Positions 1 through 45,137 of a DNA stretch of 45,137 nucleotides are shown here, piece after piece. The DNA is from Escherichia phage vB_Eco_Sem3. Positions within the stretch are counted from its first letter, which is position 1; the number at the start of each line of letters is the position of its first letter. A program made the translations under genes and the position numbers. Location of the stretch: sequence record PV775410.1; one strand, given 5' to 3'. Under the pieces are notes generated by a model. The model saw only the letters and a program-made list of their open reading frames with translations, did not search any database and had not been told where the DNA came from.

Positions 1-114
1 ACCTGGTTCTTTAATTGCGCTTCGAAAGTCGAGTTTACATTACGGCCTAGATGGTGCTGATCACAGGTCCTTCGGACGTAAATCTTCAAATGGCACGGCT
101 CCTAGCCAGCACCA

Positions 115-415
115 ATAGCCCACGCCCTCCCACCCTGTCAAACGCTCAGGAATGGCCCTGAATAGCCTCAGGAATGCACTAAGCGGCTTCACTAAGGCAA
201 TCACCTTGTCCACCACTAAGCCATCCCTAGGCCGTCCTAGGCGCTCTCCAGCGTTCCACCTTGCTAGTACATGAGCAAAGACTAGGCTGTACCAGCTAAC
301 TAGTACGGCCTGCCCTTGTGTACTACTAAGCTAGTACAAGGAGTACATCAGCCCTGCCCCGTCGAAGACGGATTTCCTCAGGCCACCCTATGGGGGCAAC
401 CCGGCGAGGGCGAGG
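115..415. repeat. Direct terminal repeat, copy A (301 bp, identical to 44829-45129)
   Basis: Read directly: agcccacgccctcccaccctg...ccggcgagggcgagg is identical at both ends of the window; contains four ACTAAG motifs. 113 bp of unique sequence lies outside it (1-114). Confidence 0.9.
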
Positions 416-468
416 GCGAGAGAGCTGACACACGCCTACATCAAAATTTTGACTTTGTTACCTGAATG

Positions 469-843
469 TTACAGGTCTACTGGAAGCCATACCTTCTTCT
501 GCCCTTGGGTTACACTAAGAGAAGACCTATCATAGTCACGTGAATACTTGAGATTGTACTCTTCAGTACACCACTCTAAGTTGTCTACATGATTATGTGC
601 CTTGTCTTCATCCTTGTGGTTCACTAAGGGAAGATTATGAGGATTAGGCAAATGACACAGTGCAACCAAGCGATGCACACGGAATGTCTTCTTGCCTTCC
701 TCGTTACTAAGAACTACGTTCAAATACCCACTCTTTGACTTGCCCGGCTTCAGTATCTTGTGATTACCAATGAGCGATTTGACACGTCCATGAGTAGACA
801 CTTGATACCGTGGGTAGCCGGGAACAGTTACCCACGTTTCCAT
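469..843 (-). CDS. HNH homing endonuclease (124 aa)
   Basis: HNH motif ...LVNHKDEDKAHNHVDNLEW... and N-terminal YPRYQVSTHGRVKS (NUMOD-like); RBS AAGGAG upstream of ATG. Confidence 0.8.
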   Translation of the reverse strand: METWVTVPGYPRYQVSTHGRVKSLIGNHKILKPGKSKSGYLNVVLSNEEGKKTFRVHRLVALCHLPNPHNLPLVNHKDEDKAHNHVDNLEWCTEEYNLKYSRDYDRSSLSVTQGQKKVWLPVDL

Positions 844-853
844 ATCAATCTCC

Positions 854-997
854 TTAAGATGCAGAAGGTTTCTTCATGGCACGACGTTGTACATCCTTGG
901 CAATGGCATAAGCTTGCTTAGGGTCACGTCCTGATTGAATAAGCTCTTCTGTGTTCTGGCGTACAGCACTTTGCTTAACTGATTTGATTAATGGCAT
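854..997 (-). CDS. Hypothetical small basic protein (47 aa, MPLIKSVKQSAVRQNTEELIQ...)
   Basis: Hand-called ORF below the track size cutoff; RBS AGGAAG upstream; sits between tailspike 2 and the HNH gene. Confidence 0.35.
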   Translation of the reverse strand: MPLIKSVKQSAVRQNTEELIQSGRDPKQAYAIAKDVQRRAMKKPSAS

Positions 998-1008
998 TCA
1001 ACTTCCTA

Positions 1009-2721
1009 CTACTTTGCAACCCAACCTTGAGCAGATGTACCAGATTCTTTAACGTACAATGTACTACCACCAGAACCATTGATATCAGTTGCTAAAGAGC
1101 CTACAGGTGCACCTACGCCTAAAGTTGTAGGGTTGCCATTTAGTCCATAAACAATCACCGTACTAGAACCAACTCCTTGGTTATTCTGAGGCGCCTGTGT
1201 GCCATAGCAATCATTGCCAATGAGTTTAATATTGGAACAAGAAGAAGTAACACGAATACCAAGGCTTGGCTTGTTAGGGCTTTCTCCGTCTACTCCAATA
1301 TTACCTTCTACTAGGATGTTGTTAGCCCCTGTGTCTATACTAATGAAGTGCCTACCTGCTTCAGCTGTAGATACTTCCTTCATATTATTGGCTTTAATCA
1401 CTAGACCGCTAGCCTTGCAGTTTACATGAATACCATATTGCCCTAATTTAGAGAAGATATTACGACTAAGTATACCTCCTCCTGATAAACCAGTACCAAT
1501 GAATGTAGTAGCATCAGACTCACCTAACCAAATCCCACTACCTCTACCGTTTTCCCAAGTATTACCTTCGATGTGGTATTTTGTCCCAAAGCGTAAACCG
1601 ATTAACCCTAAGCCACCAGAGCCTGTATTACCTTTTACAATTAAATTCTTACACCACCTTGCATCTACACCATAGGATACATCCTCTGTGAGGATCATAG
1701 TATTATTAGAAATTTCAATATGGTCATGCCAAATGTCACTAATATCAGTAAAAGGCCAAGATGGTGCAGCAATTAGAACTGGTGTCCTTACGCCATCAAA
1801 AGTGCAATCTACAATACTACCTTGTCGAGTACCCTGCGGTTTAGTCTGAGATGAGACAGGTGTAACATGGACACCTCTTGCATTAGAGTTCCTAAATGTG
1901 CAACCACGCACTGTCCAGTTTTTCCAGTTAAATACACGGACACCTGCAAAGAGAGCACCATCTGTAGTGCAATTCAAGATACGGATATTGTTGTCCTGTA
2001 CACCGTAAGCTGAGGCGTGATTTCCAATCAGTGCACCATAACCTCCAAACCCTGATTCTGTGTTTGGACCAGCATAGCAATTCTCCACCAGCATACCACT
2101 TGACTGTACATAGTGACCAACTGTAATAAGACCTGGGTCTAACTGTATAGCCTCTGAGAAGTTACGACTGCCTGTATTCTTAAAACCTAGGAATTTGCAA
2201 TCACGAATAACTACGTTGTTCCAATCTGCTAAATCTATGGCGTGGTAGTCCACTACATTGTTAACTGTTATGCCTTCAAACTTCAAATCATTATTACTAG
2301 TAGATGCAAATACTACAAAAGGTGTATCTCCCTTAGTGTGACCATTGCCTTCATAGATACCTCCACTGACTGTTACATTACTAGCTTGCCCTTGTGATAA
2401 TCTGAATAACGTATCTCCTGTTTCGTAGTCACGTACAAATGTTACACCTTTAGCAACCTTGAAGTGTGTATTAGCAAATATCTCAACAGTACCACTGAGT
2501 TTGTATTTTCCAGCTTTAGTGACTAATACAGTGCCACCGCCTAACACTCTGACTGCATTGAACGCAGCTTGAAGTGCTTGCCTGTTGTCATTGGAAGATG
2601 GAGTAACTCCAAAATCCGCAACATCTATTGTATCCGATAGTTTATCAGATAGCAGGCGCTCAATAGTACCTGTTAGTTTACTCTTGTACTTCACCAAGTA
2701 AGCACTTAATCTTTGAAGCAT
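1009..2721 (-). CDS. Tailspike protein 2, putative capsule/polysaccharide depolymerase (right-handed beta-helix)
   Basis: 570 aa; repetitive Gly/Asn/Thr/Val-rich beta-helix-like sequence (…NNVVDYHAIDLADWNNVVIRDCKF…); short N-terminal anchor region; RBS GAGGAGG; position matches the second tailspike of SP6/K1-5-type phages. Confidence 0.7.
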   Translation of the reverse strand: MLQRLSAYLVKYKSKLTGTIERLLSDKLSDTIDVADFGVTPSSNDNRQALQAAFNAVRVLGGGTVLVTKAGKYKLSGTVEIFANTHFKVAKGVTFVRDYETGDTLFRLSQGQASNVTVSGGIYEGNGHTKGDTPFVVFASTSNNDLKFEGITVNNVVDYHAIDLADWNNVVIRDCKFLGFKNTGSRNFSEAIQLDPGLITVGHYVQSSGMLVENCYAGPNTESGFGGYGALIGNHASAYGVQDNNIRILNCTTDGALFAGVRVFNWKNWTVRGCTFRNSNARGVHVTPVSSQTKPQGTRQGSIVDCTFDGVRTPVLIAAPSWPFTDISDIWHDHIEISNNTMILTEDVSYGVDARWCKNLIVKGNTGSGGLGLIGLRFGTKYHIEGNTWENGRGSGIWLGESDATTFIGTGLSGGGILSRNIFSKLGQYGIHVNCKASGLVIKANNMKEVSTAEAGRHFISIDTGANNILVEGNIGVDGESPNKPSLGIRVTSSCSNIKLIGNDCYGTQAPQNNQGVGSSTVIVYGLNGNPTTLGVGAPVGSLATDINGSGGSTLYVKESGTSAQGWVAK

Positions 2722-2806
2722 GTAACCTCCTCTTCTGAAAGGCTACCACCATGATAACCTTTAAGAAAAGTTGCGTGAAAAGCAGTGCTTACGCACTGCC
2801 TGTCTC

Positions 2807-4705
2807 TCACTTAGGCAGGGAAGCTAGTGCTTCCTGCATACGCTTGATAGTCCTACGCATCAACGCAGCCTCTAATATCAGTACTTCCTCGTAACGAATA
2901 CCGTAGCGGGAACCTGCTGGTGTAATCAGTTTACGAGAGCCATTGGCATCTTCCTCGTATACATCATCCCAACTGTCGAAGCACAAGAAGCCATAGCGGT
3001 GTGCATCTATGCCGTGACGTTCGAAAGCCTCCTTAGCTCGCTGAGCGATGATACCGAAGTGCCATCTAGCTGAGTCTGCACCCTTCTCCTCAACACGATC
3101 CAAATACTGAAACTGCACAAAGTCAACTTCAGACCAAGCATCCAGTAAGGCATCTGATATAGTAAGAGGTTCTGTTTTACACCGAGCATCTGAGGTGACA
3201 GTGAATGCTGCTTGAGTAAAACCGCCAGACCATGCCCGACTGGCGGAACCTAATGCATATGTACCAGTACTATCTGGGGTCATTGCATCAGCACCTAACT
3301 GCAAAAAGCCTGTGCTACTGGTAGAAAGACGCACGTTACCGTTGGTGAGGGACACTGTCCGAGAAGTACCATCAGAAGTAAATAGGCGAACTTGAGAAGA
3401 AGTGCCCCCACCTACAGCTAATGACACAGCACCATCTCCAAGCATTCTGTACTTATCAGCAGAAGTAAGAACACCTGAAGGGAGTGACATGGACTTAATC
3501 CGCCATTCGAACCTACCTGACATACTACCTATGTACTGCCCTAAGGCAGGTGCGTGCACTACGTTACTATTATTAGTGCCGTCAATAGTAGCTGCACCGT
3601 CAATAGTACTAGCAGAACTGAGAATGTCGTTTCTCCTGCCAGGGTGCTTTACCTCTACGAAGTTACGGGTAGAGCCGGATTCGAAAGTAATAACACCTGT
3701 AGCACTGTAGCTAGGAAATACAGACGCATAGTTGTTATTAGCTGTACCTATAAAGCGTGCAATTGTAGCAGTCTGCCCTTGTCCTAAAGAGTTAGTACCA
3801 TCACATCCTGACATAAGCACATTATTTATGACGTTATCAGATCCCTCTACGGTAACACCATGAGCCTGCCTAGCATCAGAAGTTGAGTAATCTACGAGCA
3901 CGTCTGATATTAAGTTCGTACTTCCTTTGCCTGCAACAACCGCTGCATACTTAGGGTTATTAGCCATCACCCCACTGATAAGGTTATTAGAAGGAGCTAT
4001 TGGCCCTTCAGTGCCGTTGTAAGTTACATGCTGGCAATCTGCCCCTATAACATTACTGACTATGTTGTAACTGGCTGTACCTTTCAACTCTACTGCTCCG
4101 AACTGAGGGTAGTTCTTAGCAATGACGTTATCTATGAGGGAGTTAACTGAGGAGTCAGCAAGTACGCATCCGGCTGCCTTATTAGTAGCATAGCCTGAAT
4201 AGCTACCTCGAATACCTTTAATCATAAGCCCCTCAGGTGGCGCATCATTAGGGTATGCGATTAAACTGAAACCAGTACCTTTAACGTTTGAGAAGTTAAC
4301 GTCACTTACAGTAACATCACTTCCACCAGCAAGAGATACCTGCTGTCCCTGAGTTGTATCAGTCGCCTTATTACTTTCTACCGTAATATTACTTAAGCGA
4401 CCTGCACGTAGATTGTTAAATACTAAGTAGTTACCTGTACTGGAACGGTGACTTAGCACGCCACTACCCCTACCGTCTAAGTTACAGTAATTACTATTAA
4501 TACCAGAGCTAGAGAATACACCATCTGAGACTGTGACAGCTTTCTGAGAGTTTAATGAAGCAGCTATAACCTCCGTATCATCAGTAGTGGCGTCACCTGC
4601 AGCACCAAACGGCTTTGATGTTAAAACTCTCGCATCAAGGTACTCATACAAAGATTGTCCTTTATGCAAGATTCCTTCAGTATTAGGTTTGGTTAATTTA
4701 GCCAT
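2807..4705 (-). CDS. Tailspike protein 1 with C-terminal intramolecular chaperone (peptidase S74-type autoprocessing) domain
   Basis: Start at MAKLTKP (RBS GGAG; track ORF extends 20 codons further upstream). Beta-helix-like body; C-terminus …SDARCKTEPLTISDALLDAWSEVDFVQFQYLDR…FGIIAQRAKEAFERHGID…GFLCFDSWDD resembles the autocleaving chaperone domain of endosialidase-type tailspikes. Confidence 0.8.
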   Translation of the reverse strand: MAKLTKPNTEGILHKGQSLYEYLDARVLTSKPFGAAGDATTDDTEVIAASLNSQKAVTVSDGVFSSSGINSNYCNLDGRGSGVLSHRSSTGNYLVFNNLRAGRLSNITVESNKATDTTQGQQVSLAGGSDVTVSDVNFSNVKGTGFSLIAYPNDAPPEGLMIKGIRGSYSGYATNKAAGCVLADSSVNSLIDNVIAKNYPQFGAVELKGTASYNIVSNVIGADCQHVTYNGTEGPIAPSNNLISGVMANNPKYAAVVAGKGSTNLISDVLVDYSTSDARQAHGVTVEGSDNVINNVLMSGCDGTNSLGQGQTATIARFIGTANNNYASVFPSYSATGVITFESGSTRNFVEVKHPGRRNDILSSASTIDGAATIDGTNNSNVVHAPALGQYIGSMSGRFEWRIKSMSLPSGVLTSADKYRMLGDGAVSLAVGGGTSSQVRLFTSDGTSRTVSLTNGNVRLSTSSTGFLQLGADAMTPDSTGTYALGSASRAWSGGFTQAAFTVTSDARCKTEPLTISDALLDAWSEVDFVQFQYLDRVEEKGADSARWHFGIIAQRAKEAFERHGIDAHRYGFLCFDSWDDVYEEDANGSRKLITPAGSRYGIRYEEVLILEAALMRRTIKRMQEALASLPK

Positions 4706-4784
4706 GCTATCTCCTATTACTTTCCAACCCTCCCTATGAAGATTGGCTAGTAATAGGCCGCTCAAAAGAACGGCGCTATCTTAT

Positions 4785-4807
4785 CTCTTCTATAGTGTCC
4801 AGTAAAT
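4785..4807 (-). promoter_or_regulatory. Phage RNAP promoter (late class, CCAGT variant) upstream of tailspike 1
   Basis: Minus strand reads ATTTACTGGACACTATAGAAGAG, close to the SP6 promoter ATTTAGGTGACACTATAGAAG. Confidence 0.7.
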
Positions 4808-4836
4808 CGTAAGACACTGATACATAAAGCTATGTA

Positions 4837-5034
4837 TTAATTATATCCGCGTTCCAGCGAAAGAATATACAAACCTAATTTTGTAGCGTCAGGCTTACTA
4901 AAGCAGACCTTATCGTCTACCTCGTAAACTTCCGTCAGCGTCGGCCTCAGAGGTTTCACCATTGCTTTCTCTGGTAACGCCTGCTGACACCCGGAAGTGA
5001 TCAGCGAACCAATCAGAAGGGTTGTCACTAACAT
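4837..5034 (-). CDS. Putative o-spanin-like outer-membrane lipoprotein (65 aa)
   Basis: Internal start MLVTTLLIGSLITSGC gives a signal peptide plus lipobox (TSG-C); mature part is Pro-containing with a second Cys; overlaps the adjacent membrane ORF in another frame, as Rz/Rz1 pairs do. Confidence 0.45.
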   Translation of the reverse strand: MLVTTLLIGSLITSGCQQALPEKAMVKPLRPTLTEVYEVDDKVCFSKPDATKLGLYILSLERGYN

Positions 5035-5131
5035 GATTCGCTTCACTTTGTGCCTCCTTCTCTTCTTGTTTCTTCTTAGCAGAGACAAGCAGGCCAATAA
5101 GACCTGCCAGAACTTCTAGAAACTTATTCAC
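4910..5131 (-). CDS. Membrane protein, i-spanin candidate (73 aa)
   Basis: Hydrophobic segment FLEVLAGLIGLLVSA followed by a charged tail; no ATG anywhere in the ORF (only a GTG start without an RBS), so it may be the frameshifted continuation of the 49-aa ORF at 5124-5273. Confidence 0.3.
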   Translation of the reverse strand: MNKFLEVLAGLIGLLVSAKKKQEEKEAQSEANHVSDNPSDWFADHFRVSAGVTRESNGETSEADADGSLRGRR

Positions 5132-5273
5132 AGGTGATCACTTGGCAGACCACATCTGTCACAGAGGATTCCGTGCCAGAGCCAAGGTCTACACCAAGAC
5201 CTACAGAAACAAGAGCAATTGCCAATGCAACTAGTGCACCTACAACCTTCTTAGATTTGAACAGCTTTTTCAT
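5124..5273 (-). CDS. Small membrane protein (49 aa, MKKLFKSKKVVGALVALAIALVSVGLGVDLGSG...)
   Basis: Hand-called; strong RBS AGGGAGG 5 nt before ATG; basic N-terminus then one hydrophobic helix; lies in the lysis cluster. Confidence 0.45.
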   Translation of the reverse strand: MKKLFKSKKVVGALVALAIALVSVGLGVDLGSGTESSVTDVVCQVITCE

Positions 5274-5381
5274 TGCACCTCCCTTTCCATTGTGCTAATA
5301 AAGTTGAGTAGTTCTGCCAATCTTCATAGTTACCTTCCTCTGAAGCCTTAGCAACCATGCGTTCACACCATGCAACACAAC

Positions 5382-5726
5382 CTACCATCGTGCACACCCG
5401 TCACGTACATCAATATGAGTAAAGGAGTTATACTTACCAATCCCATATTTGCCTTGGTACTTATCAGTAAGATACTTATGTACATCAGAAGGTAAGATGC
5501 CTCGTACCTTAATGTCAGCAGCCTTACCAGTAAGATGCATGGAGTTCTTAGCTCCTCCTACATTAGCATTGTGCTTAGCACAGCGGTGCCCCGAAGTGAT
5601 AACTACAGGAGAACCAAAGTGCTCACGCACATCTGTGACTACCTGTAGTAATTCAGCATCAACAGTGGATGTACCGCACCCACAACGGCAAGCGAACTCA
5701 CGGCGCTTGAAGTATTTGTTAAGCAT
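5382..5726 (-). CDS. Endolysin, L-alanyl-D-glutamate peptidase (peptidase M15 / VanY-like zinc peptidase)
   Basis: Start at MLNKYFKRREF (RBS GGTGGAG; TAATG overlap with the upstream gene stop). Motifs SGHRCAKHN…MHLTGKAADI…FTHIDVRD match the His/Asp/His zinc site of M15 peptidases. Confidence 0.8.
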   Translation of the reverse strand: MLNKYFKRREFACRCGCGTSTVDAELLQVVTDVREHFGSPVVITSGHRCAKHNANVGGAKNSMHLTGKAADIKVRGILPSDVHKYLTDKYQGKYGIGKYNSFTHIDVRDGCARW

Positions 5727-6019
5727 TATTCTCCACCTGCTGGAGTAACGGCTGACGATTCCATACCAGTTACATCCCAAGAGTCTGTTGGTTCACTACC
5801 ACGTGCAACAGCAATATGCATGGTTGTGTCATCTCTCTCAACAGCAACCATTGCACCTTTCTGCTTACCTGACAGGTGTTTGATGTTGATAGGGTGATCT
5901 TTACTCTTAAGGTCTGCTTCTTTAACAACAGGCATCGGGATTGCCGTTGCAATAGTTTGTACTGCTTTTACTCGAAAAGCCTGACCCGTAACAGAACCTG
6001 TAGTACCATATTTAGCCAT
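5726..6019 (-). CDS. Hypothetical protein, 97 aa (paralog of 6038-6316)
   Basis: Strong RBS AAGGAGG; shares PV(V/I)K.E..K…SGKQKGAMV…IA.A..G…W with the neighbouring ORF. Confidence 0.6.
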   Translation of the reverse strand: MAKYGTTGSVTGQAFRVKAVQTIATAIPMPVVKEADLKSKDHPINIKHLSGKQKGAMVAVERDDTTMHIAVARGSEPTDSWDVTGMESSAVTPAGGE

Positions 6020-6037
6020 GTAATCTTCCTCCTTATC

Positions 6038-6316
6038 TTAAACTGGGTTAACAGTTGGTTCCACTGTTACTAACTTCCACTCTGAATCTTCTTTGCCATC
6101 AACCGCGATAGCAATCTTCAATACACCACCTTCCACTTCAAGGCACACCATGGCCCCTTTCTGTTTACCTGATTTGGTGGCATCATTAATAGCATTGCTT
6201 TTCTTACTAGCTTCCTCTTTTTTGATTACCGGAAGCATTAGTTCTTCACTTACAGGTTGTACCTGCTTTCTCTTAGACTTACCTGTTAATGGTTGACTAC
6301 TATAATCATTAGCCAT
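6038..6316 (-). CDS. Hypothetical protein, 92 aa (paralog of 5726-6019)
   Basis: Start at MANDYSSQ (RBS AGGAGAGAGAC); the track ORF has a 22-codon upstream extension without an RBS. Confidence 0.55.
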   Translation of the reverse strand: MANDYSSQPLTGKSKRKQVQPVSEELMLPVIKKEEASKKSNAINDATKSGKQKGAMVCLEVEGGVLKIAIAVDGKEDSEWKLVTVEPTVNPV

Positions 6317-6453
6317 TGTCTCTCTCCTATTATGTAAATATAGTAAGGTAGTAAGGAATAGGGTGTACAGGAGTACACCCATACTAAGGCATACCTATAT
6401 AACCTAGGTTAACCTATATATTACCTATTATTTTCTCTTATTATCTGGGCCTT

Positions 6454-6476
6454 CCTTCTATAGTGTCCAGTAATTA
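6454..6476 (-). promoter_or_regulatory. Phage RNAP promoter (TAATTACTGG variant) overlapping the terminase large subunit stop codon
   Basis: Minus strand reads TAATTACTGGACACTATAGAAGG. Confidence 0.6.
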
Positions 6477-8372
6477 ATAAGTCCTTGAAATCCTTGCAGA
6501 AAGTGTATTTCTGCTTGCCGATTTATTTCGGTAGTTCTGCCCGTAAACTCGCTGCTGCATCGCTACGGAAGTGTTGGTCACTCTTCGCTCAGTACCGTAA
6601 TCCCCATATAGCATTGCCCTGCGTAGATGAGGTGTGTTCATAGCATGGATGTAATCTCGCATCTCCTGCGCTCTGAGGCGATTAATCCGTGTAACCTCGT
6701 CATAGTCTATCTGAGAAGTTAATTGCCGTATAGCGCCATACAGGGCGTCTAGGCGGTCATCGTGCCGGAGGCTGTTCTTCTCAATCGTTATGTTCGACAT
6801 TTGATTGAAAAGACTGTAGGACATGCGTAGTTCAAGCGGATAGTGCTGTACCGACTCAAAGTCTGACTTCACCATCTCTGCATTGAAGATAAGCCTATGT
6901 GCTGCCATGAGCGGCTCCAGCGTCTCAATGATACGCAATTCTTTCTGTCCGGTGGCGTAATCTTCTTCCAGAGTTACAGGCCACTCTCGTTCAAAGTACG
7001 GCTTAATTACCGCCTCAAACGCGCCATGACCAAAGTTCTTCTCAATGAATACCTCTTTAACACCCGCCTGCTTTGCGGCCTGCACAATGCGATTCAGGGA
7101 CGACTCTCGGTATCCGCCAGGTACACCAAAGCACTGATACACATAAATGAATGTGCCGTGCAGGAATACGATGGCTACACCCGTCTCATCTCCGTTCTTA
7201 CCACCACCTGCAGGGTCAATATACATAATCTTGCGGGAGACAGCACCCCATTCGTATGGGCGAGCTACAGGTCTGTACATGAAATCCGTAGGCTTGTTAC
7301 CATACTTAGGTGCATCACCAATTATGTTTATGGAATCATTACTCCACGTAGGCATCACAGGGACTTCCTCTGTACCAAACGAGGTGAAGATTAGATTGTT
7401 CAGGCGTAATGGGTATCTGTCAGCATCCATCATGCGAGTGTTAAGCATGAACTGAAGCTGGAACTTAGCAGCACCCTGAGAGATTTCCTTCTCAATCAGG
7501 ACTTCATCATCATACATTTCAGGGGCACAAGGTGCACCACTATTACCATCCAACCCGTACCCTGAGCGAAGTGCGGGGTTGTCCTTCATATCTTGAACAA
7601 TCATAGGTGCAAGGAAGTCGCCATAACATTGCTCTTGCTCTACTGAAGGGTAACGCGCAGTCCAGATACGAACAGAGTAACCACGAGCAGGTAGGTTGTT
7701 GTAGATAGAGTTTACGTTCTGAGGTGTACCAAGGTAAATGATATCTCCAAACTGGTTGATAGATTCAAACTCCTTAGTCAGTTCCTCAAGCAAGGCACGG
7801 CCCGCTGCCGTACGAGCATTCTGCATCGACTCTACGTCATCCGCTAGAATAATATCAGCACGAGCACCCTGCATACCTGCTTCGATTGAGTAACAGGATA
7901 CAGAAGGAGACTTATCACTACCACGTAGGGTGTAATGAATCTCAAACGCCTTAACGGATGCACGGTCCCCAGCGTAGATATCCGGCAGCATAAACTCAAG
8001 AAAGTCTAAGCCACGGAAGATTTTAACTACCCAACCTGCGATTTCCTCTGCTCGCTTGGCGTTTTGGGACACAACCATGATACGCTTATGCGGTTCATGA
8101 ATAATACGGAAGACCGTATAGATTGCTGATAGTGTTGTCTTAGCGATACCACGAGGCGCTTCGATGAGGCGGTACTTGTGTCCGTAAAATAGGAACTTCA
8201 AGATATCAGCCTGCATACGAATCAGATGAGGGTTGCCTGCAATTAAGTTATGAATAACTGTATCTGCAAAGAGAAGCAAACCTTCCGCTGTGTAAGGAAA
8301 GGTCTGCTGTAACTCCTGTAGCATCTCCCATCTGGCAAGAGCCTCCGCTTGTGATTCTCTTGCCTTAGCCAT
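6474..8372 (-). CDS. terL: Terminase large subunit
   Basis: About 632 aa; ATPase plus nuclease architecture typical of T7 gp19-like terminases; RBS AAGGAGGA; located after the small terminase gene. Confidence 0.85.
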   Translation of the reverse strand: MAKARESQAEALARWEMLQELQQTFPYTAEGLLLFADTVIHNLIAGNPHLIRMQADILKFLFYGHKYRLIEAPRGIAKTTLSAIYTVFRIIHEPHKRIMVVSQNAKRAEEIAGWVVKIFRGLDFLEFMLPDIYAGDRASVKAFEIHYTLRGSDKSPSVSCYSIEAGMQGARADIILADDVESMQNARTAAGRALLEELTKEFESINQFGDIIYLGTPQNVNSIYNNLPARGYSVRIWTARYPSVEQEQCYGDFLAPMIVQDMKDNPALRSGYGLDGNSGAPCAPEMYDDEVLIEKEISQGAAKFQLQFMLNTRMMDADRYPLRLNNLIFTSFGTEEVPVMPTWSNDSINIIGDAPKYGNKPTDFMYRPVARPYEWGAVSRKIMYIDPAGGGKNGDETGVAIVFLHGTFIYVYQCFGVPGGYRESSLNRIVQAAKQAGVKEVFIEKNFGHGAFEAVIKPYFEREWPVTLEEDYATGQKELRIIETLEPLMAAHRLIFNAEMVKSDFESVQHYPLELRMSYSLFNQMSNITIEKNSLRHDDRLDALYGAIRQLTSQIDYDEVTRINRLRAQEMRDYIHAMNTPHLRRAMLYGDYGTERRVTNTSVAMQQRVYGQNYRNKSASRNTLSARISRTY

Positions 8373-8671
8373 CAATCCTCCTTAGTGAATTGAATTATCT
8401 TACCACTGGATGCCTCTCGGATAGCCTTGAGGCGCTTAGATAACTTGGACTCTTCCTGCTGTGCAGCAGGTGTGGCGGTAATGCCGTTATCAAGAACCCA
8501 CTTACACATCGCACCAATATCCTTACCAGACACTAAATGTAATGCTGCATCAGGGTCTTCTTCTATAGTGTCCAGTATTGCCTGTGCTTTCTTATTGAAG
8601 ATTTTGGTAATAGCACCATGCAGAATGCCAACCTCATCCTCTGTAGCTGCATGTTTATTGTGTACGCTCAC
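8372..8671 (-). CDS. terS: Terminase small subunit (99 aa, GTG start)
   Basis: RBS GGAGGGAG 6 nt before GTG, immediately after the holin stop; position equivalent to T7 gene 18. Assigned by position and size, not by motif. Confidence 0.5.
   Translation of the reverse strand: MSVHNKHAATEDEVGILHGAITKIFNKKAQAILDTIEEDPDAALHLVSGKDIGAMCKWVLDNGITATPAAQQEESKLSKRLKAIREASSGKIIQFTKED
8557..8580 (-). promoter_or_regulatory. Promoter-like sequence inside the small terminase gene
   Basis: Minus strand reads CAATACTGGACACTATAGAAGAAG: 17-nt core conserved, upstream AT-rich part divergent. Confidence 0.4.
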
Positions 8672-8849
8672 GCTTCTCCCTCCAAATCTTGAACTTATTA
8701 TAAAACCAGTCCCCAATTTGCAACACGGTATAAATGAATGTTGCTATTAACACCCAATTATCCCAACTGATACCGAGGAAGTACCCACCTGATACGAGTG
8801 CAGGTGGCGCAAGCTTCACACCACTATCTACCAGTTCGGAGTTAATCAT
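8655..8849 (-). CDS. Holin (T7 gp17.5-like)
   Basis: 64 aa; …WDNWVLIATFIYTVLQIGDWFYNKFKIWREKRE resembles the T7 holin segment NEWFYVAAIAYTVVQIGAKVVDKMIDWKK; RBS AAGGAGG; directly precedes terS as in T7. Confidence 0.7.
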   Translation of the reverse strand: MINSELVDSGVKLAPPALVSGGYFLGISWDNWVLIATFIYTVLQIGDWFYNKFKIWREKRERTQ

Positions 8850-8858
8850 CCTACCTCC

Positions 8859-9821
8859 TTATGCTGTGATAATCTTAGCAGTCATCCGGCATTCTGGCAC
8901 TCCCTCTGAGAAAGTAACAATGTCACCGTCTACCTGATAAGCAAGTTTAGGTTGTAATAATCCATCAAGGTAGACCTCAATGTACTTAAATGCAGAGCCA
9001 ATCTGTACTACTTGTTGGCCTTCTGCTAAGTCAAAGTTCAACTCTAACTGAATATTAGGTTCAGATGTAGCCACACGACTACCAATCAGCACATACACCT
9101 CTGTACCCGCCACAAGCGGCTCTGCGAAAGTGATAGTGTTGTTGCTTATAGAGTATGCGCCTACAATTTGGTGCTGCAACACCCCATTAAGGAAAACTAG
9201 TGCATCTTGAAATTCATAAGGTGGTTTTACGGAAATCTCACCACCTTGGGCTATCGTGTACCAAGGAACAGTTCTGTGCGCAATACCAGAAGTCATACCA
9301 GCCTTAAGGCCAGCAATCTCAATGTCCTGTTTGGCGTTCCAATCTGTATGCTTCTTGTCGATGGCATCAAGCTGCCCTTTATTTACTGCATCTCCCGGAT
9401 TTGTGCCATCAGCCAAATCAGTAATCTTATTGCCGCCCCAGCTTACATCCTGTTTAATGAAGTATCCTTCTGGATAAAACCCGTCAAGTAACTCCTGTGT
9501 AATCTCCAGTATATGAATGAAAGAACCATTTAAAGACTTCATATCCAAGGTAACACCACGGTCAAACTCAGCGTATGGATACTCCTTTTGTACTTCCCTT
9601 CTAATACGGAACTTCAAACCTGCAACTGGTGCTACATCAAAAGTAATCTGGTGCGTGCCAGTTAGTTGCCAGCCAGATGTAACCTCAATCCAAGTGTTAC
9701 CTTGAAGAGACTCCACTATCACATCTGAGGCACGAAGATAACCTTTATCCCTACCAGCAAAGCTAAAGGGATAGGTTACTTGCGTACCGTTGGCTATATG
9801 TTCTGTGAAAGTATAACTCAT
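8859..9821 (-). CDS. Tail fiber / tailspike adaptor protein (T7 gp17 N-terminal domain-like)
   Basis: 320 aa; N-terminus MSYTFTEHIANGTQVTYPFSFAGRDKGYLRASDV…; too short to be a receptor-binding fibre, consistent with the adaptor that carries tailspikes in SP6/K1-5-type phages. Confidence 0.7.
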   Translation of the reverse strand: MSYTFTEHIANGTQVTYPFSFAGRDKGYLRASDVIVESLQGNTWIEVTSGWQLTGTHQITFDVAPVAGLKFRIRREVQKEYPYAEFDRGVTLDMKSLNGSFIHILEITQELLDGFYPEGYFIKQDVSWGGNKITDLADGTNPGDAVNKGQLDAIDKKHTDWNAKQDIEIAGLKAGMTSGIAHRTVPWYTIAQGGEISVKPPYEFQDALVFLNGVLQHQIVGAYSISNNTITFAEPLVAGTEVYVLIGSRVATSEPNIQLELNFDLAEGQQVVQIGSAFKYIEVYLDGLLQPKLAYQVDGDIVTFSEGVPECRMTAKIITA

Positions 9822-12121
9822 CAATCCTCCAGTTCATCTAAGCCATAACGCAATGCGTTCTGGATTCCTATTACATTAGCTAGAGGCACTAAGCGTAAAG
9901 CCCTACGTGCCACATCTACACCTTCTGTATCACCCTCTGCGTATTTAGTTATAGAATCTGCTAAACGATATGCATCTTGACCAACACCTACTAGTGGTAT
10001 TTGGTCTATCAAACCCTTAGTCTGAAAGCCAGCCTCATAACGGGATTGTACTAACTCAGAAGGTAGAACACCTAGGCCACCTAAGAAATCTCCACCTAGA
10101 CTAAATACAGCAGTTGTACTCATCATACCCATTGCACCAAAGGCCAACCCTTTAGGCGATAACTTCTCTTCCAAATATTCATCTTGGTCTTCTCGACCAA
10201 TAGAGTTCACATAGGCTTTTGCCGCATACACTATTGAACCCAAAGCAAAACCATAAGCTGTCTTCTTAGCAAGACCAATTTTATCGTGGCGAATCCCTCG
10301 ACCAAATTGCTTCTCACCAGATACAAGAGAGAATGACTTAAGCTGTGCAAATGTCTTACCTAGTGCTTTGTTCATCCAGATACCTTCATCACCAATGAAA
10401 TTACGTTGGATAATTAGACCTGACTTACGACGAATAGCATTAGCTAAAGTTTCACCCATGGCATAAGGCATTGTATCAAAGCCAAGCAAGCCAGAACCTT
10501 TAGAGTTAGCATCATAGTGCTTCTGTAGGTTAGTCATGAACTCCTGAGTAAGACCAAGTTCCTCCAGTTTCTTCTGAGGAATAATCTTCTTGCCTTCAAG
10601 GTGGTCAATGAAAGACAAAGCTATTTGCCTATTGGTCATTCGCTCCAGAGAACCCTGTGCCATGCGGAAGAGGGATAGGTTTGTCTGAGCACGTCGTATA
10701 GAGTTCATGGACTGGTCAAAATGGGCCATCATACCTCGCACTGTGGTTACATCACCAAACTCATCGGGACGCGCACCCTTAGTTGTCAGCCAGTTGTCTT
10801 CACCAATGTAACCTACCATTCGCTCAACCTCAGCTAAATTCTTATCTCGAAAGAAGCCATCGCCATTACGCAACGCCTTAGAGGTGAAGCGGAATTGCTT
10901 ACCTAAAGCCATAGTGGTGGCAGCAATACCAAACTCACCCATGAAGTTAGCAAGTTCACCTAGCTGTGCGAAGCCCATCTGACCTAAGCGAAGTACACCT
11001 GTAATGTCACGCCCACGACGCAGCATTTTAGTAGACAAATCTTGTGGGTTTGAATCGATAGATTTACCCATAATCAAGCGAAGCCCTTCTCGCATCTGAC
11101 GGATTTCTTCATCAATAGCCAGACCAGCTGCTTCATCTTTCTCTTTCAATTTAAGTCGCTTCTTTAACTCTTCAATCTTCTCTTGTGCCTTCTTGTAATC
11201 AGGCTCTGATTGACGGATCTTAGCCGACTCCGCTTCAAATTGTGCGTGTGCTTTTGTATCTTTAGCTGCATTTCGTGCATTTCGCTCTACAAGATCAATT
11301 GCATTAAGTGCAGCCTGATAGGTAGAGAAACCTTGACGAGCCAAGGCAGCACCACCTGCCGCTTCCTTCATGTAGTTATCTGTTAACTCTTCCACGTTAG
11401 TGTTCATAAAGTCACGCATACGAATGCCATTGTACTCTTGAGTAACATCTAAGCCTAAACTCATCTTAGCTCGGTTAGAGATATTATCTCTGGTTTCTTT
11501 ATTATCCAGAGCTTCTACCATCTTTTCAATCTCTTCATCACTAAAGCCTGCTTTGCGCATTAGTGCTTCATATTCTGCTTTGGTTTGACCAGACATAGCC
11601 TTTTCAAAGCTAAGCTGTCCGGTCAGGGTGGCATCAGCAACGCGGTTTACTTGTGCTCGTGCAATATCATCAGCCACTTCCTTTGGAACCTTACGAGAAC
11701 CATTCTGGTATGCACGAGAGAATAACTCAATGATGTCCTCTTTATCGTGCATACTGAATTGACGACGAGCCTTCATACTATCAAAAATATCAGGCATGTA
11801 CTTATCATCTGCTTTAACCTTTTCAAACCCAGATTCACCAGAGCGTTGACGTAATGCTAATGCTTCACGATACATAGCTTGCTGCCCCTCTGCTGCCATA
11901 CGGATAGACTTAGGCGTAGACTCATCCATACCGATGCGTACAGCTTCCCATACCTTCTCATTATATTGCTGCACATAGTGAGAGTTAGTATGACCTGCAA
12001 CCGGGTTGATATTATTCTCTTTGAGCCATAAATCGAACCCATCATTGAAACGATTCATATCAGCAGATTTCAGACGGTTCAAGTTAGTATTCTGCATGAG
12101 ACTAGCAGATGCTTTCTGCAT
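9821..12121 (-). CDS. Internal virion (ejectosome/core) protein, 766 aa
   Basis: Large protein in the T7 gp15/gp16 position; assigned by synteny and size. Confidence 0.6.
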   Translation of the reverse strand: MQKASASLMQNTNLNRLKSADMNRFNDGFDLWLKENNINPVAGHTNSHYVQQYNEKVWEAVRIGMDESTPKSIRMAAEGQQAMYREALALRQRSGESGFEKVKADDKYMPDIFDSMKARRQFSMHDKEDIIELFSRAYQNGSRKVPKEVADDIARAQVNRVADATLTGQLSFEKAMSGQTKAEYEALMRKAGFSDEEIEKMVEALDNKETRDNISNRAKMSLGLDVTQEYNGIRMRDFMNTNVEELTDNYMKEAAGGAALARQGFSTYQAALNAIDLVERNARNAAKDTKAHAQFEAESAKIRQSEPDYKKAQEKIEELKKRLKLKEKDEAAGLAIDEEIRQMREGLRLIMGKSIDSNPQDLSTKMLRRGRDITGVLRLGQMGFAQLGELANFMGEFGIAATTMALGKQFRFTSKALRNGDGFFRDKNLAEVERMVGYIGEDNWLTTKGARPDEFGDVTTVRGMMAHFDQSMNSIRRAQTNLSLFRMAQGSLERMTNRQIALSFIDHLEGKKIIPQKKLEELGLTQEFMTNLQKHYDANSKGSGLLGFDTMPYAMGETLANAIRRKSGLIIQRNFIGDEGIWMNKALGKTFAQLKSFSLVSGEKQFGRGIRHDKIGLAKKTAYGFALGSIVYAAKAYVNSIGREDQDEYLEEKLSPKGLAFGAMGMMSTTAVFSLGGDFLGGLGVLPSELVQSRYEAGFQTKGLIDQIPLVGVGQDAYRLADSITKYAEGDTEGVDVARRALRLVPLANVIGIQNALRYGLDELED

Positions 12122-12123
12122 AC

Positions 12124-13128
12124 CTAAGCCTTGGGGGACTCAAACAGGCGAGCACCAAGGCCGCGTACACTTGCATCCTGAGAGGAATGTACGACAGTAC
12201 CAAGGGCAGACAGAGTTCCGGCCCAGCGGCGAGGGGCCATATCAATTGCATTACCTTCCCGCTGTAGGGTTTTCAGCAAATCTTCACCTTTGCTAGAGAT
12301 ATCAAATGCACCCTCAGTGAGTACCTCTTCACCCTTAACACGCATCGCACCGATACTATCATCAGCAACAGCACGCACATAGCGGTCCCCTGCGTCTGCA
12401 CTGCGCACAATACTCGCAGCCCTGTCATCTCCTTGCTCACTGAGCTTAGTGGCCCTACCACGCGCTACAGCTCCAATAACGCCACCCATAGCCATACCGG
12501 AGCCTAGTGCTACCATAATGTCATCTAAATCACGAGTCATGTCACCTTGGACCAATATGGATTCAATAGCGGCATTACTTACGCCAGCGGCGATAGCGCC
12601 ACGCACAGCACGGCCTACGAGTCCAACTTTAGCGGCACCACCGGTTGGAATAGAGGCAACCCATCCCACAGGGTCAAGCACAGCAGCGCCAATCGTCGCC
12701 ACAGAGCCAACCCAGCCAGCCTGAGCAATGCGCTTATTGCGCTCAAGGTCTTCATCAGCATTCTGAATACGGAAGTTCAATTCATCCTCAGAACGAACAC
12801 CCTCAGTGATTGTCTGCATCATATCTGTACCATATTTGAAACGTAGTGCTTCACGTTGCTCAGGTTGTATCTCGAAGTCTGGTTGAGGTGTGAAATCAGC
12901 AGTGGCACGGTCATACCACCGCTTGCCTCCAAATGCCAACCACTCATTCTGGAAGGCAGCACCTACAGCACCTAAGATATCAGCATCAGCTTTAGCTTCA
13001 AGAACTTGCTCTTGTAACTCATTACGCTGGCGTATCGTAGGAGCCGATACCGGAGCCGCCTCAATAGAAAACGGCTCAGGAGTAGACTGGACATATCCAG
13101 CCCAATTAGTCTTAATGTCTTGTTCCAT
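12124..13128 (-). CDS. Internal virion protein, 334 aa (Ala/Gly-rich hydrophobic core)
   Basis: RBS GGAGGAA; may be the N-terminal part of a split gp16-like protein together with 9821-12121. Confidence 0.5.
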   Translation of the reverse strand: MEQDIKTNWAGYVQSTPEPFSIEAAPVSAPTIRQRNELQEQVLEAKADADILGAVGAAFQNEWLAFGGKRWYDRATADFTPQPDFEIQPEQREALRFKYGTDMMQTITEGVRSEDELNFRIQNADEDLERNKRIAQAGWVGSVATIGAAVLDPVGWVASIPTGGAAKVGLVGRAVRGAIAAGVSNAAIESILVQGDMTRDLDDIMVALGSGMAMGGVIGAVARGRATKLSEQGDDRAASIVRSADAGDRYVRAVADDSIGAMRVKGEEVLTEGAFDISSKGEDLLKTLQREGNAIDMAPRRWAGTLSALGTVVHSSQDASVRGLGARLFESPKA

Positions 13129-13159
13129 AATTCCTCCATAGTGCCTATCATAAAGACCT

Positions 13160-13175
13160 GTCTCACATGTGAGAC
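13160..13175. repeat. Perfect 16-bp palindrome GTCTCACATGTGAGAC (intergenic hairpin element, copy 1)
   Basis: Read directly; flanked by CCT/AGG extensions; followed on the transcribed strand by TCTTTAT. Confidence 0.8.
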
Positions 13176-13192
13176 AAGCCTTGAGTTAGATA

Positions 13193-16141
13193 CTACAACT
13201 TAAATTTACCTACCTTAGAACCTTTAGCTAGCTTGGTAGGTGCAGCCTCATAAACTTGATACCAACCATTCGCGCCAATACGTTTATGAGTCCATGCCGA
13301 GACAGAGCCTGCTGGCATAGGTCCACCAAACCTAACCCACATGGAGCCATCTTCACGAGTCTCCACTTCGGTAATCTTAGGCACACCACCAGCAGATGCC
13401 ATATTGTATGCCTCAGCGCGTCGCTTCAGTAGACCAGGGATACGCTTACCTTCACTTGATGCAGTGCCCAGCATTTCGATAAAGCCTTCCGTAAGCTTAC
13501 CAGCTTTGAATGCAGCAAGAGCACGCGGTGAGTTCTGGATTCCACCTTTACCTAAATTGTAGGTTAAATCCATCAAGCCACGTTGCTGTGCAGGATGCAT
13601 CTGGTCAAACGGAATCTTCCAGTCACGAGTAGGAGGCACATGCTTCTTGGCATCTTGCTCCATAAGAGCGCGAGCCTTGCTCTCTGTAAGCTGAGACATA
13701 GACCCTCGATAGGGAACTAGTTCATCACCAATCTTAATATACCCGTTTCGCTTCTCTTCTTCCGTTAAGAAATGACCGTAACCGATAGACTCACCGCGAG
13801 CGTCTTTATATGGAGTAAAGGTTCCAGTTGCTCTATTAAAGCCAACTTTGTCTTTATTCTCATCCATAGCTAGCTTGTCATAGAATTGTTGCATATTACC
13901 TCGATAGTTAATCTCGAAGTTAGAAGGCAGATTCTCACCAGAAGCAAAAGCTGAAGACATGAGGAAGTTAGCTAGTCCAAATTTACCAATATCTTTGGCA
14001 GTTGGTTTAGCTGGCATAGGCTCTTGTACACCAATATCTGTACGATACGGGTGAACATACTCGCCTTTATCTCGTTCCTCTACTTTCTTCTGATAGGCAG
14101 AATCTAGTAGTGAAGTAGTATCTAAAGAGGTTACAGGGATTACTCCAGAAAGAGGGCGACCTGCTGCACCAGCACGAATCACAAAAGTTCCTTTCTGTTC
14201 ATTGTAATCAATGTATATATCATCTTTAGTTTCCCACTCTTGAAGCTCCTTCTTCAATTCTGGCATCTGTGTTTCTACATACCTACCAAGCGCCAGAGGT
14301 ACATCGGTAGGGTTTACGCCTTTCCCAACTGACATAAGCATATCAGATGCAGAAGTGTAATCACCTTTAATGAAATAGCCACCGGAAGTCTTTGCATCCT
14401 CTGTTTGAGTGTAGCGTTTATTGCCCCAAGTAATTAAAGCCTTCTTGATAGAATCCATGTTACGCATACCACTAGACCACAACATATTGGCCTTAGCTCG
14501 TAACTCTTCTTCCGCAATAGCTTTACCTAAGTCTGACACTTCGGTTTTACCATCAAACCAGCCAGCACCAGATACCTCATCCAGTGCATCTCCAATAGCT
14601 GAGTTGAACTTCTTGGTTTCCTTCTCAGTACGAGAGAATTTCTGCTGTGCTTCACGCGCAAACCTTGCAGCCTGCAAGGGTGTCTCTCCCATTTGTAGTG
14701 CAGTGTTGTAGTTATCCATGTAGCCATTCACCGTGTCACCAAAGACACCTCGGCTCTCTTCTGGTAACTGTTCCCACAACTGGCGAATAGTCATCAACTC
14801 CTGTGGTTCGCCCTTGGCAAAGTGCTCAGGCGATAGCATAGATTCCATGGCTTTGATACGAGACTCAAAGGTATCATCCACTAAGCCTTTGGAGTTCATG
14901 AATTGCAGGCGCTGCACTTCCACTGCACCACGAATAGCTTCAGCCTCTTGACTGTAAGGGTCCAAGCCACGTTGTTTGATTTGCTGGTCTGCATAAAGTT
15001 GGCTATCCTGTTTGATAACATCAATGTAAGCCTTCTTCTCTTTATCAGTCTTACCTTGGAAGCCAGTAAGGCGGTCGGAGTAAAGCTCACGTCGCATATC
15101 CTGCATTGCACCTAGCTCTGCATTCTGCTTAGCCCGTTGGCGCATCAGTGCCTCTAGCTCTGGATTAGAGAAGACAGAGTTACCTGTCAGATTATTAATG
15201 TGCTGTGCTCGTTCCAACAATTCTTCATCAGTTAAATCACCTGCAAGGTAGGATTCTTTAACTTCGAAAGACATACGAGTTACATCAGCTACATTATTCC
15301 TAGCCCAAACTGCATTACCACTAGTGATGGCTGTGATAAGCTGTGGATTCTTAGCATAAACAGAAACACCCTTATCGTCCTTCACATACTTCAGGGCTTC
15401 AGCCATGCTAACATCACCGCCTTGTGCAAGTGAAATTGCTCGCTGGACTAACTTCTTGTGCATCTGTTCAGGTAGTAACCCTTGAGTAAGACCTTCGCGG
15501 ATTCGTTCCTGTAAAGCATAGCCAGAGGCTTCAGGGTCAATATTAGAATCCCAAGTAGAAGCCACTCGCCCGTCAAAGGTATCCTCACGGTCTGCTTGTT
15601 CACGGTCAAGTTTATGCTGGGTTCGTGTAGCCCAAATCTGAGGCTGCTGTTCTTGGAAGACATTAGTGACCATACGCATAGTATCTTTGTCACCTTGCAA
15701 CTCAGGGTATTGCTGGAACAGCTTATTCTGCATCTCATTACGAGAGTCAACCATAAGTTGTGTCCACTCGTCATCCGTTCCTTGGAAACGAGTAGCCATG
15801 TCTTTCATTCGTGCTGCTTCATCATTAGCTAGCAGTTGAGCTTTGACAAGCATGTTAGCACGAGCGCCACCACGAGTTGCATCCTCAGAAGGCATTAATC
15901 CGTTATATGCCCGTTCCATTTGAACAACCTTATCTTCCTCAATCTTTTGATTAAGGATACCAGTGGTTACATCAGCTACACTACTGGCTGCTCGAATAAG
16001 GTCTTCGATAAATCGACTACCGGAGGTAGAAGCTACGCCAGCCTCCACACCTCCAACTCGCTGAGGTGCAAAGGTCATGACATTAGGGGAAGTGGCCTGC
16101 ACTTGTGGCAGACCTTGTACTGCTTGTCGCTCAATTGCCAT
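13193..16141 (-). CDS. Internal virion protein with lysozyme-like peptidoglycan hydrolase domain, 982 aa
   Basis: C-terminal region (…GYGHFLTEEEKRNGYIKIGDEL…LTESKARALMEQD…GLMDLTYNLGKGG…) looks like a phage lysozyme fold; TAATG overlap with the upstream gene. Confidence 0.6.
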   Translation of the reverse strand: MAIERQAVQGLPQVQATSPNVMTFAPQRVGGVEAGVASTSGSRFIEDLIRAASSVADVTTGILNQKIEEDKVVQMERAYNGLMPSEDATRGGARANMLVKAQLLANDEAARMKDMATRFQGTDDEWTQLMVDSRNEMQNKLFQQYPELQGDKDTMRMVTNVFQEQQPQIWATRTQHKLDREQADREDTFDGRVASTWDSNIDPEASGYALQERIREGLTQGLLPEQMHKKLVQRAISLAQGGDVSMAEALKYVKDDKGVSVYAKNPQLITAITSGNAVWARNNVADVTRMSFEVKESYLAGDLTDEELLERAQHINNLTGNSVFSNPELEALMRQRAKQNAELGAMQDMRRELYSDRLTGFQGKTDKEKKAYIDVIKQDSQLYADQQIKQRGLDPYSQEAEAIRGAVEVQRLQFMNSKGLVDDTFESRIKAMESMLSPEHFAKGEPQELMTIRQLWEQLPEESRGVFGDTVNGYMDNYNTALQMGETPLQAARFAREAQQKFSRTEKETKKFNSAIGDALDEVSGAGWFDGKTEVSDLGKAIAEEELRAKANMLWSSGMRNMDSIKKALITWGNKRYTQTEDAKTSGGYFIKGDYTSASDMLMSVGKGVNPTDVPLALGRYVETQMPELKKELQEWETKDDIYIDYNEQKGTFVIRAGAAGRPLSGVIPVTSLDTTSLLDSAYQKKVEERDKGEYVHPYRTDIGVQEPMPAKPTAKDIGKFGLANFLMSSAFASGENLPSNFEINYRGNMQQFYDKLAMDENKDKVGFNRATGTFTPYKDARGESIGYGHFLTEEEKRNGYIKIGDELVPYRGSMSQLTESKARALMEQDAKKHVPPTRDWKIPFDQMHPAQQRGLMDLTYNLGKGGIQNSPRALAAFKAGKLTEGFIEMLGTASSEGKRIPGLLKRRAEAYNMASAGGVPKITEVETREDGSMWVRFGGPMPAGSVSAWTHKRIGANGWYQVYEAAPTKLAKGSKVGKFKL

Positions 16142-16861
16142 TAAATACCTCTTGTTCCAGATGAATATGTACGAGAATCAGTTAAAGCTTTACCTAAAGC
16201 CATGCCGGACTTACTACCTGTTACATAGGCAGATGCCAGACTCGGTATACCTTGCACCAAGGTGCTCACGGCAGAAGGCTTCTTAAACTCACGCATCTGC
16301 ATCTGTCCACCTCGCTGGATAGATTTAAGCTGATTGGTGAAGTTAATCTTCTGATTCTCATAGTTATCAATAATTGTACTCTGGTTCCTCCCGCCCTCTG
16401 CTGCTAAGTCATTCAGCATAGAAGATACAGAGTTACCACCAGTACCAGTAGCACCTGCTAGTAATGCAACCTGTGCTCGCTGCTGTAGTAGTGAAGCCTG
16501 ATTGCTTATTGCATCTGCATGATATTGTTTAGCAGCAGAACGCTCTGCATCTGCTACTGTTTTGTATGCTTCTTGTGTAGCAATAAGTTGCTGCCGCCAC
16601 TGTTCTTCTTGTGCTTTCTTCATTGCCTTGGCTTCATCACTTCCACCAAAGAGATCACCAATCAAGCCTAAACCTTGAAGGCCAGCACCAAGAAGCCCAG
16701 CATTAGAGAAGCCAGCAGTAGAGCCGCTTAGGAAGCCACCTAGAGAACCTAGCAAGCCTCCGCCACCTGCGGCAGCACCTCCAGCAGCGGCTGCTGCAGC
16801 TGCCTGTAAACATACTACCAATAGAAGACATACCAGCCATAACGGCAGAACCTATAGCCAT
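16141..16861 (-). CDS. Internal virion protein A-like (Gly/Ala-rich), with an apparent frame discontinuity near the 5' end
   Basis: Strong RBS AAAAGGAGGG plus ATG at 16861 (TAATG-coupled to tail tubular B) opens a frame that turns Cys/Arg/Trp-rich after about 20 codons; the long Gly/Ala-rich ORF (16141-16821) is in the +1 frame and has only a TTG start with no RBS. Confidence 0.5.
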
Positions 16862-19263
16862 TAGACCCTCCTTTTGGTTGGATTGTAGCTCCCTTCCCAC
16901 TCAATATCACGAAGCTGGAATGTGTGGGGTGACTCTACAATAATACGATAAACAACATCCGTGCTCTTAGCTCTCAGTGGAAATCTGAAGACACCTTCTC
17001 TCGGTTCAACATAGCCTACTGTATTATTGAGAGCACCACCTATACGGTTTGACGCTAATACTCTACGTACTTTACCACTCTTCACATTCTTAACTTCTAC
17101 GGAGAAATCGGGGTACATGTCAAGATTAAGGTGAACCAATCCTACAACTGGTACATCAATATAGGATACACGGTCTTGATTGTCTCTGATAACCACAGGT
17201 GTAGGTTCAAACTCTTGAGGGTAAATCTGACCAACAATAACCTTCGCTTTTACATGACTGTCATCATACATATCAAAGGTTGTAGACAAAGTATTGTCAC
17301 TAGGGTTGTACTTGAATAAGAAAGAGCCACCAATATATGAATCCCAACCCTCGATTAAGATGCAATCTAAAAGTTCTGGGTTAGTAGGAGTCCAAGGAAG
17401 CGGTTCAGACACCCATTCATCTTCTGCTTTAAAATACTTGAAGACTAACTCTGCTTGCCTATCCATTCTGATGCGGTCATTCAAACCGTAGGTTAGTGCA
17501 TCACCCATGTCCATCTTCTCCAGATATACGCCATCTCCTCGCTCAAGGAGCAGGTAAAGTAATTCACCAGAATAAAACATACCTCGCACCTTTGTACCTA
17601 TAGGCCACTTCCATACATGCCATGCCGATTGTACACGGTCTGTTCCTTGCCATAACCAATCGTAGCAGTAGATTATGTTACGATACTTATCGGTAGTGAC
17701 AAGTAACCTGTTGACATTGGTGCTTGCTGCCATGTTGGTAATGTTACCTTCGATGAGTTTATTCACATGACTTGTGATTGCTTGTGCCTTCTTAGTGTCA
17801 CTATAAGAGTCTGTATAGAACTCTCGTACACCAGAGTAAGAACCATCATTAGTGGCAAACATTACCGATTCACCAGTTACTACTGGCTTCACTTTATTGT
17901 TCACTTCAAATGTTGTAACAGGCTTAAGAAGTGCATTTGACTTCTCTAAAGGCTTATCGCCTGGCAGTATGAATTGTGACTTATCAGAGAACAACACGGT
18001 AGCGCCATCTAAGGTCACTGCATGTTTTAGCTGGTAGACTTCACTAGCATCTGAGAAAATATCAAATGGGTCAGTTGCCAATGCAGAGATAACCGTATAA
18101 CGAAAGAAATCGAAGAAGTATGATGTACGAGAAGCAATAACCGCTTCACCTGCTGTAAAGCATAGGCGGTTCTGCACCATGAACATTCCACCTATTGTCT
18201 GGGGTACCTCCTCATCAATAAAAGAGGGCATAGGGTTAGTCAAGTCATCCCCTACTTTACGATCTTCCCAATCACCTTGTCTTATCTTGAATTGAGCTAT
18301 GCCGTTGATGATATCTGTACGTTCAATAATGTAAGGCATTGTGCCTTTATCAAACCCAAGTAATACATCAGCAGCTATTGTTTCTTTCCAAGACACAAGG
18401 TTTCCCTCTTTAGGCTCAGCTTGCAGCCAGTAACGAGACTCAGGTTTGCTGCCAGTAGGCCACACTTGTACTTTATAACCAGCAGGCGCACGAGAAGGGA
18501 GTAGGTCAGTAGAGCTAACTTTATTCTTGATAGCCACTAAGTCCTTACCTTTTGCACCATCGGTGGTTGTTATTGTAAAGCTAGCACCATCCCGTCTCTC
18601 GATAAATATACTAGTACCGTCTCTTTGTATTTCATAGTCACTCACACCGCTCCATTGCTGCAACTTAGAGTACAATTCAGAAGTGATACGTTCAGTTCGA
18701 ATTTGTTCAACATGGTCTGCACTTCCACCATCCGGTGTTTTAAAACTAGCAGCGTTGGTCCCATTAATTACAATGGAATAAGATGTACCATATTGACCAT
18801 ACGCACAAAACACAATGGCTTTGTTTCCAACTTTAGGTGACTTCCTGTTACTAGCTTTAACTACCTTCCTACGATTAAGCATGAAAGTAACATCAGCTAT
18901 CGTCATGAATTGTACATCTTCCCTTGGATTAACAACCTCAGAGAGGTAGGTCATAGGTGCATCTTGTGAAGTAACATTACATTTGCGCCCATACTTATCA
19001 AATATCTCAGGAACTTGTCCTTTCTTCAACGTGAAGAAATACTCTTCATCACCATCACCTCTGCGATAATGATGAATAGCCATGTCATCAGTCCCCGCAT
19101 CAAGTATCTTTGCAATATGAGTTGTACCCATGCGTGATTGAGTACCATTCACTACATCAGGTATCATATTAACCATAGCTGTGCACTGACCATCCAAGCG
19201 TACCGCTGGCGGCTGCTGGCTAATCCCTTGGATTTGTCTACCTAATGAACCTTGTACTTCCAT
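16861..19263 (-). CDS. Tail tubular protein B
   Basis: About 800 aa, T7 gp12-sized; start at MEVQGSLG with RBS GGGAGGA and a 1-nt overlap with the tail tubular A stop. Confidence 0.85.
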   Translation of the reverse strand: MEVQGSLGRQIQGISQQPPAVRLDGQCTAMVNMIPDVVNGTQSRMGTTHIAKILDAGTDDMAIHHYRRGDGDEEYFFTLKKGQVPEIFDKYGRKCNVTSQDAPMTYLSEVVNPREDVQFMTIADVTFMLNRRKVVKASNRKSPKVGNKAIVFCAYGQYGTSYSIVINGTNAASFKTPDGGSADHVEQIRTERITSELYSKLQQWSGVSDYEIQRDGTSIFIERRDGASFTITTTDGAKGKDLVAIKNKVSSTDLLPSRAPAGYKVQVWPTGSKPESRYWLQAEPKEGNLVSWKETIAADVLLGFDKGTMPYIIERTDIINGIAQFKIRQGDWEDRKVGDDLTNPMPSFIDEEVPQTIGGMFMVQNRLCFTAGEAVIASRTSYFFDFFRYTVISALATDPFDIFSDASEVYQLKHAVTLDGATVLFSDKSQFILPGDKPLEKSNALLKPVTTFEVNNKVKPVVTGESVMFATNDGSYSGVREFYTDSYSDTKKAQAITSHVNKLIEGNITNMAASTNVNRLLVTTDKYRNIIYCYDWLWQGTDRVQSAWHVWKWPIGTKVRGMFYSGELLYLLLERGDGVYLEKMDMGDALTYGLNDRIRMDRQAELVFKYFKAEDEWVSEPLPWTPTNPELLDCILIEGWDSYIGGSFLFKYNPSDNTLSTTFDMYDDSHVKAKVIVGQIYPQEFEPTPVVIRDNQDRVSYIDVPVVGLVHLNLDMYPDFSVEVKNVKSGKVRRVLASNRIGGALNNTVGYVEPREGVFRFPLRAKSTDVVYRIIVESPHTFQLRDIEWEGSYNPTKRRV

Positions 19264-20000
19264 TAACGATCCTCCCACGGACGGAGCGCCCAACTCTCAT
19301 AAGGTGAATGAGAGTAAGCAGGTACATTCTGAGAGCCACCAGCCATGATACCAAACTGACGCTGAGTGGGGTTATGTACCAGCATGTTTAATCTCTTCTG
19401 TGACATTTGCTCAGATTGTACATCCATAAGAAGCTGAGTGGCTATCTGCTGCGCAGTGGCTAGCTTAGTCTGATCTGCATCCTTAGACACAATAAACTCT
19501 ACAGCAGCTTGATAGGCAATAGCCTGCATTACACTTGTAGGTAAATGCTCGTAGGGTAGTAAGGTGAGTAAGGTAAGACGAATCATACCATTAGCATTAA
19601 CATGCTTACGCATATCAAAGGTGTGACTCCAAGTAGAGTAGAGCTTACCTGCACGCATAGTCATAGGCACTTTCTTCTCACCCAATGCGTAGCACTGCAA
19701 TACAGCTAGGCAGTTATTAGGCAAGTTAATCTCACCGTTCGTATCTGGTGCAAGCTGCCAGTTAGGTTCACGATTGAACCACCAGCCACCGCCTTTGTTA
19801 TACTGGAAGCGCTGGGATACAATATCAATCATCTTACTTGCATCTTCAGCATCAAGGTCGCCTGAGTCGAGAGAATCCACACCCTCACGACCAATGGCTC
19901 GCATACAAAGGTTAACAGCCTCCAGCTTACTATCAATCACTTGAAAGGCTACATCTGAGACAGTATAGCCAGTGTAACTTTGTTGTTTAATAACAGGCAT
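19263..20000 (-). CDS. Tail tubular protein A
   Basis: About 245 aa; start at MPVIKQQ (RBS AGGAGGA); directly follows the capsid gene and terminator as T7 gp11 does. Confidence 0.8.
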   Translation of the reverse strand: MPVIKQQSYTGYTVSDVAFQVIDSKLEAVNLCMRAIGREGVDSLDSGDLDAEDASKMIDIVSQRFQYNKGGGWWFNREPNWQLAPDTNGEINLPNNCLAVLQCYALGEKKVPMTMRAGKLYSTWSHTFDMRKHVNANGMIRLTLLTLLPYEHLPTSVMQAIAYQAAVEFIVSKDADQTKLATAQQIATQLLMDVQSEQMSQKRLNMLVHNPTQRQFGIMAGGSQNVPAYSHSPYESWALRPWEDR

Positions 20001-20011
20001 GAATCCTCCTA

Positions 20012-20047
20012 ACAAAAAGAACCCTACCTACGCAAGGTAGATAGGGC
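20012..20047 (-). terminator. Hairpin plus U-tract terminator after the major capsid gene (T-phi-like)
   Basis: Minus strand reads GCCCTATCTACC-TTGC-GTAGGTAGGG followed by TTCTTTTTG. Confidence 0.65.
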
Positions 20048-20054
20048 ATAGGTA

Positions 20055-21260
20055 TTACTCAGCAGGTTTCATTGCAGTCGGCTTAATGTCATTAGCCATG
20101 ACAGCACGAACAGCAGCAACTAAGTCTTCAGCAGACAGACTAGCAGCAGCGGCAGCACCTGCCGGAGCAGCATTCTTGACGTATACAGCTTTGCGCTGTG
20201 CACGGTTAAGAACTTGAGTGTGCTGTGCTCCACCAGTACCCTCAGCATCACCAGTAGATGAGTTACGCTTAGTTGTCACAACAGACACTGCTTCCCAACG
20301 ATCAGGGATTGCACCTTCAGACATAAAGGTGTCAATGTAATAGGTCTTCTCTTTCTTCTCATAGAAGATATCACCTGTTACATCAATTGAACGACCAACA
20401 AGAAGAGCGTCAGCTGTGAACAGTACAGCGATAGCGCCATTCATTTCTGCAGTCGGGTCATAACGATAACCGTTGTCTTCATTTGACAGCAGGTGATGTT
20501 TCTGATCAGCAGAGAATTTAGGGAAGCGGTTAGACGGGATAACAGGGCAGTTGTAAGAAGACAGAACAAAACCCTGAATGGTTGCACCAGACTGGCTAAT
20601 GGTGTAGCTCTTGTCAACGATACGGTCTGCATCACGCAGTACGTTGAAGTAGCGCCATGGCATCAGAATAGCTACATCAGAGATATCAACTTCCTGCTCA
20701 AGCTGCTGCTCCAGAGCAAACTCTACAGCCGCCATTACATACTGCGGGTTGACCATCGCTTCTCCTTCATTGACCTCTACGTTGACAGAGAAGCCATGGC
20801 CTTTCACACGAGGGTTTTTGCGCTTAGCCTGAGTGTTGGCAATACCGCCCAGCAGCATCTGCTGAATCAGCATTTCATCTTCCATCTTCTTCAGCTGCTT
20901 CGCTTGGTTAGTAGCCAGCTTCGGCTTCAGGCTATCAATGTCACCCTGTACGTCGTGCAGGTGAGCAACAGTGTTACGAGCAATAACAGTGGCATCAATT
21001 ACCAGCTGGTTTTTATCTGCCTGAGTAGAGGTTGCAGCCGGAGATTGGCCCGGTGCCAGAACCTGCAACTCTGTTTCACCCAAATATTTGTTGCTTACAG
21101 TGTTAGTACCAGTAACAGTCTGAACATCAAAGTAGGACATGATGTTCTCACCTTTCAGGTACTGCTCATTTACCTTGCCATTGAATTTCTCAATGAGAAG
21201 GCTGTCTACCTCGCCGGAAGCAGAGACTGCAACGTTGGTCAGGTTATTCGGGGTGCTCAT
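20055..21260 (-). CDS. Major capsid protein
   Basis: 401 aa; strong RBS AAGGAGG; preceded by the strongest-looking phage promoter and followed by a terminator; T7 gp10-like size and position. Confidence 0.9.
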   Translation of the reverse strand: MSTPNNLTNVAVSASGEVDSLLIEKFNGKVNEQYLKGENIMSYFDVQTVTGTNTVSNKYLGETELQVLAPGQSPAATSTQADKNQLVIDATVIARNTVAHLHDVQGDIDSLKPKLATNQAKQLKKMEDEMLIQQMLLGGIANTQAKRKNPRVKGHGFSVNVEVNEGEAMVNPQYVMAAVEFALEQQLEQEVDISDVAILMPWRYFNVLRDADRIVDKSYTISQSGATIQGFVLSSYNCPVIPSNRFPKFSADQKHHLLSNEDNGYRYDPTAEMNGAIAVLFTADALLVGRSIDVTGDIFYEKKEKTYYIDTFMSEGAIPDRWEAVSVVTTKRNSSTGDAEGTGGAQHTQVLNRAQRKAVYVKNAAPAGAAAAASLSAEDLVAAVRAVMANDIKPTAMKPAE

Positions 21261-21307
21261 TAATAAACCTCCTTATAAATCAAATTGATAATTTAGGGAG
21301 ACATTTC

Positions 21308-21331
21308 TCCCTTCTATAGTGTCCAGTAAAT
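21308..21331 (-). promoter_or_regulatory. Phage RNAP promoter upstream of the major capsid gene
   Basis: Minus strand reads ATTTACTGGACACTATAGAAGGGAGA. Confidence 0.75.
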
Positions 21332-21336
21332 ACTGA

Positions 21337-22257
21337 TTACAGACCGCGAGCCATACCAGCACGACGGCGAGCATCCAGTTTAGCCTGATACTCAGCAGCA
21401 GCTTTCTTGTCTGTACCGAAGCGAGAGCTAAGAGTCATCATCTCACGCAGGTACTGCTCACGAGAGAGTGGGCCATTATCTTCAGATGCAGCAGCAGGTG
21501 CAGAGGGTTCAATCAGGTTTGGTTTGTCATCACCCTGTGCAGACTTACGGCGGCTCTCCAGTTCACGCACAGCGTACTGCTGGAGGTACTGGTTGCCAGA
21601 CTCCATCACCGCATTGAATGCCGTGAGTTCGTCATCGGATAGCGTTTCAAGCGCCCACGCCTCAAGACGTGACCACCCTTCTTCACCACCAACTTCCTTA
21701 GAGATATCAGAGAAGCGCTGAGTGTTAGCTGCTTCCCGCTCTTTAGCTGCGTTGGCTTCTTTCAGGAAGAAGGCTTCATTTTGAGCCTTAAGACCTGACA
21801 GGTAAGCATCTACCGCAAACTTGCCAAAAGCATCATACAATTTCTGCTTGGTTGCATCTGACAGTTCAAACTTGCCACCTTTGGAATAGAGTTCCTTGGC
21901 AACCTGCTTGGCATCAATGCCTTTCTCTTTAAGGCTGTCAGTTACATCCTGTGGGATGTCTATTGTTACTTCATGTTCTCCGAAGAAGTATTGCACTTCC
22001 TCAGTGTCGGTCGCGGTATCATCTGGCTTAGATTCACCATTCTCTCCGCCATTGTCTCCTTTTTCTGAAGGCTGTCCAGAAGCTTCTCCTCCGGTGTCTT
22101 CAGTAGGTTGTGCACCAGCATTGTCATCTTGTACAGCAGTGCCAGCGTCAGCAGGAGCATCAGTAGTAGCAGCATCAGTTGTTACCTCCTTGGTTTCTAC
22201 CGGACCCTCTTCAGCAGTAGGGTGAGTGGTTGACGGTTCAGTAAATGAGAAAGACAT
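21337..22257 (-). CDS. Scaffolding protein
   Basis: 306 aa, acidic with a low-complexity N-terminus and helical C-terminus; between portal and capsid genes; TAATG overlap with portal. Confidence 0.75.
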   Translation of the reverse strand: MSFSFTEPSTTHPTAEEGPVETKEVTTDAATTDAPADAGTAVQDDNAGAQPTEDTGGEASGQPSEKGDNGGENGESKPDDTATDTEEVQYFFGEHEVTIDIPQDVTDSLKEKGIDAKQVAKELYSKGGKFELSDATKQKLYDAFGKFAVDAYLSGLKAQNEAFFLKEANAAKEREAANTQRFSDISKEVGGEEGWSRLEAWALETLSDDELTAFNAVMESGNQYLQQYAVRELESRRKSAQGDDKPNLIEPSAPAAASEDNGPLSREQYLREMMTLSSRFGTDKKAAAEYQAKLDARRRAGMARGL

Positions 22258-23807
22258 TACGCCTCCTTAAGTTCTTGTTGAATTACACCCGGCACGGCCT
22301 TAGCCACACCTTCTTCAAGCATCTGTGCTTGCTGTGCTTGCATCTGTGCTTCCTGTTCTTGTGCTATCTCTTCAGCCGATTTAAGGAACGGCAGTTCAGC
22401 AGAGATTTGACCACGCACCCAATCCATATAGTCAGGCCATTTCACAGCAGCTAGGACAGGCTCAGGCCATTGTAATGGCAGTGACATATACTGAGCAAAG
22501 TTAGCCAGTTTATCCAACTCAGCCATGCGTCCTAAAGCTTCAATACCTGTGATTATCACAGGGTCCACTAGGTCACTAGTGAAGGACTCACCTGCCTCCA
22601 GCAGACCCCACATCGCTACTGGCGATTGCATAGTAGTAGCAAAGAGGGAGTATACACCACCCATGTTCTGCTCAATCTCTAACGCATCTCGCTGGATTTC
22701 TACAGCAGTAACACGTTCGGCGTCACGGCGTGTCATTGTCTCCATCATGAAGACAACACCGATACGGCGAGTGTATACCTCTAGAACCGCGCTAATAGGT
22801 GTGAGGTCTGCATACTTACCTAACTGTACAATATGGATGTCTTCTTCTACACCAGTGACAACCTCACCAGTGCCAGAGTTAACAAAGTGGTCAACATCAG
22901 TTTGAGCACCCGGACGAATCAGGTACTTGATATCTGCCATCAGCGCAGCACCACGGGCAACCGCTTCAGATAAGAATTGGATAACGAATAAATCACCGGA
23001 GTAATCCTCTGCAAGAGGGCGACCCCAATCCTCACCATAGCTTCGCTTCCAAGTTAATGGGATGAAAGGTAGCTTTTCTGATTTGATTTTACTCACCTTA
23101 CCCACAGGGATATCATCAGCAGATTGCTTGAGTTCCCAAAATCCATCACCAAGATACTTAGCATGTGTGTACAGCTTAACGCTGTCATCTTCTTTGCACT
23201 TCTTACCTTTCAGGCCAACCTCTACTACAGCACGTGTAGCTGGGTCAAAGGTACGTAAGGCTTTCTCTTGTAGCAAGATAATGTCTAGCAGGTCGCCATT
23301 GGTATCACGGTTAACTACGTAGTGATGCATTGGGATAGCACTGATTGCACCTTTGCTCGGCTTGTATAGCAGACAGCTGCCAGCAACAATAAGATGCTTA
23401 AATGCTTCTACTACAGCAGGCCGGAATTGACGTTGCTCTAACTCTTTCATTGCCCGTGTTTCCACTTGAGCGAAGATAGTAGCTAACTCTGTCTTCTTCA
23501 GGCCACGCTGATTAAGAACCTTCTCACCTTGTGCAGTTAAGTCTACACGGAAGAAGGAACGCTGTGCAGGGAATAGCACTTGCGCTAGCTTGTTGGCTAG
23601 ATGGTTAGTTGCCTGAGCACCCACACCTTGCCATCCATTCTGCGAAGTCTCATTATCACCTTTGTCATTCATCAGATAGGGCAAGGTTAATTTGGAGTAA
23701 TGCTTCGCCCTATCAAGGAAAGAGCTACGTTTAGTGGAGAATTTCTCCCATAGCTTAGGTATCTTAGACCGCTTACCTCCATACTCCAAATCTGTGCTCT
23801 GTTTCAT
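22257..23807 (-). CDS. Portal (head-tail connector) protein
   Basis: 516 aa, T7 gp8-sized; RBS GAAGGTG; assigned by size and synteny. Confidence 0.85.
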   Translation of the reverse strand: MKQSTDLEYGGKRSKIPKLWEKFSTKRSSFLDRAKHYSKLTLPYLMNDKGDNETSQNGWQGVGAQATNHLANKLAQVLFPAQRSFFRVDLTAQGEKVLNQRGLKKTELATIFAQVETRAMKELEQRQFRPAVVEAFKHLIVAGSCLLYKPSKGAISAIPMHHYVVNRDTNGDLLDIILLQEKALRTFDPATRAVVEVGLKGKKCKEDDSVKLYTHAKYLGDGFWELKQSADDIPVGKVSKIKSEKLPFIPLTWKRSYGEDWGRPLAEDYSGDLFVIQFLSEAVARGAALMADIKYLIRPGAQTDVDHFVNSGTGEVVTGVEEDIHIVQLGKYADLTPISAVLEVYTRRIGVVFMMETMTRRDAERVTAVEIQRDALEIEQNMGGVYSLFATTMQSPVAMWGLLEAGESFTSDLVDPVIITGIEALGRMAELDKLANFAQYMSLPLQWPEPVLAAVKWPDYMDWVRGQISAELPFLKSAEEIAQEQEAQMQAQQAQMLEEGVAKAVPGVIQQELKEA

Positions 23808-23808
23808 A

Positions 23809-24018
23809 TTACACCTTCAAGCTAGAAGCTACCGGACGGACAAGGCCACGCTTGCCTTTTGCAGATGCAGTAGCATCATCATCTCCTGCACCAATCTGAA
23901 TATCTTCAGCTTCAGTCTCTGGCTTACGCTCAAGCTGCTGTGCTGGCACTTTCGCTTCAATACGTGGTGCATCTTGAGCAAGACCGATAGCCTTAAATGC
24001 TTTCTTTACAACACCCAT
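23809..24018 (-). CDS. Hypothetical small protein, 69 aa (possibly a gp6.7-like virion protein)
   Basis: RBS AAGGAG; small charged protein immediately upstream of portal. Confidence 0.45.
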   Translation of the reverse strand: MGVVKKAFKAIGLAQDAPRIEAKVPAQQLERKPETEAEDIQIGAGDDDATASAKGKRGLVRPVASSLKV

Positions 24019-24027
24019 GTTATCTCC

Positions 24028-24489
24028 TTAGAACTTCAGGTTATACACAGTGCCAAACGGTTCAAAGCCAAGTCGCTTATACATACGTCCGACACGTTCT
24101 TCATTGATACCAGAGGCGATAGATAGACGGACCTCAGAGCATTCATTCTCATTGGCCCATTGCTTTAGGGCTTTGATGAGACGCATACCAAGAAGTGTTC
24201 CTCGCCTCTCTGGTATAATATAAAAGAGAATGTCAGAGGCAACTCTTACAGGCGTCCAAGGAGCCAACTCGTGATAGCCAGCCCACAGGAACCCTACAAT
24301 CTGCCCTTCATCTACAGCAACCCATAGGAATAAATCTTCTCTACTAAGAGATGCACAAAGGTTATGTGCACTTTGTTCTGCATTCCATGAGGCTGAGTGG
24401 TGGGCTACAACCTTGACTTCCTCTTCCACATATTTATTCCCAAGGTTTATAATCTCAGGAATATCTAGGAAGGAAGCTGGACGTATCAT
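24028..24489 (-). CDS. GNAT-family N-acetyltransferase
   Basis: Start at MIRPASFLDIPEI (ATGA-coupled to the upstream ORF); acetyl-CoA binding motif …FYIIPERRGTLLGMRLIKAL…. Confidence 0.75.
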   Translation of the reverse strand: MIRPASFLDIPEIINLGNKYVEEEVKVVAHHSASWNAEQSAHNLCASLSREDLFLWVAVDEGQIVGFLWAGYHELAPWTPVRVASDILFYIIPERRGTLLGMRLIKALKQWANENECSEVRLSIASGINEERVGRMYKRLGFEPFGTVYNLKF

Positions 24490-24656
24490 TGGACCACCAG
24501 TTGTGCTCTGACACAATCCATGATGTAACGCTTAACTTCATCAACGATTAACTCTTCATGAGTCTTAGTCACCTTAGGAGAAGAAGGCTTGAGAATCATC
24601 TCAAGCATCTCCATTCCTTCAAATGAAATCGTCGGTTTCTTCTTCGTCTGTACCAT
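24486..24656 (-). CDS. Hypothetical protein, about 56 aa
   Basis: Stop overlaps the GNAT start (ATGA), suggesting translational coupling; no clear RBS. Confidence 0.35.
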   Translation of the reverse strand: MVQTKKKPTISFEGMEMLEMILKPSSPKVTKTHEELIVDEVKRYIMDCVRAQLVVQ

Positions 24657-24816
24657 ATAATTCGTCAACCTTCTCTTGGATAGCTTCTACAGAAAGACCA
24701 AGTTCTTCTGCATCAGCCAGTAAAGTATATGGCACTTCCATGCCACAGGATAGAGTTTCGAAGATGGCCTCTGCTACCTCAACAGCACGAGTTGCCTTCA
24801 TAGAATCAAAAGACAT
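24619..24816 (-). CDS. Hypothetical acidic protein, 65 aa (MSFDSMKATRAVEVAEAIFE…DEEETDDFI)
   Basis: RBS AAGGAGG; the track ORF carries a 20-codon N-terminal extension. Confidence 0.5.
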   Translation of the reverse strand: MSFDSMKATRAVEVAEAIFETLSCGMEVPYTLLADAEELGLSVEAIQEKVDELYGTDEEETDDFI

Positions 24817-24933
24817 AATTAACCTCCTTTTAGTTGTGAATATAAGGAGTCTAATTCTTCTGACTGATAGCCCCACATGTAATAGTATTGCTCAATGGCT
24901 TCTATTAACAATTCAAGCTGTTTTTCGTTCAAA

Positions 24934-25881
24934 TCAATAAACATCAGGAACCTCCTTATCGTGGCGTAATTCAGAAACCTTGGGAAGTCTCAGGACTCCC
25001 TTGCTAGATTCCTGCAACGCCTTGACAGCGAAGATCTTCCCAATGACGTTCAGTTCGCCACCGTGCTTAATATCGTGATACATTTGGGCTGCATCCTCAT
25101 GTGACCAGCCACGACCCAGCATAGCCTTAACAGACTTGCCTCCTTTCCATTTGAAAATGAGGTTAGCTACTTTACCTTTATACTTACCTTTTCCTTCCTC
25201 CCACCCAATACAGGTTAGGTCGTAAGACACCATACGAACGATCTTCGTTTGACGATAGCCCTTGTGCCCACTTTCATACTCCACGTCAAGTTTAAACACA
25301 GCACCCTCTCGGCCTGCATCTATTTGCTCTTGCGCAAACGCTTCAACTTCTCGCTCATTATGGCAAGGAGTAATAGGAAGGATAGCGTTGTACCCGCTAA
25401 GATGAGTGCCGATGCGACGATGTAAAGCATCGTAACGTTTGAGATAAGAAACATCAGTGAATCCATCATGGAATGCCTTAATGGTTAACATATCAAAGAA
25501 GTCGATATACAGGTTGTCTTTAATCTGCTGGCCTATAAAGTCAAGTGGCTCTGTACGATTAGGGTTTACCACTCCTGACAGAGCTTCAAGATAAACATCA
25601 ACAGCCATAGATTGCAACTCACCAAGATACAACCCGACAGGAAATACACTAAATGTCTTTTCCAAGGCTTCAACATTTGCGAGTTTCTTACCAGTACGAC
25701 CAAAGATGGCAACAGCACCATCATTGCGCACCACAACAGCACTGAATATTCCATCTCGTTTCACCTGTGCATAACATGGAAAAGTAAGTTTCTTCTCAGG
25801 AACTTCACCGCGATGCTTCACCAGCATGAATGGATGATTGCGGTGGTCTTCTGGAAGACCTAGGAATTGGAAGATGTTCAT
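24934..25881 (-). CDS. ATP-dependent DNA ligase
   Basis: 315 aa; adenylation motif …AQVKRDGIFS… (KxDG) and downstream EGAVFK motif; RBS AAGGAGG. Confidence 0.85.
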   Translation of the reverse strand: MNIFQFLGLPEDHRNHPFMLVKHRGEVPEKKLTFPCYAQVKRDGIFSAVVVRNDGAVAIFGRTGKKLANVEALEKTFSVFPVGLYLGELQSMAVDVYLEALSGVVNPNRTEPLDFIGQQIKDNLYIDFFDMLTIKAFHDGFTDVSYLKRYDALHRRIGTHLSGYNAILPITPCHNEREVEAFAQEQIDAGREGAVFKLDVEYESGHKGYRQTKIVRMVSYDLTCIGWEEGKGKYKGKVANLIFKWKGGKSVKAMLGRGWSHEDAAQMYHDIKHGGELNVIGKIFAVKALQESSKGVLRLPKVSELRHDKEVPDVY

Positions 25882-26051
25882 TTCACCTCCTTCATCACAC
25901 CTTTGACTATTGCCTCTTTAAAGTGTGCTAAGTTAGAACCATATGCACTTAGGTGCCACATTGCACCTTCATCATCAGAGGTCAATACAAAACCGCGAGA
26001 GCTTACTTTATATAAGTTACCGAAGTACCCTCTATACAGTTTACCTTCCAT
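25878..26051 (-). CDS. Hypothetical protein, about 57 aa
   Basis: Start at MEGKLYRGY with RBS GAGGA; the track ORF starts upstream at TTG. Confidence 0.4.
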   Translation of the reverse strand: MEGKLYRGYFGNLYKVSSRGFVLTSDDEGAMWHLSAYGSNLAHFKEAIVKGVMKEVK

Positions 26052-26052
26052 A

Positions 26053-26556
26053 TTAAATATCCTCATCAATACATTCGTGACGATGCTTCTGGAATAACTC
26101 TTTATAATAGTCTGCCTTCTTCAAGTCTTCTTCAGTATTGAACTTCTTACCTGCACGCAGGCGATACTTAAGGGCATTACCCATGCAGTACCCAGCGAAT
26201 TGCTTTTCAGTCATACTGCGGGCAATGATAGTGATTGCCTCTACACCATCAAAGAACTCGTAGTGCTTAGGCTGAGTTACCATATTGTTGTCTAACTTAT
26301 CAGATGCAAGTTTGAATTTTTTGGAATCCCAACCTGTACCCCTCACCTCACGAAAGCACAAGTTAATGCCATCAATATCATCTATGGTTACAGGGCTATC
26401 AGGGTCAATACCAGCTTCTTTGCAGAATTGATTCCAAGGAATAGAATCTTTTTCATTACGAAATACCTTGTCTCCAACTTTAAAAGATGTTTTCTCTTGA
26501 CCACAAGTACAGTAATCATAACGCTTATGACACTTCTTACATTCATAGTGTGACAT
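26053..26556 (-). CDS. Zinc-finger plus DUF3310-like domain protein
   Basis: Start at MSHYECKKCHKRYDYCTCGQ (RBS GGAGGA); C-terminal …QPKHYEFFDGVEAITII…NALKYRLRAGKK…EDLKKADYYKEL matches my recollection of the DUF3310 pattern. Confidence 0.55.
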   Translation of the reverse strand: MSHYECKKCHKRYDYCTCGQEKTSFKVGDKVFRNEKDSIPWNQFCKEAGIDPDSPVTIDDIDGINLCFREVRGTGWDSKKFKLASDKLDNNMVTQPKHYEFFDGVEAITIIARSMTEKQFAGYCMGNALKYRLRAGKKFNTEEDLKKADYYKELFQKHRHECIDEDI

Positions 26557-26642
26557 ATTGAATCCTCCATTCACTATACAATCAAGGGCTAGTGCAATAT
26601 CATTTGGATACGCCATCCGATAAAGTCTTACCTAGCCCTTTG

Positions 26643-26662
26643 TTCTATAGTGTCAACTAAAT
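26643..26662 (-). promoter_or_regulatory. Variant phage promoter-like sequence (GTCAACT core)
   Basis: Minus strand reads ATTTAGTTGACACTATAGAA; intergenic. Confidence 0.4.
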
Positions 26663-27688
26663 CTTGCCAATCCAACGGTTGTCGCTATTGGTTTGCATCG
26701 GGACAATATGAGGTACACCCTCCAGAATAACCACACAACCTAATGCTGGCTTGTATTTAGACTCACGCCCATAGGCAAATGCACGGGATGACTCATCAAT
26801 TAAGCAGCCACCTTGCACAGCCCAATACTGTTCATGTGTATTACGTGCGTACTCCACAGACATCTTACCGTGCAAGTGACCACACACAAGGTTCATACGC
26901 TCATGCGCTGCATCTGCTAGGACAGAGCCAGCAGGTTGATGCTTGAATGCCACCTGTTCGCCATTCGGCAACTCAAGAACATGTGTATGCTGCCAATCCC
27001 ACTGGTCGCCACCTCCATTTGGGAAGAAGACTTCACGGTAGGTGCGAAGATATTGCACTGGAATACCCTTGGCGCTTGCCTTACGGAAGTGCATAGAGCC
27101 GTGATTAGAATGACACAGGCGCATCACAGGGAACATCTTGTGCAACTTGTGCATGAAGACACGAGCCTTCTCTAGCTCCATGCCAGCACTATCCAGATTC
27201 GGGTCAGAGTCATGGAAGGAGAGGGCGTGTTTATCTGCCTCATCTCCTAAGTGAACCACTGTATCTGGACGGTAACGTGCCGCGACTGCTGCAAGGAACT
27301 CTAAGGTATCTGGATGCTCATAAGGTGCATGAGTATCAGGGATTACCAATACACTTCGATGAGGCGAGTCAGGCAATGGTACAATAGCCAAATCCTCGTA
27401 GCGGTCAGGAGTCCTGAGCTTACGCTCTTCTTTGATACGCTTATCTTCTTGCAGAAGGGTCTGGTAATAATCACCATTCTTCTTGGTCTTCTTGAATTGA
27501 CCATGCCAGTATCGAGCCAACTGGCGGGTAATCTTCTTACCCACAGGGTGACACGATAATACACGTGCCATCTCATTGTAATTAACATTACCTTTCTCGT
27601 CGGTAGCTTGCTCGATTGCATCAAGTACCTCGGAGTCTTTGTACAAGCTGCGAAGCTTACCCAACTTTAACCTCCTTCTTTCTTGCAT
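26657..27688 (-). CDS. Calcineurin-like metallophosphoesterase
   Basis: Motifs …VLVIPDTHAPYEH…, …HLGDEADKH…, …GHLHG… typical of binuclear metallophosphatases; start uncertain (track ORF extends to 27796 and overlaps the endonuclease gene). Confidence 0.7.
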   Translation of the reverse strand: MQERRRLKLGKLRSLYKDSEVLDAIEQATDEKGNVNYNEMARVLSCHPVGKKITRQLARYWHGQFKKTKKNGDYYQTLLQEDKRIKEERKLRTPDRYEDLAIVPLPDSPHRSVLVIPDTHAPYEHPDTLEFLAAVAARYRPDTVVHLGDEADKHALSFHDSDPNLDSAGMELEKARVFMHKLHKMFPVMRLCHSNHGSMHFRKASAKGIPVQYLRTYREVFFPNGGGDQWDWQHTHVLELPNGEQVAFKHQPAGSVLADAAHERMNLVCGHLHGKMSVEYARNTHEQYWAVQGGCLIDESSRAFAYGRESKYKPALGCVVILEGVPHIVPMQTNSDNRWIGKI

Positions 27689-28067
27689 AAGCAAGGCGTG
27701 CCTTACGGTTCTTAGCCTCGCGCTTCTCTGCCTCCGTTTGATGTTTGTGATATAACTTATCTGTCTGAGGCGTACTATGTAACTTCCAGTATTCATATAG
27801 TCGCTCTAACCATTGAAGCTGGAAGTAACGGTTGTTACCAGCCTTACCGTAACCAGAGATAACACCCTTAATCTTTCCTTCTGCACCATTGCAGCCTCGG
27901 CATACAACAGCACGGCAGAATCCTGTCTCATGGTCATGGTCAAGTACACGGTTTATAGGAGTAACAGCCTTGAGACTGCCGCCACATAGTGGGCACTTCC
28001 ACCCTTGCTTCTCTAGCAATTCCCTCTTATAAGCTGCTACCTCCGATGATTTTAATTTGCTAACCAT
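27657..28067 (-). CDS. Endonuclease VII-like junction-resolving nuclease
   Basis: 136 aa; …WKCPLCGG…LDHDHETGFCRAVVCRGCN… matches the Cys4 plus H-N-H pattern of T4 endo VII-type enzymes. Confidence 0.7.
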   Translation of the reverse strand: MVSKLKSSEVAAYKRELLEKQGWKCPLCGGSLKAVTPINRVLDHDHETGFCRAVVCRGCNGAEGKIKGVISGYGKAGNNRYFQLQWLERLYEYWKLHSTPQTDKLYHKHQTEAEKREAKNRKARLAYARKKEVKVG

Positions 28068-29080
28068 TCTGCATCATCTCCCCACAAGATTGGGTTCTTA
28101 TCGGCTCGCCATATATCACCTTTGAATCTTGCCATGTGAGCTAGGCGACCACATTCGAGCATCAGGTCAAAAGCCTTGCCGATACGATAACCACCTCGGT
28201 AATTCTTAATCTTAACTTGTCCATGTCCGAACTTAGCCTTGTAAGCACCAAGCACTGCCATGTACAACTCTTTCTCTGTCTTACAATCTTTGAGAAGATC
28301 ATAGGCGTATTTAGCACCACGTCCAGGTATGCCAGCATAGTTATCAATATCATCACCGATAATCATCTGTGCATAATGAAACATGAGGCCAGCACCTTTA
28401 AGGTCTTTAACCTGACCATTAGCCTTACGGCGTAACTCAAGCCAACCCATAGGCTCTACCCATTTCTTCTCTTGACCCGGCTGAAGATGCCAACCGGGAA
28501 CAATCATCAAATCCTTATCTAAGGAAACGATGCAAGTATCAGAGAATGCTTTATGCTCTGGACTACCGATAGGGAACTCGTTACCTGTATCTTGCTGGAA
28601 GCGGCGGTGACTGTCCCATTGTGCAATGCTCATGAGGTCATCAGCCTCTTCTCCATCTGCCAATATTGCACCATGAACCTCTAAGAGATGCTCTCGCAAT
28701 TCATAGAAGAACGGAGGCTTCTCGGTCTTACGTTGACCCTTATAAGGTTTGGTGAAGGCTAGGCGAACTCGGAAGTTAGCTTCTGATTTCGTCATGAATA
28801 ACTTAGCAGCATCACACTCTGCTGCATACACCCAAGAGTTAAGCAAGGAGTTCACACGGTCACACGCTTGCTTACACTCAGGGGTATCTTTGATTGATGG
28901 GACTTGTCCTGACTTAACACGAGTTGTAGCTCGTACATAAGTCATGTCACTGATTGTATACCCGACGATGTAAGGTAACATATCAGCATCTATTAAAGCG
29001 ATTCGATTACCTTCAGTCGGCCACAGCAACAGGTTATTGTCTTCCGATACTGTAGCTCCGAAGTCGAAGTTTGGTCGCAT
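28052..29080 (-). CDS. 5'-3' exonuclease (T7 gp6-like, FEN family)
   Basis: Start at MRPNFDFG (RBS GAAGGAG); motifs …IALIDADMLPY… and …ADGEEADD… typical of the 5'-3' exonuclease metal-binding sites. Confidence 0.8.
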   Translation of the reverse strand: MRPNFDFGATVSEDNNLLLWPTEGNRIALIDADMLPYIVGYTISDMTYVRATTRVKSGQVPSIKDTPECKQACDRVNSLLNSWVYAAECDAAKLFMTKSEANFRVRLAFTKPYKGQRKTEKPPFFYELREHLLEVHGAILADGEEADDLMSIAQWDSHRRFQQDTGNEFPIGSPEHKAFSDTCIVSLDKDLMIVPGWHLQPGQEKKWVEPMGWLELRRKANGQVKDLKGAGLMFHYAQMIIGDDIDNYAGIPGRGAKYAYDLLKDCKTEKELYMAVLGAYKAKFGHGQVKIKNYRGGYRIGKAFDLMLECGRLAHMARFKGDIWRADKNPILWGDDAEWLAN

Positions 29081-29283
29081 GTAGGCCACTCCTTCAGCAC
29101 ATGTTCACGCAGCCACTCTTTCGCCCAATTAGCAGGGTGTATCTTATCTCGGTGACATACATACTCTGGTATTAAGTGGTTATGCAGATAAATCTCTTCA
29201 CCTAAGAGAATAGTGATAAGATAACCAAGATGTATGGATGAGAAGCTCACGTGAATCAGGAAACGTTCTTCAATAGTCGGCAT
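28993..29283 (-). CDS. Hypothetical protein, 96 aa
   Basis: RBS GGAGAA upstream of ATG; 3' part overlaps the exonuclease start by about 90 nt, so the true extent is uncertain. Confidence 0.3.
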   Translation of the reverse strand: MPTIEERFLIHVSFSSIHLGYLITILLGEEIYLHNHLIPEYVCHRDKIHPANWAKEWLREHVLKEWPTCDQTSTSELQYRKTITCCCGRLKVIESL

Positions 29284-29305
29284 AATTCATTCTCCAATAA
29301 CTATT

Positions 29306-29341
29306 ACGCAAAAGACCCTGCCTACACTAAGGCAGACAGGG
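29306..29341 (-). terminator. Hairpin plus U-tract terminator-like element
   Basis: Minus strand reads CCCTGTCTGCC-TTAGTGTA-GGCAGGG followed by TCTTTTGCG; downstream of the 123-aa gene. Confidence 0.5.
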
Positions 29342-29400
29342 CATTAGATGAGGTGAGCGTGATAGTCAACCAGGACTAACAGAGGCAACACCTGCTATTA

Positions 29401-29772
29401 TCAAAATTCTTCCTCTTCGCTTACCGGAGTTTCCGGTGCAGCTACTTCTTCTGCTGGAGCTTCAGCTTCTTCAGCAGCCTTAACTTCTTTCACTGGTTTA
29501 CCAGCAGCAACCCAATCCAGATATTCAGCTACGATATTAGCCTTACCAATCTGAGCTTTGTCAGCCTGCTCAGGGAAGCAAGCACGAGCGAACTCCAGAC
29601 CAGCAGCGAAGTTACCCATGCTGTCAATCTTAGCCTGAGCTTCTTCACGAGTATCATAAGCCTTAGTACCAGCTACCAGTTGATCAGCTTCATCGACGAT
29701 AATGAAAGACTCAACGGATACCAGAGCAGCACCTTTAACAACACGGTTTACGATAGTTTCAATCTTGAACAT
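29401..29772 (-). CDS. Acidic-tail protein, 123 aa (C-terminus …PVSEEEEF)
   Basis: An acidic C-terminal tail ending in Phe is the hallmark of T7 gp2.5 and gp4 DNA-polymerase-binding tails; this could be the SSB or another replisome partner. Confidence 0.55.
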   Translation of the reverse strand: MFKIETIVNRVVKGAALVSVESFIIVDEADQLVAGTKAYDTREEAQAKIDSMGNFAAGLEFARACFPEQADKAQIGKANIVAEYLDWVAAGKPVKEVKAAEEAEAPAEEVAAPETPVSEEEEF

Positions 29773-29822
29773 ATTAAATTCTCCTTTGTTAGTTGTGGCA
29801 TTATCGCCGATTAAAATTCTTC

Positions 29823-29844
29823 TCTTCTATAGTGTCCAGTAAAT
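29823..29844 (-). promoter_or_regulatory. Phage RNAP promoter
   Basis: Minus strand reads ATTTACTGGACACTATAGAAGA. Confidence 0.7.
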
Positions 29845-29858
29845 ACCGGACACCGATT

Positions 29859-29875
29859 TGTCTCACACGTGAGAC
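29859..29875. repeat. Palindromic hairpin element GTCTCACACGTGAGAC (copy 2, CACGTG-centre variant)
   Basis: Read directly; sits between a gene stop and the promoter at 29823-29844. Confidence 0.75.
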
Positions 29876-29876
29876 T

Positions 29877-30095
29877 TTATAAAACTGTGTTCACCTGAGC
29901 AATGTCATGCGCCGGAAGCGATACGCCGTGGCGTTTCCCCGTAGCTGGGTCGCTGTAGTTCACCACGTGCTGTCCGTCGCGCCAGATGTAGTGCAGGTCA
30001 GCATAAATCTCCCCTTCGGAGAAAGAGTGGAAAGTGCTACCTCCGAGCGTTGTGATACCTTTCTTGCAGTGCAGGGTTACGATTTGTACTTTCAT
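29877..30095 (-). CDS. Hypothetical protein, 72 aa
   Basis: Track ORF; tightly packed between neighbours. Confidence 0.45.
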   Translation of the reverse strand: MKVQIVTLHCKKGITTLGGSTFHSFSEGEIYADLHYIWRDGQHVVNYSDPATGKRHGVSLPAHDIAQVNTVL

Positions 30096-30104
30096 CCTTT
30101 CTCC

Positions 30105-30911
30105 TTAATATTCCGCGTCCTCATCCATCTCCGGTGCAGGAGTATCTTCTGCTTCAGGTACTTCCTGTGGAACAGACTCACCAGTATCCAGAGATTTACG
30201 ATTATCTGGAGTAGCATCCTCGTCATCTTTCTTCTTGGCTTTCTTCCACTCTGGGTCTTCTTCACGAGCAGCTTTAATGATTGCTTCTACGTGAGAACCA
30301 GCAACAGACAGGTTCTTACCACGAGGTGTTTCATTAAGGAAGTATTGACGCACCAAGTTAGCTGGGATGTCATCAAGGATTTCTTTGGTCAGCTTGTCGA
30401 AGGTGATATGACCTGTCATAGACAGACCTTCCTCTTCTACCTGAGCCAGTACAAGCTTCTTCAACTTATCAGGCATACCGCCAAAGCCTTTCCAGTTAAC
30501 ATACTTGAAAGTACCATCATCATTCTTGTCGCCAGAGCCAACCATAGTTGCAGTCAGGCATTCACCGATGAAGTCATCGAAACCACCAAGCAGCTCTTTA
30601 GGGTCAACTGCATTCAGGAACTTAGTCAAGGTTGCCTTGTCACCAGACTTCAGAGGCACAGCCATCCACTGTTCCATGCGAGAATCATCTTCATTCTTGT
30701 CGTCGTCACCCATCAGGATAATCTTAACAAGAACAAAGTTTGCTGGCTTCTTAACCTCAGTGGTATTACCTTTCTTAAAAATATCTTGGAAGGAACCAAC
30801 ATGAATGATGCCAGAGATTACTGCTTCATGATCACCAACTTCAGGGTTCTTAAATACTTTACCTTCAGCCTTAGTAACCTGAGCACCAAAATCAAAATCA
30901 CCACGTGCCAT
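30105..30911 (-). CDS. Putative ssDNA-binding protein (gp2.5-like architecture) with acidic C-terminal tail …EMDEDAEY
   Basis: 268 aa; long acidic C-terminal tail ending in an aromatic residue; position in the replication module. Assignment is tentative. Confidence 0.4.
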   Translation of the reverse strand: MARGDFDFGAQVTKAEGKVFKNPEVGDHEAVISGIIHVGSFQDIFKKGNTTEVKKPANFVLVKIILMGDDDKNEDDSRMEQWMAVPLKSGDKATLTKFLNAVDPKELLGGFDDFIGECLTATMVGSGDKNDDGTFKYVNWKGFGGMPDKLKKLVLAQVEEEGLSMTGHITFDKLTKEILDDIPANLVRQYFLNETPRGKNLSVAGSHVEAIIKAAREEDPEWKKAKKKDDEDATPDNRKSLDTGESVPQEVPEAEDTPAPEMDEDAEY

Positions 30912-31063
30912 TTATTTAGTCTCCTATTGTCAGTTAGCTTTGTACTGAGCACAAGCATGTACTCACTAGAAAGCCCGATACTATATCGGGTTGTGCAAGA
31001 TGCACAATGGTTCAACATCAACATCAACACTTTACAATCATAGGCCGAACTAAGCCGACCTAT

Positions 31064-31086
31064 TGTTCTATAGTGTCCAGTAATTA
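31064..31086 (-). promoter_or_regulatory. Phage RNAP promoter (TAATTACTGG variant) overlapping a stop codon
   Basis: Minus strand reads TAATTACTGGACACTATAGAACA. Confidence 0.55.
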
Positions 31087-31461
31087 TTTGGTCAGATTGT
31101 CTAGCTCAATTTCCAGCATAACAATCTCTTTCTTCAGACTGTCAGATGCGGCTTGATGTACAAGGGCGATGGATGCCTTGTTCTCTTCAAATTCAGCTTT
31201 CAGACTGTCGCGCTCTTGCTGGTGACGTGCCAGCATCTCTTCAACCTCTTTGACTTGGCGTGCATTAAGGTCATCACGAGATGCATAGTAGCGGTTATGG
31301 CAGTCAATCATTTTAGAACTACGATGTTCTTCAACTTTAACTTGCTCTGCCTGTACTGCCTCGATGCGAGACTCAATAGCTTTGATAGCCTTGGACTTGA
31401 ACTTATTAGCCAGACCACGAAAGTATTGAGCTACAAATACCAGAGTAGTTACCATAGACAT
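31084..31461 (-). CDS. Membrane-anchored coiled-coil protein, 125 aa
   Basis: N-terminal hydrophobic segment MSMVTTLVFVAQYF, then a charged heptad-like helical region. Confidence 0.55.
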   Translation of the reverse strand: MSMVTTLVFVAQYFRGLANKFKSKAIKAIESRIEAVQAEQVKVEEHRSSKMIDCHNRYYASRDDLNARQVKEVEEMLARHQQERDSLKAEFEENKASIALVHQAASDSLKKEIVMLEIELDNLTK

Positions 31462-31525
31462 GTTTATATCTCCTATATTTACTTAATTACCTATACTACC
31501 TTATAAACCTAGATTGTCTAGGCTT

Positions 31526-31547
31526 TCCTTCTATAGTGTCCAGTAAA
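31526..31547 (-). promoter_or_regulatory. Phage RNAP promoter
   Basis: Minus strand reads ATTTACTGGACACTATAGAAGGAA. Confidence 0.7.
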
Positions 31548-31830
31548 TCATGTTAGACAAAATAAGTAGGGATAAGTTATCCATAAAGGCCACTCGTAAG
31601 TGACCTTGAGTATAACTCAGTCGTAGTTACCATCACAATCCGGGTCAATGCCAGAGAAGGCCCAGAGTACTACCATAAATAATATGATACCAAGAATAAT
31701 AAAAGCAGTTTGCATTAGTCGTAACCCTCTTCTTCATCAGGTATATCTAGTCTCATACTCCCATAACAAGCAAGCATAAGGAGTGTAAGAAAGAGAGTGA
31801 AGAATAGGCAAATAATGTCAAGCCTATCCA

Positions 31831-34380
31831 TCAGTGTGTTTCCTTCCAGCTTGCGCCAATCTTATATTCTCCTGCCATCGGGCAACGCATCTTCAGATAC
31901 TGCCCTGCCCAAGTCATGGCGTCGGCAATGATATGACCTGCACGGTGATAGCGGCGCTGGCAATGCAATACACCAGCATCAGCATCAACGCTAACGAGGT
32001 TTGCAGCAGACCACATACGTCCTTCAGAATCCACATGAATACGTTTCTCCTCTGCATCGAAAACTGCTTTCACAGCAGCCTTCTCTGTTTCGAACCCATC
32101 TAAGGTGAAAGGTAGGTCGTAGTTAAGATACAAGACCTCCTCTTCAGGAACTTCCATCTGGATTTCATCATGCACGTTAGCCACACCACAAGGATTTCCC
32201 ATAGCATCCAAAGCTACACCTTCCTTGCGCATTACTGCAAATGCCTTGACTAATGCATATTTCATACACAAAGAGCCAGTCATCTGGAGTAATACGTTAA
32301 GCATCGTGTGCTCTTTAAGTTCACCACCAGACATGCGGATGCGACCCCAATGCCCATCAGGTGCTTGCAGGTAGCCAAACTTGTTACCTTGTGCGATAAC
32401 ATTCTCACGAAGACGTGCAAGAGACGGTAGTTCAATCTCGAATCTTGCCACAACTTCCTTCATTTCTTCCTCAGTAACACCGCAGACTGCTGCAAGGTTG
32501 GCTATACCAGAACCATAGAGGAAGGCGTATATAAACGTCTTCGCCATATCACGCTTAGGAAGACCAGCCTTCATCTGGTTATGCGTATGAATATCACCGT
32601 GCAGTACAATCTCTTGGTACTCAGGGTCATTCATGAAGTGAGACAGGACACGCAGTTCAAGACCTGCACCGTCACAACCAAGAATTAGCTTGCCTTTCCC
32701 TGCTATGAATAAATCACGTAAAGGATACAAGCCACGGGCAGGAATATTAACCACGTTACGATGACGCATACGGAACGTAGAAGTGCCAATACTAATAGCA
32801 ACAGCTGGAACACGCCACTCTCCGTCATCTTTGTCAGACGTAGGCCAACATCCGTACCTCTCGTAGTATTGCTGCGCATTGATTCCTAGCTCCTTGTTGA
32901 ATGCTACAGGTACAAGGCCGCGACACTTTCGTACACCAGCCTGCGAGGGCCACGTTCCCTTCTCGTTGAAGGCTTCAACGTCACCACGGTTGAGTATCTG
33001 ACCACGACGGGATACGAGTATGTACCATGCAGCGATACCCAAGCACCAATCAGGGACTGTTTTACCTTCACGTGCGGCTCTTTCTTGCCATAAAGTGAGA
33101 GACTTTTCATTTATCTTACCACTCCAAGGTTTTGGTAACACTCCGTGCTCATCGAGATGAGCTTGCTCGGTATCGTTAAATTCAACACCTTTCCATCCAT
33201 ACTCATAGAGCACTTGCTTAACTGTATCCCTGTTACCCAAGGGAATCTCTTCGAAAGTAACAGGCGAGTAAGCGCCAATCCACTTGATGCTTGGCGTGTC
33301 ATTACGGTTTCCTCTAAGGTGAGGAAAGTCTTTCTTGACACTAGCCGACCAATCACCAGACTTAGTAGTGACACTCCATACTGTCTTGCGATCTCCTCGT
33401 CTCTCGGCATGAAGAAAGTGTGAGGGGTCAAGGACAGTAGGTATATTGTTGCTAGCTCCATACTCATTTGCGCGTTGGCATACTTCATTCTTTTCTTCCG
33501 GTTTAAAAGGTTTAGACTTGATACGCATAGGCATGTGAGGGCGGAACGCTGCGACTGTCTCATCAATCTTAGCGTCCAATTCTTCGCATCGGGCCAAAGC
33601 CTTGTCTATGTCCAGACGGAACCCGCGCTCGGCCTGACGGCTCATCTCCAGCGCCACAATGGACTCCATGTGGAAGGCTGTCTCAATGCCTAGGCCCGTG
33701 CGTTTATTCACGCCACGGCGTTTGTGCTCCATCCATTCCCCGTTAAAGAGCCAGAGGAACAAGTCACGACCAATCGCCACGTCCTCACGTACACGGTGAA
33801 CCATGTGGTCAGTTAGTTTAGACCAGTCCTCGTTCTCCGGTTTATAGCGACCTATACGGATGCCGTGCGCCTCAATTGAGTGAGGGGCGACGTTACCCAT
33901 ACCTTTGGCATATGCTTGCGGAGGAAGGCGTCTATCGGGGTTTAACAGGCGACTCATCACCAGCGTATCGACCACCTTAATGGGACACAAGTCTGCCCTT
34001 AAGCTGCCTTTGCCACGACGCTGGGTATAATTATACCCTTTCCAGATATCTGGAAATGCTTTCTCTAAAGCTAAACCATCATAGCCTAAGAAGTTTTGAG
34101 AAACGATAGCATCCGCATGATATAGGAAATTAACACCATCTTCCAGAGTACCATCTTGATGTCCTTCCCATTCAACTAAATGCTCTCTTGCAGAAGGATC
34201 TCTATTCTCAAATGAGTTAAAGAAAAGAAACTCTTCGGTAGTTAGTAGATCTACGCAGCAGATAATATGGACATCGTGATTACCTTTACCATAACGTATA
34301 GCGTCTAACAAACCTTTCGCTTCCAAATCCATAACTAGGATTCTGCCTTTAGCGGCCTCTTTCCAATTAATACCTTTCAT
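31831..34380 (-). CDS. DNA polymerase (family A, with 3'-5' exonuclease domain)
   Basis: 849 aa; N-terminal exonuclease-like region (…VMDLEAKGL…) and C-terminal polymerase motifs (…LHGDIHTHNQ…, …KTFIYAFLYGSG…, …VANVHDEIQMEV…); T7-like position. Confidence 0.9.
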   Translation of the reverse strand: MKGINWKEAAKGRILVMDLEAKGLLDAIRYGKGNHDVHIICCVDLLTTEEFLFFNSFENRDPSAREHLVEWEGHQDGTLEDGVNFLYHADAIVSQNFLGYDGLALEKAFPDIWKGYNYTQRRGKGSLRADLCPIKVVDTLVMSRLLNPDRRLPPQAYAKGMGNVAPHSIEAHGIRIGRYKPENEDWSKLTDHMVHRVREDVAIGRDLFLWLFNGEWMEHKRRGVNKRTGLGIETAFHMESIVALEMSRQAERGFRLDIDKALARCEELDAKIDETVAAFRPHMPMRIKSKPFKPEEKNEVCQRANEYGASNNIPTVLDPSHFLHAERRGDRKTVWSVTTKSGDWSASVKKDFPHLRGNRNDTPSIKWIGAYSPVTFEEIPLGNRDTVKQVLYEYGWKGVEFNDTEQAHLDEHGVLPKPWSGKINEKSLTLWQERAAREGKTVPDWCLGIAAWYILVSRRGQILNRGDVEAFNEKGTWPSQAGVRKCRGLVPVAFNKELGINAQQYYERYGCWPTSDKDDGEWRVPAVAISIGTSTFRMRHRNVVNIPARGLYPLRDLFIAGKGKLILGCDGAGLELRVLSHFMNDPEYQEIVLHGDIHTHNQMKAGLPKRDMAKTFIYAFLYGSGIANLAAVCGVTEEEMKEVVARFEIELPSLARLRENVIAQGNKFGYLQAPDGHWGRIRMSGGELKEHTMLNVLLQMTGSLCMKYALVKAFAVMRKEGVALDAMGNPCGVANVHDEIQMEVPEEEVLYLNYDLPFTLDGFETEKAAVKAVFDAEEKRIHVDSEGRMWSAANLVSVDADAGVLHCQRRYHRAGHIIADAMTWAGQYLKMRCPMAGEYKIGASWKETH

Positions 34381-34852
34381 ATCTAGACCAACCTTTGTGA
34401 GATTTGAAATTCCGCCAACCTTTATACACCTTACTCATAGAATTAAGGTTGAGGTTGTTTTCTTTGCAGAATTTAGACAAGTTAAATACTTCTACTCGTT
34501 CTCCTTCTGGATTACAGAATATGTAGGATTTAGCACAAGCAGCTTCGTGTCTCTCTTTAGAATGCGCAGTGTTACCTAACCTATCAGTCCATTCTAAATT
34601 ATCTTCATGACAGTTAGCTCTGTCATAATCTTTATGGTTGACTTCTGGTAAATTAAGAGGGTTCGGTATGAAATTCTCTGCCACCAAGCGGTGCAATTTC
34701 CTATGCTTTCCTGCAATATTCATTATCCGATAACCATCTTTGTCAAGATAACCTACAAGGAATCTGTTTGTTATCGTGCTAAAGATACGACCATCGGAAT
34801 AGAGGATGTAGTTAGTAAAAATCCTCGTACATTTGATCTGTTTCGAACTCAT
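34367..34852 (-). CDS. HNH homing endonuclease (161 aa) abutting the DNA polymerase start
   Basis: Start at MSSKQIK (RBS AGGAGGGAGG); …LPEVNHKDYDRANCHEDNLEW… HNH motif; 3' end overlaps the DNAP start by 14 nt. Confidence 0.75.
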   Translation of the reverse strand: MSSKQIKCTRIFTNYILYSDGRIFSTITNRFLVGYLDKDGYRIMNIAGKHRKLHRLVAENFIPNPLNLPEVNHKDYDRANCHEDNLEWTDRLGNTAHSKERHEAACAKSYIFCNPEGERVEVFNLSKFCKENNLNLNSMSKVYKGWRNFKSHKGWSRYERY

Positions 34853-34953
34853 CCTCCCTCCTTTCTGGTTTAGGTTGCATTGAATCTTGGAAATCCCAAT
34901 CAGAATCATAATCACGTGGCATAATGCACCTCCAATCAACATGATAAAAGGCT

Positions 34954-34969
34954 GTCTCACACGTGAGAC
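34954..34969. repeat. Palindromic hairpin element GTCTCACACGTGAGAC (copy 3)
   Basis: Read directly; followed on the transcribed strand by CCTTTTAT. Confidence 0.75.
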
Positions 34970-34979
34970 AACCCTTGAC

Positions 34980-35156
34980 TTATCGACTGCGAATCTTACG
35001 TTTCACTTCACTTTCCTTGATAACCTGTTCACGAGTGAGACTATTCTTCTTGGCCTCAGCCATAGTTAACTGTGCGAACAGAAAGGCTTGGTTAGTAATC
35101 TTGGCTTGCAGGTCTTCATGACCATCGAACATTTTAAGACTATGTTTATTCTGCAT
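34980..35156 (-). CDS. Hypothetical protein, 58 aa (MQNKHSLKMFDGHEDLQAKITNQ…)
   Basis: Hand-called ORF below the track cutoff; overlaps the upstream gene stop. Confidence 0.35.
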   Translation of the reverse strand: MQNKHSLKMFDGHEDLQAKITNQAFLFAQLTMAEAKKNSLTREQVIKESEVKRKIRSR

Positions 35157-35364
35157 ATTTCACCATGAAACTGCCAATGACTTTAAAATCCTCACGGAAT
35201 TGCCTTTCAGTCCAATGACCAAAAAGTTCCAGTTGGAAACTTGCACTACTACTAGCACCTATTAATGCCAATCTTTTTGAAGTACGATAAGGCTTAACGC
35301 CATTTGGTGCTACAACTGCATAGCATTTATGAGGTCCACGCATATAAATTAATACCTTAGTCAT
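35146..35364 (-). CDS. Hypothetical protein, 72 aa
   Basis: Track ORF in the gap between the primase/helicase and DNAP blocks. Confidence 0.45.
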   Translation of the reverse strand: MTKVLIYMRGPHKCYAVVAPNGVKPYRTSKRLALIGASSSASFQLELFGHWTERQFREDFKVIGSFMVKYAE

Positions 35365-35374
35365 GATTAACTCC

Positions 35375-36064
35375 TTAGATATTCACGTATGTTTCTTCAG
35401 TAACAATAGGGAGGTACAGTAACTCTTCATCATTCAAGATGTGAAGACCTTTCAACCCTTGCTTACGAATAATACCTTCTATAGTGTCGGCAAAATGCTT
35501 ATTAATTACACGTCGTTGCGTACCGTGTTCTGTGATTGCATGGTCAACATCCATGATTCGTACAGGTACATTTGGATGCATCATGGCTTCGCCAATCTTT
35601 ACCATAGCTTGTCCTGTGGATTTACCAAGAGCACGAGTGTTAAACTGCGTAACACCTAGTGCAGTGCCACATTGCTTAATCATTTCACTTTGAGTCTTAC
35701 CAGTGATTACATTGCGACGCTCTTTCTTGAGTGTGGTTTTCTTTTCTGCCATGTACTCTGCTAGTGTTTGAGGACCAGCACCATAATAAAGAGGGTATAA
35801 TAGCATTTTATGCAGCTGGCGGGCACACTTATCGCAAATCTCATCGTGTACGCACTTACATTGATTGCTTACCTCTCCAATCTTCTCAAGGTAGTTATGT
35901 GCTGATTCCTTTTGATAAGCCTGTCTAATACCATTACTGTACTCTACATAGTAGCTGTTTTCACTTACATTAGTCACAGTACCACGGCAACGATATCTAC
36001 GTGAGGTTACATTGATGTTACGAACATAATCACCTACATTCAATACTAATTTATACATAATCAA
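35375..36064 (-). CDS. Hypothetical protein, 229 aa, with Cys cluster (C-x-C-x5-C-x2-C)
   Basis: …NQCKCVHDEICDKCARQ… suggests a zinc-binding site; no recognisable catalytic motif. Confidence 0.55.
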   Translation of the reverse strand: MIMYKLVLNVGDYVRNINVTSRRYRCRGTVTNVSENSYYVEYSNGIRQAYQKESAHNYLEKIGEVSNQCKCVHDEICDKCARQLHKMLLYPLYYGAGPQTLAEYMAEKKTTLKKERRNVITGKTQSEMIKQCGTALGVTQFNTRALGKSTGQAMVKIGEAMMHPNVPVRIMDVDHAITEHGTQRRVINKHFADTIEGIIRKQGLKGLHILNDEELLYLPIVTEETYVNI

Positions 36065-36097
36065 TCTCCAGTTATTTAATGTACTTAATAAGAGCCT

Positions 36098-36113
36098 GTC
36101 TCACATGTGAGAC
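36098..36113. repeat. Perfect palindrome GTCTCACATGTGAGAC (copy 4) with CCT/AGG extension
   Basis: Read directly; followed on the transcribed strand by GGCTCTTATT. Confidence 0.8.
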
Positions 36114-36130
36114 AAGCCCTGATAAATACA

Positions 36131-36292
36131 CTAGATAAGGCGTGTTACAATAAAGAACATTGACATCATAAAACCAGATGCAACGATAAGTTTCACTGCT
36201 TTCTTGAAGCCATATCGTGCAGCATAATCTGCGATCACAAGCATGAATAGGATCTCAATACCGATATTCAATACTGGTTTAATAATTTCCAT
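36131..36292 (-). CDS. Small hydrophobic protein, 53 aa (MEIIKPVLNIGIEILFMLVIADYAARYGF…)
   Basis: Hand-called; ATG overlaps the primase/helicase stop (TAATG). Confidence 0.4.
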   Translation of the reverse strand: MEIIKPVLNIGIEILFMLVIADYAARYGFKKAVKLIVASGFMMSMFFIVTRLI

Positions 36293-38280
36293 TAAAACTC
36301 CTGTTCATCGTCAAAAGTTGTCTCTTCTATAGTGTCCGGTAAATCCGGCACTTCTTGTTGCCTTGCTTCACCTGTATCAAATGACTTAGTACGGGCTTGT
36401 GGTTCCATTAAACGTCCGGTTTGAATGTCACCCTTAAGCATGACCTTGGTTCCAGTGTAGATACCTTGGTCGCGGTCTTTGACACATGAGATGTACGTGG
36501 TAGTCCGTTCATCAAGCGTTTCAGCTCTTGTATTACGCTCAATCCCCAAGGCGTAAGATGCCCAGAATCCGATAGCGCCTGAACCTCGGAAGTCAGAAAG
36601 GATAACCTCGCCACCTTCTTCGTGTTGGGTACGGTTTGCCGGAGGACGTGTAAGGTGTGATACAAGGAATATAGTAACCGGGTGTCGGTCTTTGATAGTA
36701 CCAATCCGCTTGACGCATTCATCAAGTGCACCAACCTTCCCACCAAAAGCACGCTCATCTAATTTAATCCCCGTTAAGTTATCAATGATGATATTAGAAA
36801 TGCCCATAGCCTCAAACTCTAGGCAAGTTTGCTCTACCTTTTCCATCGAATAGTCACCCTCTAGGTCAGCTACAAACAGCTTACCTGTATCAGCTACATA
36901 ATCAATGGCGGCGTTAGCCTCTTCCTCGGTGTAGTCGAACACCTCACGGTATCCATCTTCTTTCGGGTCGTTGGTTGGCGGTAACTCAATACGCTTATCA
37001 ATCCACTTGCCGATAAAAGCACGGGACACCTTGACCATCGGGTCTTCTGTAGAAATGATGCCTACAGATTCACCGTGTTCTTCAATGAGGTGCTTAACTA
37101 CTTCACGAAGGAACTCAGTCTTACCCACACCAGAGCCTGCGCCTACAATGATAAGTTGGTTCTTACGAATACCTAGCGTTACCTTGTTCAGCTTAGGCCA
37201 AGGCCATGATAGTCCTTGCTCTGGACGTGCAGCCTTGAGCTTATCCCTTTGAGATGCGATAGATTTAATCTGGCTACCAAAGACTTCATCAGATGACTTG
37301 GCATTAAACCATGCATCTACAAACTCTTTAGCCTTGCCAGCCATCAATGCCTTGTTAGCATCTTTGCAACCAGATGGATATTCGAGGATGTAGGATTTGC
37401 CAGGAAACAGGCGAGCAGCTTGTTGGTTCTGCTTCTGCCCCACCTCGTCGCCATCAAAGCCCCATATAATCTTCTTGAATTGGGCTATGTGCTCACGGTT
37501 TTGCACTATCTCTTCAAGGCAAGACTCACCTTTATTGACAGACCATACATGGTATGGCTGACCTTCCCACTTAGTACCTTTGGCAGAATCAAGGAGCATC
37601 TGCTGCGCTGCTAGTGCATCAAGTTCACCGCCTACAATAAGCAAGCAATCCTTTCGTCTCCCCTTGTCTAACACGTGAGACAAAGTATTCATACCGAAAA
37701 GATCTTGCATGCCAAAGAGTTTACCTAAATGACCAAACTTAAAATCTTTAGGTAATGTGCGACACTTAGCTCCTACTAGCTCACCTTTCTCGAAGCGTGG
37801 ATAGTAATGCCGCGAGACTCTACCCTCTTCATCGTGTCCGACACGTACATCATACAATGCGCAAATGTCGCCGCGAATGTGTCTGGAAACAAGGTTCTTA
37901 CGCTTAAGCGTGAGGAACCATTCAACATCAAGTTTCCACTCTGCTTCTTGGTCTGCCCTTTCTTGCTCATTCATGACCTCCCAACGGTCTTTCATACGCA
38001 TACCACCAAGAGCGATGGCGCGTAGCTTAGGGTCGCTTATCTTCCCTTCCTTCTCCATCTCTTTGAATTGAGAAGGTGTGTATTTGATATTGCCAGTAAT
38101 AGGCAACTCGGTTATCTCGATGCCTCCCTCTGGCTTATGATAGTAGGGTCTACCATTATCATGAAAGTGACCACGGTTACAATAGCCAGCACCATCATCA
38201 AATATCATGAGATGATTGCCGGATTTATCGTGCCCATTCTTCTGGCAGGCAGGGCACGGGATGTTATTAATAATAGCCAT
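36292..38280 (-). CDS. Bifunctional DNA primase/helicase (T7 gp4-like)
   Basis: N-terminal zinc ribbon (…CPACQKNGHDKSGNHLMIFDDGAGYCNRGHF…), Walker A …VGAGSGVGKTEF…, acidic C-terminus ending …DDEQEF. Confidence 0.9.
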   Translation of the reverse strand: MAIINNIPCPACQKNGHDKSGNHLMIFDDGAGYCNRGHFHDNGRPYYHKPEGGIEITELPITGNIKYTPSQFKEMEKEGKISDPKLRAIALGGMRMKDRWEVMNEQERADQEAEWKLDVEWFLTLKRKNLVSRHIRGDICALYDVRVGHDEEGRVSRHYYPRFEKGELVGAKCRTLPKDFKFGHLGKLFGMQDLFGMNTLSHVLDKGRRKDCLLIVGGELDALAAQQMLLDSAKGTKWEGQPYHVWSVNKGESCLEEIVQNREHIAQFKKIIWGFDGDEVGQKQNQQAARLFPGKSYILEYPSGCKDANKALMAGKAKEFVDAWFNAKSSDEVFGSQIKSIASQRDKLKAARPEQGLSWPWPKLNKVTLGIRKNQLIIVGAGSGVGKTEFLREVVKHLIEEHGESVGIISTEDPMVKVSRAFIGKWIDKRIELPPTNDPKEDGYREVFDYTEEEANAAIDYVADTGKLFVADLEGDYSMEKVEQTCLEFEAMGISNIIIDNLTGIKLDERAFGGKVGALDECVKRIGTIKDRHPVTIFLVSHLTRPPANRTQHEEGGEVILSDFRGSGAIGFWASYALGIERNTRAETLDERTTTYISCVKDRDQGIYTGTKVMLKGDIQTGRLMEPQARTKSFDTGEARQQEVPDLPDTIEETTFDDEQEF
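36321..36344 (-). promoter_or_regulatory. Phage RNAP promoter, CCGGT class
   Basis: Minus strand reads ATTTACCGGACACTATAGAAGAGA; embedded in the 3' end of the primase/helicase gene. Confidence 0.65.
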
Positions 38281-38498
38281 TAGTTCACCTTAATAATTCT
38301 AGGTTGGTAAGAGTCAGCTTTTCTACGATTAGAGATAAACTTCTTTGCATCCCTTTCGGTGCAGAAGATAGCCTCTGTATCAGTATAGCCAATAGGCATC
38401 ATACAAGTGACCCATATTAAGCCTAATACTTTACGTTGCACTATGTAGAACTCTTGCCCGTGACTATTTAAACAGGTCTTGATTCTATATTTAGCCAT
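38280..38498 (-). CDS. Hypothetical protein, 72 aa
   Basis: RBS GGGAG; occupies the T7 gene 1.2 position but shows no similarity I can recognise. Confidence 0.5.
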   Translation of the reverse strand: MAKYRIKTCLNSHGQEFYIVQRKVLGLIWVTCMMPIGYTDTEAIFCTERDAKKFISNRRKADSYQPRIIKVN

Positions 38499-38501
38499 AA
38501 C

Positions 38502-38630
38502 TCAGAACTCCCACGCAGCGCGTTTAGATGCACGGTCACGGACAGGTTTATTCAGCTTCTTGCCTTTCTTCTGCCCTTCTTCCATGTCAAAACGGTTAGC
38601 TTTACGGGTCATCTTCTCAAAGTTACGCAT
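38502..38630 (-). CDS. T7 gp1.1-like small basic protein (42 aa)
   Basis: MRNFEKMTRKANRFDMEEGQKKGKKLNKPVRDRASKRAAWEF closely parallels T7 gp1.1 (MRNFEKMTKRSNRNARDFEATKGRKLNKTKRDRSHKRSWEGQ, from memory). Confidence 0.7.
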   Translation of the reverse strand: MRNFEKMTRKANRFDMEEGQKKGKKLNKPVRDRASKRAAWEF

Positions 38631-38656
38631 GGTTAAATCTCCAAAGTAAGTTAGTC

Positions 38657-38677
38657 TTATCTATACTGTCCGGTAAA
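38657..38677 (-). promoter_or_regulatory. Phage RNAP promoter variant (TATACTGTC core, CCGGT class)
   Basis: Minus strand reads ATTTACCGGACAGTATAGATAAG; immediately 3' of a palindrome on the transcribed strand. Confidence 0.5.
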
Positions 38678-38683
38678 TACGAA

Positions 38684-38699
38684 GTCTCACATGTGAGAC
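38684..38699. repeat. Perfect palindrome GTCTCACATGTGAGAC (copy 5)
   Basis: Read directly; 6 nt from the promoter at 38657-38677. Confidence 0.8.
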
Positions 38700-38841
38700 A
38701 ACCTAGATCTGCCCTTCCTCTAAGTAGTAATAAGAGGAAGGAAGGAGGTAATAGGTATTCCTAGATAACCTATATAGCCTTTAATACCTATTACTTCCTT
38801 TTATATCCTTTATCTTCCCTTTTCTTTCCTGTCTCCGACGG

Positions 38842-38864
38842 CTATCCTATAGTGTCCGGTAAAT
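38842..38864 (-). promoter_or_regulatory. Phage RNAP promoter, CCGGT class (first promoter after the RNAP gene)
   Basis: Minus strand reads ATTTACCGGACACTATAGGATAG. Confidence 0.65.
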
Positions 38865-38866
38865 AA

Positions 38867-38882
38867 GTCTCACATGTGAGAC
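38867..38882. repeat. Perfect palindrome GTCTCACATGTGAGAC (copy 6)
   Basis: Read directly; 2 nt from the promoter at 38842-38864. Confidence 0.8.
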
Positions 38883-38914
38883 ACTTTATGTTAATGAAAT
38901 GTTACCGGTAGTAG

Positions 38915-38947
38915 GTAAAAGAAAAGGCCACTCCCGAAGGAATGGCC
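38915..38947 (-). terminator. Intrinsic terminator downstream of the RNAP gene (early terminator)
   Basis: Minus strand reads GGCCATTCCTTCGGGAGTGGCC followed by TTTTCTTTTAC. Confidence 0.7.
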
Positions 38948-38955
38948 TATTAATA

Positions 38956-41583
38956 TTATGCGAAGCAATAGTCAGATACTAAGATTTCGTTAAGGTCAAA
39001 TTCTCCTTGCTCTGGCACTTGGATTCCGGTGTCTACTAACCAGCGTTCTTCATGCTCATCTAACAGGCTTTGCAGGGCATTACGACCTTGATACATCTTC
39101 ACCATTTCTGCCCTTAAGCTATCCCGCAGGTCTGCTGTACGGCCTGCATGAGTACCAAAGGAATCATGGATGACTGCAATAGAGGTAATACCTTTATCCA
39201 CTAAAGCACACACCGTTAGAATCAGGTGGCTAGCATCATGACCATGCACGAAGTTAGGAGCAGCCGCACCCATCATGGCTGTTTCATCCACTACATCAGT
39301 CTCAATCTGTAGACTCATCTTGATTTCACCCATCAAGCAAGTGGATACGCGTAGCATGTCGGTAGCCATTATCTTTTGTTGCAAGATGAAACCAGTAGGT
39401 AAGGTGTACTCTAGCCCTTCGTTTCTTTTAGCTGCGAAGCGTGCAAGCTGGCGAATCATTTTCATCGCCACTATAGGAGCTTTAACAACCTCAGAGATAG
39501 AAGGCCAGATTAAAGCTGTCATATAGTTATAAGCTGCGCTAGGTGTCAGGCTGTCCTTACGGTCATTATCAAAAGGGTGTACAGGATTGGCGGTACGCCC
39601 TTCCGCAATAGCTCGTTGGGCCTCTTTTTCTTCCAAATCAACGATATAATCAATCACTGATTCACGGCAGGTTAGACGTGTGCTGCCATAAGGTAGTGTC
39701 ATTACGGGCTTTTTGGTCAATCCGCGAGTGATTCCTATCATATCCCACGCATTAGCCATGCTACGCAGTTCTGCACCTGTAAGTGTGACGCTCCCAGATG
39801 TGAAAGTCACTGCATCGTCTGCATTCATGTAGGCGTAATTCTTCTGGATAACAACCTGCGCAACCGCGCCATAAATATCTTGAGGGAAGTCAGAAGGCTT
39901 AAGGTTTACTGCTTTCGCACCTACTTCATCGCGTAACATCGCGCTATAGTGCTGGATACCAGAGCAACTACCGTCTTGATGGACGGGTAGATGCGTCATG
40001 AATTGGTCTTGCGTGCCTTCATCCAGTGCATCCAGATAACGCGCATATTCAAAGCACCATGCAAGGAAGCCGTAAGGGGAATCAGCATTTACCCATTGAG
40101 TGAAGGTCAGCGGATCGGCTGCAATGTCGCGGCACATGTCTTGAAATTCGCCATCCAGCACGTTAGAGGTGCGCACGTCAAAAGTTTTCTTATCCCAACC
40201 CCAGTTATTCGCCCCGTTCACCAAAAACCACTTAAGCGCCTCAGCGCTATCAAGACGCTGCCCTTCGGTAAAACGGAGCAATGCCTTGCCTAAGTCGTTT
40301 GATTGCGGCGAGAGCGTGCTAGATTGCGCATAAACGCGTGAACGGCTATCCAGTGCATATACAAAATAAATCGCGTCAAACTGGCTGTATTTACGGGCCT
40401 GTCCTACCATGCGGACGGTCGCCGCCGACTTGCTGCCGCGCTTAGTCTCAGCGGTATACAGCTTAGTACATTCACCCTTCCAGTTGATGAAGGCCTGCCA
40501 TTGCTCCGGTGTTAGCATCTCTTTCAATTCACGGCCTCGCAGGTGCTGGAACTCTAACGGCACTGGATTAGCTGGCTTGTTCTCACGGTCGATGAGTGGT
40601 TTAAAGGAAGGCACACCATAACCAAGGTCGAGACGGATAACGTCCTCTACTACCTGCAAAACCTCTTTATTAACCTGCCACTTAGTCGCCTGCAAAGCGT
40701 TAACAGCCTTGTAAACCGCTGGCATTTGCTTTTTGGTCAGCTTGCGGACGTGCTCGCGGTTTCCTTTAACCAGACGAATACGACTCGCCACCTTCTCGGT
40801 ATGGAAGCCACCATTAAACGGAGAAACCCACGGACGAGGAGGAATAACGCAAGGCGCATAGGCTGGACTCAGCTGAGCTACGTGCTCTTTAAATGCAGTT
40901 ATCCATTCACCCACATGTTCGCTAGTCTGTAAGTAGTAAACGCCATGCTTGCCACCATTAGTGCGCAAGGTGCGAAGAAAGACAGGCTGACCATTGAAGA
41001 ATACACTATTTTCCAGTATTTCTAGCAAGGTCATACCTATTTGTAGCAAGGTATCTTTAGGCCACGCCTCCCAGCGAGAGAAATCAGCGTCACGGTCAGC
41101 CACTGACTTCTCAGCCACGACCGCTACGTTGTGCGCATGGCGATATGATTTAGTCTTACTTGCCTTAAGTGACTTCTTAACTTTCTCAAAGTATTTGGCG
41201 GCGTGACCTTCCAGCTTGCTAAAACGTACTTGGTCCTCAATGCGGTCAGCTACATTCATGGCTATAGCCTGCAAGGTTACATCCGTGTTCAGCATATCCA
41301 TAACGATTTTCATCGTGATATATGCTGCCACTTCGTTTTCTACGCAGTTAATGAAAGCTAATGCACGCGGTGCACGGCCTCTTTTACCTTCATACTCTTC
41401 CTTGTATGCCTGAATACCTTCAGCCATTGGCGCGATTAACTCGGACAATAAGCGGCGATTCCAGGCCGTGTCTGATTCATTACCGGATGCAATCTGGCGT
41501 TGTTGGTCCGCTTCAAAGCGACGGATACCGCCGTTAAACATTTCTTCTTCAAGTTGAAGTTGAATAGCGTGTAGGTCTTGCAT
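38956..41583 (-). CDS. Single-subunit DNA-dependent RNA polymerase, SP6-type
   Basis: 875 aa; N-terminus [31 protein letters not shown]… and catalytic motifs (…[15 protein letters not shown]…, …VHDSFGTHA…) match SP6 RNAP as I recall it; RBS AGGAG. Confidence 0.95.
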
Positions 41584-41646
41584 CTTGTTTACTCCTAGTG
41601 AAAGAAACCTTAATAGGTGACACCTAAGAAGATGCCACCGATAAGG

Positions 41647-42570
41647 TTACTTAGTTAATTCTTCTACTGCCTCAGAGATTAAGGGCCATGCTTCATGGCC
41701 TTCGCCGTATCCTAGCTTAACCAGTTCGCGGCGTGCCTTGTTAACTGCTGTTTTCTTCGTTGCCTCCTCAGCGCTTAAACCTAAGCGAGCATAGAAGCAG
41801 GAAGATTTGAATTGCGGCAGCATAGGCGCGGCTGCTTTCTTGCTTTCGCGTGCGCTGCTTAAGGAGGCAATGCGGTCATTAGCTGCCTGTAATTGCTCGG
41901 TCAGTGCTTTAATTTGTGCCAGAAGGCCAGCAATAGCGGCACTCTCGGTGTTAGCCGTGTTATCCAGTGGCGCGGCCTTAGGCGCTTCCGGCTTGCTTTC
42001 ATCTTCCCACGGTGCGGATTCGTCGTTACCCGACTCACTTGCTGGCGGCACACTTTGTAATTCCTCTTTCGCCTTCTCTAAGATGAAATCCTCAAAGGTT
42101 GCATGTCCTTGCATAGTTTCTGCGGCCTCAGTCGCATTCTCCTGCGGTTTTACCGCCTCAGACTTAGATTGTACCGTCTCGGCCTTTGTCTCTTTCTTAG
42201 GATCAATCAGGGCGTTTACGGCGTTAGTGTCCAGCTTGCCCTCTGCGGCGAGTTCTGCGGCCTTCTCCATGATCATATTTTCATCAGCGAAAGGAACAAG
42301 CGCCAGCATTACACGCATAGCCACACCTTTAAAGCGTTCGTCTCCTTCAAAGACACGGGCTACACTCATCAGCTTGTAGCATTGTGCTTTCTTGATGCCG
42401 AACTCTGATTCTACATAAGCTAAAAAGTCTTTTTGACCTTCGAAATCACCGCGTAATTCATTCAGACAAGCGCCAACTTTGATGTAAGAAGTGCCGATAT
42501 TGTCTAAGTGCTGCTTGATTTCAGCGGTTGCAGCTTCACGAACAGACAGAAGGATGTTTTCAGTAGTCAT
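41647..42570 (-). CDS. Early protein of unknown function, 307 aa
   Basis: Start at MTTENIL (RBS AAGGTGA); N-terminal globular region, long acidic Ala/Pro/Glu-rich linker, small C-terminal domain; occupies the T7 gene 0.7 position but has no kinase motifs. Confidence 0.6.
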   Translation of the reverse strand: MTTENILLSVREAATAEIKQHLDNIGTSYIKVGACLNELRGDFEGQKDFLAYVESEFGIKKAQCYKLMSVARVFEGDERFKGVAMRVMLALVPFADENMIMEKAAELAAEGKLDTNAVNALIDPKKETKAETVQSKSEAVKPQENATEAAETMQGHATFEDFILEKAKEELQSVPPASESGNDESAPWEDESKPEAPKAAPLDNTANTESAAIAGLLAQIKALTEQLQAANDRIASLSSARESKKAAAPMLPQFKSSCFYARLGLSAEEATKKTAVNKARRELVKLGYGEGHEAWPLISEAVEELTK

Positions 42571-42631
42571 ATTAATCACCTTATAGTGTAAGTAAATATC
42601 ACATAGCCCACATAGGCAGGCTATAGGCTAG

Positions 42632-42859
42632 TTACTTGATGTAATGCCACGTTTCTATAAATGCATCTTTGCTAATGGCGCATTCCGTGCCGTTAGGTGC
42701 AATGTATTCTACAAGCCCACCTCTTACACAAAGGTAATTACCGCCTTCCTTTCTTAGTTTGCGTTTAGCTTTATCAAATAAGAACTCACGGTAAAGATGA
42801 TAGGAGCACCAGCTTAAGCCAATAAGAGCAAATGCCATAATGATGCTATCTAAATCCAT
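42632..42859 (-). CDS. Early small membrane protein, 75 aa
   Basis: RBS AGGAG; N-terminal TM helix IIMAFALIGLSWCSY, then a basic soluble domain. Confidence 0.55.
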   Translation of the reverse strand: MDLDSIIMAFALIGLSWCSYHLYREFLFDKAKRKLRKEGGNYLCVRGGLVEYIAPNGTECAISKDAFIETWHYIK

Positions 42860-42922
42860 AGTCTTAACTCCTAGTAAGTGAAAGTTTAATCAGGCGCTAC
42901 CGTAGCAACGCCTTGTTAAGCC

Positions 42923-42945
42923 TTCTCTTATAGTGTCAGCTAAAT
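42923..42945 (-). promoter_or_regulatory. Degenerate phage promoter-like sequence (GTCAGCT variant)
   Basis: Minus strand reads ATTTAGCTGACACTATAAGAGAA; lies upstream of the RNAP gene, where a phage promoter would not be expected to act early. Confidence 0.3.
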
Positions 42946-43051
42946 AGTTTGTATGTAGTACCTAGCACTTCCTCACGAATCTGAGCGAATCGTAGGGAAC
43001 ACTTCAGGGTTACACCGTCTGAAAAGATGAAGTTGTATAGCTTTTCCATTC

Positions 43052-43408
43052 TTATTCCTCTTCTTCTTTTTCTAAATATTCGGCAGAGTTGACGTATTCA
43101 ACAATCATATACTGAACACGTTCCCATAGATCAATTGTGAGTTGCTCATAGATACGGGCTTGCAATACTACGGTTACATCCTTAGTGTCTGGCATCAGGC
43201 CGGAGTCTTCGAAGAAATGATCAATTCCTTCACTCGCCATCACGGAGAAGATGTCAGCATAATAGATTGGTACAGCACTATCCGCCGCATCATGGATTGC
43301 ATCATGTGCGTTATCAATACAATCAATAGCATCATTCCAGATACGTTCAACTAATGCAGCATGAGCAGTGTTGTAAACCTGAGAGTAAGTCATATTAGAC
43401 ATAGCCAT
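43052..43408 (-). CDS. ocr: Ocr-like DNA mimic, anti-restriction protein (T7 gp0.3 homolog)
   Basis: Start at MAMSNMTY (RBS GAGGA); …[43 protein letters not shown]…[15 protein letters not shown]… is near-identical in blocks to T7 Ocr as I recall it; acidic C-terminus. Confidence 0.85.
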
Positions 43409-43759
43409 GTTGTTAATCCTCATTTAGTTAGTTAGGTTACATTATAGGAGACTCAAGAGAATCCCCTAGGTTTAACCTATCCAGACTAAGAAGCTTCTAT
43501 CCAAATTGTTAAAGAGCGTGGCTTGTGCCTTGATAGGCTGACTAGTGCCAGCCTTTACTTTAAATCAGTGAGAAACAGCCATACCACTCTTTGAAGCTAG
43601 ATTGGTTTTCCAGTGGTAATATTTCAAGTTTACCATTGACCATACGTTCTACACAAATTAAACCTTTCATGATAATTACCTTAGTTAGTTAGCCTATCAA
43701 GACACAAACCGTATTGTTAAAGAGCGGGATGTTTAAAGACGTCGCCGTCTTGATGCTTA

Positions 43760-43788
43760 ATGTAACCTTGTATGCCGTGGCTGTCAAT
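43760..43788 (-). promoter_or_regulatory. Putative host sigma70 early promoter P2 (TTGACA-N17-TACATT)
   Basis: Minus strand reads TTGACAgccacggcatacaaggtTACATT; followed by a hairpin (AAGACGGCGACGTCTT) and the conserved GCTCTTTAACAAT box. Confidence 0.5.
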
Positions 43789-43795
43789 AGTTAAT

Positions 43796-44005
43796 TTAAA
43801 CTTTATTGCTATTTACTTCTTCCCACTCCAAGGAGTGTTGATTCAGGCTGTTAATCACTCGTTTGTGAGATAACTTGCTTTCAAACTGAAGATAAAACAT
43901 CTCAGTACCATCGTTGAGGTTGTACGTCTGACATTCTGCCTTGTACAAATCGCAGATAGCTTTAGCCGATTTATTGCAATCCGTGTAAATCTCATGTTTA
44001 AACAT
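43796..44005 (-). CDS. Early hypothetical protein, 69 aa
   Basis: RBS AAGGAG; ATG overlaps the stop of the upstream ORF. Confidence 0.55.
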   Translation of the reverse strand: MFKHEIYTDCNKSAKAICDLYKAECQTYNLNDGTEMFYLQFESKLSHKRVINSLNQHSLEWEEVNSNKV

Positions 44006-44174
44006 TGGTTAGCTCCTTCATCAGGTCACGTTTCTGGTTAACTGTATCGGTCCAACCTTCGTTCAGAAAGCGGTGATACAAGGCTAACTCGTCATCTGTA
44101 AGCAATTCGTTGTTACGAATCATGTAGCATAGCAGAGTAAAGATAGCGGACAGTTCACGGTTAGTTAGAGTCAT
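43998..44174 (-). CDS. Early hypothetical protein, 58 aa (MTLTNRELSAIFTLLCYMIRNNELLTDDELALYHRFLNEGW…)
   Basis: Hand-called; RBS GGAGG; ATGA overlap with the upstream ORF. Confidence 0.5.
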   Translation of the reverse strand: MTLTNRELSAIFTLLCYMIRNNELLTDDELALYHRFLNEGWTDTVNQKRDLMKELTNV

Positions 44175-44270
44175 GATAAAGCCTCCACAAACTCAGCATA
44201 AGACAAAGGCTCTTCTCCTCTCACTAATGCGTTATAGTAATAGGCTTTATACAGTTTTTCGTAATTCATA
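44172..44270 (-). CDS. Early hypothetical peptide, 32 aa (MNYEKLYKAYYYNALVRGEEPLSYAEFVEALS)
   Basis: Hand-called; RBS GAGGAA; first ORF downstream of promoter P1. Confidence 0.35.
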
Positions 44271-44390
44271 GCTAATTCCTCATTCAATAAGTAATTAACC
44301 ACGGCATACATAGGTTACACTAAGCAAATTGTTAAAGAGCAAGGTAACTTAGTTACCTACCGTTTGGCTATGTTGCCTCCCGATGACTGT

Positions 44391-44419
44391 AATGTACTAC
44401 CAGCTATTACCTATGTCAA
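44391..44419 (-). promoter_or_regulatory. Putative host sigma70 early promoter P1 (TTGACA-N17-TACATT)
   Basis: Minus strand reads TTGACAtaggtaatagctggtagTACATT; followed by a perfect palindrome GGTAACTAAGTTACC and the GCTCTTTAACAAT box. Confidence 0.5.
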
Positions 44420-44486
44420 CACTAAATTTCACTAAGATAGATTATTTATGTGATACATGTCACAACTACTAAGGTAAACCTAGGTT

Positions 44487-44502
44487 GTCTAACATGTGAG
44501 AC
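44487..44502. repeat. Imperfect copy of the intergenic palindrome (GTCTAACATGTGAGAC, copy 7)
   Basis: Read directly; one mismatch to the perfect palindrome; lies between the ACTAAG repeat array and promoter P1. Confidence 0.6.
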
Positions 44503-44647
44503 TAAGGAAGAGCAACAGATACAGAGCTAGGATAGGCTAGGTTGGCTAGGTTTCTGGTGTTCCTCCTACTGCATCTTATTACTATTCTCTTCTTTAGCGG
44601 TCTACCGACCGCGACCTAATGGCATCTTACATGCTTGCATGTGCAAT

Positions 44648-44787
44648 CACTAAGAGAAGACACTAAGACTTACTAAGGTACACTACTAAGCTATTACTAA
44701 GATAAGCACTAAGGCTTTAACTAGGGTAGTCCACTAAGGTTAACCTAAGCTATCCATCAAGTAATAGCATAAGGTAGTAACTAAGGT
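44648..44787. repeat. Array of short ACTAAG(G) repeats next to the terminal repeat
   Basis: At least eight copies of (C/T)ACTAAG(G) at irregular 10-25 bp spacing; four more inside the terminal repeat itself. Confidence 0.6.
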
Positions 44788-45137
44788 ACACGTCAGGCTT
44801 GTGAGTGGAGCGCTAGCGAAACGAACAGATAGCCCACGCCCTCCCACCCTGTCAAACGCTCAGGAATGGCCCTGAATAGCCTCAGGAATGCACTAAGCGG
44901 CTTCACTAAGGCAATCACCTTGTCCACCACTAAGCCATCCCTAGGCCGTCCTAGGCGCTCTCCAGCGTTCCACCTTGCTAGTACATGAGCAAAGACTAGG
45001 CTGTACCAGCTAACTAGTACGGCCTGCCCTTGTGTACTACTAAGCTAGTACAAGGAGTACATCAGCCCTGCCCCGTCGAAGACGGATTTCCTCAGGCCAC
45101 CCTATGGGGGCAACCCGGCGAGGGCGAGGAAGCAGAG

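Follow-up and report, generated by a model that had tools for sequence, protein, structure and literature searches.

A T7-type concatemer-junction layout at the termini of the Vectrevirus phage vB_Eco_Sem3

Genome organization and close relatives

We analysed the whole 45,137-nucleotide stretch recorded for Escherichia phage vB_Eco_Sem3 (PV775410.1), hereafter the window. Judged by its sequence, the window is a complete Vectrevirus genome (SP6/K1-5/K1E group, podophages of the T7 supergroup) in a linear assembly, and it is oriented as the reverse complement of the usual Vectrevirus map. High genome-wide identity and a collinear gene map place it in this group. With 25 kb compared, the nucleotide identity was 100.0% to vB_Eco_Sem1 (PV717788), 99.9% to vB_Ka_Sem4 (PV775411) and 99.9% to vB_Eco_Sem2 (PV775413). 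VEc3 matched at 96.6% identity over 95% of the 25-kb query and other Vectrevirus records at 94-96%, and the terminal regions of the window aligned with K1E and K1-5.

Sem1, Sem2 and Sem4, which are Escherichia/Klebsiella phages, have the repeat sequence and an HNH insertion in common with the window, and Sem4 is also recorded in the identical orientation. The sole difference from the window is how the ends were assembled. The Sem1 record is permuted, with a single repeat copy in 44711 bp; the Sem2 record reaches no further than the right terminus (window 117) and misses about 800 bp at the left end; and the Sem4 record holds both repeat copies, with non-phage tips unlike those of the window. 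We also found that these assemblies carry independent homopolymer indels, at different sites, which break one shared essential gene; this adds to the case for the tips being artefacts. A homopolymer error is likely in the internal virion protein gene, at about 12132.

The gene content is that of a T7-type phage, with the genes all on one strand. The large terminase subunit (T7 gp19 type) is encoded at 6474..8375 on the minus strand (Pfam PF22530, T7 terminase RNaseH-like domain, E = 1.6e-35), next to the small terminase or DNA packaging protein (T7 gp18 type) at 8372..8716, minus strand (PF11123, E = 5e-16). A single-subunit RNA polymerase of the T7/SP6 type lies at 38956..41583, minus strand (PF00940, E = 2.3e-89; PF14700, E = 1.5e-31), and is accompanied by its own promoters: 12 SP6-type promoters matching TTCTATAGTGTCCNGTAAAT were found, all in one orientation. 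Portal, DNA polymerase and primase-helicase of T7 type were also found by Pfam. Reading the window as an integrated prophage, with host DNA flanking att repeats, was rejected, as no integrase is annotated in VEc3 (96.6% identical) and the flank matched no bacterial genome, plasmid or metagenome in the collections searched.

An ORF for a homing endonuclease of the NUMOD4/HNH type (469..843, minus strand; Pfam NUMOD4, E = 1.3e-11) separates the tailspike genes from the right-end repeat and is annotated as an HNH homing endonuclease in Sem1, Sem2 and Sem4. VEc3 differs here: most of 469..843 is unaligned, and a small unrelated ORF is annotated at that position.

Direct terminal repeats and their edges

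The initial annotation had reported identical repeats at 115-415 and 44829-45129, and the two segments do match over 301 nt at 100% identity; no leftward extension is possible, and the match stops rightward at 415/45129. Their start-to-start spacing of 44714 fits the 44711-bp single-copy record of Sem1. As had been proposed, the two segments are direct terminal repeats (DTRs), here those of a phage in the T7 supergroup, and they exceed the 160 bp of T7. The length (301 nt exact, 305 bp by homology) falls within the approximately 150-450 bp of identical direct repeat expected at both linear genome ends in this supergroup, and it is normal for the SP6/K1-5/K1E group. Exact repeats span 174-304 bp in SP6, K1-5, K1E, mutPK1A2, RoP3a and VEc3, the length varying through internal insertions and deletions, and the 305 bp of the window are close to the 304 bp of VEc3. 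Repeats of 266 and 428 bp are known in other SP6-like phages (PMC6563267).

These six phages (Molineuxvirinae), whose records hold both repeat copies, served as references for the termini. All six start with (TCT)CTCGCCCTCGCCCTCGCCGG and end with ...GGGCTA; their ends (...GGGCTA) and starts ((TCT)CTCGCCCTCGCC) map to window positions 116 and 420. From these termini, the biological repeat appears to be 116-420, with a length of 305 bp. The single repeat copy of Sem1 is the exact reverse complement of 116-420. Since the reference start positions vary by 1-4 nt between records, the left terminus is placed only to within a few bases.

The copy at the conventional right genome end (116..420, minus strand, 305 bp) is placed by the six references, by Sem1 and by the end of the Sem2 record, and the predicted physical terminus, ...GTGGGCTA, corresponds to 116-123 read on the opposite strand. 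The copy at the conventional left genome end (44830..45129, minus strand) holds 300 of the 305 bp; its final 5 nt, GCGAG (equivalent to 416-420), are absent, with 8 unrelated nt in their place. Sem4 retains all three GGCGAG units at its left-end repeat copy. Base 115 (A) equals 44829 by chance and lies outside the 305-bp repeat. The earlier suggestion that the true repeat has diverged edges was thus right in that the edges are 116-420 and not 115-415, but the missing GCGAG is an assembly defect and not biological divergence.

The termini of the six references run as in the window, starting with CTCGCCCTCGCCCTCGCCGG... and ending with ...TTGACAGGGTG...GGGCTA. The same six phages share with the window an ATCTGTT boundary, a CTTAGT array and a 37-nt element before the right repeat. 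This conserved element adjoins the right-end repeat at 421..457 (minus strand; CAAAGTCAAAATTTTGATGTAGGCGTGTGTCAGCTCT on the conventional strand) and is near-identical in SP6, K1-5, K1E, VEc3, mutPK1A2 and IMG/VR contigs, and more diverged in RoP3a and L031. The terminal repeat itself is an already known feature, and nothing new was learned about terminal repeats.

A class II pause motif at the repeat boundary

ATCTGTT, the core of the class II (T7-type) RNA polymerase pause and termination signal, was found at 44824..44830 on the minus strand. The motif lies across the inner edge of the repeat copy at the left end, in the context GGGCT-ATCTGTT-CGTTT, which by sequence places a class II signal at the inner edge of the repeat. 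ATCTGTT occupies this position in the window, in all six references and in 22 of the 25 relatives (the stored DNA of the other three stops short), and GGGCT-ATCTGTT is kept in every relative whose sequence covers the position. Published work describes the class II signal and a polymerase pause which initiates packaging at the concatemer junction (bioRxiv 10.1101/2021.01.11.426313; PMC3276506), and the motif is defined as in the bioRxiv paper.

One-strand hexamer arrays inside and beside the repeat

Clusters of ACTAAG in and beside the repeat had been noted initially, and we found this clustering to be strongly enriched and strand-specific. The genome holds 60 copies compared to 31.3 +/- 5.7 in shuffled sequences, and 0 of 100 shuffles reached 60. 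On the plus strand, 12 copies lie in 44301-44829 (0.21 expected, P = 1.4e-17), 4 in each repeat copy (0.12 expected, P ~ 8e-6) and 3 in 421-1008 (0.24 expected, P = 0.002), these last being the copies at 514, 623 and 706 within the homing endonuclease ORF. Across these terminal regions, the opposite strand has a single ACTAAG. Among all hexamers, ACTAAG was the most enriched in the terminal regions (16 copies, 0.34 expected, P = 1.4e-21).

The densest cluster, at 44649..44785 on the plus strand, packs 8 ACTAAG hexamers (CTTAGT when read on the conventional strand) into a tight array, with starts at 44649, 44662, 44672, 44685, 44696, 44708, 44733 and 44780, with a spacing of 10-13 bp (mean 11.9). 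In all 25 relatives, the hexamers are invariant and the spacers variable, and each relative has 9-18 copies of CTTAGT versus 0-1 on the other strand. Four further ACTAAG, at 44319, 44431, 44468 and 44501 (44319..44506, plus strand), lie among early host-type promoters and are kept in most aligned relatives. The first strong sigma-70-type early promoter (TTGACA-17-TACATT; 44391..44419, minus strand) is downstream of the repeat, the array and a highly conserved non-coding block. Alignments place this block at 44460..44648 (minus strand), between the array and the promoter. It contains two hairpins, hairpin 1 at 44629-44642 and hairpin 2 at 44597-44612, and hairpin 1 shows compensatory changes at three base pairs.

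Taken together, these data indicate that the ACTAAG array is under clear selection. Its proposed role as a packaging or concatemer-processing signal is plausible by analogy. We regard the ACTAAG/CTTAGT hexamers as candidate sites for a junction-acting protein, most likely one of packaging or processing, an assignment to which we give somewhat less than an even chance. More tentatively still, the CTTAGT array and the hairpin block 44460-44648 may form an uncharacterised cis-acting module of the SP6 group, a platform for the small terminase or another junction-processing protein. If so, the module would mark the left end of the genome for packaging and for duplication of the repeat, and the function of the T7 short-repeat arrays would become open to experiment.

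Alternatively, the hexamers could be operator-like sites for an early transcription regulator, or serve in entry or replication at the leading genome end, and not be packaging signals, which we consider rather unlikely. Several copies abut or separate sigma-70-type early promoters, with CTTAGT or TTTAGT directly upstream of TTGACA and next to -35 boxes; the densest array would, by analogy with T7, lie at the end that enters the cell first; and no mapped phage promoter or known pac element lies in this region. However, copies are also present within the repeat and ahead of its right-end copy, at sites remote from any early promoter, and the analogous arrays of T7 too flank both sides of the concatemer junction. 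The strict single orientation across the junction also fits a one-way process. It is very improbable that the clusters are neutral, functionless remnants of tandem duplication: they do lie in repetitive non-coding DNA, but the hexamers stay invariant where the spacers diverge (SP6, K1-5, the window phage and 19 IMG/VR contigs), and their orientation is uniform in every relative compared.

Sequence outside the repeats

Beyond the predicted physical genome ends, the window carries a left tip at 1..115, of which bases 1-114 are unique, and an 8-nt tip (AAGCAGAG) at 45130..45137, beyond the left physical end of the conventional map. The unique flank reported before the left copy is present, though it counts 114 nt and not 113, with 8 nt beyond the right copy. 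Every phage match to the left end of the window begins at 115-117. The 8-nt tip is unlike the internal copy (GCGAGAGA...) and unlike the 74-nt tip of Sem4; at the two corresponding junctions, the Sem4 tips measure 112 and 74 nt and are unrelated to those of the window. Sem1 has neither tip, and its single repeat copy sits between two unique genome ends.

We found no match to 1-114 in phage, plasmid and E. coli collections, and four 23-24-mers from this tip were absent from genome, metagenome and viral collections. The tip also showed no relation to the remainder of the window, and it resembled neither host-type DNA nor the sequencing adapters compared to any significant degree. Bases 1-115 and 45130-45137 are evidently an assembly artefact and not phage DNA. 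The assembler attached these tips past the ends of the virion DNA, and therefore the tips mark those ends; they do so exactly, and in agreement with the relatives. The source record needs trimming at 1-115 and 45130-45137, and the final 5 nt of the left-end repeat copy are to be restored.

As one of two options, the initial annotation had proposed a window excised from a concatemer or circularised assembly, and it had noted weak residual similarity of the flanks. The similarity did not hold, as the 114 nt outside the left copy and the 114 nt preceding the right copy are 30% identical without gaps, and their local alignment score was reached or exceeded in 477 of 500 shuffles. If the window came from a concatemer, or if the assembly was circularised or permuted, the outer left sequence would be genuine phage DNA of the neighbouring unit; the repeat spacing of 44714 equals one genome unit, and the deposited Sem1 record is itself permuted, with a single copy. 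But 1-114 should then equal 44715-44828, from which it differs at the chance level given above. It is found nowhere else in the window, nor in Sem1 or any related phage, and Sem4 carries a different sequence at that junction. Since 1-115 and 45130-45137 are non-phage, the window was not cut from a concatemer, and we consider this origin highly improbable. The chance is close to nil that 1-114 was joined to the phage in vivo, as the host flank of a prophage (with the 301-bp repeats as att-like sites) or as Mu-like terminal host DNA: unique sequence does lie outside a direct repeat and the tips do vary between isolates, but the genes are arranged as in a strictly lytic T7-type phage, neither integrase nor repressor is annotated in VEc3 at 96.6% identity, the repeat edges are the record ends of SP6, K1-5 and K1E, the right tip is just 8 nt, and the tip was found in no bacterial genome, plasmid or metagenome of the collections searched.

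A model for the genome ends

We consider it very probable that the ends of the window reflect the normal repeat of the group at both ends, tips added by the assembler, and T7-type processing of the junction. By homology to T7, replication would join genomes head to tail into concatemers that hold a single repeat copy at each junction, and the phage RNA polymerase would cross the junction and pause at ATCTGTT on the repeat boundary. The gp18/gp19-type terminase (8372-8716, 6474-8375) would then cut at the pause site and package the DNA. The repeat would be duplicated, leaving a copy at both ends of each virion DNA.

Comparison with the T7 concatemer junction

T7 and the window have several features in common. 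Both have a short exact repeat with ATCTGTT at its inner boundary (in T7 at nt 161, directly after the 160-bp repeat), a CCCCATAGGG palindrome near the left terminus, and a gp18/gp19-type terminase. The repeat of the window is almost twice the 160 bp of T7, and counterparts of the T7 phiOL/phiOR promoters next to the repeat are absent from the window.

The short-repeat arrays are laid out in a similar way. T7 has CCTAAAG, always on the same strand, three times in the repeat, eight times after the left repeat and twice before the right repeat; these arrays were reportedly named SRL and SRR by Dunn and Studier in 1983. The window has ACTAAG four times in the repeat, eight times tightly spaced inside the left end and three times before the right repeat, also on one strand. 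As in a T7-type array, the motif keeps to one orientation, is present within the repeat as well as to either side, and is densest just inside the left repeat. However, where T7 has the heptamer CCTAAAG on its top strand, the conventional top strand of the window carries the hexamer CTTAGT, which resembles the T7 motif only when read on the opposite strand. The arrays of the window are thus an analogue of the T7 CCTAAAG arrays and not the same element. The T7 junction layout (repeat, ATCTGTT and one-strand short-repeat array) is kept in the distant SP6 group with another motif, and this supports a real function for the short-repeat arrays.

Phage identity and genome organization

All long open reading frames (ORFs) and twelve SP6-type promoters in the window lie on the minus strand, indicating that the sequence is the reverse complement of the usual T7-supergroup map, with the conventional left end at the right of the window. 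By Pfam, the large and small terminase subunits are both of the T7 type, and further matches are to a portal, a single-subunit RNA polymerase, a family-A DNA polymerase and a primase-helicase. Over 25 kb, identity was 100.0% to vB_Eco_Sem1, 99.9% to both vB_Ka_Sem4 and vB_Eco_Sem2, and 96.6% to the Vectrevirus VEc3. The phage is a known member of the K1E/K1-5/SP6 group.

Two tailspike-type genes were found at 1009-2721 and 2807-4765, one with a beta-helix domain and the other with a Peptidase_S74 chaperone domain, which agrees with the dual-tailspike layout known from K1-5-like phages. Between them and the repeat at the conventional right end lies a NUMOD4/HNH homing endonuclease ORF (469-843). 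Most of this interval is unaligned in VEc3, where a small unrelated ORF is annotated at the same position. A 46-nt element occurs three times (13150-13195, 34944-34989, 36088-36133), each copy containing the palindrome GTCTCACATGTGAGAC; a possible role is as hairpins for RNA processing or termination between blocks of genes.

Terminal repeat and physical ends

The 301-nt direct repeat reported in the initial annotation is exact (115-415 and 44829-45129), leaving 114 nt beyond the left copy and 8 nt beyond the right copy. To map the termini, we used six relatives whose records hold both repeat copies, with exact repeats of 174 bp (SP6), 234 bp (K1-5), 288 bp (K1E), 304 bp (VEc3), 286 bp (mutPK1A2) and 283 bp (RoP3a). 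The ends of SP6 and K1-5, at least, have been established by experiment. All six records end in ...GTGGGCTA and all six start with (TCT)CTCGCCCTCGCCCTCGCCGG, at positions corresponding to window 116 and window 420. Thus, the biological repeat spans 116-420 (305 bp), essentially the same length as that of VEc3, and the match of base 115 to base 44829 is due to chance. The right-hand copy is 5 nt short, having two GGCGAG units instead of three, followed by 8 unrelated bases. The expected physical termini are ...TAGCCC (window 116) and ...GGCGAGGGCGAGGGCGAG (about 45134).

Three sister assemblies confirmed the termini at 116 and 420. The Sem1 record is permuted: between the two unique genome ends it carries a single 305-bp copy that matches the reverse complement of 116-420 exactly. 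The Sem2 record ends at window 117. Sem4 holds both repeat copies, like the window, but its tips at the same two junctions, 112 and 74 nt long, differ from those of the window and are unrelated to them. Within the group, repeats run from 174 to 304 bp in the six records used here, and lengths of 266 and 428 bp are reported for other SP6-like phages (PMC6563267); the window repeat falls inside the group range and is an ordinary terminal repeat of a known phage.

Two short sequences within the repeat are candidate terminase recognition or cutting sites. The palindrome CCCCATAGGG (386-395 and 45100-45109) is near the left terminus of the conventional map and is also present in T7 (nt 27-36). The other, TTGACAGGGTG (131-141 and 44845-44855), is near the right terminus and is kept in all six of the reference phages, SP6 carrying a single substitution. 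A sigma-70 promoter formed by TTGACAGGGTG...CTATCT at the repeat edge was rejected, having too poor a -10 box and being unflagged by the promoter scan.

Sequence outside the repeats and assembly errors

The sequence outside the repeats is best read as debris attached by the assembler at the physical DNA ends, for example from chimeric reads or untrimmed library sequence. No phage match reached into 1-114 by megablast or blastn. Against phages, plasmids and E. coli genomes, the same searches gave only a 31-nt chance match (E = 1), and four separate 23-24-mers of the tip had no exact match in genome, metagenome or viral contigs. The tip also had no match in Rfam, and the translation of its single open frame is not protein-like. 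The left tip of Sem4, whose host is Klebsiella aerogenes, had no match in E. coli genomes.

By eye, the tips resembled nanopore adapter and barcode flanks, but alignments to these gave no significant score against shuffled controls, and no sequence is common to the three tips; the adapter reading was dropped. The initial annotation had proposed, citing residual similarity between the flanks, either that the window was cut from a concatemer or circularised assembly or that the true repeat has diverged edges. We found 30% identity between the sequences before the left and right copies, with a local score below the shuffle mean, as expected by chance. Since bases 1-114 have no counterpart in the window, phages, E. 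coli or plasmids, and resemble the flank of the right copy only at chance level, the window does not derive from a concatemer. Rearranged phage DNA was rejected, as forward, reverse-complement, fold-back and reversed comparisons found no similarity to the tip elsewhere in the window. The odd flanks are assembly artefacts coinciding with the true termini.

Homopolymer changes show that the assemblies are error-prone beyond their tips. Over a 3.6-kb stretch, the window and Sem4 differ solely by two homopolymer-length changes, both disrupting one internal virion protein gene (minus strand; Gp16/internal core protein in Sem4), with the break in Sem4 lying elsewhere than that in the window; the gene is intact in VEc3. 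In the window, a 1-nt deletion at 12128-12137 (G5 versus G6 in Sem4 and VEc3) splits the gene into ORFs 9821-12121 and 12124-13128, and Sem4 has its own deletion at 11626. These deletions are likely sequencing errors rather than biology.

Conserved elements and the junction signal near the ends

The flank of the right copy, ...gaaacgaacagat, reads GGGCT-ATCTGTT-CGTTTC on the coding strand. The class II signal at which T7-type RNA polymerases pause or terminate has ATCTGTT as its strictly conserved core, and the concatemer junction of T7 is a natural site of this signal (bioRxiv 10.1101/2021.01.11.426313; bioRxiv 10.64898/2026.02.12.705533). In the T7 sequence we located ATCTGTT at nt 161, immediately after the 160-bp repeat. 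The window and 22 of 25 relatives have it at the same repeat boundary, the sequence of the other three stopping short of this position. The last phage promoter (4788-4807) is aimed at the right-end repeat with no strong terminator in between, so that in concatemers the phage RNA polymerase would reach the junction. The coding strand of the whole genome has only one other ATCTGTT (44514-44520), about 300 bp inside the conventional left end; this copy is shared with VEc3 and reads ATCTATT in most relatives.

A 37-nt element (421-457; coding strand CAAAGTCAAAATTTTGATGTAGGCGTGTGTCAGCTCT) adjoins the right-end repeat, with almost the same sequence from SP6 through K1-5 and in the majority of IMG/VR relatives. 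The hexamer array is separated from the first strong early promoter by a non-coding block of very high conservation (44460-44648), which had no match in Rfam. One hairpin in this block (44629-44642) has the variants ACATGC-AA-GCATGT, ATAGCT-AA-AGCTAT and ATAGC-TAC-GCTAT, with three compensatory pairs; another (44597-44612) reads GCGGTC-GGTA-GACCGC and is followed by CCTAGCC-type repeats. The block may act as a packaging signal, as an origin or in regulation. Downstream of early promoters are three copies of a repeat ending in ATTGTTAAAGAGCG (43483-43518, 43691-43726, 44306-44341; coding strand CGCTCTTTAACAAT), one of which comes after a terminator-like hairpin (44342-44358).

The hexamer array and its T7 counterpart

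The clustering of ACTAAG in and beside the repeat, noted in the initial annotation, reflects a real and strand-specific enrichment. There are eight tightly spaced copies at 44649-44785, four more among the early promoters, four in each repeat copy and three in 421-1008. The last three (P about 0.002) all fall within the HNH ORF (469-843), on its non-coding strand and in mixed reading frames. The same array, CTTAGT on the coding strand, is present in SP6, K1-5, K1E, VEc3, mutPK1A2, RoP3a and 19 IMG/VR contigs, with 9-18 copies in each of these 25 relatives versus 0-1 on the opposite strand. Motif text searches, whose scope did not include the SP6 genome paper (Dobbins et al. 2004), returned unrelated papers and no earlier account of it.

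Across the relatives, the hexamers are invariant and the spacers variable, with a regular spacing of 10-13 bp (mean 11.9). This pattern points to a putative protein-binding array and rules out neutral duplication as its origin. We tentatively favour a role for the array in junction processing or packaging. Control of the early promoters is a live alternative, since some copies adjoin -35 boxes.

Nothing in the repeat, flanks or micro-repeats is new in kind; the micro-repeats, conserved across the family, have a parallel in T7. There, CCTAAAG shows the same layout on one strand, with three copies in the repeat, eight just after the left repeat and two before the right repeat; we take these arrays to be the SRL and SRR of Dunn and Studier 1983. 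The motif sequence differs between T7 and the SP6 group, and the strand relative to the map is opposite. The SP6-group motif is an analogue of the T7 element rather than the identical element.

Follow-up and report, generated by a model that had tools for sequence, protein, structure and literature searches.

The window (the whole 45,137-nt stretch of DNA that was analysed, from Escherichia phage vB_Eco_Sem3, PV775410.1) is the genome of a Vectrevirus (K1E-like) coliphage, and carries two HNH endonuclease genes on its minus strand: HNH-A, abutting the start of the DNA polymerase gene, and HNH-T, close to the genome end (Table 1). The window is near-identical to phage vB_Ka_Sem4, whose GenBank record labels both ORFs as HNH homing endonucleases; its genome-wide identity is ~96% to phage 6948, which encodes neither HNH-A nor HNH-T.

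The genome ends are delimited by an exact direct repeat, the outer edge of which corresponds to the physical genome end of phage mutPK1A2, while its inner edge falls, as judged by eye, near the end of the 286-bp “redundant repeat” annotated in that phage. The sequences outside the repeat (1-114 and 45130-45137) have no match to anything and look like assembly junk. Inward of the right copy lies a nearly invariant spacer, which gives the cassette containing HNH-T a fixed right border. A preliminary description placed HNH-T as the last gene before the terminal repeat, and it is indeed the last credible gene, with its stop codon 54 nt from the repeat. The terminase genes are found at roughly 6470-8667, about 5.6 kb from HNH-T.

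Table 1. Coordinates of the features at the two HNH loci and at the genome ends.
Feature	Position	Strand	Basis and remarks
Right copy, direct terminal repeat	115..415	.	exact 301-nt repeat; alignment to mutPK1A2 at its annotated terminal repeat and physical genome end
Spacer, right terminal repeat to variable cassette locus	416..457	.	nearly invariant in window, mutPK1A2, 6948 and LI10P3
Terminal cassette, ~400 nt	458..855	-	HNH-T plus Shine-Dalgarno; aligned with 6948, EEc2, LI10P3 and LL11
HNH-T, free-standing I-HmuI-like HNH endonuclease gene	469..843	-	124 aa; NUMOD4, PHROG 59, 1U3E, model
47-aa ORF upstream of HNH-T, homologue of relatives' 49-aa ORF	854..997	-	97.9% aa identity to EEc2 ORF; PHROG 2423 E=2.3e-23
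DNA polymerase gene	31831..34380	-	849 aa; first 137 codons within type-A tract
Type-A mosaic tract, 924 nt	33970..34893	-	comparison with HNH-less phage 6948
Overlap, upstream ORF stop / DNA polymerase start (ATGAAAnnnATTnA)	34367..34380	-	14 nt, conserved junction
HNH-A, free-standing I-HmuI-like HNH endonuclease gene	34367..34852	-	161 aa; ORF and ribosome-binding site, PHROG 59, 1U3E, model
gp11.5 homologue, 36 aa	34812..34922	-	tblastn with 6948 gp11.5, 68.6% identity; PHROG 15473 E=1.3e-18
Left copy, direct terminal repeat	44829..45129	.	exact 301-nt repeat

Family assignment of the two HNH proteins

The assignment of HNH-A and HNH-T to the I-HmuI (HNH_3/NUMOD4) lineage of His-Me finger homing endonucleases rests on sequence and predicted fold. 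Both proteins match PHROG 59/959, with E values against PHROG 59 (“HNH endonuclease”) of 1e-26 for HNH-A and 1.9e-40 for HNH-T, and I-HmuI (1U3E) is the only significant PDB match for both, by sequence and by Foldseek on the AlphaFold models. For HNH-A, phmmer aligns residues 14-156 with I-HmuI (E=2.2e-6) and Foldseek extends the match across 175 columns (E=2.3e-10; model pLDDT 92). For HNH-T, the phmmer match is restricted to chain residues 3-113 (E=4.1e-12), and the model (pLDDT 88, with disorder beyond about residue 112) matches with E=2.8e-8 and a TM score of 0.70. Both models have a strand-strand-helix at the positions of the beta-beta-alpha-metal core, with pLDDT above 90. N72, H73, D75, N85 and N94 of HNH-A, and N75, H76, D78, N88 and N97 of HNH-T, are retained at columns that are invariant across 24-31 homologues. 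The HNH identity originally proposed for both ORFs is therefore upheld by PHROG 59, 1U3E and the conserved residues.

Pfam matches are more uneven. HNH_3 (PF13392) scores 21.4 bits for HNH-A and 16.4 bits for HNH-T, both under the gathering score of 24.8, and the type-B HNH found at the polymerase site of LL11 is just above this cut-off with 25.1 bits. NUMOD4 (PF07463) is matched by HNH-T (E=1.3e-11). HNH-A has no Pfam match to NUMOD4, yet the I-HmuI alignment, from residue 12, and the strands of the model cover its N-terminal region, the first ~10 residues of which overlap gp11.5. By alignment and predicted model HNH-A appears to have the full I-HmuI-like architecture, including a C-terminal helix-turn-helix-like domain (1U3E alignment up to residue 167, and model helices at 125-131 and 136-144), with no match to PF22083 reported in HNH-A at E<=0.01. 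HNH-T stops at the equivalent of I-HmuI residue ~113, without the C-terminal DNA-binding domain, and is shorter than nearly all of its homologues, most of which are 155-200 aa in length, several with PF22083. It may be weakened or decaying.

Cassette boundaries at the polymerase start and the genome end

In comparison with 6948, HNH-A lies within a mosaic tract (type A) comprising the 3' two-thirds of gp11.5, HNH-A itself and DNA polymerase codons 1-137. Upstream of the tract, from 35175 to 34894, the window is identical to 6948 except for two SNPs, and mismatch maps locate the crossover into the tract inside gp11.5, at 34894-34904. At the other end, polymerase nt 7-411 contain 123 mismatches, and the ~860 nt that follow contain a single mismatch, at nt 774. 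gp11.5 is kept in the window, overlapping the start of HNH-A out of frame, and HNH-A occupies the place of gp12. Polymerase nt 1-411 have about 71% identity to 6948, and rank with the most divergent of the segments that align between the two genomes. Against all other phages, the type-A segment 1-414 is about 70% (at most 76%) identical, compared with 94-100% for segment 415-1270. This type-A 5' allele occurs only in the four records with type-A HNH (4/4 linked). The tract is thus foreign with respect to its flanks, and its donor is about as diverged as another genus.

As its first 137 codons belong to this tract, the polymerase is a natural chimera, and its 5' end will give misleading results when used for primers or in polymerase-based phylogenies. 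The tract-encoded portion of the protein is identical to the 6948 allele at 107/138 aa (codon differences: 54 synonymous, 30 non-synonymous), and retains the VMDxE and SQNFLGYD motifs. Polymerase nt 4-72 have a distinct variant for each HNH type and are almost uniform in HNH-less Vectrevirus genomes. A more conserved stretch begins at polymerase nt ~411, where the tract recurrently ends, and this end may mark only the point where homology resumes.

The 14-nt overlap of HNH-A with the polymerase ORF is exact, but it does not carry the meaning that was first given to it, that of a classic homing site. The same overlap is made by gp12 in 6948, K1E, KMB47 and EEc4, by gp11.5 in VEc3 and by the HNH gene in Klebsiella phage ZK1, i.e. 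by whatever ORF is upstream, and so is not evidence of homing.

At the genome end, the terminal cassette, a minimal one, takes the place of an intergenic region and a 42-aa ORF of HNH-less relatives. This ORF was looked for in the window and is absent. Identity in the flanks amounts to 94-100% from 851 upward and to 100% at 401-450. The last codons of the 47-aa ORF are altered at the cassette junction, and the only upstream differences linked to HNH-T are three SNPs, at about 906-945, common only to the HNH-T-positive LI10P3. As the sequence beside each cassette is nearly identical to that of the HNH-less 6948, the view that the two genes are probable recent insertions is supported as far as recent exchange is concerned; insertion does not describe them, as they replace gp12 and the 42-aa ORF, small dispensable genes of close relatives.

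Distribution among relatives

About 11 of about 91 related records encode an HNH protein at the polymerase site, and these fall into three diverged types: type A (Sem1/2/4 and ULINTec4), a 61%-identical type (LL11, ULINTec7, T147P9 and LI10P5) and a 56%-identical type (T205P4). Outside the genus, Klebsiella phage ZK1 has a 53%-identical HNH at the same site. In about 35 records this site has gp12 in place of an HNH, and some relatives, e.g. VEc3, carry neither. HNH-T is confined to 5 records, those of Sem1/2/4 and two of LI10P3. A different, 153-aa HNH is present at the terminal site in LL11 and G9, and 12 records have the 42-aa ORF region. Universal presence at fixed positions, with no empty sites, which would have spoken against mobility, is not what is seen, as at either position an HNH is missing from most relatives. 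The non-nuclease cassettes that alternate at the loci (gp12, the 42-aa ORF and mutPK1A2 p62) are equally sporadic. All four presence/absence combinations of the two HNH genes exist; for example, LI10P3 has HNH-T with gp12 at the polymerase site, and ULINTec4 has HNH-A without a close HNH-T copy.

HNH-T is 98-100% identical across its five genomes despite strongly different neighbouring terminal-repeat sequence, suggesting recent spread. The polymerase-site HNH is old, given its three types and the Klebsiella phage homologue, and only its arrival on the present backbone is recent.

Proposed homing, its alternatives and known systems

We consider it likely that both genes are free-standing I-HmuI-lineage homing-endonuclease genes, located in two hypervariable cassette loci and spreading by homing. 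Cleavage and homing are activities that we infer for the two proteins. In a mixed infection, the enzyme would nick or cut a related phage's HNH-less allele close to the locus, and repair would copy the HNH-bearing allele along with flanking sequence of variable length. In every HNH-bearing genome, the diverged 5' end of the polymerase gene would hold target-site differences conferring immunity, the likeliest target being polymerase nt 1-72 of HNH-less alleles. A wider version of this scheme, which we put forward only tentatively, is that the polymerase start in Vectrevirus and relatives is a long-lived, multi-allelic homing battleground, with at least three diverged HNH types, plus a fourth in the Klebsiella phage, each tied to its own ~72-nt polymerase variant. 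I-HmuI and I-HmuII are known to compete, and these HNH types may do likewise, each acting on the alleles of the others in addition to HNH-less alleles. Chimeric polymerases may then be made repeatedly, in this case with an exonuclease-domain N-terminus of 137 codons from an unsampled lineage, and the tract end at nt ~411 would be either a point at which repair preferentially stops or another site of cleavage.

The window and 6948 also differ in other mosaic tracts genome-wide that have no HNH gene nearby, e.g. at 20100-21500, so ordinary recombination could give the observed pattern. The two loci might accordingly be recombination hot spots with interchangeable accessory cassettes, in which the HNH genes are passengers or decaying relics and have ceased to promote their own spread, especially the truncated HNH-T, the length of which fits this idea. 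The alternation of non-nuclease cassettes at the same loci is in its favour, as is the duplicated polymerase-start sequence that flanks gp12, which VEc3 precisely lacks. We nevertheless regard such passive mosaicism as rather unlikely: both ORFs are intact with every invariant catalytic and structural residue kept, HNH-T is nearly unchanged among genomes with dissimilar terminal repeats, and the highly diverged polymerase 5' tract is linked to type-A HNH in every record that has it. Still less probable is a domesticated, not mainly selfish, function, in which HNH-T aids terminase on concatemers in the manner of HK97 gp74, or HNH-A functions in replication or mainly as a weapon against co-infecting relatives. 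I-HmuI-type enzymes nick DNA and HNH-T is close to the terminal repeat, both of which would suit such a function. Nicking endonucleases are the subject of a review (PMC3017599). Packaging and homing roles need not be mutually exclusive (PMC10448857, discussion). However, HNH-T is missing from about 100 related genomes with the same packaging and is distant from the terminase genes, HNH-A is missing from most relatives, and the family match is to I-HmuI, with nothing tying the proteins to packaging-associated HNH proteins.

The gene for I-HmuI itself lies in a group I intron that interrupts a phage polymerase gene, and the GenBank record PV775411 has the note “intron”, a RAST label, on both CDS features. 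We find it scarcely credible that the two endonucleases are intron-encoded, since no Rfam family, including the group I and group II intron models, is matched anywhere in the window, the polymerase ORF is continuous and the other ORFs beside the HNH genes are intact. Both HNH ORFs are intergenic and have their own ribosome-binding sites (AAGGAG before the ATG of HNH-T and AGGAGGGAGG before that of HNH-A).

There is ample documentation of free-standing HNH genes next to essential genes in phages, and the near-identical GenBank records are already labelled as such; the two loci are an ordinary, well-known kind of phage gene mobility. Sem-type phages and 6948 provide closely matched natural HNH-bearing and HNH-less pairs for the study of intronless homing in T7-supergroup phages. 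In phage therapy cocktails that mix Vectrevirus strains, such cassettes would be expected to cause directional marker exchange during co-infection.

The closest known counterpart is I-HmuI of Bacillus phage SPO1, which has 27-34% sequence identity to HNH-A and HNH-T. Its N-terminal beta-sheet DNA-binding module and beta-beta-alpha-metal core are common to both proteins, and its C-terminal helix-turn-helix-like domain is predicted, from alignment and model, in HNH-A, not HNH-T. In I-HmuI the domain that HNH-T lacks contacts part of the long target. The VDHKD motif of I-HmuI is VNHKD here, the Asp before the catalytic His being replaced by Asn, as it also is in 30/30 sampled homologues. HNH-A resembles I-HmuI in its association with a phage DNA polymerase gene; unlike the intron-borne I-HmuI gene, HNH-A stands free upstream of the polymerase start, and HNH-T stands free at the genome end.

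Phage T4 has 12 free-standing homing-endonuclease genes (cited in PMC3943268). As with SegF, SegG and MobE of T4, a nuclease gene here lies between essential genes and is polymorphic in presence among close relatives, and, as in T4 intronless homing, the linked diverged flanking tract reaches into the neighbouring essential gene. SegF and SegG are, however, GIY-YIG enzymes, and cleavage sites and marker exclusion are experimentally established for the T4 enzymes, whereas HNH-A and HNH-T are known from sequence and models. More generally, phage homing-endonuclease genes cluster beside essential genes, with polymerase genes the commonest neighbour (29%) for one HNH class (Barth, Dunham and Seed 2023, PMC10448857). 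In ICP1 and the other phages of that study, as with HNH-A, an HNH gene abuts a replication gene and marks one end of an exchanged tract, and cognate endonuclease genes that share a locus may be divergent homologues in unchanged surroundings, as here. Those genes belong to the T5orf172 and IPA-HNH classes and lie in large (>10 kb) “HEG islands”, in contrast to the I-HmuI-like genes and the tract of <1 kb in the window. “Extra” HNH genes relative to K1-5 have been noted in a Vectrevirus (bioRxiv 10.64898/2026.09.20.752992).

HNH-T was also considered as a packaging-associated HNH of the HK97 gp74 type, an assignment that was rejected given its presence in 5 records only, its remoteness from terminase and the direct terminal repeats. 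HK97 gp74-type proteins are, like HNH-T, small HNH proteins near the genome terminus, but they are conserved in the packaging module beside the terminase genes of cos phages, whereas HNH-T is a sporadic member of the I-HmuI family, 5.6 kb from terminase in a direct-terminal-repeat phage.

Two HNH genes of the I-HmuI family

The preliminary description had placed two HNH homing endonuclease genes in the window, one adjoining the DNA polymerase gene (HNH-A) and one near the terminal repeat (HNH-T), and both are borne out, as the open reading frames (ORFs) are present and their products match PHROG 59 and I-HmuI, the HNH homing endonuclease of phage SPO1 (PDB 1U3E). The matches to PHROG 59, "HNH endonuclease" (E=1.9e-40 for HNH-T and 1e-26 for HNH-A), are much stronger than those to Pfam, where HNH-T matches NUMOD4 (E=1.3e-11) and HNH_3 scores under the gathering threshold for both proteins. 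I-HmuI is the sole significant relative of solved structure by sequence (E=4.1e-12 for HNH-T, 2.2e-6 for HNH-A), and also the sole significant Foldseek match of the AlphaFold models (pLDDT 88 and 92; E=2.8e-8 and 2.3e-10, respectively). The two proteins are 41% identical over the core. When each was aligned with the other and with 22-29 database homologues, both retained all of the invariant columns (N-H-x-D, N-L-E and a distal N). HNH-A aligns to I-HmuI over nearly its full length, including the C-terminal helix-turn-helix-like domain; HNH-T ends at the start of this domain, at approximately I-HmuI residue 113. Most of the 1,519 homologues listed for HNH-T are 155-200 aa long, several of them with PF22083, and in a set of 5.8 billion proteins its closest homologue other than HNH-T itself is just 57-63% identical. 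HNH-A and HNH-T are uncharacterised members of a well-known kind, and both genes are already labelled as HNH homing endonucleases in near-identical public records.

An Rfam scan of the whole window gave no match to any family, group I and group II introns included. The intron-encoded reading was therefore dropped, and both genes are free-standing, as had been proposed, although the GenBank record carries an "intron" note. Scans for sigma-70 promoters and terminators near both HNH genes gave counts at or under shuffled expectation. The SP6-like phage promoter consensus (mostly TACTGGACACTATAG) has 14 matches against 1.4 expected, none of them immediately 5' of HNH-A or HNH-T. A third His-Me-finger nuclease gene encodes endonuclease VII (PF02945, E=1.5e-12; PHROG 423, E=2e-47). 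Its product is identical to 6948_0035, the "HNH endonuclease motif protein" of the HNH-less Vectrevirus phage 6948, our main comparison genome, and the gene is without annotation in PV775411; as what looks like a conserved gene, it was rejected as a third mobile HNH.

Coordinates of features in the window
Feature	Position	Strand	Remarks
HNH-A	34367-34852	-	161 aa; ATG preceded by AGGAGGGAGG
HNH-T	469-843	-	124 aa; ATG preceded by AAGGAG
DNA polymerase ORF	31831-34380	-	shares exactly 14 nt with HNH-A
gp11.5	34812-34922		retained
Type-A tract	33970-34893		924 nt; carries HNH-A
Conserved ORF before terminal slot	854-997		47-49 aa
Exchanged terminal piece	roughly 458-855		about 400 nt
Conserved spacer	416-457		about 40 nt; between slot and terminal repeat
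Exact repeat	115-415 and 44829-45129		301 nt
Extra sequence in terminal repeat	about 250-335; second copy about 44964-45049		~85 nt
Outside the repeat	1-114 and 45130-45137
46-nt element	13150-13195, 34944-34989, 36088-36133		three copies
Endonuclease VII	27657-28067	-	136 aa
SP6-like promoter consensus	4790, 6458, 8563, 21314, 26645, 29827, 31068, 31531, 36327, 38847	-
Tracts diverged from 6948	20100-21500, 11600-12300, 5300-5500, 39100-41000		61-87% identity per 100 nt

Cassette replacement at the polymerase and terminal loci

The stretch from gp11 to the polymerase gene takes at least three states among relatives. In the first, gp11.5 (35 aa) is followed by gp12 (72 aa, cysteine-rich), as in 6948, K1E, KMB47, EEc4 and LI10P3, full-length gp12 being encoded in ~35 records. 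In VEc3, gp11.5 stands alone. In the remaining state gp11.5 is accompanied by one of several diverged forms of HNH gene, namely type A in the near-identical phages Sem1/2/4 and in ULINTec4 (97.5-100% identity), type B in LL11, ULINTec7, T147P9 and LI10P5 (61% identity), a third type in T205P4 (56% identity), and a further HNH (53% identity) in Klebsiella phage ZK1, which belongs to the same subfamily but not to Vectrevirus. The window has gp11.5, and gp12 was not found anywhere in it when relocation was checked; therefore HNH-A replaces gp12 and is not an insertion into an empty site. Whichever state is present, the ORF 5' of the polymerase ORF runs 14 nt into it (ATGAAAnnnATTnA), the partner being gp12 in 6948 and K1E, gp11.5 in VEc3, and the HNH gene in the window and ZK1. 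The overlap had been given correctly as 14 nt, but it had been read as a sign of a homing site; since it also occurs with gp12 or gp11.5 in HNH-less relatives, it is a fixed property of the start of the polymerase gene rather than a homing signature, and presumably serves translational coupling.

The first codons of gp12 (MKTIK) repeat those of the polymerase, which in VEc3 read MKTID. gp12 (1265-1483 of the 6948 extract) lies between imperfect direct repeats of the sequence at the polymerase start (TATGAAAnCnATT) and is precisely missing from VEc3 (extract 1278-1430), where gp11.5 overlaps the polymerase start; the repeats and the precise absence suggest that gp12 is itself an old inserted cassette. 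The possibility that gp12 is a decayed HNH gene was rejected, as it has no Pfam match and falls in a separate PHROG, one of unknown function. The HNH genes are themselves mosaic, since types A and B are nearly identical over ~53 nt at the start of the ORF and the preceding sequence, which overlaps gp11.5, but fall to about 60-70% identity past this 5' part (window 34800-34904 versus LL11). One copy of a 46-nt element, which on the transcribed strand forms a perfect 13-bp hairpin (about -22 kcal/mol, z = -4) with UUUUAU after it, lies between gp11 and gp11.5, just 5' of the HNH-A cassette, and is kept in HNH-less relatives; the element may be a terminator or RNA-processing site.

Past the second tail-spike gene, the conserved order is an ORF of 47-49 aa, a variable slot, the spacer and the terminal repeat. 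The slot holds a hydrophobic ORF of 42 aa in 6948 and EEc2 (a region found at full length in 12 records), a different 51-aa ORF in mutPK1A2, a full-length 153-aa HNH in LL11 and G9 (51-53% identity to HNH-T), or HNH-T itself (98-100% identity) in Sem1/2/4 and two LI10P3 records. The right terminal repeat has its inner edge 54 nt from the HNH-T stop codon. The 42-aa ORF, for which relocation was likewise checked, was not found anywhere in the window. When the flanks of the HNH-T cassette are compared with 6948, identity is 94-100% towards the genes and complete towards the repeat. The upstream 47-49-aa ORF has three SNPs that are common only to the window and HNH-T-positive LI10P3, the terminal-repeat sequence of which is strongly unlike that of the window. 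The cassette has therefore moved between backbones.

Comparison with relatives, which the preliminary description had proposed as a check, finds HNH-less states to be common at both loci. Its view of both genes as recent insertions holds for their recent arrival in the window; however, they are replacements of gp12 and the 42-aa ORF, and the HNH site by the polymerase gene is old. Its interpretation is essentially right, bar three corrections. All four of the possible HNH-A/HNH-T combinations occur, with both genes in the Sem phages, HNH-A only in ULINTec4, HNH-T only in LI10P3, and neither in 6948 and many others, so the two assort independently.

The sequence itself is the complete 45,137-nt genome of a K1E-like phage in the genus Vectrevirus (Molineuxvirinae), and its genes are read from the minus strand. 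E. coli phages Sem1 and Sem2 are nearly identical to it, and positions 115-45129 are 99.9% identical to Klebsiella phage vB_Ka_Sem4 (PV775411), with 8 mismatches and 16 gap openings. In PV775411 (16816-23809) the capsid, portal, scaffold and tail-tube genes are each broken into several CDS, while the corresponding ORFs are whole in the window (401, 516, 306 and 810 aa); the mismatches and gaps suggest indel errors in PV775411. The 301-nt repeat has its outer edge where the genome of phage mutPK1A2 physically ends and its inner edge close to the end of the 286-bp terminal repeat annotated in that phage; it is therefore a direct terminal repeat. Relative to 6948, LL11, G9 and mutPK1A2 it has ~85 extra nt, with three CTAGTAC motifs and one TACACAAGGGCAG motif, a near-copy of which is found in the intergenic region 5' of the 42-aa ORF in HNH-less phages. 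The sequences outside the repeat have no match in relatives, the phage collection or E. coli genomes, are unlike the corresponding ends of PV775411, and are probably assembly or adapter junk, not phage DNA.

A chimeric polymerase gene

From 35175 to 34894 the window is identical to 6948 bar two SNPs, and divergence begins at 34893, the genome-wide identity of the two being about 96% (96.3%). In the polymerase gene, 123 mismatches fall in nt 7-411, followed by one (nt 774) across the next ~860 nt. ULINTec4 gives the reverse pattern, being different from the window upstream of 34905 and nearly identical from 34904 on. These opposite patterns therefore delimit a type-A tract on a 6948-like backbone, with the upstream crossover within gp11.5. 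Among 14 phages, type-A polymerase nt 1-414 have about 70% identity to every other allele, a divergence as great as that of the allele of ZK1, a phage outside the genus. Over nt 415-1270, Vectrevirus genomes share 94-100% identity. Across the entire phage collection, the type-A 5' allele is found only in the four records with a type-A HNH, all others being at most 76% identical. The foreign segment is identical to the 6948 allele at 107 of 138 amino acids, with codon differences that are synonymous in 54 cases and non-synonymous in 30; it keeps the exonuclease motifs VMDxE and SQNFLGYD, and judged by its sequence it is a functional homologue.

Every type-B and type-C genome has a diverged block of its own over polymerase nt 4-72, a region over which (nt 1-72) HNH-less Vectrevirus genomes are nearly uniform. 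In LI10P5 the diverged tract stops at nt 72; in LL11 and ULINTec7 it extends to about nt 411-414. The recurrent end near nt 411 could be a repair endpoint, or it may only mark resumed homology. A cleavage site at nt ~411, considered on account of the several tracts that end there, was rejected, as conservation is higher from this point on and such a site is inseparable from a simple homology boundary.

IMG/VR scans with both HNH proteins gave no type-A donor nearer than the known type-B and type-C alleles, and the polymerase N-terminus retrieved only fragments of 76-81% identity from 5.8 billion proteins. The best of these was rejected as a donor, being from an ordinary Vectrevirus contig that has gp12 and lacks an HNH gene. 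In this Vectrevirus-like contig (Logan ERR14117515, 5001-7546), the polymerase call is split into ORFs of 174 and 689 aa, through a frameshift error or else a genuine interruption.

Probable homing versus ordinary exchange

The protein family, the free-standing position, the sporadic and independently assorting distribution and the linked diverged tract in an adjacent essential gene all point one way, to what would be intronless homing by free-standing endonucleases. The families and intact motifs, replacement structure, tract borders and population distribution are directly established. Under homing, the HNH enzymes would nick or cut HNH-less alleles, the differences in polymerase nt 1-72 would confer immunity, and repair would have produced the type-A tract. 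The main rival is passive mosaicism, that is, ordinary exchange at both loci, which is favoured by the alternation of non-nuclease cassettes at both and by other tracts diverged between the window and 6948 with no HNH nearby, for example that at 20100-21500. None of the tabulated tracts of this kind has a nuclease gene nearby, and mosaic exchange is therefore general in Vectrevirus. That the gene is a relic is more plausible for HNH-T, in which the DNA-binding domain is missing. A packaging role for HNH-T, like that of HK97 gp74, is unlikely, given that about 100 relatives are without it, that the terminase genes are 5.6 kb away and that it is a member of the I-HmuI family.

Intronless homing has known precedents. 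SegF, SegG and MobE of phage T4 are free-standing endonucleases that home in this way, and such homing would give a pattern like that of the window's HNH genes. "Extra" HNH genes relative to K1-5 have been noted in a Vectrevirus (preprint 10.64898/2026.09.20.752992). Phage homing-endonuclease genes generally adjoin essential genes and the borders of exchanged tracts (PMC10448857), and the HNH genes of the window agree with this placement.

What the first reader, a model, noticed from the sequence alone, without database searches (positions are those of the whole stretch)
1009..4705. Two distinct tailspikes, one with an autoproteolytic C-terminal chaperone domain: predicted dual capsule or O-antigen specificity
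A short adaptor (8859-9821) plus two beta-helix tailspikes is the SP6/K1-5 architecture that allows infection of hosts with two different surface polysaccharides. The first tailspike ends in an S74-like intramolecular chaperone (…SDARCK…) that is normally cleaved off after folding.
Basis: partly seen in the sequence, partly recalled or inferred. Interest (0 to 1): 0.5.

Follow-up and report, generated by a model that had tools for sequence, protein, structure and literature searches.

The report
K1-5-type phage with two tailspikes
The region holds the two tailspike genes of a K1-5-like coliphage, a near-identical copy of the well-studied K5 capsule lyase with its self-cleaving folding domain and a second beta-helix spike of unknown sugar target, an arrangement already described for this and closely related phages.

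Summary
On the minus strand, 4705..2807 encodes a 632-aa tailspike and 2721..1009 a 570-aa tailspike. The window is a Vectrevirus genome, 100% identical here to the published phages vB_Eco_Sem1, Sem2 and vB_Ka_Sem4.

- **Spike 1** is the K5 (heparosan) lyase. It is 99.2% identical to K1-5 gp46 and about 98% to crystallised KflA (PDB 2x3h). Its C-terminal Peptidase_S74 chaperone domain has Ser505 and Lys510 aligned to endosialidase Ser911 and Lys916. The crystallised chain ends exactly at Ser505.
- **The adaptor** (9821..8859) is 98.8% identical to K1-5 gp37.

Dual specificity was proposed for phage LL11 in 2019. The Sem-phage paper of 2026 calls both proteins depolymerases and reports haloed plaques. 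Only spike 2's target and chemistry remain open. A weak lead is that phage vKMB47, which carries a spike 2 homologue, plates on CFT073 (O6:K2). Interest is low.

The parts
2807..4705 (-). Tailspike 1 (gp46 equivalent), 632 aa: K5 capsule (heparosan) lyase. Beta-helix catalytic part and trimeric stalk span residues 1-505; the C-terminal intramolecular chaperone spans 506-632.
   Evidence: 99.2% identical to K1-5 gp46 'K5 lyase'. Residues 1-505 are about 98% identical to KflA, PDB 2x3h. Full-length match to phrog_14895, tail spike.
2807..3193 (-). Peptidase_S74 autocleaving chaperone domain of tailspike 1, starting at nucleophile Ser505 with Lys510. Predicted cleavage is between Ser505 and Asp506, releasing a 14.7-kDa fragment from a 66.7-kDa precursor.
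   Evidence: PF13884 covers residues 505-565. Alignments to the GA-1 neck appendage chaperone domain (3gud, which starts at SDERHK), endoNF (3gw6, the Ser911Ala variant by my recollection, ANGERK) and T5 pb1 (4uw8) are. The 2x3h chain ends at Ser505.
1009..2721 (-). Tailspike 2 (gp47 slot), 570 aa: a short N-terminal segment shared with K1-5 gp47 (presumed adaptor-binding part, about 30 aa), then a right-handed parallel beta-helix (about residues 31-500), then a small conserved C-terminal part. There is no S74 domain.
2722..2806 (-). 85-nt intergenic region between the two spike genes, conserved with K1-5. It holds two strong hairpins; the first is followed by UUUU, and the second overlaps the approach to the spike 2 ribosome-binding site.
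   Evidence: Same length as in K1-5 and differs from it at only a few positions. RNA fold -37 kcal/mol, z = -6.8 against shuffles. The simple terminator scan did not call it.
4785..4807 (-). SP6-type phage RNA polymerase promoter, about 80 nt upstream of tailspike 1.
   Evidence: ATTTACTGGACACTATAGAAGAG. Eight copies at 3 or fewer mismatches, all on the minus strand, with none expected by chance. The sequence is identical in K1-5 upstream of gp46.
8859..9821 (-). Tail adaptor (gp37 equivalent), 320 aa: a T7 gp17-like N-terminal tail-binding domain plus a C-terminal part inferred to carry the two spikes.
   Evidence: 98.8% identical to K1-5 gp37. PF03906 covers residues 3-153. PDB 7y22_e 'tail adaptor protein', E=1.1e-82.

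Best explanation
This is the receptor-binding module of a K1-5-like podovirus (genus Vectrevirus). A gp37-type adaptor is expected to sit on the tail and carry two different trimeric tailspikes.

Spike 1 is the K5 lyase. It binds and cleaves the K5 capsule (heparosan) by beta-elimination. Its C-terminal S74 domain should drive trimer folding and then cut itself off between Ser505 and Asp506, using the Ser505/Lys510 dyad.

Spike 2 occupies the slot that holds the K1 endosialidase in K1-5. It entered by a cassette swap that kept the first 18 or so codons and the conserved 85-nt intergenic region. It is a beta-helix enzyme of the tailspike depolymerase type that recognises, and most likely cleaves, a second E. 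coli surface polysaccharide whose identity is not established. The phage is therefore expected to infect K5-encapsulated strains plus a second class of strains.

Shown here: gene limits, identities, domain content, dyad conservation, the beta-helix fold of spike 2, and the swap boundaries. Inferred: attachment to the adaptor, actual autocleavage, catalytic activity of spike 2, and its substrate.
For: - **Genome identity.** 100% identity over 11.9 kb to vB_Eco_Sem1, Sem2 and vB_Ka_Sem4, and 95.6% to K1-5 over the 79% of the query that aligns.
- **Spike 1.** It differs from K1-5 gp46 at 5 of 632 residues and from KflA (2x3h) at about 10 of 505. The deposited chain stops at Ser505. The positions I recall as proposed catalytic residues, E206, K208 and Y229, carry those residues.
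- **S74 domain.** Pfam E=1.5e-14. Ser505 and Lys510 align with the endoNF Ser911 position (Ala in 3gw6) and Lys916, and with the first residues of the GA-1 chaperone domain.
- **Adaptor.** 98.8% identical to gp37, and a match to a solved tail adaptor.
- **Spike 2.** The N-terminus MLQRLSAYLVKYKSKLTGTIERLLSDKL aligns to gp47 MIQRLGSSLVKFKSKIAGAIWRNLDDKL. DNA homology to K1-5 stops at window 2668 and resumes at 1003, just past the spike 2 stop. The model is a confident beta-helix whose neighbours include phage tailspikes and polysaccharide lyases, epimerases and hydrolases. Motifs H160 and E190-A-I-Q-L-D195 are conserved across all homologues aligned.
- **Distribution.** The same spike (93-100% identity) is in 21 Vectrevirus-type phage records.
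- **Published observations.** The Sem phages form haloed plaques and both proteins score as depolymerases (PMC13005862). vKMB47 and vKMB14 share the K5 lyase, differ in the second spike and differ in host range (PMC11162368).
Against: No experiment on these exact proteins was available.

- Spike 2's closest structural relative, PfbA, is deposited as an adhesin, not an enzyme, so a binding-only role is not excluded.
- The Sem phages were reported to have a narrow host range, one MDR E. coli isolate and K. aerogenes ATCC 13048. That report does not show two separate polysaccharide receptors.
- The spike 2 model is a monomer built from only 13 sequences. Its last 70 or so residues have low confidence.
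Confidence: 0.9

Rival explanations
1. Spike 2 is an O-antigen-specific endoglycosidase of the HK620/P22/CBA120 type, not a capsule depolymerase. The phage would then pair one capsule receptor (K5) with one lipopolysaccharide O-antigen receptor. This refines the main explanation and does not contradict it.
Against: The slot holds a capsule enzyme in K1-5 and K1E. From my own knowledge, the genus is classically capsule-dependent. Carriers of this spike were reported to plate mainly on phylogroup B2 uropathogenic strains, 22% of those tested; from my own knowledge such strains are usually encapsulated. At 48% identity, specificity need not be shared.
Confidence: 0.4
2. Spike 2 is a depolymerase for a second group 2 capsule of extraintestinal E. 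coli. One candidate is the glycerol-phosphate-containing K2 capsule of CFT073.
Against: This rests on a single strain comparison, and CFT073 also differs from the other strains in O antigen (O6). The vKMB47 gene is annotated in two pieces. The LL11 host is ETEC. Nothing links the Sem hosts to K2.
Confidence: 0.25
3. Spike 2 is a non-catalytic adhesin that only binds a surface glycan or protein, as its closest structural relative PfbA is described. The K5 lyase would then be the only enzyme.
Against: Conserved His, Glu and Asp motifs line up across all homologues, PfbA included, as expected of a functional cleft. Many other neighbours are enzymes. PhageDPO scored the protein as a depolymerase, and plaques have halos, although the halo could come from the K5 lyase alone.
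Confidence: 0.1

Closest known systems
Coliphage K1-5 tail module (gp37 adaptor, gp46 K5 lyase, gp47 K1 endosialidase)
   Same: Same genus and same gene order. The adaptor is 98.8% and the K5 lyase 99.2% identical. The 85-nt intergenic region and the SP6-type promoter before the first spike are the same. The N-terminal segment of the second spike is conserved.
   Different: The second spike is not an endosialidase. From about codon 18 to the stop it is replaced by an unrelated 570-aa beta-helix protein without an S74 domain. An HNH/NUMOD4 endonuclease gene (469-843) lies downstream that K1-5 lacks.
Phages vB_Eco_Sem1/Sem2/vB_Ka_Sem4, LL11, EC120, EEc2/EEc4, 6948/6949, vB_EcoP-101101UKE1, vB-Eco-KMB47, vB_Ec-G9
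   Same: They carry the same pair of spikes. The Sem phages are 100% identical at DNA level, and the others have spike 2 at 93-99.6% identity. Dual-host use was proposed for LL11, and depolymerase prediction and halos were reported for the Sem and KMB phages.
   Different: Nothing of substance. In several GenBank records both genes are still labelled 'hypothetical protein'.
KflA, the K5 lyase of coliphage K5A (PDB 2x3h)
   Same: About 98% identical over residues 1-505, and the crystallised chain ends at the predicted cleavage serine.
   Different: About ten conservative substitutions. None falls at positions 206, 208 or 229.
Peptidase S74 C-terminal intramolecular chaperone domains (endosialidase endoNF, GA-1 gp12, T5 pb1)
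   Same: Pfam match, position at the C-terminus after the trimeric stalk, and a Ser...Lys dyad five residues apart in register with endoNF Ser911/Lys916.
   Different: Only sequence-level evidence here. Cleavage itself was not observed.
Salmonella phage SP6 (gp37 adaptor with two tailspikes)
   Same: From my own knowledge, the same design principle: one adaptor carrying two interchangeable spikes.
   Different: Different spikes and host.

Membership tests
K1-5/SP6-type dual-tailspike adsorption apparatus | A short gp37-type adaptor with a T7 gp17-like N-terminal domain and no distal fibre | tested here: met
   320 aa. PF03906 covers residues 3-153. 98.8% identical to K1-5 gp37. PDB 7y22_e 'tail adaptor protein', E=1e-82.
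K1-5/SP6-type dual-tailspike adsorption apparatus | Two consecutive spike genes at the genome end, after the terminase and lysis genes, each with only a short N-terminal attachment segment | tested here: met
   The gene order matches K1-5. The spike 1 N-terminus is identical to gp46, and the spike 2 N-terminus aligns to gp47.
K1-5/SP6-type dual-tailspike adsorption apparatus | Both spikes physically present on each adaptor in the virion | not testable with these tools
   Needs cryo-EM or virion proteomics.
K5 (heparosan) lyase tailspike, KflA/gp46 | Sequence and fold of the single-stranded beta-helix lyase domain | tested here: met
   About 98% identity to 2x3h over residues 1-505, and 99.2% to K1-5 gp46.
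K5 (heparosan) lyase tailspike, KflA/gp46 | Proposed catalytic residues retained | tested here: inconclusive
   E206, K208 and Y229 are present. Their roles are recalled from Thompson et al. 2010, which could not be opened.
K5 (heparosan) lyase tailspike, KflA/gp46 | Beta-eliminative cleavage of K5 polysaccharide | not testable with these tools
   Needs an enzyme assay.
Peptidase S74 intramolecular chaperone (CIMCD) | Match to the family profile above the curated threshold | tested here: met
   PF13884, 54.5 bits against a cut-off of 22, E=1.5e-14, residues 505-565.
Peptidase S74 intramolecular chaperone (CIMCD) | Catalytic Ser-Lys dyad at the domain start | tested here: met
   S505 and K510 are in register with the endoNF 911 and 916 positions and with the GA-1 start SDERHK.
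Peptidase S74 intramolecular chaperone (CIMCD) | Self-cleavage after trimer folding | not testable with these tools
   Indirect only: the deposited KflA chain ends at the equivalent Ser505.
Beta-helix tailspike depolymerase (spike 2) | Right-handed parallel beta-helix fold | tested here: met
Beta-helix tailspike depolymerase (spike 2) | Identifiable catalytic residues of a known hydrolase or lyase family | tested here: inconclusive
   Conserved H160, E190, D195 and H235, but no match to a characterised enzyme family. Pfam gives only the generic Beta_helix and a sub-threshold NosD match.
Beta-helix tailspike depolymerase (spike 2) | Polysaccharide-degrading activity and defined substrate | not testable with these tools
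   No publication found that assigns a substrate.

The most novel reading that the evidence does not exclude
Spike 2 may represent an uncharacterised enzyme family shared between coliphage spikes, tailspikes of phages of Gram-positive bacteria (SPO1 gp18.3 and others) and the pneumococcal adhesin PfbA. It may act on a teichoic-acid-like capsule such as E. coli K2. Phages of this kind would then be natural K5-plus-K2 capsule specialists for uropathogenic E. coli.
Probability: 0.15. Interest if true: 0.4.

Novelty: already known. Interest (0 to 1): 0.15.

Why it matters
Correct labels for these two genes would be useful. Several database records for the same proteins still read 'hypothetical protein'. 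Host range in therapeutic Vectrevirus phages is set by exactly this swappable second-spike slot. Knowing what spike 2 cuts would help in choosing or engineering phages against uropathogenic or multidrug-resistant E. coli. As biology, this is a textbook case of tailspike cassette exchange and adds no new principle.

Tried and rejected
- **Finding spike 2's substrate in the literature.** Searches on K1-5, K5 lyase and K95, on Vectrevirus tailspikes, on the carrier phages by name, and on K2 and CFT073 depolymerases gave no assignment.
- **Papers not held.** Scholl et al. 2001 and Thompson et al. 2010 are not in the library. I therefore could not check whether spike 2 equals the uncharacterised second ORF I recall from phage K5, which I also recall grows on K95 strains. 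I also could not confirm the catalytic residues of KflA.
- **Other dead ends.** The Gaborieau et al. preprint does not name the LI10 and T147 isolation strains in its main text. The cluster look-up gave no informative name for spike 2.
- **The prophage homologue route.** lead to genomes of which three are labelled O25b:H4-ST131, but at 48% identity this does not fix spike 2's specificity.
- **Terminator scan.** The generic scan missed the intergenic hairpin, which has only four U residues after it. Folding was needed to see it.
- **A second S74 domain in spike 2.** Rejected: there is no Pfam or PDB match.
Full report
**What is there.** All long ORFs in the window lie on the minus strand. The window is a complete podovirus genome with a 300-nt repeat near both ends.

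The first 12 kb are 100% identical to Escherichia phages vB_Eco_Sem1 and vB_Eco_Sem2 and Klebsiella phage vB_Ka_Sem4. They are 96-98% identical to a set of other Vectrevirus phages, and 95.6% identical to phage K1-5 over the 79% of the query that aligns.

The finding's coordinates are exact. ATG 4705 to stop 2807 encodes 632 aa. ATG 2721 to stop 1009 encodes 570 aa. Both have good ribosome-binding sites.

**Tailspike 1.**
- It differs from K1-5 gp46, annotated as K5 lyase, at 5 of 632 positions.
- Residues 1-505 differ at about ten positions from KflA of coliphage K5A, whose crystal structure is PDB 2x3h.
- Positions 206, 208 and 229 carry Glu, Lys and Tyr. I recall these as the proposed catalytic residues from Thompson et al. 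2010, which could not be opened.
- From residue 505 onward the protein matches Pfam Peptidase_S74 (E=1.5e-14). It also matches the solved chaperone domains of GA-1 gp12 (3gud), endosialidase NF (3gw6), T5 pb1 (4uw8) and two other spikes.
- In those alignments Ser505 falls on the endoNF residue 911 position. That position reads Ala in 3gw6, which I recall is the Ser911Ala variant. Lys510 falls on Lys916. The GA-1 fragment starts at the equivalent SDERHK.
- The deposited KflA chain ends at ...FTVTS, which is Ser505. This fits cleavage between Ser505 and Asp506.
- The predicted products are 52.1 kDa and 14.7 kDa, from a 66.7-kDa precursor.

**Tailspike 2.**
- Pfam gives only the generic Beta_helix family, and PHROGs gives tail spike families.
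- The closest solved sequence is the pneumococcal surface protein PfbA (E=2.2e-9).
- An AlphaFold2 model built on 13 homologues is confident (pLDDT 83.5, pTM 0.86). It is a long right-handed beta-helix from about residue 31 to 500. The N-terminal 30 residues and the last 70 are less certain.
- His160, the Glu190-Ala-Ile-Gln-Leu-Asp195 motif and His235 are conserved in all aligned homologues. The first two are also present in PfbA. I take these as candidates for the active cleft.
- There is no S74 domain. The protein ends in a GAPVGS...LYVKESGT..GWVAK motif shared with most of its coliphage-type homologues.

**How it got there.** The first 28 or so residues align with the N-terminus of K1-5 gp47, the K1 endosialidase. 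At DNA level, homology to K1-5 runs through the adaptor, terminase, lysis genes, K5 lyase, the 85-nt intergenic region and the first 18 codons of the second spike. It stops at window position 2668 and resumes at 1003, six bases past the spike 2 stop codon.

This is a clean cassette replacement of the endosialidase body. It keeps the part expected to dock on the adaptor.

Homologues of the spike 2 body at 45-52% identity carry other anchors, namely the P22 head-binding domain and the Tail_spike_N domain. This is the usual modular pattern for tailspikes.

The K5 lyase body shows the same shuffling. From residue 31 onward it also occurs fused to a longer N-terminal region in an 843-aa spike of phages vB_EcoP-PM139, PM129 and R1, an identical-length and near-identical match to PDB 9vvr.

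**Expression signals.** A perfect SP6-type phage promoter lies at 4807..4785. It is one of eight in the window, with none expected by chance.

The 85-nt spacer between the spike genes has the same length as in K1-5 and differs from it at only a few positions. It folds into two strong hairpins (z = -6.8), and the first is followed by UUUU.

I infer a partial terminator or processing signal that tunes expression of the second spike. This was not tested.

**Adaptor.**
- It is 98.8% identical to K1-5 gp37.
- It has a T7 gp17-type N-terminal domain at residues 3-153.
- It matches a solved chain deposited as 'tail adaptor protein' (7y22_e, E=1e-82).

From my own knowledge of Leiman et al. 2007, gp37 carries both spikes in K1-5. 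That step is inferred here.

**What is already published.**
- The LL11 genome announcement notes one spike identical to the K5 lyase and a second only distantly related to the endosialidase. It proposes K1-5-like multi-host use (PMC6687929). LL11's second spike is 97.9% identical to this one.
- Markuskova et al. describe two depolymerase spikes in vKMB14 and vKMB47, the first being K5-lyase-like, and report haloed plaques (PMC11162368).
- The paper on the Sem phages, which are identical to this window, reports halos. It predicts both proteins to be depolymerases and names the Peptidase S74 and beta-helix domains (PMC13005862).

The finding is therefore correct but known.

**What remains open.** The substrate and chemistry of spike 2 are unknown. 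There are two leads, both weak.
- **CFT073.** vKMB47 carries this spike, annotated in two pieces, and plates on CFT073. vKMB14 has the same K5 lyase and a different second spike, and does not. From my own knowledge CFT073 is O6:K2:H1, so either the O6 antigen or the K2 capsule could be the target.
- **The prophage homologue.** A 48%-identical homologue sits in a P22-like prophage present in 24 complete E. coli genomes, three of them labelled O25b:H4-ST131. This shows that this beta-helix family diversifies across E. coli surface types.

The N-terminal half of spike 2 is also homologous to tailspikes of Bacillus phages such as SPO1 gp18.3. The same search matched Staphylococcus, Streptomyces and Arthrobacter phage records. 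That similarity is compatible with a teichoic-acid-like substrate such as K2, but it does not show one.

**Verdict.** Novelty is 'already known' and interest is low. The most novel reading left is that spike 2 founds an uncharacterised depolymerase family with a K2-type target, at a probability of about 0.15.

Noticed in passing
window 469-843 (-): A 124-aa NUMOD4/HNH homing-endonuclease-like gene lies just downstream of the tailspike module. The segment 462-855 has no counterpart in K1-5, so it is an insertion relative to that phage. Several relatives annotate an HNH endonuclease in the matched region.
   Followed up: partly
window 115-414 and 44829-45128: A perfect 300-nt direct repeat near both ends of the window, 44,714 nt apart. 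It is either the phage's direct terminal repeat or the overlap of a circularised assembly.
   Followed up: no
window 4785-4807, 6453-6475, 21309-21331, 29822-29844, 31063-31085, 31526-31548, 36322-36344, 38842-38864 (all -): Eight copies of an SP6-type phage RNA polymerase promoter (ATTTACTGGACACTATAGAAGAG, 3 or fewer mismatches), with none expected by chance.
   Followed up: partly
window 2722-2806 (-): The 85-nt spacer between the two spike genes is conserved with K1-5 and folds into two very stable hairpins (z = -6.8). The second pairs sequence right up to the ribosome-binding site of spike 2, which suggests control of spike 2 expression.
   Followed up: partly
PDB 9vvr_A; proteins P0034 and P0042: The K5 lyase body plus its S74 domain (from residue 31 of spike 1) also exists fused to a roughly 240-aa different N-terminal region in an 843-aa spike of phages vB_EcoP-PM139, PM129 and R1. 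A solved chain of the same length matches it closely and, as deposited, includes the chaperone domain.
   Followed up: no
L003 3001-5079: A P22-type prophage tailspike with a head-binding domain and a beta-helix 48% identical to spike 2 is present once per genome in 24 of 5,426 complete E. coli genomes. Three of them are labelled O25b:H4-ST131.
   Followed up: partly
cluster of spike 2 (P0025, P0027): Partial copies of spike 2 are filed in NCBI under Yersinia pseudotuberculosis on 8.6 and 9.1-kb contigs. They may be phage contamination of that assembly, or point to another host.
   Followed up: no
window 1-45137 (whole genome): Identical phages were isolated on an E. coli clinical isolate and on Klebsiella aerogenes ATCC 13048. 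Neither spike's known or predicted specificity explains plating on K. aerogenes.
   Followed up: no

What the first reader, a model, noticed from the sequence alone, without database searches (positions are those of the whole stretch)
4837..5273. Non-canonical lysis-accessory region: 49-aa membrane ORF, an ATG-less 73-aa membrane ORF and an overlapping lipoprotein ORF in three frames
The 49-aa ORF has a strong RBS. The next ORF (4910-5131) is in another frame, has no ATG at all, and begins 7 nt before the 49-aa stop. Fused by a frameshift they would give an approximately 120-aa protein with two hydrophobic segments and a charged tail. The lipobox ORF (4837-5034) overlaps rather than being fully embedded. 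This could be a frameshifted i-spanin/o-spanin pair or a novel arrangement.
Basis: seen in the sequence. Interest (0 to 1): 0.5.

Follow-up and report, generated by a model that had tools for sequence, protein, structure and literature searches.

The report
SP6-type phage spanin module, not frameshifted
The three overlapping small ORFs are separate, conserved, translationally coupled lysis genes of a K1-5/SP6-like phage rather than a broken gene, but which of the two upstream proteins partners the outer-membrane lipoprotein is still unsettled.

Summary
The minus strand carries a 49-aa ORF (5273..5124), a 73-aa GTG-initiated ORF (5131..4910) and a lipobox ORF. The lipobox ORF most likely starts at GTG 5046 (69 aa), not ATG 5034.

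The window is a Vectrevirus (K1-5/SP6-like). All three ORFs keep the same order and relative frames in every relative examined. Substitution patterns show that the 73-aa ORF is a real gene: pN/pS is 0.37 in its own frame against 1.3 and 3.0 in the other two.

Its GTG start is formed by the last Cys codon of the 49-aa gene (TGT-GAA-TAA). More distant relatives use ATG in ATGA or TAATG overlaps. This is translational coupling, not a frameshift or a sequencing error.

The lipoprotein is the o-spanin. The phage also has a T7-family holin elsewhere (8849..8655), so the database label "holin" for the 49-aa protein is doubtful.

The 73-aa family is always paired with this o-spanin family and sits in the i-spanin position. 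Its N-terminal helix, however, is not a canonical membrane anchor. Public annotations contradict each other.

Best reading: an overlapped spanin pair with an atypical i-spanin equivalent, preceded by a truncated holin-like protein. No experiment has tested this.

The parts
5124..5273 (-). p49: 49-aa bitopic membrane protein, predicted N-in/C-out. It has a K-rich N-terminus, a 19-residue TMD and a 21-residue tail ending in the conserved C-x4-C motif. It looks like a truncated relative of 2-TMD holin-like proteins and has been annotated elsewhere as 'holin' or as 'i-spanin'.
   Evidence: phrog_4712, E 3e-27. pN/pS 0.28 in its own frame against 1.4 and 1.8 in the others. TMD metrics. Invariant C43 and C48 across 12 lineages. 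hhalign against the 2-TMD X family: probability 85%, E 6e-6. Called i-spanin in Kongari 2018 ('Too small?'), LL11, Premi and SP6 AY288927.2. Called holin in RefSeq K1-5.
4910..5131 (-). p73: 73-aa GTG-initiated protein of phrog_9219. Predicted layout: N-terminal hydrophobic/amphipathic helix, K-rich charged helix, conserved [DN]P..WF..HF motif (4988..5026), then a variable disordered tail. It occupies the i-spanin position relative to the overlapped o-spanin.
   Evidence: phrog_9219, E 4.6e-32. In the 77 nt that no other gene covers, pN/pS is 0.37 in its own frame against 1.26 and 3.01, and minimum changes per codon position are 23/12/46. In the overlap with the o-spanin signal peptide, pN/pS is 0.27 against 1.04 in the o-spanin frame. 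Intact in all relatives. 47 + 44 database homologues, 49-95 aa after setting aside two longer artefacts (P0049, P0050). AF2 predicts helices at 3-29 and 38-45 with the rest disordered; mean pLDDT 60.
4837..5046 (-). o-spanin: 69-aa outer-membrane lipoprotein precursor. Likely start GTG 5046, signal peptide and lipobox LITSG|C with Cys20 at 4989..4987, Gln at +2, mature protein 50 aa. It overlaps p73 by 137 nt.
   Evidence: phrog_8971, E 1.2e-38. pN/pS 0.24 in its own frame for the last 24 codons. Start-codon argument. K1-5 gp45 and the Kongari 2018 o-spanin entry.
5124..5131 (-). Coupling junction GTGAATAA. The p73 start codon is built from the last Cys codon of p49 (TGT) plus the G of GAA, and lies 5 nt before the p49 stop TAA. 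There is no Shine-Dalgarno sequence upstream.
   Evidence: The same 8-nt overlap with GTG is present in all 26 distinct SP6-like sequences. Other lineages use ATGA, TAATG or GTGA overlaps. No stable RNA structure at the junction.
5053..5058 (-). AGGAGG Shine-Dalgarno sequence of the o-spanin, embedded in p73 codons E-K-E-A, 6 nt upstream of GTG 5046.
   Evidence: Read directly from the sequence. Conserved in the alignment of relatives. Listed as the o-spanin RBS in the Kongari 2018 supplement.
5278..5283 (-). GGGAGG Shine-Dalgarno sequence of p49, 4 nt upstream of ATG 5273.
   Evidence: Read directly from the sequence. Same RBS listed for K1-5.
Its ATG overlaps the endolysin stop (ATGGTAG) and its 3' end overlaps the p49 start by 23 nt. 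It is the first gene of the conserved four-gene module that follows the endolysin.
   Evidence: phrog_1312, E 1.3e-17. pN/pS 0.19 in its own frame against 1.15 and 1.12. Homologues are present from Vectrevirus to Aeromonas, Edwardsiella and Klebsiella phages. Relatives carry a precomputed PF26839 (DUF8272) hit. Premature stops in LL11 and L007.
5382..5726 (-). Endolysin, Peptidase_M15_3, 114 aa, with no signal or SAR sequence detected.
   Evidence: PF08291, E 4.8e-33. phrog_894. Same extent as K1-5 gp43.
8655..8849 (-). T7-family holin, 64 aa, lying between the tail-fibre adaptor and the small terminase as in T7. It already fills the holin role.
   Evidence: PF10746 Phage_holin_2_2, E 1.5e-27, 95.5 bits against a cut-off of 25.4. 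phrog_920 holin. The SP6 gp39 homologue is called 'putative holin' in PMC4837284.
6453..6473 (-). Phage RNA-polymerase promoter motif directly downstream of the terminase large subunit gene. It is the likely promoter of the cassette that runs from 6382 to 4837.
   Evidence: TTACTGGACACTATAGAAGGA is one of 9 minus-strand matches to the motif, against 0 expected by chance. The assignment as an SP6/K1-5-type promoter rests on my own knowledge of the consensus.
4785..4805 (-). Phage promoter motif between the o-spanin stop and the tailspike gene. It marks the 3' boundary of the module.
   Evidence: Exact match to the motif. A 'promoter' feature is annotated at the equivalent place in record Y10025.2 (hit H141).

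Best explanation
The region is the distal lysis module of an SP6/K1-5-like phage. It consists of separate small genes that are translated in a coupled way. It is not a frameshifted gene.

Expression:
- Shown: there is a phage promoter motif at 6473..6453. That it drives one late transcript covering the M15 endolysin, p45, p49, p73 and the o-spanin is inferred.
- Shown: p49 has a strong ribosome-binding site.
- Shown: p73 has no ribosome-binding site, and its GTG lies inside the last codons of p49. Inferred: it is translated by termination-reinitiation from ribosomes finishing p49.
- Shown: AGGAGG lies 6 nt upstream of GTG 5046, inside the p73 reading frame. Inferred: the o-spanin initiates there.
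- Inferred from the lipobox and from the absence of Asp at +2: the o-spanin is lipidated at Cys20 and sorted to the outer membrane.

Lysis sequence, inferred from established holin-endolysin-spanin biology:
- The T7-family holin at 8849..8655 permeabilises the inner membrane.
- The cytoplasmic M15 endolysin then degrades the cell wall.
- The o-spanin with its partner then destroys the outer membrane.

Functional assignment to which I commit (inferred):
- p73 is the functional partner of the o-spanin, that is, the i-spanin equivalent of an overlapped two-component spanin. It is an atypical one: its N-terminal helix is weakly hydrophobic and has the reverse charge bias.
- p49 is a truncated, single-TMD relative of 2-TMD holin-like proteins. 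It may act as an accessory holin or antiholin, or as a membrane partner of p73.
For: Separate genes:
- All three ORFs are intact, syntenic and in the same relative frames in 26 distinct SP6-like sequences. The GTG and the 8-nt overlap are invariant.
- Erwinia VL73 and Klebsiella 6939 and Roth32 phages use ATG in ATGA or TAATG overlaps.

p73 is a real gene:
- pN/pS is 0.37 in its own frame against 1.26 and 3.01 in the 77 nt covered by no other gene.
- In the stretch shared with the o-spanin signal peptide, pN/pS is 0.27 against 1.04 in the o-spanin frame.
- SP6 RefSeq annotates the homologue as gp48.

p73 pairs with the o-spanin:
- In 9 of 9 metagenomic contexts of distant family members (L040-L048), and in every cultured lineage examined, the p73-family gene is overlapped at its 3' half by a lipoprotein gene. 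That lipoprotein has the same conserved C-terminal LG.YI..LER.Y motif.
- The upstream membrane protein varies: p49-type, 2-TMD type, or an unrelated TM protein in L044 and L046.
- The only partner motif that is conserved together with the lipoprotein is therefore [DN]P..WF..HF of p73.
- Kongari 2018 scored the UAB_Phi78 homologue as an overlapped i-spanin.

The holin role is filled elsewhere:
- PF10746, E 1.5e-27, at 8849..8655.

p49 is related to 2-TMD holin-like proteins:
- hhalign probability 85%, E 6e-6.
- Those proteins hit holin PHROGs at E 1.6e-9 to 1e-5.
Against: The p73 helix is not a canonical i-spanin anchor:
- Over 47 family members, mean Eisenberg <H> is 0.36 and mean muH is 0.37. 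TMD controls give 0.75-0.82 and 0.04-0.11.
- 44 of 47 members have a charged residue inside the helix.
- K+R averages 0.6 before the helix and 2.6 in the 8 residues after it. By the positive-inside rule this predicts N-out/C-in or a peripheral helix. Either would leave the conserved domain in the cytoplasm, away from the o-spanin.

Geometry:
- If periplasmic, the p73 domain (about 55 aa) plus the mature o-spanin (50 aa) would be short for bridging the periplasm.

p49 is the better membrane anchor:
- It is the only protein here with a robust N-in/C-out anchor and conserved periplasmic cysteines.
- The Center for Phage Technology (LL11, Premi), the current SP6 GenBank record and Kongari 2018 call it the i-spanin.

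Other limits:
- No homology to T7 or lambda Rz/Rz1 was detected.
- I found no experiment on any of these proteins.
- Because the two genes share DNA, their co-occurrence is partly automatic.
Confidence: 0.5

Rival explanations
1. p49 is the i-spanin of a 'separated' two-component spanin with the 69-aa o-spanin, as currently annotated by the Center for Phage Technology. In this reading p73 is an accessory protein of unknown role. It might, for example, be a cytoplasmic-face partner or regulator of p49, made in fixed ratio to it through coupling.
For: p49 has the required topology signals: five Lys at the N-terminus, a 19-residue TMD and a C-out tail. It also has two invariant periplasmic cysteines, as lambda Rz does. 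It is listed as i-spanin in the Kongari 2018 supplement, LL11, Premi and SP6 AY288927.2. The charge bias of p73 argues that its domain is cytoplasmic.
Against: Only about 21 periplasmic residues are available, and the authors themselves noted 'Too small?' and 'Too short'. In other lineages that keep the same o-spanin family and the same C-terminal motif, the protein in this position is different: a 2-TMD hairpin with only a roughly 12-residue periplasmic loop, or an unrelated membrane protein. The lipoprotein would then lack a conserved partner. p49 also resembles holin-like proteins.
Confidence: 0.25
2. p49 and p73 form an antiparallel two-subunit holin-like or antiholin complex in the inner membrane (p49 N-in/C-out, p73 N-out/C-in). 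It would be functionally equivalent to a split 2-TMD holin plus a cytoplasmic regulatory domain. The lipoprotein would act without a dedicated i-spanin, or with an unidentified one.
For: The predicted topologies are complementary. p49 aligns with the first TMD of 2-TMD holin-like proteins. p73 has a short N-terminal hydrophobic helix followed by a highly charged domain, a common holin feature (from my own knowledge). Tight translational coupling suggests a complex of fixed stoichiometry.
Against: A T7-family holin is already present. The p73 family is never seen without the overlapped lipoprotein, whereas its upstream partner is interchangeable. In many members the p73 helix is too charged to span a membrane, for example MYKQVLLKLLIESLIDTV and MRAFVELLNRILALLESAL. 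No o-spanin is known to work without an inner-membrane partner.
Confidence: 0.15
3. One reading: the 49-aa and 73-aa ORFs are one gene split by a sequencing error, a mutation or a programmed +1 frameshift, giving a roughly 120-aa i-spanin.
For: The ORFs abut with an 8-nt overlap, and a fusion would give a TMD plus a charged domain. One database protein (P0081, 95 aa) looks like such a fusion.
Against: The junction is identical in 26 distinct sequences. The relative frame is +1 here but -1 in VL73, 6939 and Roth32, where ATG is used. The p73 frame is closed 1-2 codons upstream of the GTG in most of them. There is no slippery motif and no stimulatory RNA structure. No roughly 120-aa homologue exists. 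P0081 is a singleton chimera of two proteins that are separate on 99 and 10 other contigs.
Confidence: 0.02
4. The 73-aa ORF is not expressed. It would be a chance open frame kept open by constraints on the overlapping o-spanin gene and its ribosome-binding site.
For: It has no ATG and no Shine-Dalgarno sequence. Many annotated genomes omit it, including K1-5, LL11 and Premi. Its C-terminal tail varies in length from 61 to 73 aa.
Against: Codon-periodic purifying selection acts in its frame in the 77 nt that no other gene covers, and it dominates even over the o-spanin signal-peptide frame. The protein family is conserved down to about 35-45% identity, with canonical ATG starts in other lineages. 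The start position is invariant.
Confidence: 0.03

Closest known systems
K1-5/K1E/SP6 'separated' spanin entries and the UAB_Phi78 'overlapped' spanin entry of the SpaninDB (Kongari et al. 2018, PMC6139136)
   Same: These are the same genes. p49 here is 98% identical to K1-5 gp44. The o-spanin corresponds to K1-5 gp45. p73 is the homologue of the 69-aa UAB_Phi78 'i-spanin' and of SP6 gp48.
   Different: The published table assigns the i-spanin role to p49 in K1-5, K1E and SP6, but to the p73 homologue in UAB_Phi78. All four phages carry all three genes, so the two classifications cannot both be right. Neither has been tested experimentally.
Overlapped two-component spanins such as P2 LysB/LysC. 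The embedded lambda Rz/Rz1 and T7 gp18.5/18.7 pairs are related arrangements.
   Same: An outer-membrane lipoprotein gene starts in another frame inside the 3' part of the upstream gene and extends beyond it. The pair lies at the end of a lysis cassette. The mature lipoprotein is small, with a Pro-rich linker and one periplasmic Cys.
   Different: The upstream protein (p73) has no credible N-in/C-out TMD and no long coiled-coil periplasmic domain. There is no sequence similarity to T7 gp18.5 or gp18.7 and no Pfam Rz hit. An extra coupled membrane protein (p49) precedes it.
T7 gp17.5 holin family (Pfam PF10746)
   Same: The window encodes a clear member at 8849..8655, in the same position as in T7, between the tail-fibre gene and the small terminase gene.
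   Different: This gene lies outside the flagged region. Its presence is what makes the 'holin' label on p49 doubtful.
Small 2-TMD (class II-like) phage holin families phrog_34682 and phrog_297
   Same: p49 aligns with their N-terminal K/S-K-x-V/I-W/V motif, first TMD and G-x-D/E turn (hhalign probability 85%; PHROG cross-hits).
   Different: p49 lacks the second TMD and the basic C-terminal tail, and ends instead in a periplasmic C-x4-C tail. The function of these PHROG families rests on annotation, not on experiments that I could find.
Translational coupling by overlapping stop and start codons (ATGA, TAATG and similar), general in phage operons
   Same: The p49 stop and the p73 start overlap in every lineage, and p73 has no Shine-Dalgarno sequence of its own.
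   Different: Here the overlap is 8 nt and the start is GTG, because the start codon is carved out of the conserved terminal Cys codon of p49.

Membership tests
o-spanin (outer-membrane subunit of a two-component spanin), tested on the 69-aa ORF | N-terminal lipoprotein signal with a lipobox Cys | tested here: met
   MKRIMLVTTLLIGSLITSG|C has a basic n-region, a hydrophobic core and Cys20. A Cys preceded by a hydrophobic signal peptide is present in all homologues examined. Kongari 2018 accepted ITSG and TTSG as the lipobox. No dedicated lipoprotein predictor was available.
o-spanin, tested on the 69-aa ORF | Sorting to the outer membrane (no Asp at +2) and a small periplasmic mature domain | tested here: met
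   The residue after Cys20 is Gln in the window and G, S, A, V or L in relatives, never Asp. The mature length is 50 aa.
o-spanin, tested on the 69-aa ORF | Gene embedded in, overlapping or adjacent to an i-spanin gene within a lysis cassette | tested here: met
   It overlaps p73 by 137 nt, lies 77 nt after p49 and lies downstream of the M15 endolysin.
o-spanin, tested on the 69-aa ORF | Required for outer-membrane disruption (spherical-cell phenotype of null mutants in the presence of Mg2+) | not testable with these tools
   This needs phage genetics.
i-spanin, tested on p73 | N-terminal TMD with N-in/C-out (type II) topology | tested here: not met
   For the window protein, the longest uncharged run is 12 residues, the Kyte-Doolittle 19-residue mean is 1.25 and Eisenberg <H> is 0.42. 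Across the family, mean <H> is 0.36 and mean muH is 0.37, 44 of 47 members have charges in the helix, and K+R is 0.6 before and 2.6 after the helix. These are predictions only. The SpaninDB accepted the UAB_Phi78 homologue as an i-spanin, which under its stated criteria implies a predicted TMD.
i-spanin, tested on p73 | Charged, largely helical periplasmic domain that binds the o-spanin | tested here: inconclusive
   The region after the N-terminal hydrophobic segment (residues 19-73) is highly charged. AF2 predicts one continuous helix over residues 3-29 that runs into it, a short helix at 38-45, and disorder elsewhere (mean pLDDT 60). Neither its location nor its binding could be tested, because no multimer prediction tool was available.
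i-spanin, tested on p73 | Gene contains, or immediately precedes, the start of the o-spanin gene | tested here: met
   The o-spanin start at 5046 lies 86 nt into p73. The same holds in every lineage examined.
i-spanin, tested on p49 | N-terminal TMD with N-in/C-out topology | tested here: met
   Five Lys in residues 2-9, a 19-residue uncharged segment with a Kyte-Doolittle mean of 2.64, and an acidic C-terminal tail. Prediction only.
i-spanin, tested on p49 | Periplasmic domain long enough, together with the o-spanin, to bridge the periplasm | tested here: not met
   There are about 21 periplasmic residues, giving 71 in total with the o-spanin. The SpaninDB authors flagged this as 'Too small?' and 'Too short'.
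holin, tested on p49 | At least one TMD, a charged cytoplasmic C-terminus, and lethal hole formation that releases the endolysin | tested here: inconclusive
   It has one TMD, but its C-terminus is predicted periplasmic and acidic. Homology to 2-TMD holin-like families is remote. A Pfam-verified T7-type holin exists elsewhere in the genome. Function cannot be tested here.
programmed ribosomal frameshift, or a frameshift error, joining p49 and p73 | A slippery site, a stimulatory element, an open overlap window and a conserved shift direction | tested here: not met
   There is no slippery motif in TC ACC TGT GAA TAA. The junction RNA fold has z = -0.46. The p73 frame is closed 1-2 codons upstream of its start in most relatives. 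The relative frame differs between lineages. No fused homologue exists.
T7 holin family (PF10746), tested on the ORF at 8849..8655 | Pfam gathering threshold and T7-like gene position | tested here: met
   95.5 bits against a cut-off of 25.4. It lies between the tail-fibre adaptor and the small terminase genes.

The most novel reading that the evidence does not exclude
The p73 family may be a new kind of spanin subunit. It would be a small protein without an export signal, cytoplasmic or attached to the inner face of the membrane by an amphipathic helix. It would meet its outer-membrane lipoprotein partner only after the inner membrane has been breached by the holin or by the coupled holin-like p49/X protein. 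Outer-membrane disruption would then be gated by holin firing rather than by the cell-wall meshwork.

Equivalently, p49, p73 and the lipoprotein could form a three-component envelope-spanning system.

The module is widespread. It is found in all SP6-like Autographiviridae examined and in diverse uncultured phages, including marine ones.
Probability: 0.2. Interest if true: 0.75.

Novelty: new variant of a known kind. Interest (0 to 1): 0.42.

Why it matters
SP6, K1-5 and K1E-type phages are workhorses of phage therapy and capsule-depolymerase research. Even so, their last lysis step is annotated in three mutually incompatible ways in public records. p49 is called holin or i-spanin. p73 is omitted, called hypothetical, called i-spanin, or mislabelled o-spanin.

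Showing that p73 is a real, selected and translationally coupled gene, always paired with this o-spanin family, corrects the annotation. It also defines a simple genetic test: nonsense mutations in the 77-nt stretch of p73 (5123..5047) that no other gene covers.

If the o-spanin partner really lacks a canonical membrane anchor, the current definition of two-component spanins would need extending. That definition is also what spanin-finding pipelines search for. Some of the roughly 13% of Gram-negative phage genomes (91 of 677) in which the 2018 survey found no spanin might then be explained.

Tried and rejected
1. Homology of p73 and the o-spanin to T7 gp18.5 and gp18.7. hhalign gave probability 0.2% and BLASTP found no alignment. 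Rejected.

2. Pfam and NCBIfam scans of p45, p49, p73 and the o-spanin. Nothing was significant.

3. AF2 model of p73. Two helices plus a disordered tail, mean pLDDT 60. This is too poor and too simple for a fold search, so none was run.

4. P0081, a 95-aa apparent natural fusion of p49-like and p73-like parts. I first took it as support for a split i-spanin. I rejected it after finding that its halves are 100% identical to separate proteins on 99 and 10 other contigs.

5. Frameshift signals. There is no slippery site and no stable RNA structure.

6. Vibrio VP4/ICP3 'tiny i-spanin' group as possible members of the same module. A tblastn search with the Aeromonas p73 homologue listed no Vibrio phage in the named organism counts or among the 40 rows shown. 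Not pursued further.

7. Literature search for experiments on SP6, K1-5 or K1E gp44, gp45 or gp48. None was found. The KBNP1315 study concerns a different holin and a SAR endolysin.

8. Covariation between the p73 motif and the o-spanin C-terminus. Judged underpowered with about 20 pairs, and not run.
Full report
**Identity of the window.** The stretch 4700-5800 is 100% identical to Escherichia phages vB_Eco_Sem1 and Sem2 and to Klebsiella phage vB_Ka_Sem4. It is 92-99% identical to many Vectrevirus genomes, with K1-5 at 92.7%. The genes lie on the minus strand in the order known from K1-5 and SP6:
- terminase large subunit, 8375..6474;
- two paralogous small ORFs;
- an M15 endolysin, 5726..5382;
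- the flagged small ORFs;
- the tailspike.

**The observation.** All three ORFs exist as described.
- p49 (5273..5124) has ATG, with GGGAGG 4 nt upstream.
- p73 (5131..4910) is in the +1 frame, starts with GTG and has no in-frame ATG. Its frame is closed by TGA three codons upstream of the GTG. It overlaps p49 by 8 nt (cTGTGAATAA).
- The lipobox ORF ends at 4837.

The lipobox ORF's start needs correcting, from ATG 5034 to GTG 5046:
- AGGAGG lies 6 nt upstream of GTG 5046.
- SP6 and BP12B have ATG at exactly that position.
- ATG 5034 is GTG, ACG or TGG in other relatives.
- K1-5 gp45 and the published spanin table use the 69-aa form.

**Are the three ORFs real and separate?** I collected 38 annotated or viral-contig loci and 9 metagenomic contexts.
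- In 26 distinct SP6-like sequences (Vectrevirus, Zindervirus, and Klebsiella and Proteus Molineuxvirinae) the ORFs are intact, syntenic and in the same relative frames. The p73 GTG always sits in the last codons of p49.
- I pooled Nei-Gojobori estimates over the 77 nt between the p49 stop and the o-spanin start, which most annotations treat as intergenic. pN/pS is 0.37 in the p73 frame against 1.26 and 3.01 in the other two. Minimum changes per codon position are 23, 12 and 46.
- p49 as a control gives 0.28.
- In the stretch shared with the o-spanin signal peptide, the p73 frame (0.27) is more constrained than the o-spanin frame (1.04).
- The o-spanin's own 3' end gives 0.24.
- In Erwinia phage VL73 and Klebsiella phages 6939 and Roth32 the p73 homologue starts with ATG, in ATGA or TAATG overlaps with the upstream stop. 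There it lies in the -1 rather than the +1 frame.
- The junction has no slippery motif and no stable RNA structure (z = -0.46).
- No roughly 120-aa homologue exists among 47 clusters in the 5.8-billion-protein set or 44 representatives in the 1.8-billion set.

The GTG start is the family norm. It is explained by the overlap: the start codon is carved out of the invariant terminal Cys codon of p49 (TGT plus G). The arrangement is classical termination-reinitiation coupling. It is not a frameshift, a pseudogene or a sequencing error.

**A false lead.** One 95-aa protein (P0081, from a TARA marine contig) looked like a natural fusion of a p49-like TMD and a p73-like domain. Its two halves are 100% identical to separate 64-aa and 69-aa proteins found on 99 and 10 contigs. 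It is therefore a deletion or an assembly chimera and carries no weight.

**What the proteins are.**

*The 69-aa product.* This is an o-spanin.
- It matches phrog_8971 at E 1e-38.
- It has a lipobox with Cys20 and no Asp at +2.
- The mature protein is 50 aa, with a Pro-rich linker, one Cys and a strongly conserved C-terminal LG.YI..LER.Y.

*The holin.* The phage has a Pfam-verified T7-family holin at 8849..8655, in the T7 position (PF10746, E 1.5e-27). It corresponds to the 'putative holin' gp39 of SP6 (PMC4837284). The holin role is therefore filled, and the PHROG/RefSeq 'holin' label on p49 rests only on remote similarity.

*p49.* This is a robust bitopic protein.
- It has five N-terminal Lys, a 19-residue TMD and an acidic tail of about 21 residues with invariant C-x4-C.
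- It aligns with the first half of 2-TMD holin-like proteins that occupy the same position in distant phages (hhalign probability 85%, E 6e-6).

*p73.* This belongs to a family (phrog_9219) of proteins mostly 49-95 aa long, with a constant layout:
- an N-terminal helix of about 18-20 residues;
- a basic and acidic helix (K..EQ..AQ.EA);
- the motif [DN]P..WF..HF, 36-43 residues from the N-terminus;
- a variable disordered tail.

**Which protein partners the o-spanin?** Public sources disagree.
- Kongari et al. 2018 list p49 as a 'separated' i-spanin in K1-5, K1E and SP6, with the notes 'Too small?' and 'Too short'. They list the p73 homologue as an 'overlapped' i-spanin in UAB_Phi78. All four phages carry all three genes.
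- LL11 and Premi call p49 the i-spanin.
- RefSeq calls p49 a holin.
- SP6 RefSeq annotates p73 as gp48 but omits the lipoprotein.
- The updated SP6 record AY288927.2 places the 'o-spanin' label on a truncated ORF in the p73 frame (39607..39804). The lipoprotein is actually at 39671..39880.

*In favour of p73.*
- In every lineage and in 9 of 9 metagenomic contexts, the p73-family gene is overlapped by this lipoprotein family.
- The upstream membrane protein, by contrast, is interchangeable: p49-type, 2-TMD type, or an unrelated TM protein in L044 and L046.
- The p73 motif is therefore the only candidate partner that is conserved together with the lipoprotein's conserved C-terminus.
- The gene order (endolysin, holin-like gene, gene X, overlapped lipoprotein gene) is that of an ordinary cassette.

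*Against p73.*
- Its N-terminal helix is not a canonical anchor. Mean Eisenberg <H> is 0.36 and mean muH is 0.37, against 0.75-0.82 and 0.04-0.11 for TMD controls.
- Charged residues lie inside the helix in 44 of 47 members.
- K+R averages 0.6 before the helix and 2.6 just after it.
- This predicts N-out/C-in or a peripheral helix, which would keep the conserved domain in the cytoplasm.

*p49 as the alternative.* p49 has the right topology, but it exposes only about 21 residues. In other lineages it is replaced by hairpins with a loop of about 12 residues, or by unrelated membrane proteins.

*Geometry.* Neither candidate is helped by geometry. With either one, the complex would be short for an intact periplasm.

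**Verdict.**
- With high confidence (about 0.9), the region consists of separate, conserved, coupled genes and includes a genuine o-spanin.
- With moderate confidence (about 0.45-0.5), p73 is the o-spanin's functional partner, an atypical i-spanin equivalent, and p49 is a truncated holin-family accessory protein.
- The main rival is p49 as i-spanin with p73 as accessory (about 0.25).
- The next rival is a p49/p73 holin-like pair (about 0.15).
- The most novel reading not excluded is a partner without an export signal that reaches the lipoprotein only after the membrane is breached, or a three-component system (about 0.2).
- Against a holin-gated release: several lineages that keep the module have transglycosylase-type endolysins with hydrophobic N-termini. 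If those are exported, as shown for a related phage, they would not need large holin holes.

**Novelty.** The DNA itself is already in GenBank, and the ORFs are partly annotated. The overlapped architecture, the GTG starts and the coupling are ordinary. Three things are new or unresolved:
- the evidence that the commonly unannotated p73 is a selected gene;
- its invariable pairing with this o-spanin family across a wide, partly uncultured range of phages;
- its failure of the defining topology test for i-spanins.

I therefore rate it a new variant of a known kind, of moderate interest.

Noticed in passing
window 5251-5388 (minus strand): A fourth small gene, p45 (45 aa, MVGCVAWCERMVAKASEEGNYEDWQNYSTLLAQWKGRCNEKAVQI), lies between the endolysin and p49, in what K1-5 annotates as a 108-nt intergenic gap. 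It matches phrog_1312 (E 1.3e-17). pN/pS is 0.19 in its own frame against about 1.1 in the others. Homologues with a C-x-x-W-C motif occur from Vectrevirus to Aeromonas and Edwardsiella phages, and relatives carry a PF26839 (DUF8272) hit. It has premature stops in LL11 (L001) and in L007, so it may be dispensable. Its function is unknown.
   Followed up: partly
window 8655-8849 (minus strand): A T7-family holin (PF10746, E 1.5e-27) lies between the tail-fibre adaptor (9824..8859) and the small terminase (8716..8372). The lysis genes of this phage are therefore split between two loci.
   Followed up: yes
window minus strand: 4785-4805, 6453-6473, 8558-8578, 21309-21329, 29822-29842, 31063-31083, 31526-31546, 36322-36342, 38842-38862: There are nine copies of the phage-promoter-like motif TTACTGGACACTATAGAAGAG (up to 3 mismatches; 0 expected by chance). 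One lies just upstream of the lysis cassette and one just after the o-spanin stop.
   Followed up: partly
window 5726-6019 and 6038-6382 (minus strand): Two paralogous small ORFs (97 and 114 aa, sharing ...SGKQKGAMV...) both match phrog_2725. Many records name them 'acetyl-CoA acetyltransferase'. They have no Pfam hit and are far too short for that enzyme, so the name looks like a propagated mis-annotation.
   Followed up: no
L031 (SP6 AY288927.2) 1137-1334, record coordinates 39607..39804: The updated SP6 GenBank record labels as 'o-spanin' an ORF that is in the p73 frame, a truncated gp48 with no Cys. The real lipoprotein ORF is at 39671..39880 in another frame. This is probably an annotation slip.
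   Followed up: partly
L040 329-616 (TARA marine contig, protein P0081): A 95-aa chimeric ORF joins the first 44 residues of a 2-TMD holin-like protein to residue 20 onward of a p73-family protein. It is a singleton. The two parts are separate genes on 99 and 10 other contigs, so it is a deletion variant or an assembly artefact.
   Followed up: yes
window 4821-4836 (minus strand): A short perfect inverted repeat, TACATA-gctt-TATGTA, follows the o-spanin stop codon immediately and precedes the promoter motif. It might be a small terminator or a processing hairpin.
   Followed up: no
L044 and L046 (metagenomic contigs): In these distant phages the p73-family gene is coupled, through GTGA or ATGA overlaps, to unrelated upstream membrane proteins of 62 and 112 aa instead of a p49/X-type protein. 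The overlapped lipoprotein is retained.
   Followed up: partly

Follow-up and report, generated by a model that had tools for sequence, protein, structure and literature searches.

Two Tandem Paralogous Small Proteins Encoded between the Terminase and Endolysin Genes of a K1-5-like Phage as Probable Virion-Surface Accessory Proteins

The window, i.e., the whole stretch of 45,137 nucleotides from Escherichia phage vB_Eco_Sem3 (PV775410.1) that was analyzed here, constitutes the complete genome of a K1-5-like podovirus (Autographiviridae, Molineuxvirinae, Vectrevirus), and its minus strand carries nearly all the genes. Two adjacent small genes, designated ORF2 and ORF1, were found between the large terminase and endolysin genes. 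The 1.2 kb surrounding them are 100% identical in Escherichia phage vB_Eco_Sem1 and Klebsiella phage vB_Ka_Sem4 and 93% identical in phage K1-5, in which ORF2 and ORF1 correspond to genes 41 and 42, respectively. The features of the locus are as follows:

6474–8375, large terminase gene, upstream neighbor of ORF2.
6454–6468, minus strand, candidate phage-RNA-polymerase promoter core GGACACTATAGAAGG, 6 nt downstream of the large-terminase stop codon.
6393–6427, minus strand, four phased TAGGT repeats, about 10–11 nt apart, in the transcribed leader.
6361–6380, minus strand, leader stem-loop GGGTGTAC-TCCT-GTACACCC with an 8-bp stem, found by a terminator-like scan.
6324–6328, minus strand, ORF2 ribosome-binding site AGGAG.
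6038–6316, minus strand, ORF2, class A paralogue (K1-5 gene 41; orthologue of Kp7 gp45), 92 aa, 9.9 kDa, starting MANDYSS.
6028–6035, minus strand, ORF1 ribosome-binding site TAAGGAGG, the same 8-mer as that of the major capsid gene.
5726–6019, minus strand, ORF1, class B paralogue (K1-5 gene 42; orthologue of Kp7 gp46), 97 aa, 10.2 kDa.
5382–5726, minus strand, M15 endolysin (Peptidase_M15_3, E = 5e-33; phrog_894 endolysin), given as context and not a member of the family.

The stop codon of ORF1 overlaps the ATG of the endolysin gene (TAATG), and beyond the endolysin lie a 49-aa holin-like gene, a spanin gene, and then the tailspike genes. The original prediction had placed the pair between terminase and endolysin, beside the lysis genes and with the tailspikes downstream, and these neighbors were confirmed by ORF, PHROG, and Pfam assignments. 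A six-frame profile scan found exactly two copies of the domain in the window. A longer version of ORF2, beginning at an in-frame ATG at position 6382 (114 aa), was rejected, as this start codon has no ribosome-binding site, falls within the leader hairpin, and is not used by annotated orthologues. The first tailspike ORF (2807–4765, minus strand) is listed from an upstream TTG; comparison by eye with the 1899-bp K1-5 gp46 gene indicates that it likely starts at an internal methionine (MAKLTKPNTEG...).

The promoter core GGACACTATAGAAGG is a perfect 15-nt copy of the consensus, and the identical 15-mer is found ahead of the major capsid gene (21310–21324). When up to three mismatches were allowed, 12 matches were found in the window, against 1.2 expected, and 11 of them were on the minus strand. 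The sequence ACTATAGAAG is kept at the same position in K1-5, SP6, PP1, and PM93, and Kp7 has GTATAGAAG. This element is predicted to drive a unit composed of gene 41, gene 42, endolysin, holin, and spanin. Other exact or one-mismatch copies of the core GGACACTATAGAAG[GA] were observed on the minus strand at 4786–4800, 8559–8573, 21310–21324, 29823–29837, 31527–31541, 35475–35489, and 36323–36337. Since the copy at 4786–4800 directly precedes the first tailspike gene, the block from gene 41 to the spanin forms a separate promoter-to-promoter unit. An abundant late product fits both the promoter of the pair and the ribosome-binding site of ORF1, as each is identical to its counterpart at the major capsid gene.

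The leader of this predicted transcript carries further signals. The pattern TAGGTN{4,10}TAGGT gave three overlapping matches in the leader and 8 in the whole window, compared with 0.65 expected, and the AGGT blocks of the leader are conserved in six phages. A hairpin is found at the same position in K1-5, Kp7, SP6, PP1, and PM93, with stem sequences that differ and a folding energy of −13 to −15 kcal/mol in each case, and may act as an mRNA stabilizer or a processing site. These signals suggest that the leader could be a protein-binding array and/or an RNA processing or stabilizing element for this late transcript. Over its 135 nt, the leader is unusually conserved in six phages of different Molineuxvirinae lineages.

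According to the original prediction, the two proteins might play a role in lysis timing, in virion decoration, or in superinfection exclusion. As lysis proteins, they would be non-structural late products that cooperate with the lysis cassette and might, for example, regulate endolysin/holin timing. The ORFs fall into one promoter-defined unit together with the endolysin, holin, and spanin genes, the TAATG overlap joins ORF1 to the endolysin start, and the slot directly upstream of the endolysin is kept in K1-5, SP6, Kp7, PM93, and PP1. However, neither protein contains a signal sequence or a charge-free hydrophobic stretch able to span a membrane. The maximum 19-residue Kyte-Doolittle mean was 1.12 for ORF1 and 1.64 for ORF2, the latter being just above the usual cut-off of ~1.6, so that this value alone does not exclude a segment, but the ORF2 peak probably lies over a charged, beta-strand-like stretch (GAMVCLEVEGGVLKIAIAV), and the GRAVY values are negative for both ORFs (−0.28 and −0.46). 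Hydropathy analysis of ORF1 and ORF2 revealed no transmembrane segment or lipoprotein signal of the kind found in a holin, antiholin, or spanin, and the genuine holin and spanin are separate ORFs. Structural genes are nothing unusual at this genome end, which also holds the tailspike genes, and in phages Reminis and CB5A, family members are found apart from the endolysin or adjoining fiber genes. Two observations described below also argue against a lysis function: the orthologues in Kp7 are, according to a preprint sentence and a GenBank label, virion proteins, and paralogues carry Ig and knob display modules. We consider lysis timing to be unlikely, adjacency and the TAATG overlap being what speaks for it, and a role in superinfection exclusion found no support.

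ORF1 and ORF2 are real paralogues. BLASTP aligned them with 29 identities over 87 positions (33%), 56% positives, and one gap (E = 2e-14), and their Smith-Waterman score of 122 stands against 27.0 ± 5.0 (maximum 54) in 2000 shuffles (z = 18.8). Both match phrog_2725 (E = 2e-44 and 9e-37). The paralogy at about one-third identity that had been claimed is therefore borne out, and the pairwise alignment that had been proposed as its check found the similarity to be significant. The conserved core previously described (PV[VI]K..., SGKQKGAMV, IA.A, and W) also coincides with the columns that are invariant or nearly so in an alignment of 91 sequences, namely T11, G12, P30, S50-G51-K52-Q53, A72, and W81. 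Within the N-terminal arm, T11 and G12 are invariant, and R16, K18, and Q21 are present in 90% or more of these sequences. The two proteins belong to the PHROG 2725/Kp7 gp45-gp46 family, as the similarity spans the ~90-aa domain from end to end, with its T-G, SGKQ, and W motifs, and the genes occupy the slot directly downstream of the large terminase gene, behind their own late promoter.

In the sequence databases, 110 cluster representatives were found for ORF1 and 94 for ORF2, nearly all of 90–100 aa and mostly on ~44-kb phage contigs. The maintenance of this length in more than 200 representatives, mostly from contigs of this size, points to purifying selection. Versions of gene 41 or gene 42 that carry a frameshift or are truncated (P0202, P0204, P0106, and P0176) were observed on contigs of about 20–45 kb, and P0204 reads through a lysine-codon run near the A-run at approximately 6225–6230 of the window. 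These versions could be sequencing errors; if real, they would hint that the proteins are dispensable. A seeming A/B hybrid (P0110), with a class A N-terminus and a class B C-terminus, was set aside. In each of two independent assemblies (L013 and L014), the gene is separated from the end of its contig by 44 nt, and this terminal position makes it probable that the assembly collapsed over the stretch coding for the shared SGKQKGAM, a natural one-gene variant being less likely.

These ~95-aa proteins go under the name 'acetyl-CoA acetyltransferase' in PHROG 2725 and in the RefSeq entries of K1-5, K1E, SP6, PM93, LL11, and AAPEc6, and the gene table of UAB_Phi78 lists a 'Putative Acetyl-CoA acetyltransferase'. 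We give virtually no credence to ORF1 and ORF2 being thiolases, for which the label itself is the sole argument. No Pfam family was matched at E ≤ 1, and so no thiolase domain was found, no NCBIfam match came near its cut-off, and no PDB sequence was matched. Thiolases are about 390 aa long, and the proteins encoded here are 92–97 aa with a predicted fold consisting of a small beta-sheet and two short helices. By Pfam, NCBIfam, and length, neither an N- nor a C-terminal thiolase domain is present, and a thiolase identity is refuted as far as sequence and fold allow. Our literature search found no paper giving a basis for the name, which looks like an annotation error passed on from record to record. 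Carried along in RefSeq and in annotation based on PHROGs, the wrong label would falsely imply an auxiliary metabolic gene.

SP6, Kp7, PP1, and PM93 each encode one class A (gene 41-like) protein and at least one class B (gene 42-like) protein. The A-A and B-B scores across phages and genera exceed the A-B score inside one phage, and the two classes form separate orthologous groups in Vectrevirus, Zindervirus, Acadevirus, Axomammavirus, and the Kp7 group, all within Molineuxvirinae. Because the within-class scores between phages are higher than the A-B scores within a phage, the duplication must be older than the split of several Molineuxvirinae lineages. The original prediction of an in-situ duplication followed by divergence thus holds with regard to the tandem duplication itself; the event was not recent, as orthologous A and B classes are common to several lineages.

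In many relatives, the terminase-endolysin slot contains a third gene:

Kp7 gp47, 178 aa, third paralogue with the domain and an Ig domain.
Raoultella phage P3a, 237 aa, third paralogue.
Metagenomic contig, 438 aa, third paralogue.
SP6 gene 44, 81 aa, ending soon after the SGK motif, apparently a truncated copy.
PP1, an extra single-domain copy.

In some Vectrevirus genomes, the third paralogue is encoded by an insertion of ~670 bp between gene 42 and the endolysin gene. The presence of this insertion varies among genomes that are otherwise >93% identical, and in Raoultella phage vB_Ro_P3a (L002, 1927–2640), its product of 237 aa matches phrog_32357 and has a C-terminal module without an assigned fold. 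SP6 gene 44 (L008, 2735–3170, together with gene 45) has the class C motifs TGQRS...SGKREG, is followed by the small ORF 45, and, judged by its sequence, looks like the truncated remnant of a class C gene. The six-frame profile scan found no third paralogue in the window phage, which would have lost the third gene and kept two proteins that consist of the anchor only.

A profile search over 1.84 billion representatives retrieved 232 relatives, and 146 representative relatives were analyzed as sequences. Most of them (104/146, median 92 aa) have one copy of the domain; three copies were detected in one chain in 24 (median 283 aa) and two copies in 17, most of which are also 256–290 aa long. Fifteen of the single-copy proteins exceed 130 aa, and 13 of these carry the domain at their N-terminus. 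In some proteins, the C-terminal addition is an Ig I-set domain homologous to the Ig of the PDB 'Decoration protein' chains 8zvi and 5lxk, which we take to be T5 pb10; for Kp7 gp47, the matches to these two chains (E = 6e-17 and 2.8e-16) cover residues 82–176 only. In others, it is a Phage_tail_NK knob (Sf6-type, PF16532; E = 1.7e-30 and 5e-43), and further long relatives carry C-terminal modules without a recognized identity. An N-terminal domain followed by such a C-terminal module would correspond to the usual anchor-plus-display layout of virion surface proteins.

For the fused proteins, whose contigs are short, the genome context is known in one case: a three-copy gene (L006) immediately follows the gene of a large-terminase homologue (43% identical), in the same slot as the separate genes. 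When repeats 1–3 of the fused proteins were scored with class HMMs, all of them matched best with class C, which is the most diverse HMM, so these scores give no one-to-one assignment of the repeats to A, B, and C. A tblastn search with a three-copy protein matched, among cultured phages, only SP6-like Molineuxvirinae. Other searches found homologues in Ralstonia phage Reminis, in Marinomonas phages CB5A and CPP1m, and in further Autographiviridae, namely Vibrio phages VEN and Vc1, Aeromonas phage MJG, and Pseudomonas phage Njord. A protein of 794 aa with eight weak matches (P0331) was discarded, as it looks like an unrelated repeat protein.

The AlphaFold2 model of ORF1 consists of a small beta-sheet and a short helix, with a moderate mean pLDDT of 73.7 and values of 47–53 for residues 1–20. 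The three-copy protein P0206 was modeled with a pLDDT of 85.3 and a pTM of 0.82 as three equivalent units joined by low-confidence linkers, which correspond to the conserved N-terminal arms; the fold predicted from the two models is a small beta-sheet with two short helices. The pTM of 0.82 indicates a defined mutual packing of the three units. Because the arm is conserved and yet has a low pLDDT, also in the linkers of the fused protein, it is expected to become ordered only on binding a partner. Searched against the PDB sequences, neither the two ORFs nor the family profile had a meaningful match, and a Foldseek search against BFVD returned only uncharacterized homologues in other Autographiviridae and a few larger proteins carrying the domain. 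No fold shared with a solved decoration protein of the gpD, Dec, or Soc type was found. The Sf6-type knob is an obligate trimer. The three-copy chains, the packing of P0206, and the fused gene in the same slot hint at a trimer, which would be the most likely state of the family.

Evidence concerning the virion comes from Kp7, in which gp45, gp46, and gp47 are encoded in the same terminase-endolysin slot and are labeled in GenBank ON148527 as 'minor capsid protein', the third as 'minor capsid protein with Ig-domain'. One sentence of a preprint states that the three proteins were identified by mass spectrometry and BLAST from silver-stained gel bands of purified virions (bioRxiv 10.1101/2024.05.19.594906). 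By BLASTP, ORF2 shares 45% identity with Kp7 gp45 (E = 5e-21) and ORF1 shares 47% with Kp7 gp46 (E = 2e-19), and the family profile aligns with residues 5–90 of gp47 with an hhalign probability of 97%. The presence of the window proteins in the virion is thus extrapolated from Kp7 orthologues at 45–47% identity, for which that preprint sentence and the GenBank label are the sources. Our literature search retrieved no usable virion proteomics or capsid cryo-EM for K1E, K1-5, or SP6.

These results lead us to favor, as probable, the idea that ORF1 and ORF2 are abundant late accessory proteins of the virion surface (decoration or minor capsid proteins), probably trimeric and most likely located on the capsid shell. 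Virion decoration, among the roles originally suggested, is the one supported by the Kp7 orthologues reported in virions, within the limits of these sources, and by the Ig-like and knob modules on sister paralogues. The compact beta-rich core would oligomerize, most likely as a trimer, and the unstructured N-terminal arm (T-G-x3-R-x-K-x2-Q) would, together with the (V/I)TP tail conserved at the C-terminus, attach the oligomer to the particle. The docking surface would probably be the T=7 capsid shell; we infer both the role of the arms in docking and the choice of the capsid over the neck or tail. In relatives, the third paralogue would be anchored by the same N-terminal domain and would display an Ig-like or knob adhesion module. 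Against decoration, it must be counted that the genes sit with the lysis genes and not with the capsid genes, and that ORF1 is translationally coupled to the endolysin.

Alternatively, the capsid shell may not be where these virion proteins sit; they may instead be attached to the portal collar, neck, or tail, forming small whiskers or tailspike-adaptor accessories, for instance. The PDB entry 7y3t contains seven chains of the Kp7 major capsid protein and only those, and no PDB chain, including those of this entry, matched the family profile. Either the family proteins were not modeled or they are not icosahedrally ordered on the Kp7 capsid, as no PDB chain matches despite the existence of 7y3t. 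The neck or tail is a real rival, although we regard such a location as rather improbable. A late function in host interaction or anti-defense, with the proteins packaged only incidentally, would be in line with their small size, fast evolution, and variable copy number and with a position near the genome end. However, the genes have a capsid-type late promoter and ribosome-binding site, the invariant motifs hold across distant Autographiviridae, structural-type fusions exist, and, according to the preprint, the Kp7 proteins were among the virion proteins from excised gel bands, so that we hold this function to be very improbable.

Returning to decoration of the particle surface, a more specific proposal, which we put forward tentatively, is that the family forms a trimeric decoration anchor with a new fold in which the paralogues are non-redundant, either as an A/B/(C) hetero-trimer or as homotrimers at different quasi-three-fold sites of the T=7 shell. 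The hetero-trimer would be mirrored by the single-chain three-domain proteins of uncultured relatives, and each trimer would then carry one display module. If true, the SP6/K1-5-type therapeutic phages would possess a modular and swappable display scaffold that was overlooked through a wrong enzyme label.

Phages of the K1-5, K1E, and SP6 type are in wide use both as model systems and as candidates for therapy against encapsulated E. coli, Klebsiella, and Salmonella. Should the products of genes 41 and 42 be abundant and dispensable on the particle surface, they would be natural sites for phage display or for swaps of adhesion modules and likely targets of neutralizing or clearing antibodies, and particle stability may be affected. 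The three-copy fused relatives offer an inexpensive way of approaching the oligomeric state that these proteins are likely to have. As ORFs, the genes have been on record since K1-5 and SP6 were sequenced, and a homologous set was detected in Kp7 virions according to the preprint cited above. What is new is the ancient two- or three-paralogue set, the single-chain three-domain relatives pointing to a trimer, the modular display architecture, a family with no solved fold, and the debunking of the enzyme label.

Among known systems, the closest are gp45, gp46, and gp47 of Kp7, which belong to the same family, lie in the same slot between large terminase and endolysin, and share the invariant T-G, SGKQ, and W with ORF2 and ORF1. 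Kp7 differs by its third paralogue with an Ig domain, which is absent in the window phage, and virion presence was tested in Kp7 only; no structure or location of its family proteins has been published or deposited. The Sf6-type tail needle contributes the knob (PF16532) that ends some of the third-paralogue relatives, an added module that is absent from the window, and the coiled coil of the needle is unrelated to the N-terminal domain of the family. The layout of T5 pb10 and T4 Hoc, in which a capsid-binding domain is combined with an Ig-like display, is matched by the third paralogue Kp7 gp47, but only the Ig module is homologous, and the two proteins of the window have no such module. Lambda gpD and phage 21 SHP, phage L Dec, T4 Soc, and phi29 gp8.5 are likewise small, late, abundant, and accessory, a trimer being in our case suggested by the fused relatives. 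The N-terminus of gpD is disordered when unbound, and the N-terminal arm of the ORF1/ORF2 family resembles it in being conserved but predicted to be disordered in the unbound state. As in Dec and gp8.5, some members of the family extend into a displayed module.

Follow-up and report, generated by a model that had tools for sequence, protein, structure and literature searches.

Single-base homopolymer undercall as the probable cause of the split gp16-like gene in the deposited genome of Escherichia phage vB_Eco_Sem3

The gene for the largest internal virion protein of Escherichia phage vB_Eco_Sem3 is deposited in two pieces, and the split is very likely a homopolymer undercall artefact and not biology. 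The window, that is, the whole stretch of DNA analyzed here, comprises 45,137 nt of sequence record PV775410.1. In it, an N-terminal fragment ORF of 334 aa with an ATG start (positions 12124..13128) carries residues 1-332 of the intact protein, followed by a frameshifted K and A and then by TAG, and a C-terminal fragment ORF of 766 aa, also with an ATG start (9821..12121), carries residues 337-1102. Both lie on the minus strand, a detail absent from the preliminary description. They meet at a TAG-GT-ATG junction (12119..12126, minus strand; TAG at 12126-12124, GT at 12123-12122 and ATG at 12121-12119), where the coding strand reads ...GAG TCC CCC AAG GCT TAG gt ATG CAG... The preliminary description of two adjacent ORFs in different frames, separated by TAG-GT-ATG and summing to about 1100 aa, is thus confirmed from the sequence; 334 + 766 gives 1100 aa, compared with 1102 aa for the single gene of relatives.

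Both ORFs match the same family profile, phrog_342 (1235 positions). The 334-aa ORF covers positions 162-495 (E 3e-62) and the 766-aa ORF covers positions 504-1227 (E 5e-174), and these back-to-back matches indicate that the adjacency of the two ORFs is not due to chance. In the same profile, T7 gp16 covers positions 4-1227 and the intact K1E-type protein covers 162-1227 in one stretch. By sequence similarity, the two ORFs are one gene, the Vectrevirus (K1E-like) gp36, a homolog of T7 gp16. That the pair forms the halves of one gp16-like ejectosome protein, as had been proposed, is borne out by the colinear profile matches and by the 1102-aa ORF obtained when one C is restored. Members of the family are one large polypeptide of about 1060-1340 aa; the deposited gene (334 + 766 aa) does not show this trait and regains it at 1102 aa with the added C. 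We attribute the departure from the family's single polypeptide to sequencing error and not to the phage.

The lesion is a run of five C on the coding strand (G5 on the plus strand) at 12133..12137, minus strand, where relatives have C6 (alignments to Sem4, KMB14 and K1E). The C5 run sits 9-14 nt before the TAG, and in the alignments C5 versus C6 is the sole difference from intact relatives at the junction. Relatives read GAG TCC CCC CAA GGC TTA GGT ATG (E S P Q G L G M) at the run, and the stretch of the intact protein that spans the junction is LFESPQGLGMQK. A read-level check had previously been suggested at the stop/start itself, 12115-12130, although a sequencing artefact had not been foreseen; the alignments locate the lesion instead in the homopolymer, as a 1-nt deletion at 12133-12137. 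Insertion of one C at the run yields a 1102-aa ORF that is identical to KMB14 gp36 at 1098 of 1102 residues and to K1E gp36 at 1080 of 1102. In tblastn searches, the 334-aa ORF matches amino acids 1-333 of KMB14 gp36 with 98.5% identity, and amino acids 332-1102 match Sem3 with 100% identity in another frame. Because the 771 amino acids past the lesion are 100% identical to KMB14, there is no decay downstream of the break. The ATG of the 766-aa ORF corresponds in the intact gene to an internal codon, Met337. The site is also the single longest G/C homopolymer of the genome: in KMB14, C6 at gp36 is the only G/C homopolymer of at least 6 nt, and Sem3 has none of that length.

These observations are most likely explained by the following chain of events. 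A one-base undercall of C6 as C5 in the deposited sequence would shift the frame, the shifted frame would expose the out-of-frame TAG, and the internal Met codon would mimic a new start. The undercall would have arisen in a nanopore-only Flye 2.8 assembly at about 25x for which polishing is unmentioned, the Sem3 reads presumably having miscalled the run, and the real phage should carry C6 and encode a single protein of 1102 aa.

A genuine ancestral arrangement of two genes, each with its own ribosome-binding site, was also considered. There are indeed two clean ATG-initiated ORFs, and the Sem1 record annotates gp36 as two CDS. In GenBank, however, the exact C6 context occurs in 25 records, in each of which gp36 is a single gene, and the exact C5 context was restricted to Sem1 and Sem2. 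The 24 non-Sem relatives that share the local sequence have gp36 as one ORF, as do all relatives compared. The same layout in related phages, which the preliminary description had singled out as the observation against an interrupted gene, was therefore not seen. With a 121-aa peptide across the junction as query, 153 records matched, and the alignment was unbroken in 60 of the 60 matches listed. A search with the 766-aa ORF as query returned near-complete homolog cluster representatives of 1061-1338 aa each and no stand-alone protein of about 766 aa. One homopolymer base separates the two-gene arrangement from the relatives, and distant homologs do not retain its putative start, Met337. The break falls in an RGLGxRLxExxQG motif; across 21 homologs, down to 22% identity, G334 of this motif never varies and conservation of Q333 is 90% or higher. 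In IMG/VR, the C5 context had no match and the C6 context had one; neither context was found in JGI metagenome contigs. A genuine two-gene arrangement is refuted by this comparative census, and we give it practically no weight. A nonsense mutation is likewise ruled out, since in intact relatives the TAG triplet does not lie in the reading frame, and it is the 1-nt deletion upstream that exposes it. Of the three options raised earlier (two genes, frameshift or nonsense interruption), only the frameshift thus holds, in the form of a 1-nt deletion.

The sister assemblies point to the source of this deletion. The Sem phages were sequenced with nanopore reads and assembled with Flye v2.8, at coverages of 120, 12, 25 and 17x for Sem1 to Sem4, and the text of the paper mentions neither Illumina, short reads nor polishing (PMC13005862). 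The deposited Sem3 is near-identical to Sem1 (2 substitutions and 6 indel events) and to Sem4 (8 substitutions and 16 indel events), and the three are one genome, differing mostly by 1-2-nt indels. These indels break essential genes at differing places record by record: in Sem4 the capsid gene is in three pieces, gp12 in three and the portal gene in two, and in Sem1 the RNA polymerase and primase/helicase genes are split. Sem3 itself has a private 2-nt deletion in its gp14 gene at about 16798/16799, which truncates the product after 52 codons. Sem1, Sem4, KMB14 and a Logan contig that is identical in all else do not have this deletion, and it is demonstrably a second indel error in the Sem3 assembly. 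At the gp36 site, C5 recurs in Sem1 and Sem2, two sister assemblies made from nanopore reads by the Sem3 laboratory, and Sem4 has C6; three of the four Sem assemblies thus have C5, Sem1 at 120x among them. This recurrence in several assemblies suggests that the undercall is systematic rather than random. Sem3 combines a 1-nt deletion in a homopolymer, as judged against accurately sequenced relatives, an assembly from long reads only, and other indel errors together with discordant calls at the site.

Earlier work on T7-like phages describes homopolymer frameshifts in assemblies built from long reads alone, with single genes annotated in several parts as a result (PMC10438801). An example is the przondovirus Toyotomi, whose DNA polymerase gene was annotated in three pieces owing to a homopolymer artefact (Elek et al. 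2023, PMC10438801). That type of case and Sem3 share Nanopore/Flye assembly, a T7-like podophage, a 1-nt homopolymer indel and a gene annotated in pieces, as well as unmatched non-phage DNA beside the terminal repeat; Sem3 differs from Toyotomi in having no short-read or Sanger data behind the correction. The split has little biological weight, and its main import concerns data quality. In the Sem1-4 records (PV717788, PV775410, PV775411 and PV775413), nanopore indels were left uncorrected; they interrupt structural and replication genes, raise the number of annotated CDS and give a spurious "diversity" within essentially one phage, and automated scans will go on flagging such splits. In an assembly from long reads only, a 1-nt difference that breaks the frame at the longest homopolymer should be compared with relatives and replicate assemblies before it is interpreted.

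Alternatively, the C5 call could reflect a real C6 to C5 deletion by replication slippage, with the 334-aa and 766-aa pieces made by stop-restart at TAG-GT-ATG and co-assembled in the virion core; we regard this as improbable. A Logan k-mer assembly of run SRR24791465 also has C5 and is otherwise a clean consensus of the Sem phage, with the other genes intact over 26.6 kb. C5 thus prevails among the calls of at least one read set, and its majority both there and in the 120x Sem1 favors a real deletion; a majority C5 call fits systematic basecalling bias and would also fit a real allele. The Sem phages form plaques and lyse cultures (PMC13005862). The junction geometry is favorable as well, with AAGG, a Shine-Dalgarno-like sequence, 7 nt upstream of the ATG of the 766-aa ORF and the TAG stop 2 nt away, as judged from known bacterial translational coupling. 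In an AlphaFold2 model of the intact protein (mean pLDDT 49, used for local loop/helix context only), residues 331-339 are predicted, with low confidence, as a loop that links helix 319-329 to helix 342-356. Given this loop position, the AAGG and the stop 2 nt off, a real split could conceivably be expressed. If true, this would be the first case of this essential ejection protein being naturally divided, and the point of division would mark a scission-tolerant domain boundary; tolerance of scission at residue ~333 by the large ejectosome protein would be useful for domain dissection. By equal logic, however, the broken capsid, portal and RNA polymerase genes of the sisters and the broken gp14 would also have to be real, which is untenable for viable phages. 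Moreover, Sem4, the same genome, carries C6, the break costs conserved residues (the invariant G334 and Q333), and the split is found in none of the 24 independent GenBank genomes and in no homolog cluster representative.

The only other C5 was found in Logan contig SRR23278741_4319, from a strain that is 2.5% divergent and has its other genes intact in the 15.7 kb examined; its local haplotype is distinct, with differences on either side of the run, 96 nt upstream and 28 nt downstream. Three sibling runs, SRR23278738, SRR23278739 and SRR23278741, contain the same strain, with no substitution over 18 kb, and differ only by 1-nt lengths at four G/C homopolymers, the gp36 site included. The gp36 run is C6 in SRR23278739 and C5 in SRR23278738 and SRR23278741, and the restored protein of the SRR23278741 strain is found exactly in its sibling SRR23278739. 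At all four toggling homopolymers, the longer allele gives an intact ORF or the ORF length of a relative. This toggling of C5 along with other homopolymer lengths argues against a real deletion. An independent, natural and recurrent C5 allele, considered on the basis of SRR23278741_4319, was dropped because the siblings toggle between C5 and C6 and differ only in G/C homopolymer lengths. Literature searches on the SRA accessions did not find the sequencing platform of SRR24791465 or of the SRR2327873x runs, and the Sem paper lists neither an SRA nor a BioProject accession.

It might also be supposed that C5 is real and that the full length is restored either by a -1 P-site slip of tRNA-Pro on C CCC or by polymerase stuttering on the run. 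The slip (UCC CCC AAG to UCC CCC CAA) would regenerate the wild-type ...ESPQGLGM..., and -1 frameshifting is established for gene 10 of T7-like phages. The zero frame, GAG UCC CCC AAG GCU UAG, however, has no X XXY YYZ heptamer, which leaves a single-tRNA slip as the one possible event, and the codon in the A site, AAG, is not a stop codon or a rare one. Downstream RNA structure is lacking, with -19.8 kcal/mol for the 106 nt spanning the site (z = 0.05 vs 200 shuffles). In K1E, TCT CCG CAA encodes the same residues with no run of C, and the run is thus not a conserved frameshift signal; relatives read in a single frame across the site and need no frameshift. Runs known to support transcriptional slippage are much longer, C5 being far below their lengths. 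Such restoration is highly improbable, and a programmed -1 frameshift is rejected for want of heptamer, RNA structure and conservation.

With the undercall corrected, gp36 is the largest internal virion protein of the Sem3 phage and a routine gp16 homolog of the K1E/SP6 type. T7 gp16 is packaged in the capsid core, is ejected, and helps to form the DNA-translocating channel; by homology, Sem3 gp36 would likewise be packaged in the core and ejected to a trans-envelope channel. A phmmer search against PDB sequences (E<=0.01) gave one weak match, to a chain named gp10 (E 4e-5), and none to a gp16-named chain. Gly/Ala-rich hydrophobic segments lie in the 334-aa piece. T7 gp16 (NP_042004.1, internal virion protein D) has an N-terminal lytic transglycosylase domain, whereas the K1E-type protein is without it. 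This domain is also absent from Sem3, where profile positions 1-161 are uncovered and the 334-aa and 766-aa products gave no Pfam match. The intact K1E-type and Klebsiella-phage homologs tested likewise start well inside phrog_342, so the missing transglycosylase part is not peculiar to Sem3. In the K1E type, a phage-lysozyme domain is found instead at the C-terminal end of the gp15-like 982-aa protein. In Sem3 this protein is gp35, the upstream neighbor (13193..16141, minus strand; phrog_4290), with PF00959 at residues 776-910.

The gene neighborhood is also conserved. K1E gp36 (YP_425014.1, "putative internal virion protein") and its Vectrevirus orthologs, for example, that of vB-Eco-KMB14 (WPK27904.1), occupy the same locus between gp35 and gp37; these are single CDS of 3309 nt, whereas the Sem3 gene as deposited is interrupted after residue 332. 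The downstream neighbor, gp37 (8859..9824, minus strand), is a tail-fibre/adaptor gene with a T7 gp17-like N-terminal domain (PF03906), and the gene for a gp14-like internal virion protein is located at 16141..16861 (minus strand; PF24072). T7 gp16 shares with the Sem3 gene both phrog_342 and the gp14-gp15-gp16-gp17 order. The full minus-strand order, gp12-gp14-gp15-gp16-gp17, is represented in Sem3 by the PF25675 nozzle, PF24072 (T7_gp14), the 982-aa protein, the split gene and PF03906.

The genes of the window lie on the minus strand, where ORF calling places an ORF of 334 aa at 12124..13128 and one of 766 aa at 9821..12121, with the coding strand reading GAG TCC CCC AAG GCT TAG gt ATG CAG across the 2 nt between them. 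The reading TAG gt ATG puts the two ORFs in different frames, and the adjacent pair noticed in the preliminary description is thus confirmed. In a PHROG profile search, the two products match phrog_342 ("internal virion protein with endolysin domain", 1235 positions) colinearly, at positions 162-495 and 504-1227, respectively, and the intact K1E-type protein, gp36, aligns to positions 162-1227 without a break. T7 gp16 spans the whole profile and carries an N-terminal transglycosylase domain, whereas the window's gp16-like protein lacks it (positions 1-161 absent), a lack shared by the tested intact K1E-type homologs. Several GenBank records label gp36 "peptidoglycan lytic exotransglycosylase" despite the absent transglycosylase part.

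In an alignment with the Vectrevirus relatives K1E and KMB14 and the three closest records, the relatives read GAG TCC CCC CAA GGC TTA GGT ATG (E S P Q G L G M) at the junction, and the sole relevant difference is one C fewer in the window, where the coding-strand run at 12133-12137 is C5 (G5 on the plus strand) rather than C6. With this C missing, the shift exposes an out-of-frame triplet, the TAG, and the ATG that looks like a start encodes Met337. Of the "frameshift or nonsense interruption" considered earlier, therefore, the frameshift stands and the nonsense mutation does not, the TAG being out of frame in the relatives. Adding one C restores an uninterrupted ORF of 1102 aa, identical to KMB14 gp36 at 1098 of 1102 residues and to K1E gp36 at 1080; this and the colinear profile matches bear out the proposal that the ORFs are halves of one gp16-like ejectosome protein. 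Beyond the lesion, all 771 residues match KMB14 (100% identity, other frame) and so show no sign of decay. The gene itself is an ordinary K1E gp36/T7 gp16 family member. Apart from the gp36 C6, the 44.6-kb KMB14 genome has no G/C homopolymer of six or more, and a scan of the whole window found no such run. The split was correctly observed but is very probably artefactual, in an ordinary gp16-like ejectosome gene: loss of a C at the genome's only C6 run in an unpolished nanopore assembly would divide gp36 into two ORFs.

A genuine two-gene arrangement, the other possibility raised earlier, finds no counterpart among relatives. K1E, KMB14 and the remaining non-Sem records shown carry a single annotated gene at this locus, which in the fetched K1E and KMB14 records is one 3309-nt CDS of 1102 aa. 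Among GenBank phage records, a 45-nt probe able to seed only on the C5 allele matches only the sister phages Sem1 and Sem2, and a C6 probe matches 25, with a single gene in all. A 121-aa junction-spanning peptide matches 153 records across Molineuxvirinae and is aligned unbroken in 60 of the 60 listed in even steps through the ranking. When the 766-aa fragment was searched against 5.8 billion proteins, the near-complete ones among 42 cluster representatives were all 1061-1338 aa, and no stand-alone protein of ~766 aa was among the 42. The two-gene arrangement was accordingly rejected. The junction lies within a conserved motif, RGLGxRLxExxQG, with R322, E330 and G334 invariant and conservation of at least 90% at Q333; no conservation of Met337 is seen in distant homologs.

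It is conceivable that C5 is real and that the split gp36 is expressed by stop-restart coupling, as only 2 nt separate the stop from the ATG, which is preceded by an AAGG 7 nt upstream, and AlphaFold2 places a loop at residues 331-339 between two helices (a low-confidence model, mean pLDDT 49); however, the split would lose conserved residues, and both the C6 in Sem4 and the census of relatives contradict it. Full-length gp36 could also arise from C5 by a -1 P-site slip on C CCC, which would regenerate the wild-type sequence, but the site has neither a heptamer nor RNA structure (z = 0.05) and is not conserved, K1E having no C run at this position. Even taken together, the three alternatives (a real split that is tolerated, correction at the level of expression, and a two-gene arrangement of ancestral origin) are improbable.

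The closest records, Sem1 (100%), Sem4 (99.9%) and Sem2 (99.9%), come from a single laboratory. The Sem phages were assembled from nanopore reads with Flye v2.8 at mean coverages of 120x (Sem1), 12x (Sem2), 25x (Sem3) and 17x (Sem4), and the paper mentions neither Illumina data nor polishing (PMC13005862). Whole-genome comparisons gave 2 substitutions and 6 indel events between the window and Sem1, and 8 and 16 between the window and Sem4, with most of the indels in short homopolymers or CT repeats; they show these records to be one genome with differences mainly in indels. Essential genes are broken at different places in each record: in Sem4, the major capsid gene and gp12 are in three pieces and portal, scaffold and gp14 in two each; in Sem1, RNA polymerase and primase/helicase are split. 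The gp36 C5 is common to the window, Sem1 and Sem2, the last with an extra T about 500 nt beyond the run; Sem4 has C6, but a base is missing about 500 nt further on. When all 54 KMB14 proteins were projected onto the window, exactly two genes were frame-broken, gp36 and gp14. In gp14, a 2-nt deletion (GG on the coding strand) at 16798/16799 brings a stop after 52 codons instead of 240 from the ATG at 16861; the two bases are present in Sem1, Sem4, KMB14 and an otherwise identical contig, SRR24791465_1, from Logan, an independent k-mer assembly of SRA runs. Because it is private to the window, this deletion, 4.7 kb from the gp36 site, is certainly an assembly error. It lies outside any long homopolymer.

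A 301-bp exact direct terminal repeat (115-415 and 44829-45129) is flanked by 114 nt on the left (1-114), which match no phage record and are unaligned to Sem1, Sem4 and KMB14, and by 8 nt on the right (45130-45137), unaligned in the comparison with those three genomes; both flanks probably stem from adapter, barcode or chimeric read ends that were left untrimmed in the nanopore assembly. Long-read-only assemblies of T7-like przondoviruses show the same error class, with a polymerase divided among three annotations, and residual adapter or barcode DNA next to terminal repeats (PMC10438801), resembling the window's unmatched 114 nt adjoining its repeat. The four Sem phages were described as isolates obtained independently in Istanbul and Adana, on E. 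coli and on Klebsiella aerogenes (PMC13005862). With 0-8 substitutions in 45 kb, they amount essentially to a single genome, and the public 2023 run SRR24791465 has the same sequence (0 substitutions over 26.6 kb), which suggests a common source or a single laboratory-resident phage. Indel error accounts for most of the "diversity" that is discussed for them (PMC13005862).

The 26.6-kb SRR24791465 contig is identical to the window except for its intact gp14, and to Sem1 bar one Sem1-private deletion, and its gp36 run is still C5. At least one read set thus has C5 as its majority call, which points to systematic bias or a real base and not to a random consensus slip. Another contig, SRR23278741_4319, from a strain 2.5% divergent, has C5 on a different local haplotype with every other gene intact in the 15.7 kb fetched. 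Its C6-restored gp36 protein has an exact match in the sibling run SRR23278739, and the contigs of SRR23278738, SRR23278739 and SRR23278741 represent one Vectrevirus strain: across 18 kb they show no substitutions and only four differences, all 1-nt changes in G/C homopolymer length. These affect the gp36 junction run (C6/C5), a run in a small ORF (G6/G5), one in the tailspike (C5/C4; the gene is in pieces of 428 and 212 aa in SRR23278739) and a second run in gp36 (C4/C3). The longer allele gives either the intact ORF or, for the small ORF, the length of the KMB14 homolog, which is the signature of homopolymer undercalling; an independent real C5 allele in SRR23278741_4319 is overturned by the C6 in SRR23278739, and the gp36 run is shown to toggle for technical reasons. 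The splits differ by run, affecting gp36 at two different sites and the tailspike. These sibling runs provide a helpful real-data example of homopolymer errors in Logan contigs. The related Vectrevirus contig ERR4561601_1727 has C6, but its gp35, gp36 and gp37 are frameshifted, each split in two; these look like another noisy-platform assembly, and such contigs therefore exist in Logan. It also has an HNH_3 ORF between holin and small terminase, an insertion that may be real.

Profile searches show that the canonical T7-like order is kept around gp36, all on the minus strand: nozzle protein gp12 (PF25675), gp14-like internal virion protein (16141..16861, PF24072), a gp15-like protein of 982 aa (13193-16141), gp36, and a tail-fibre/adaptor protein with a T7 gp17 N-domain. 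It is the gp15-like protein that bears, at its C-terminal end, the muralytic domain of the ejection apparatus, a phage lysozyme (PF00959, residues 776-910). The phage is a Vectrevirus (K1E-like, SP6-related), and a 3.6-kb region shows 95-100% identity to >60 phage records. Two small minus-strand ORFs, at 469-843 and 34367-34960, are annotated as HNH homing endonucleases in sister records, and both may be mobile insertions varying between Vectrevirus strains. The first has no KMB14 counterpart at that position, and one of the two lies directly upstream of the DNA polymerase gene, overlapping its start.
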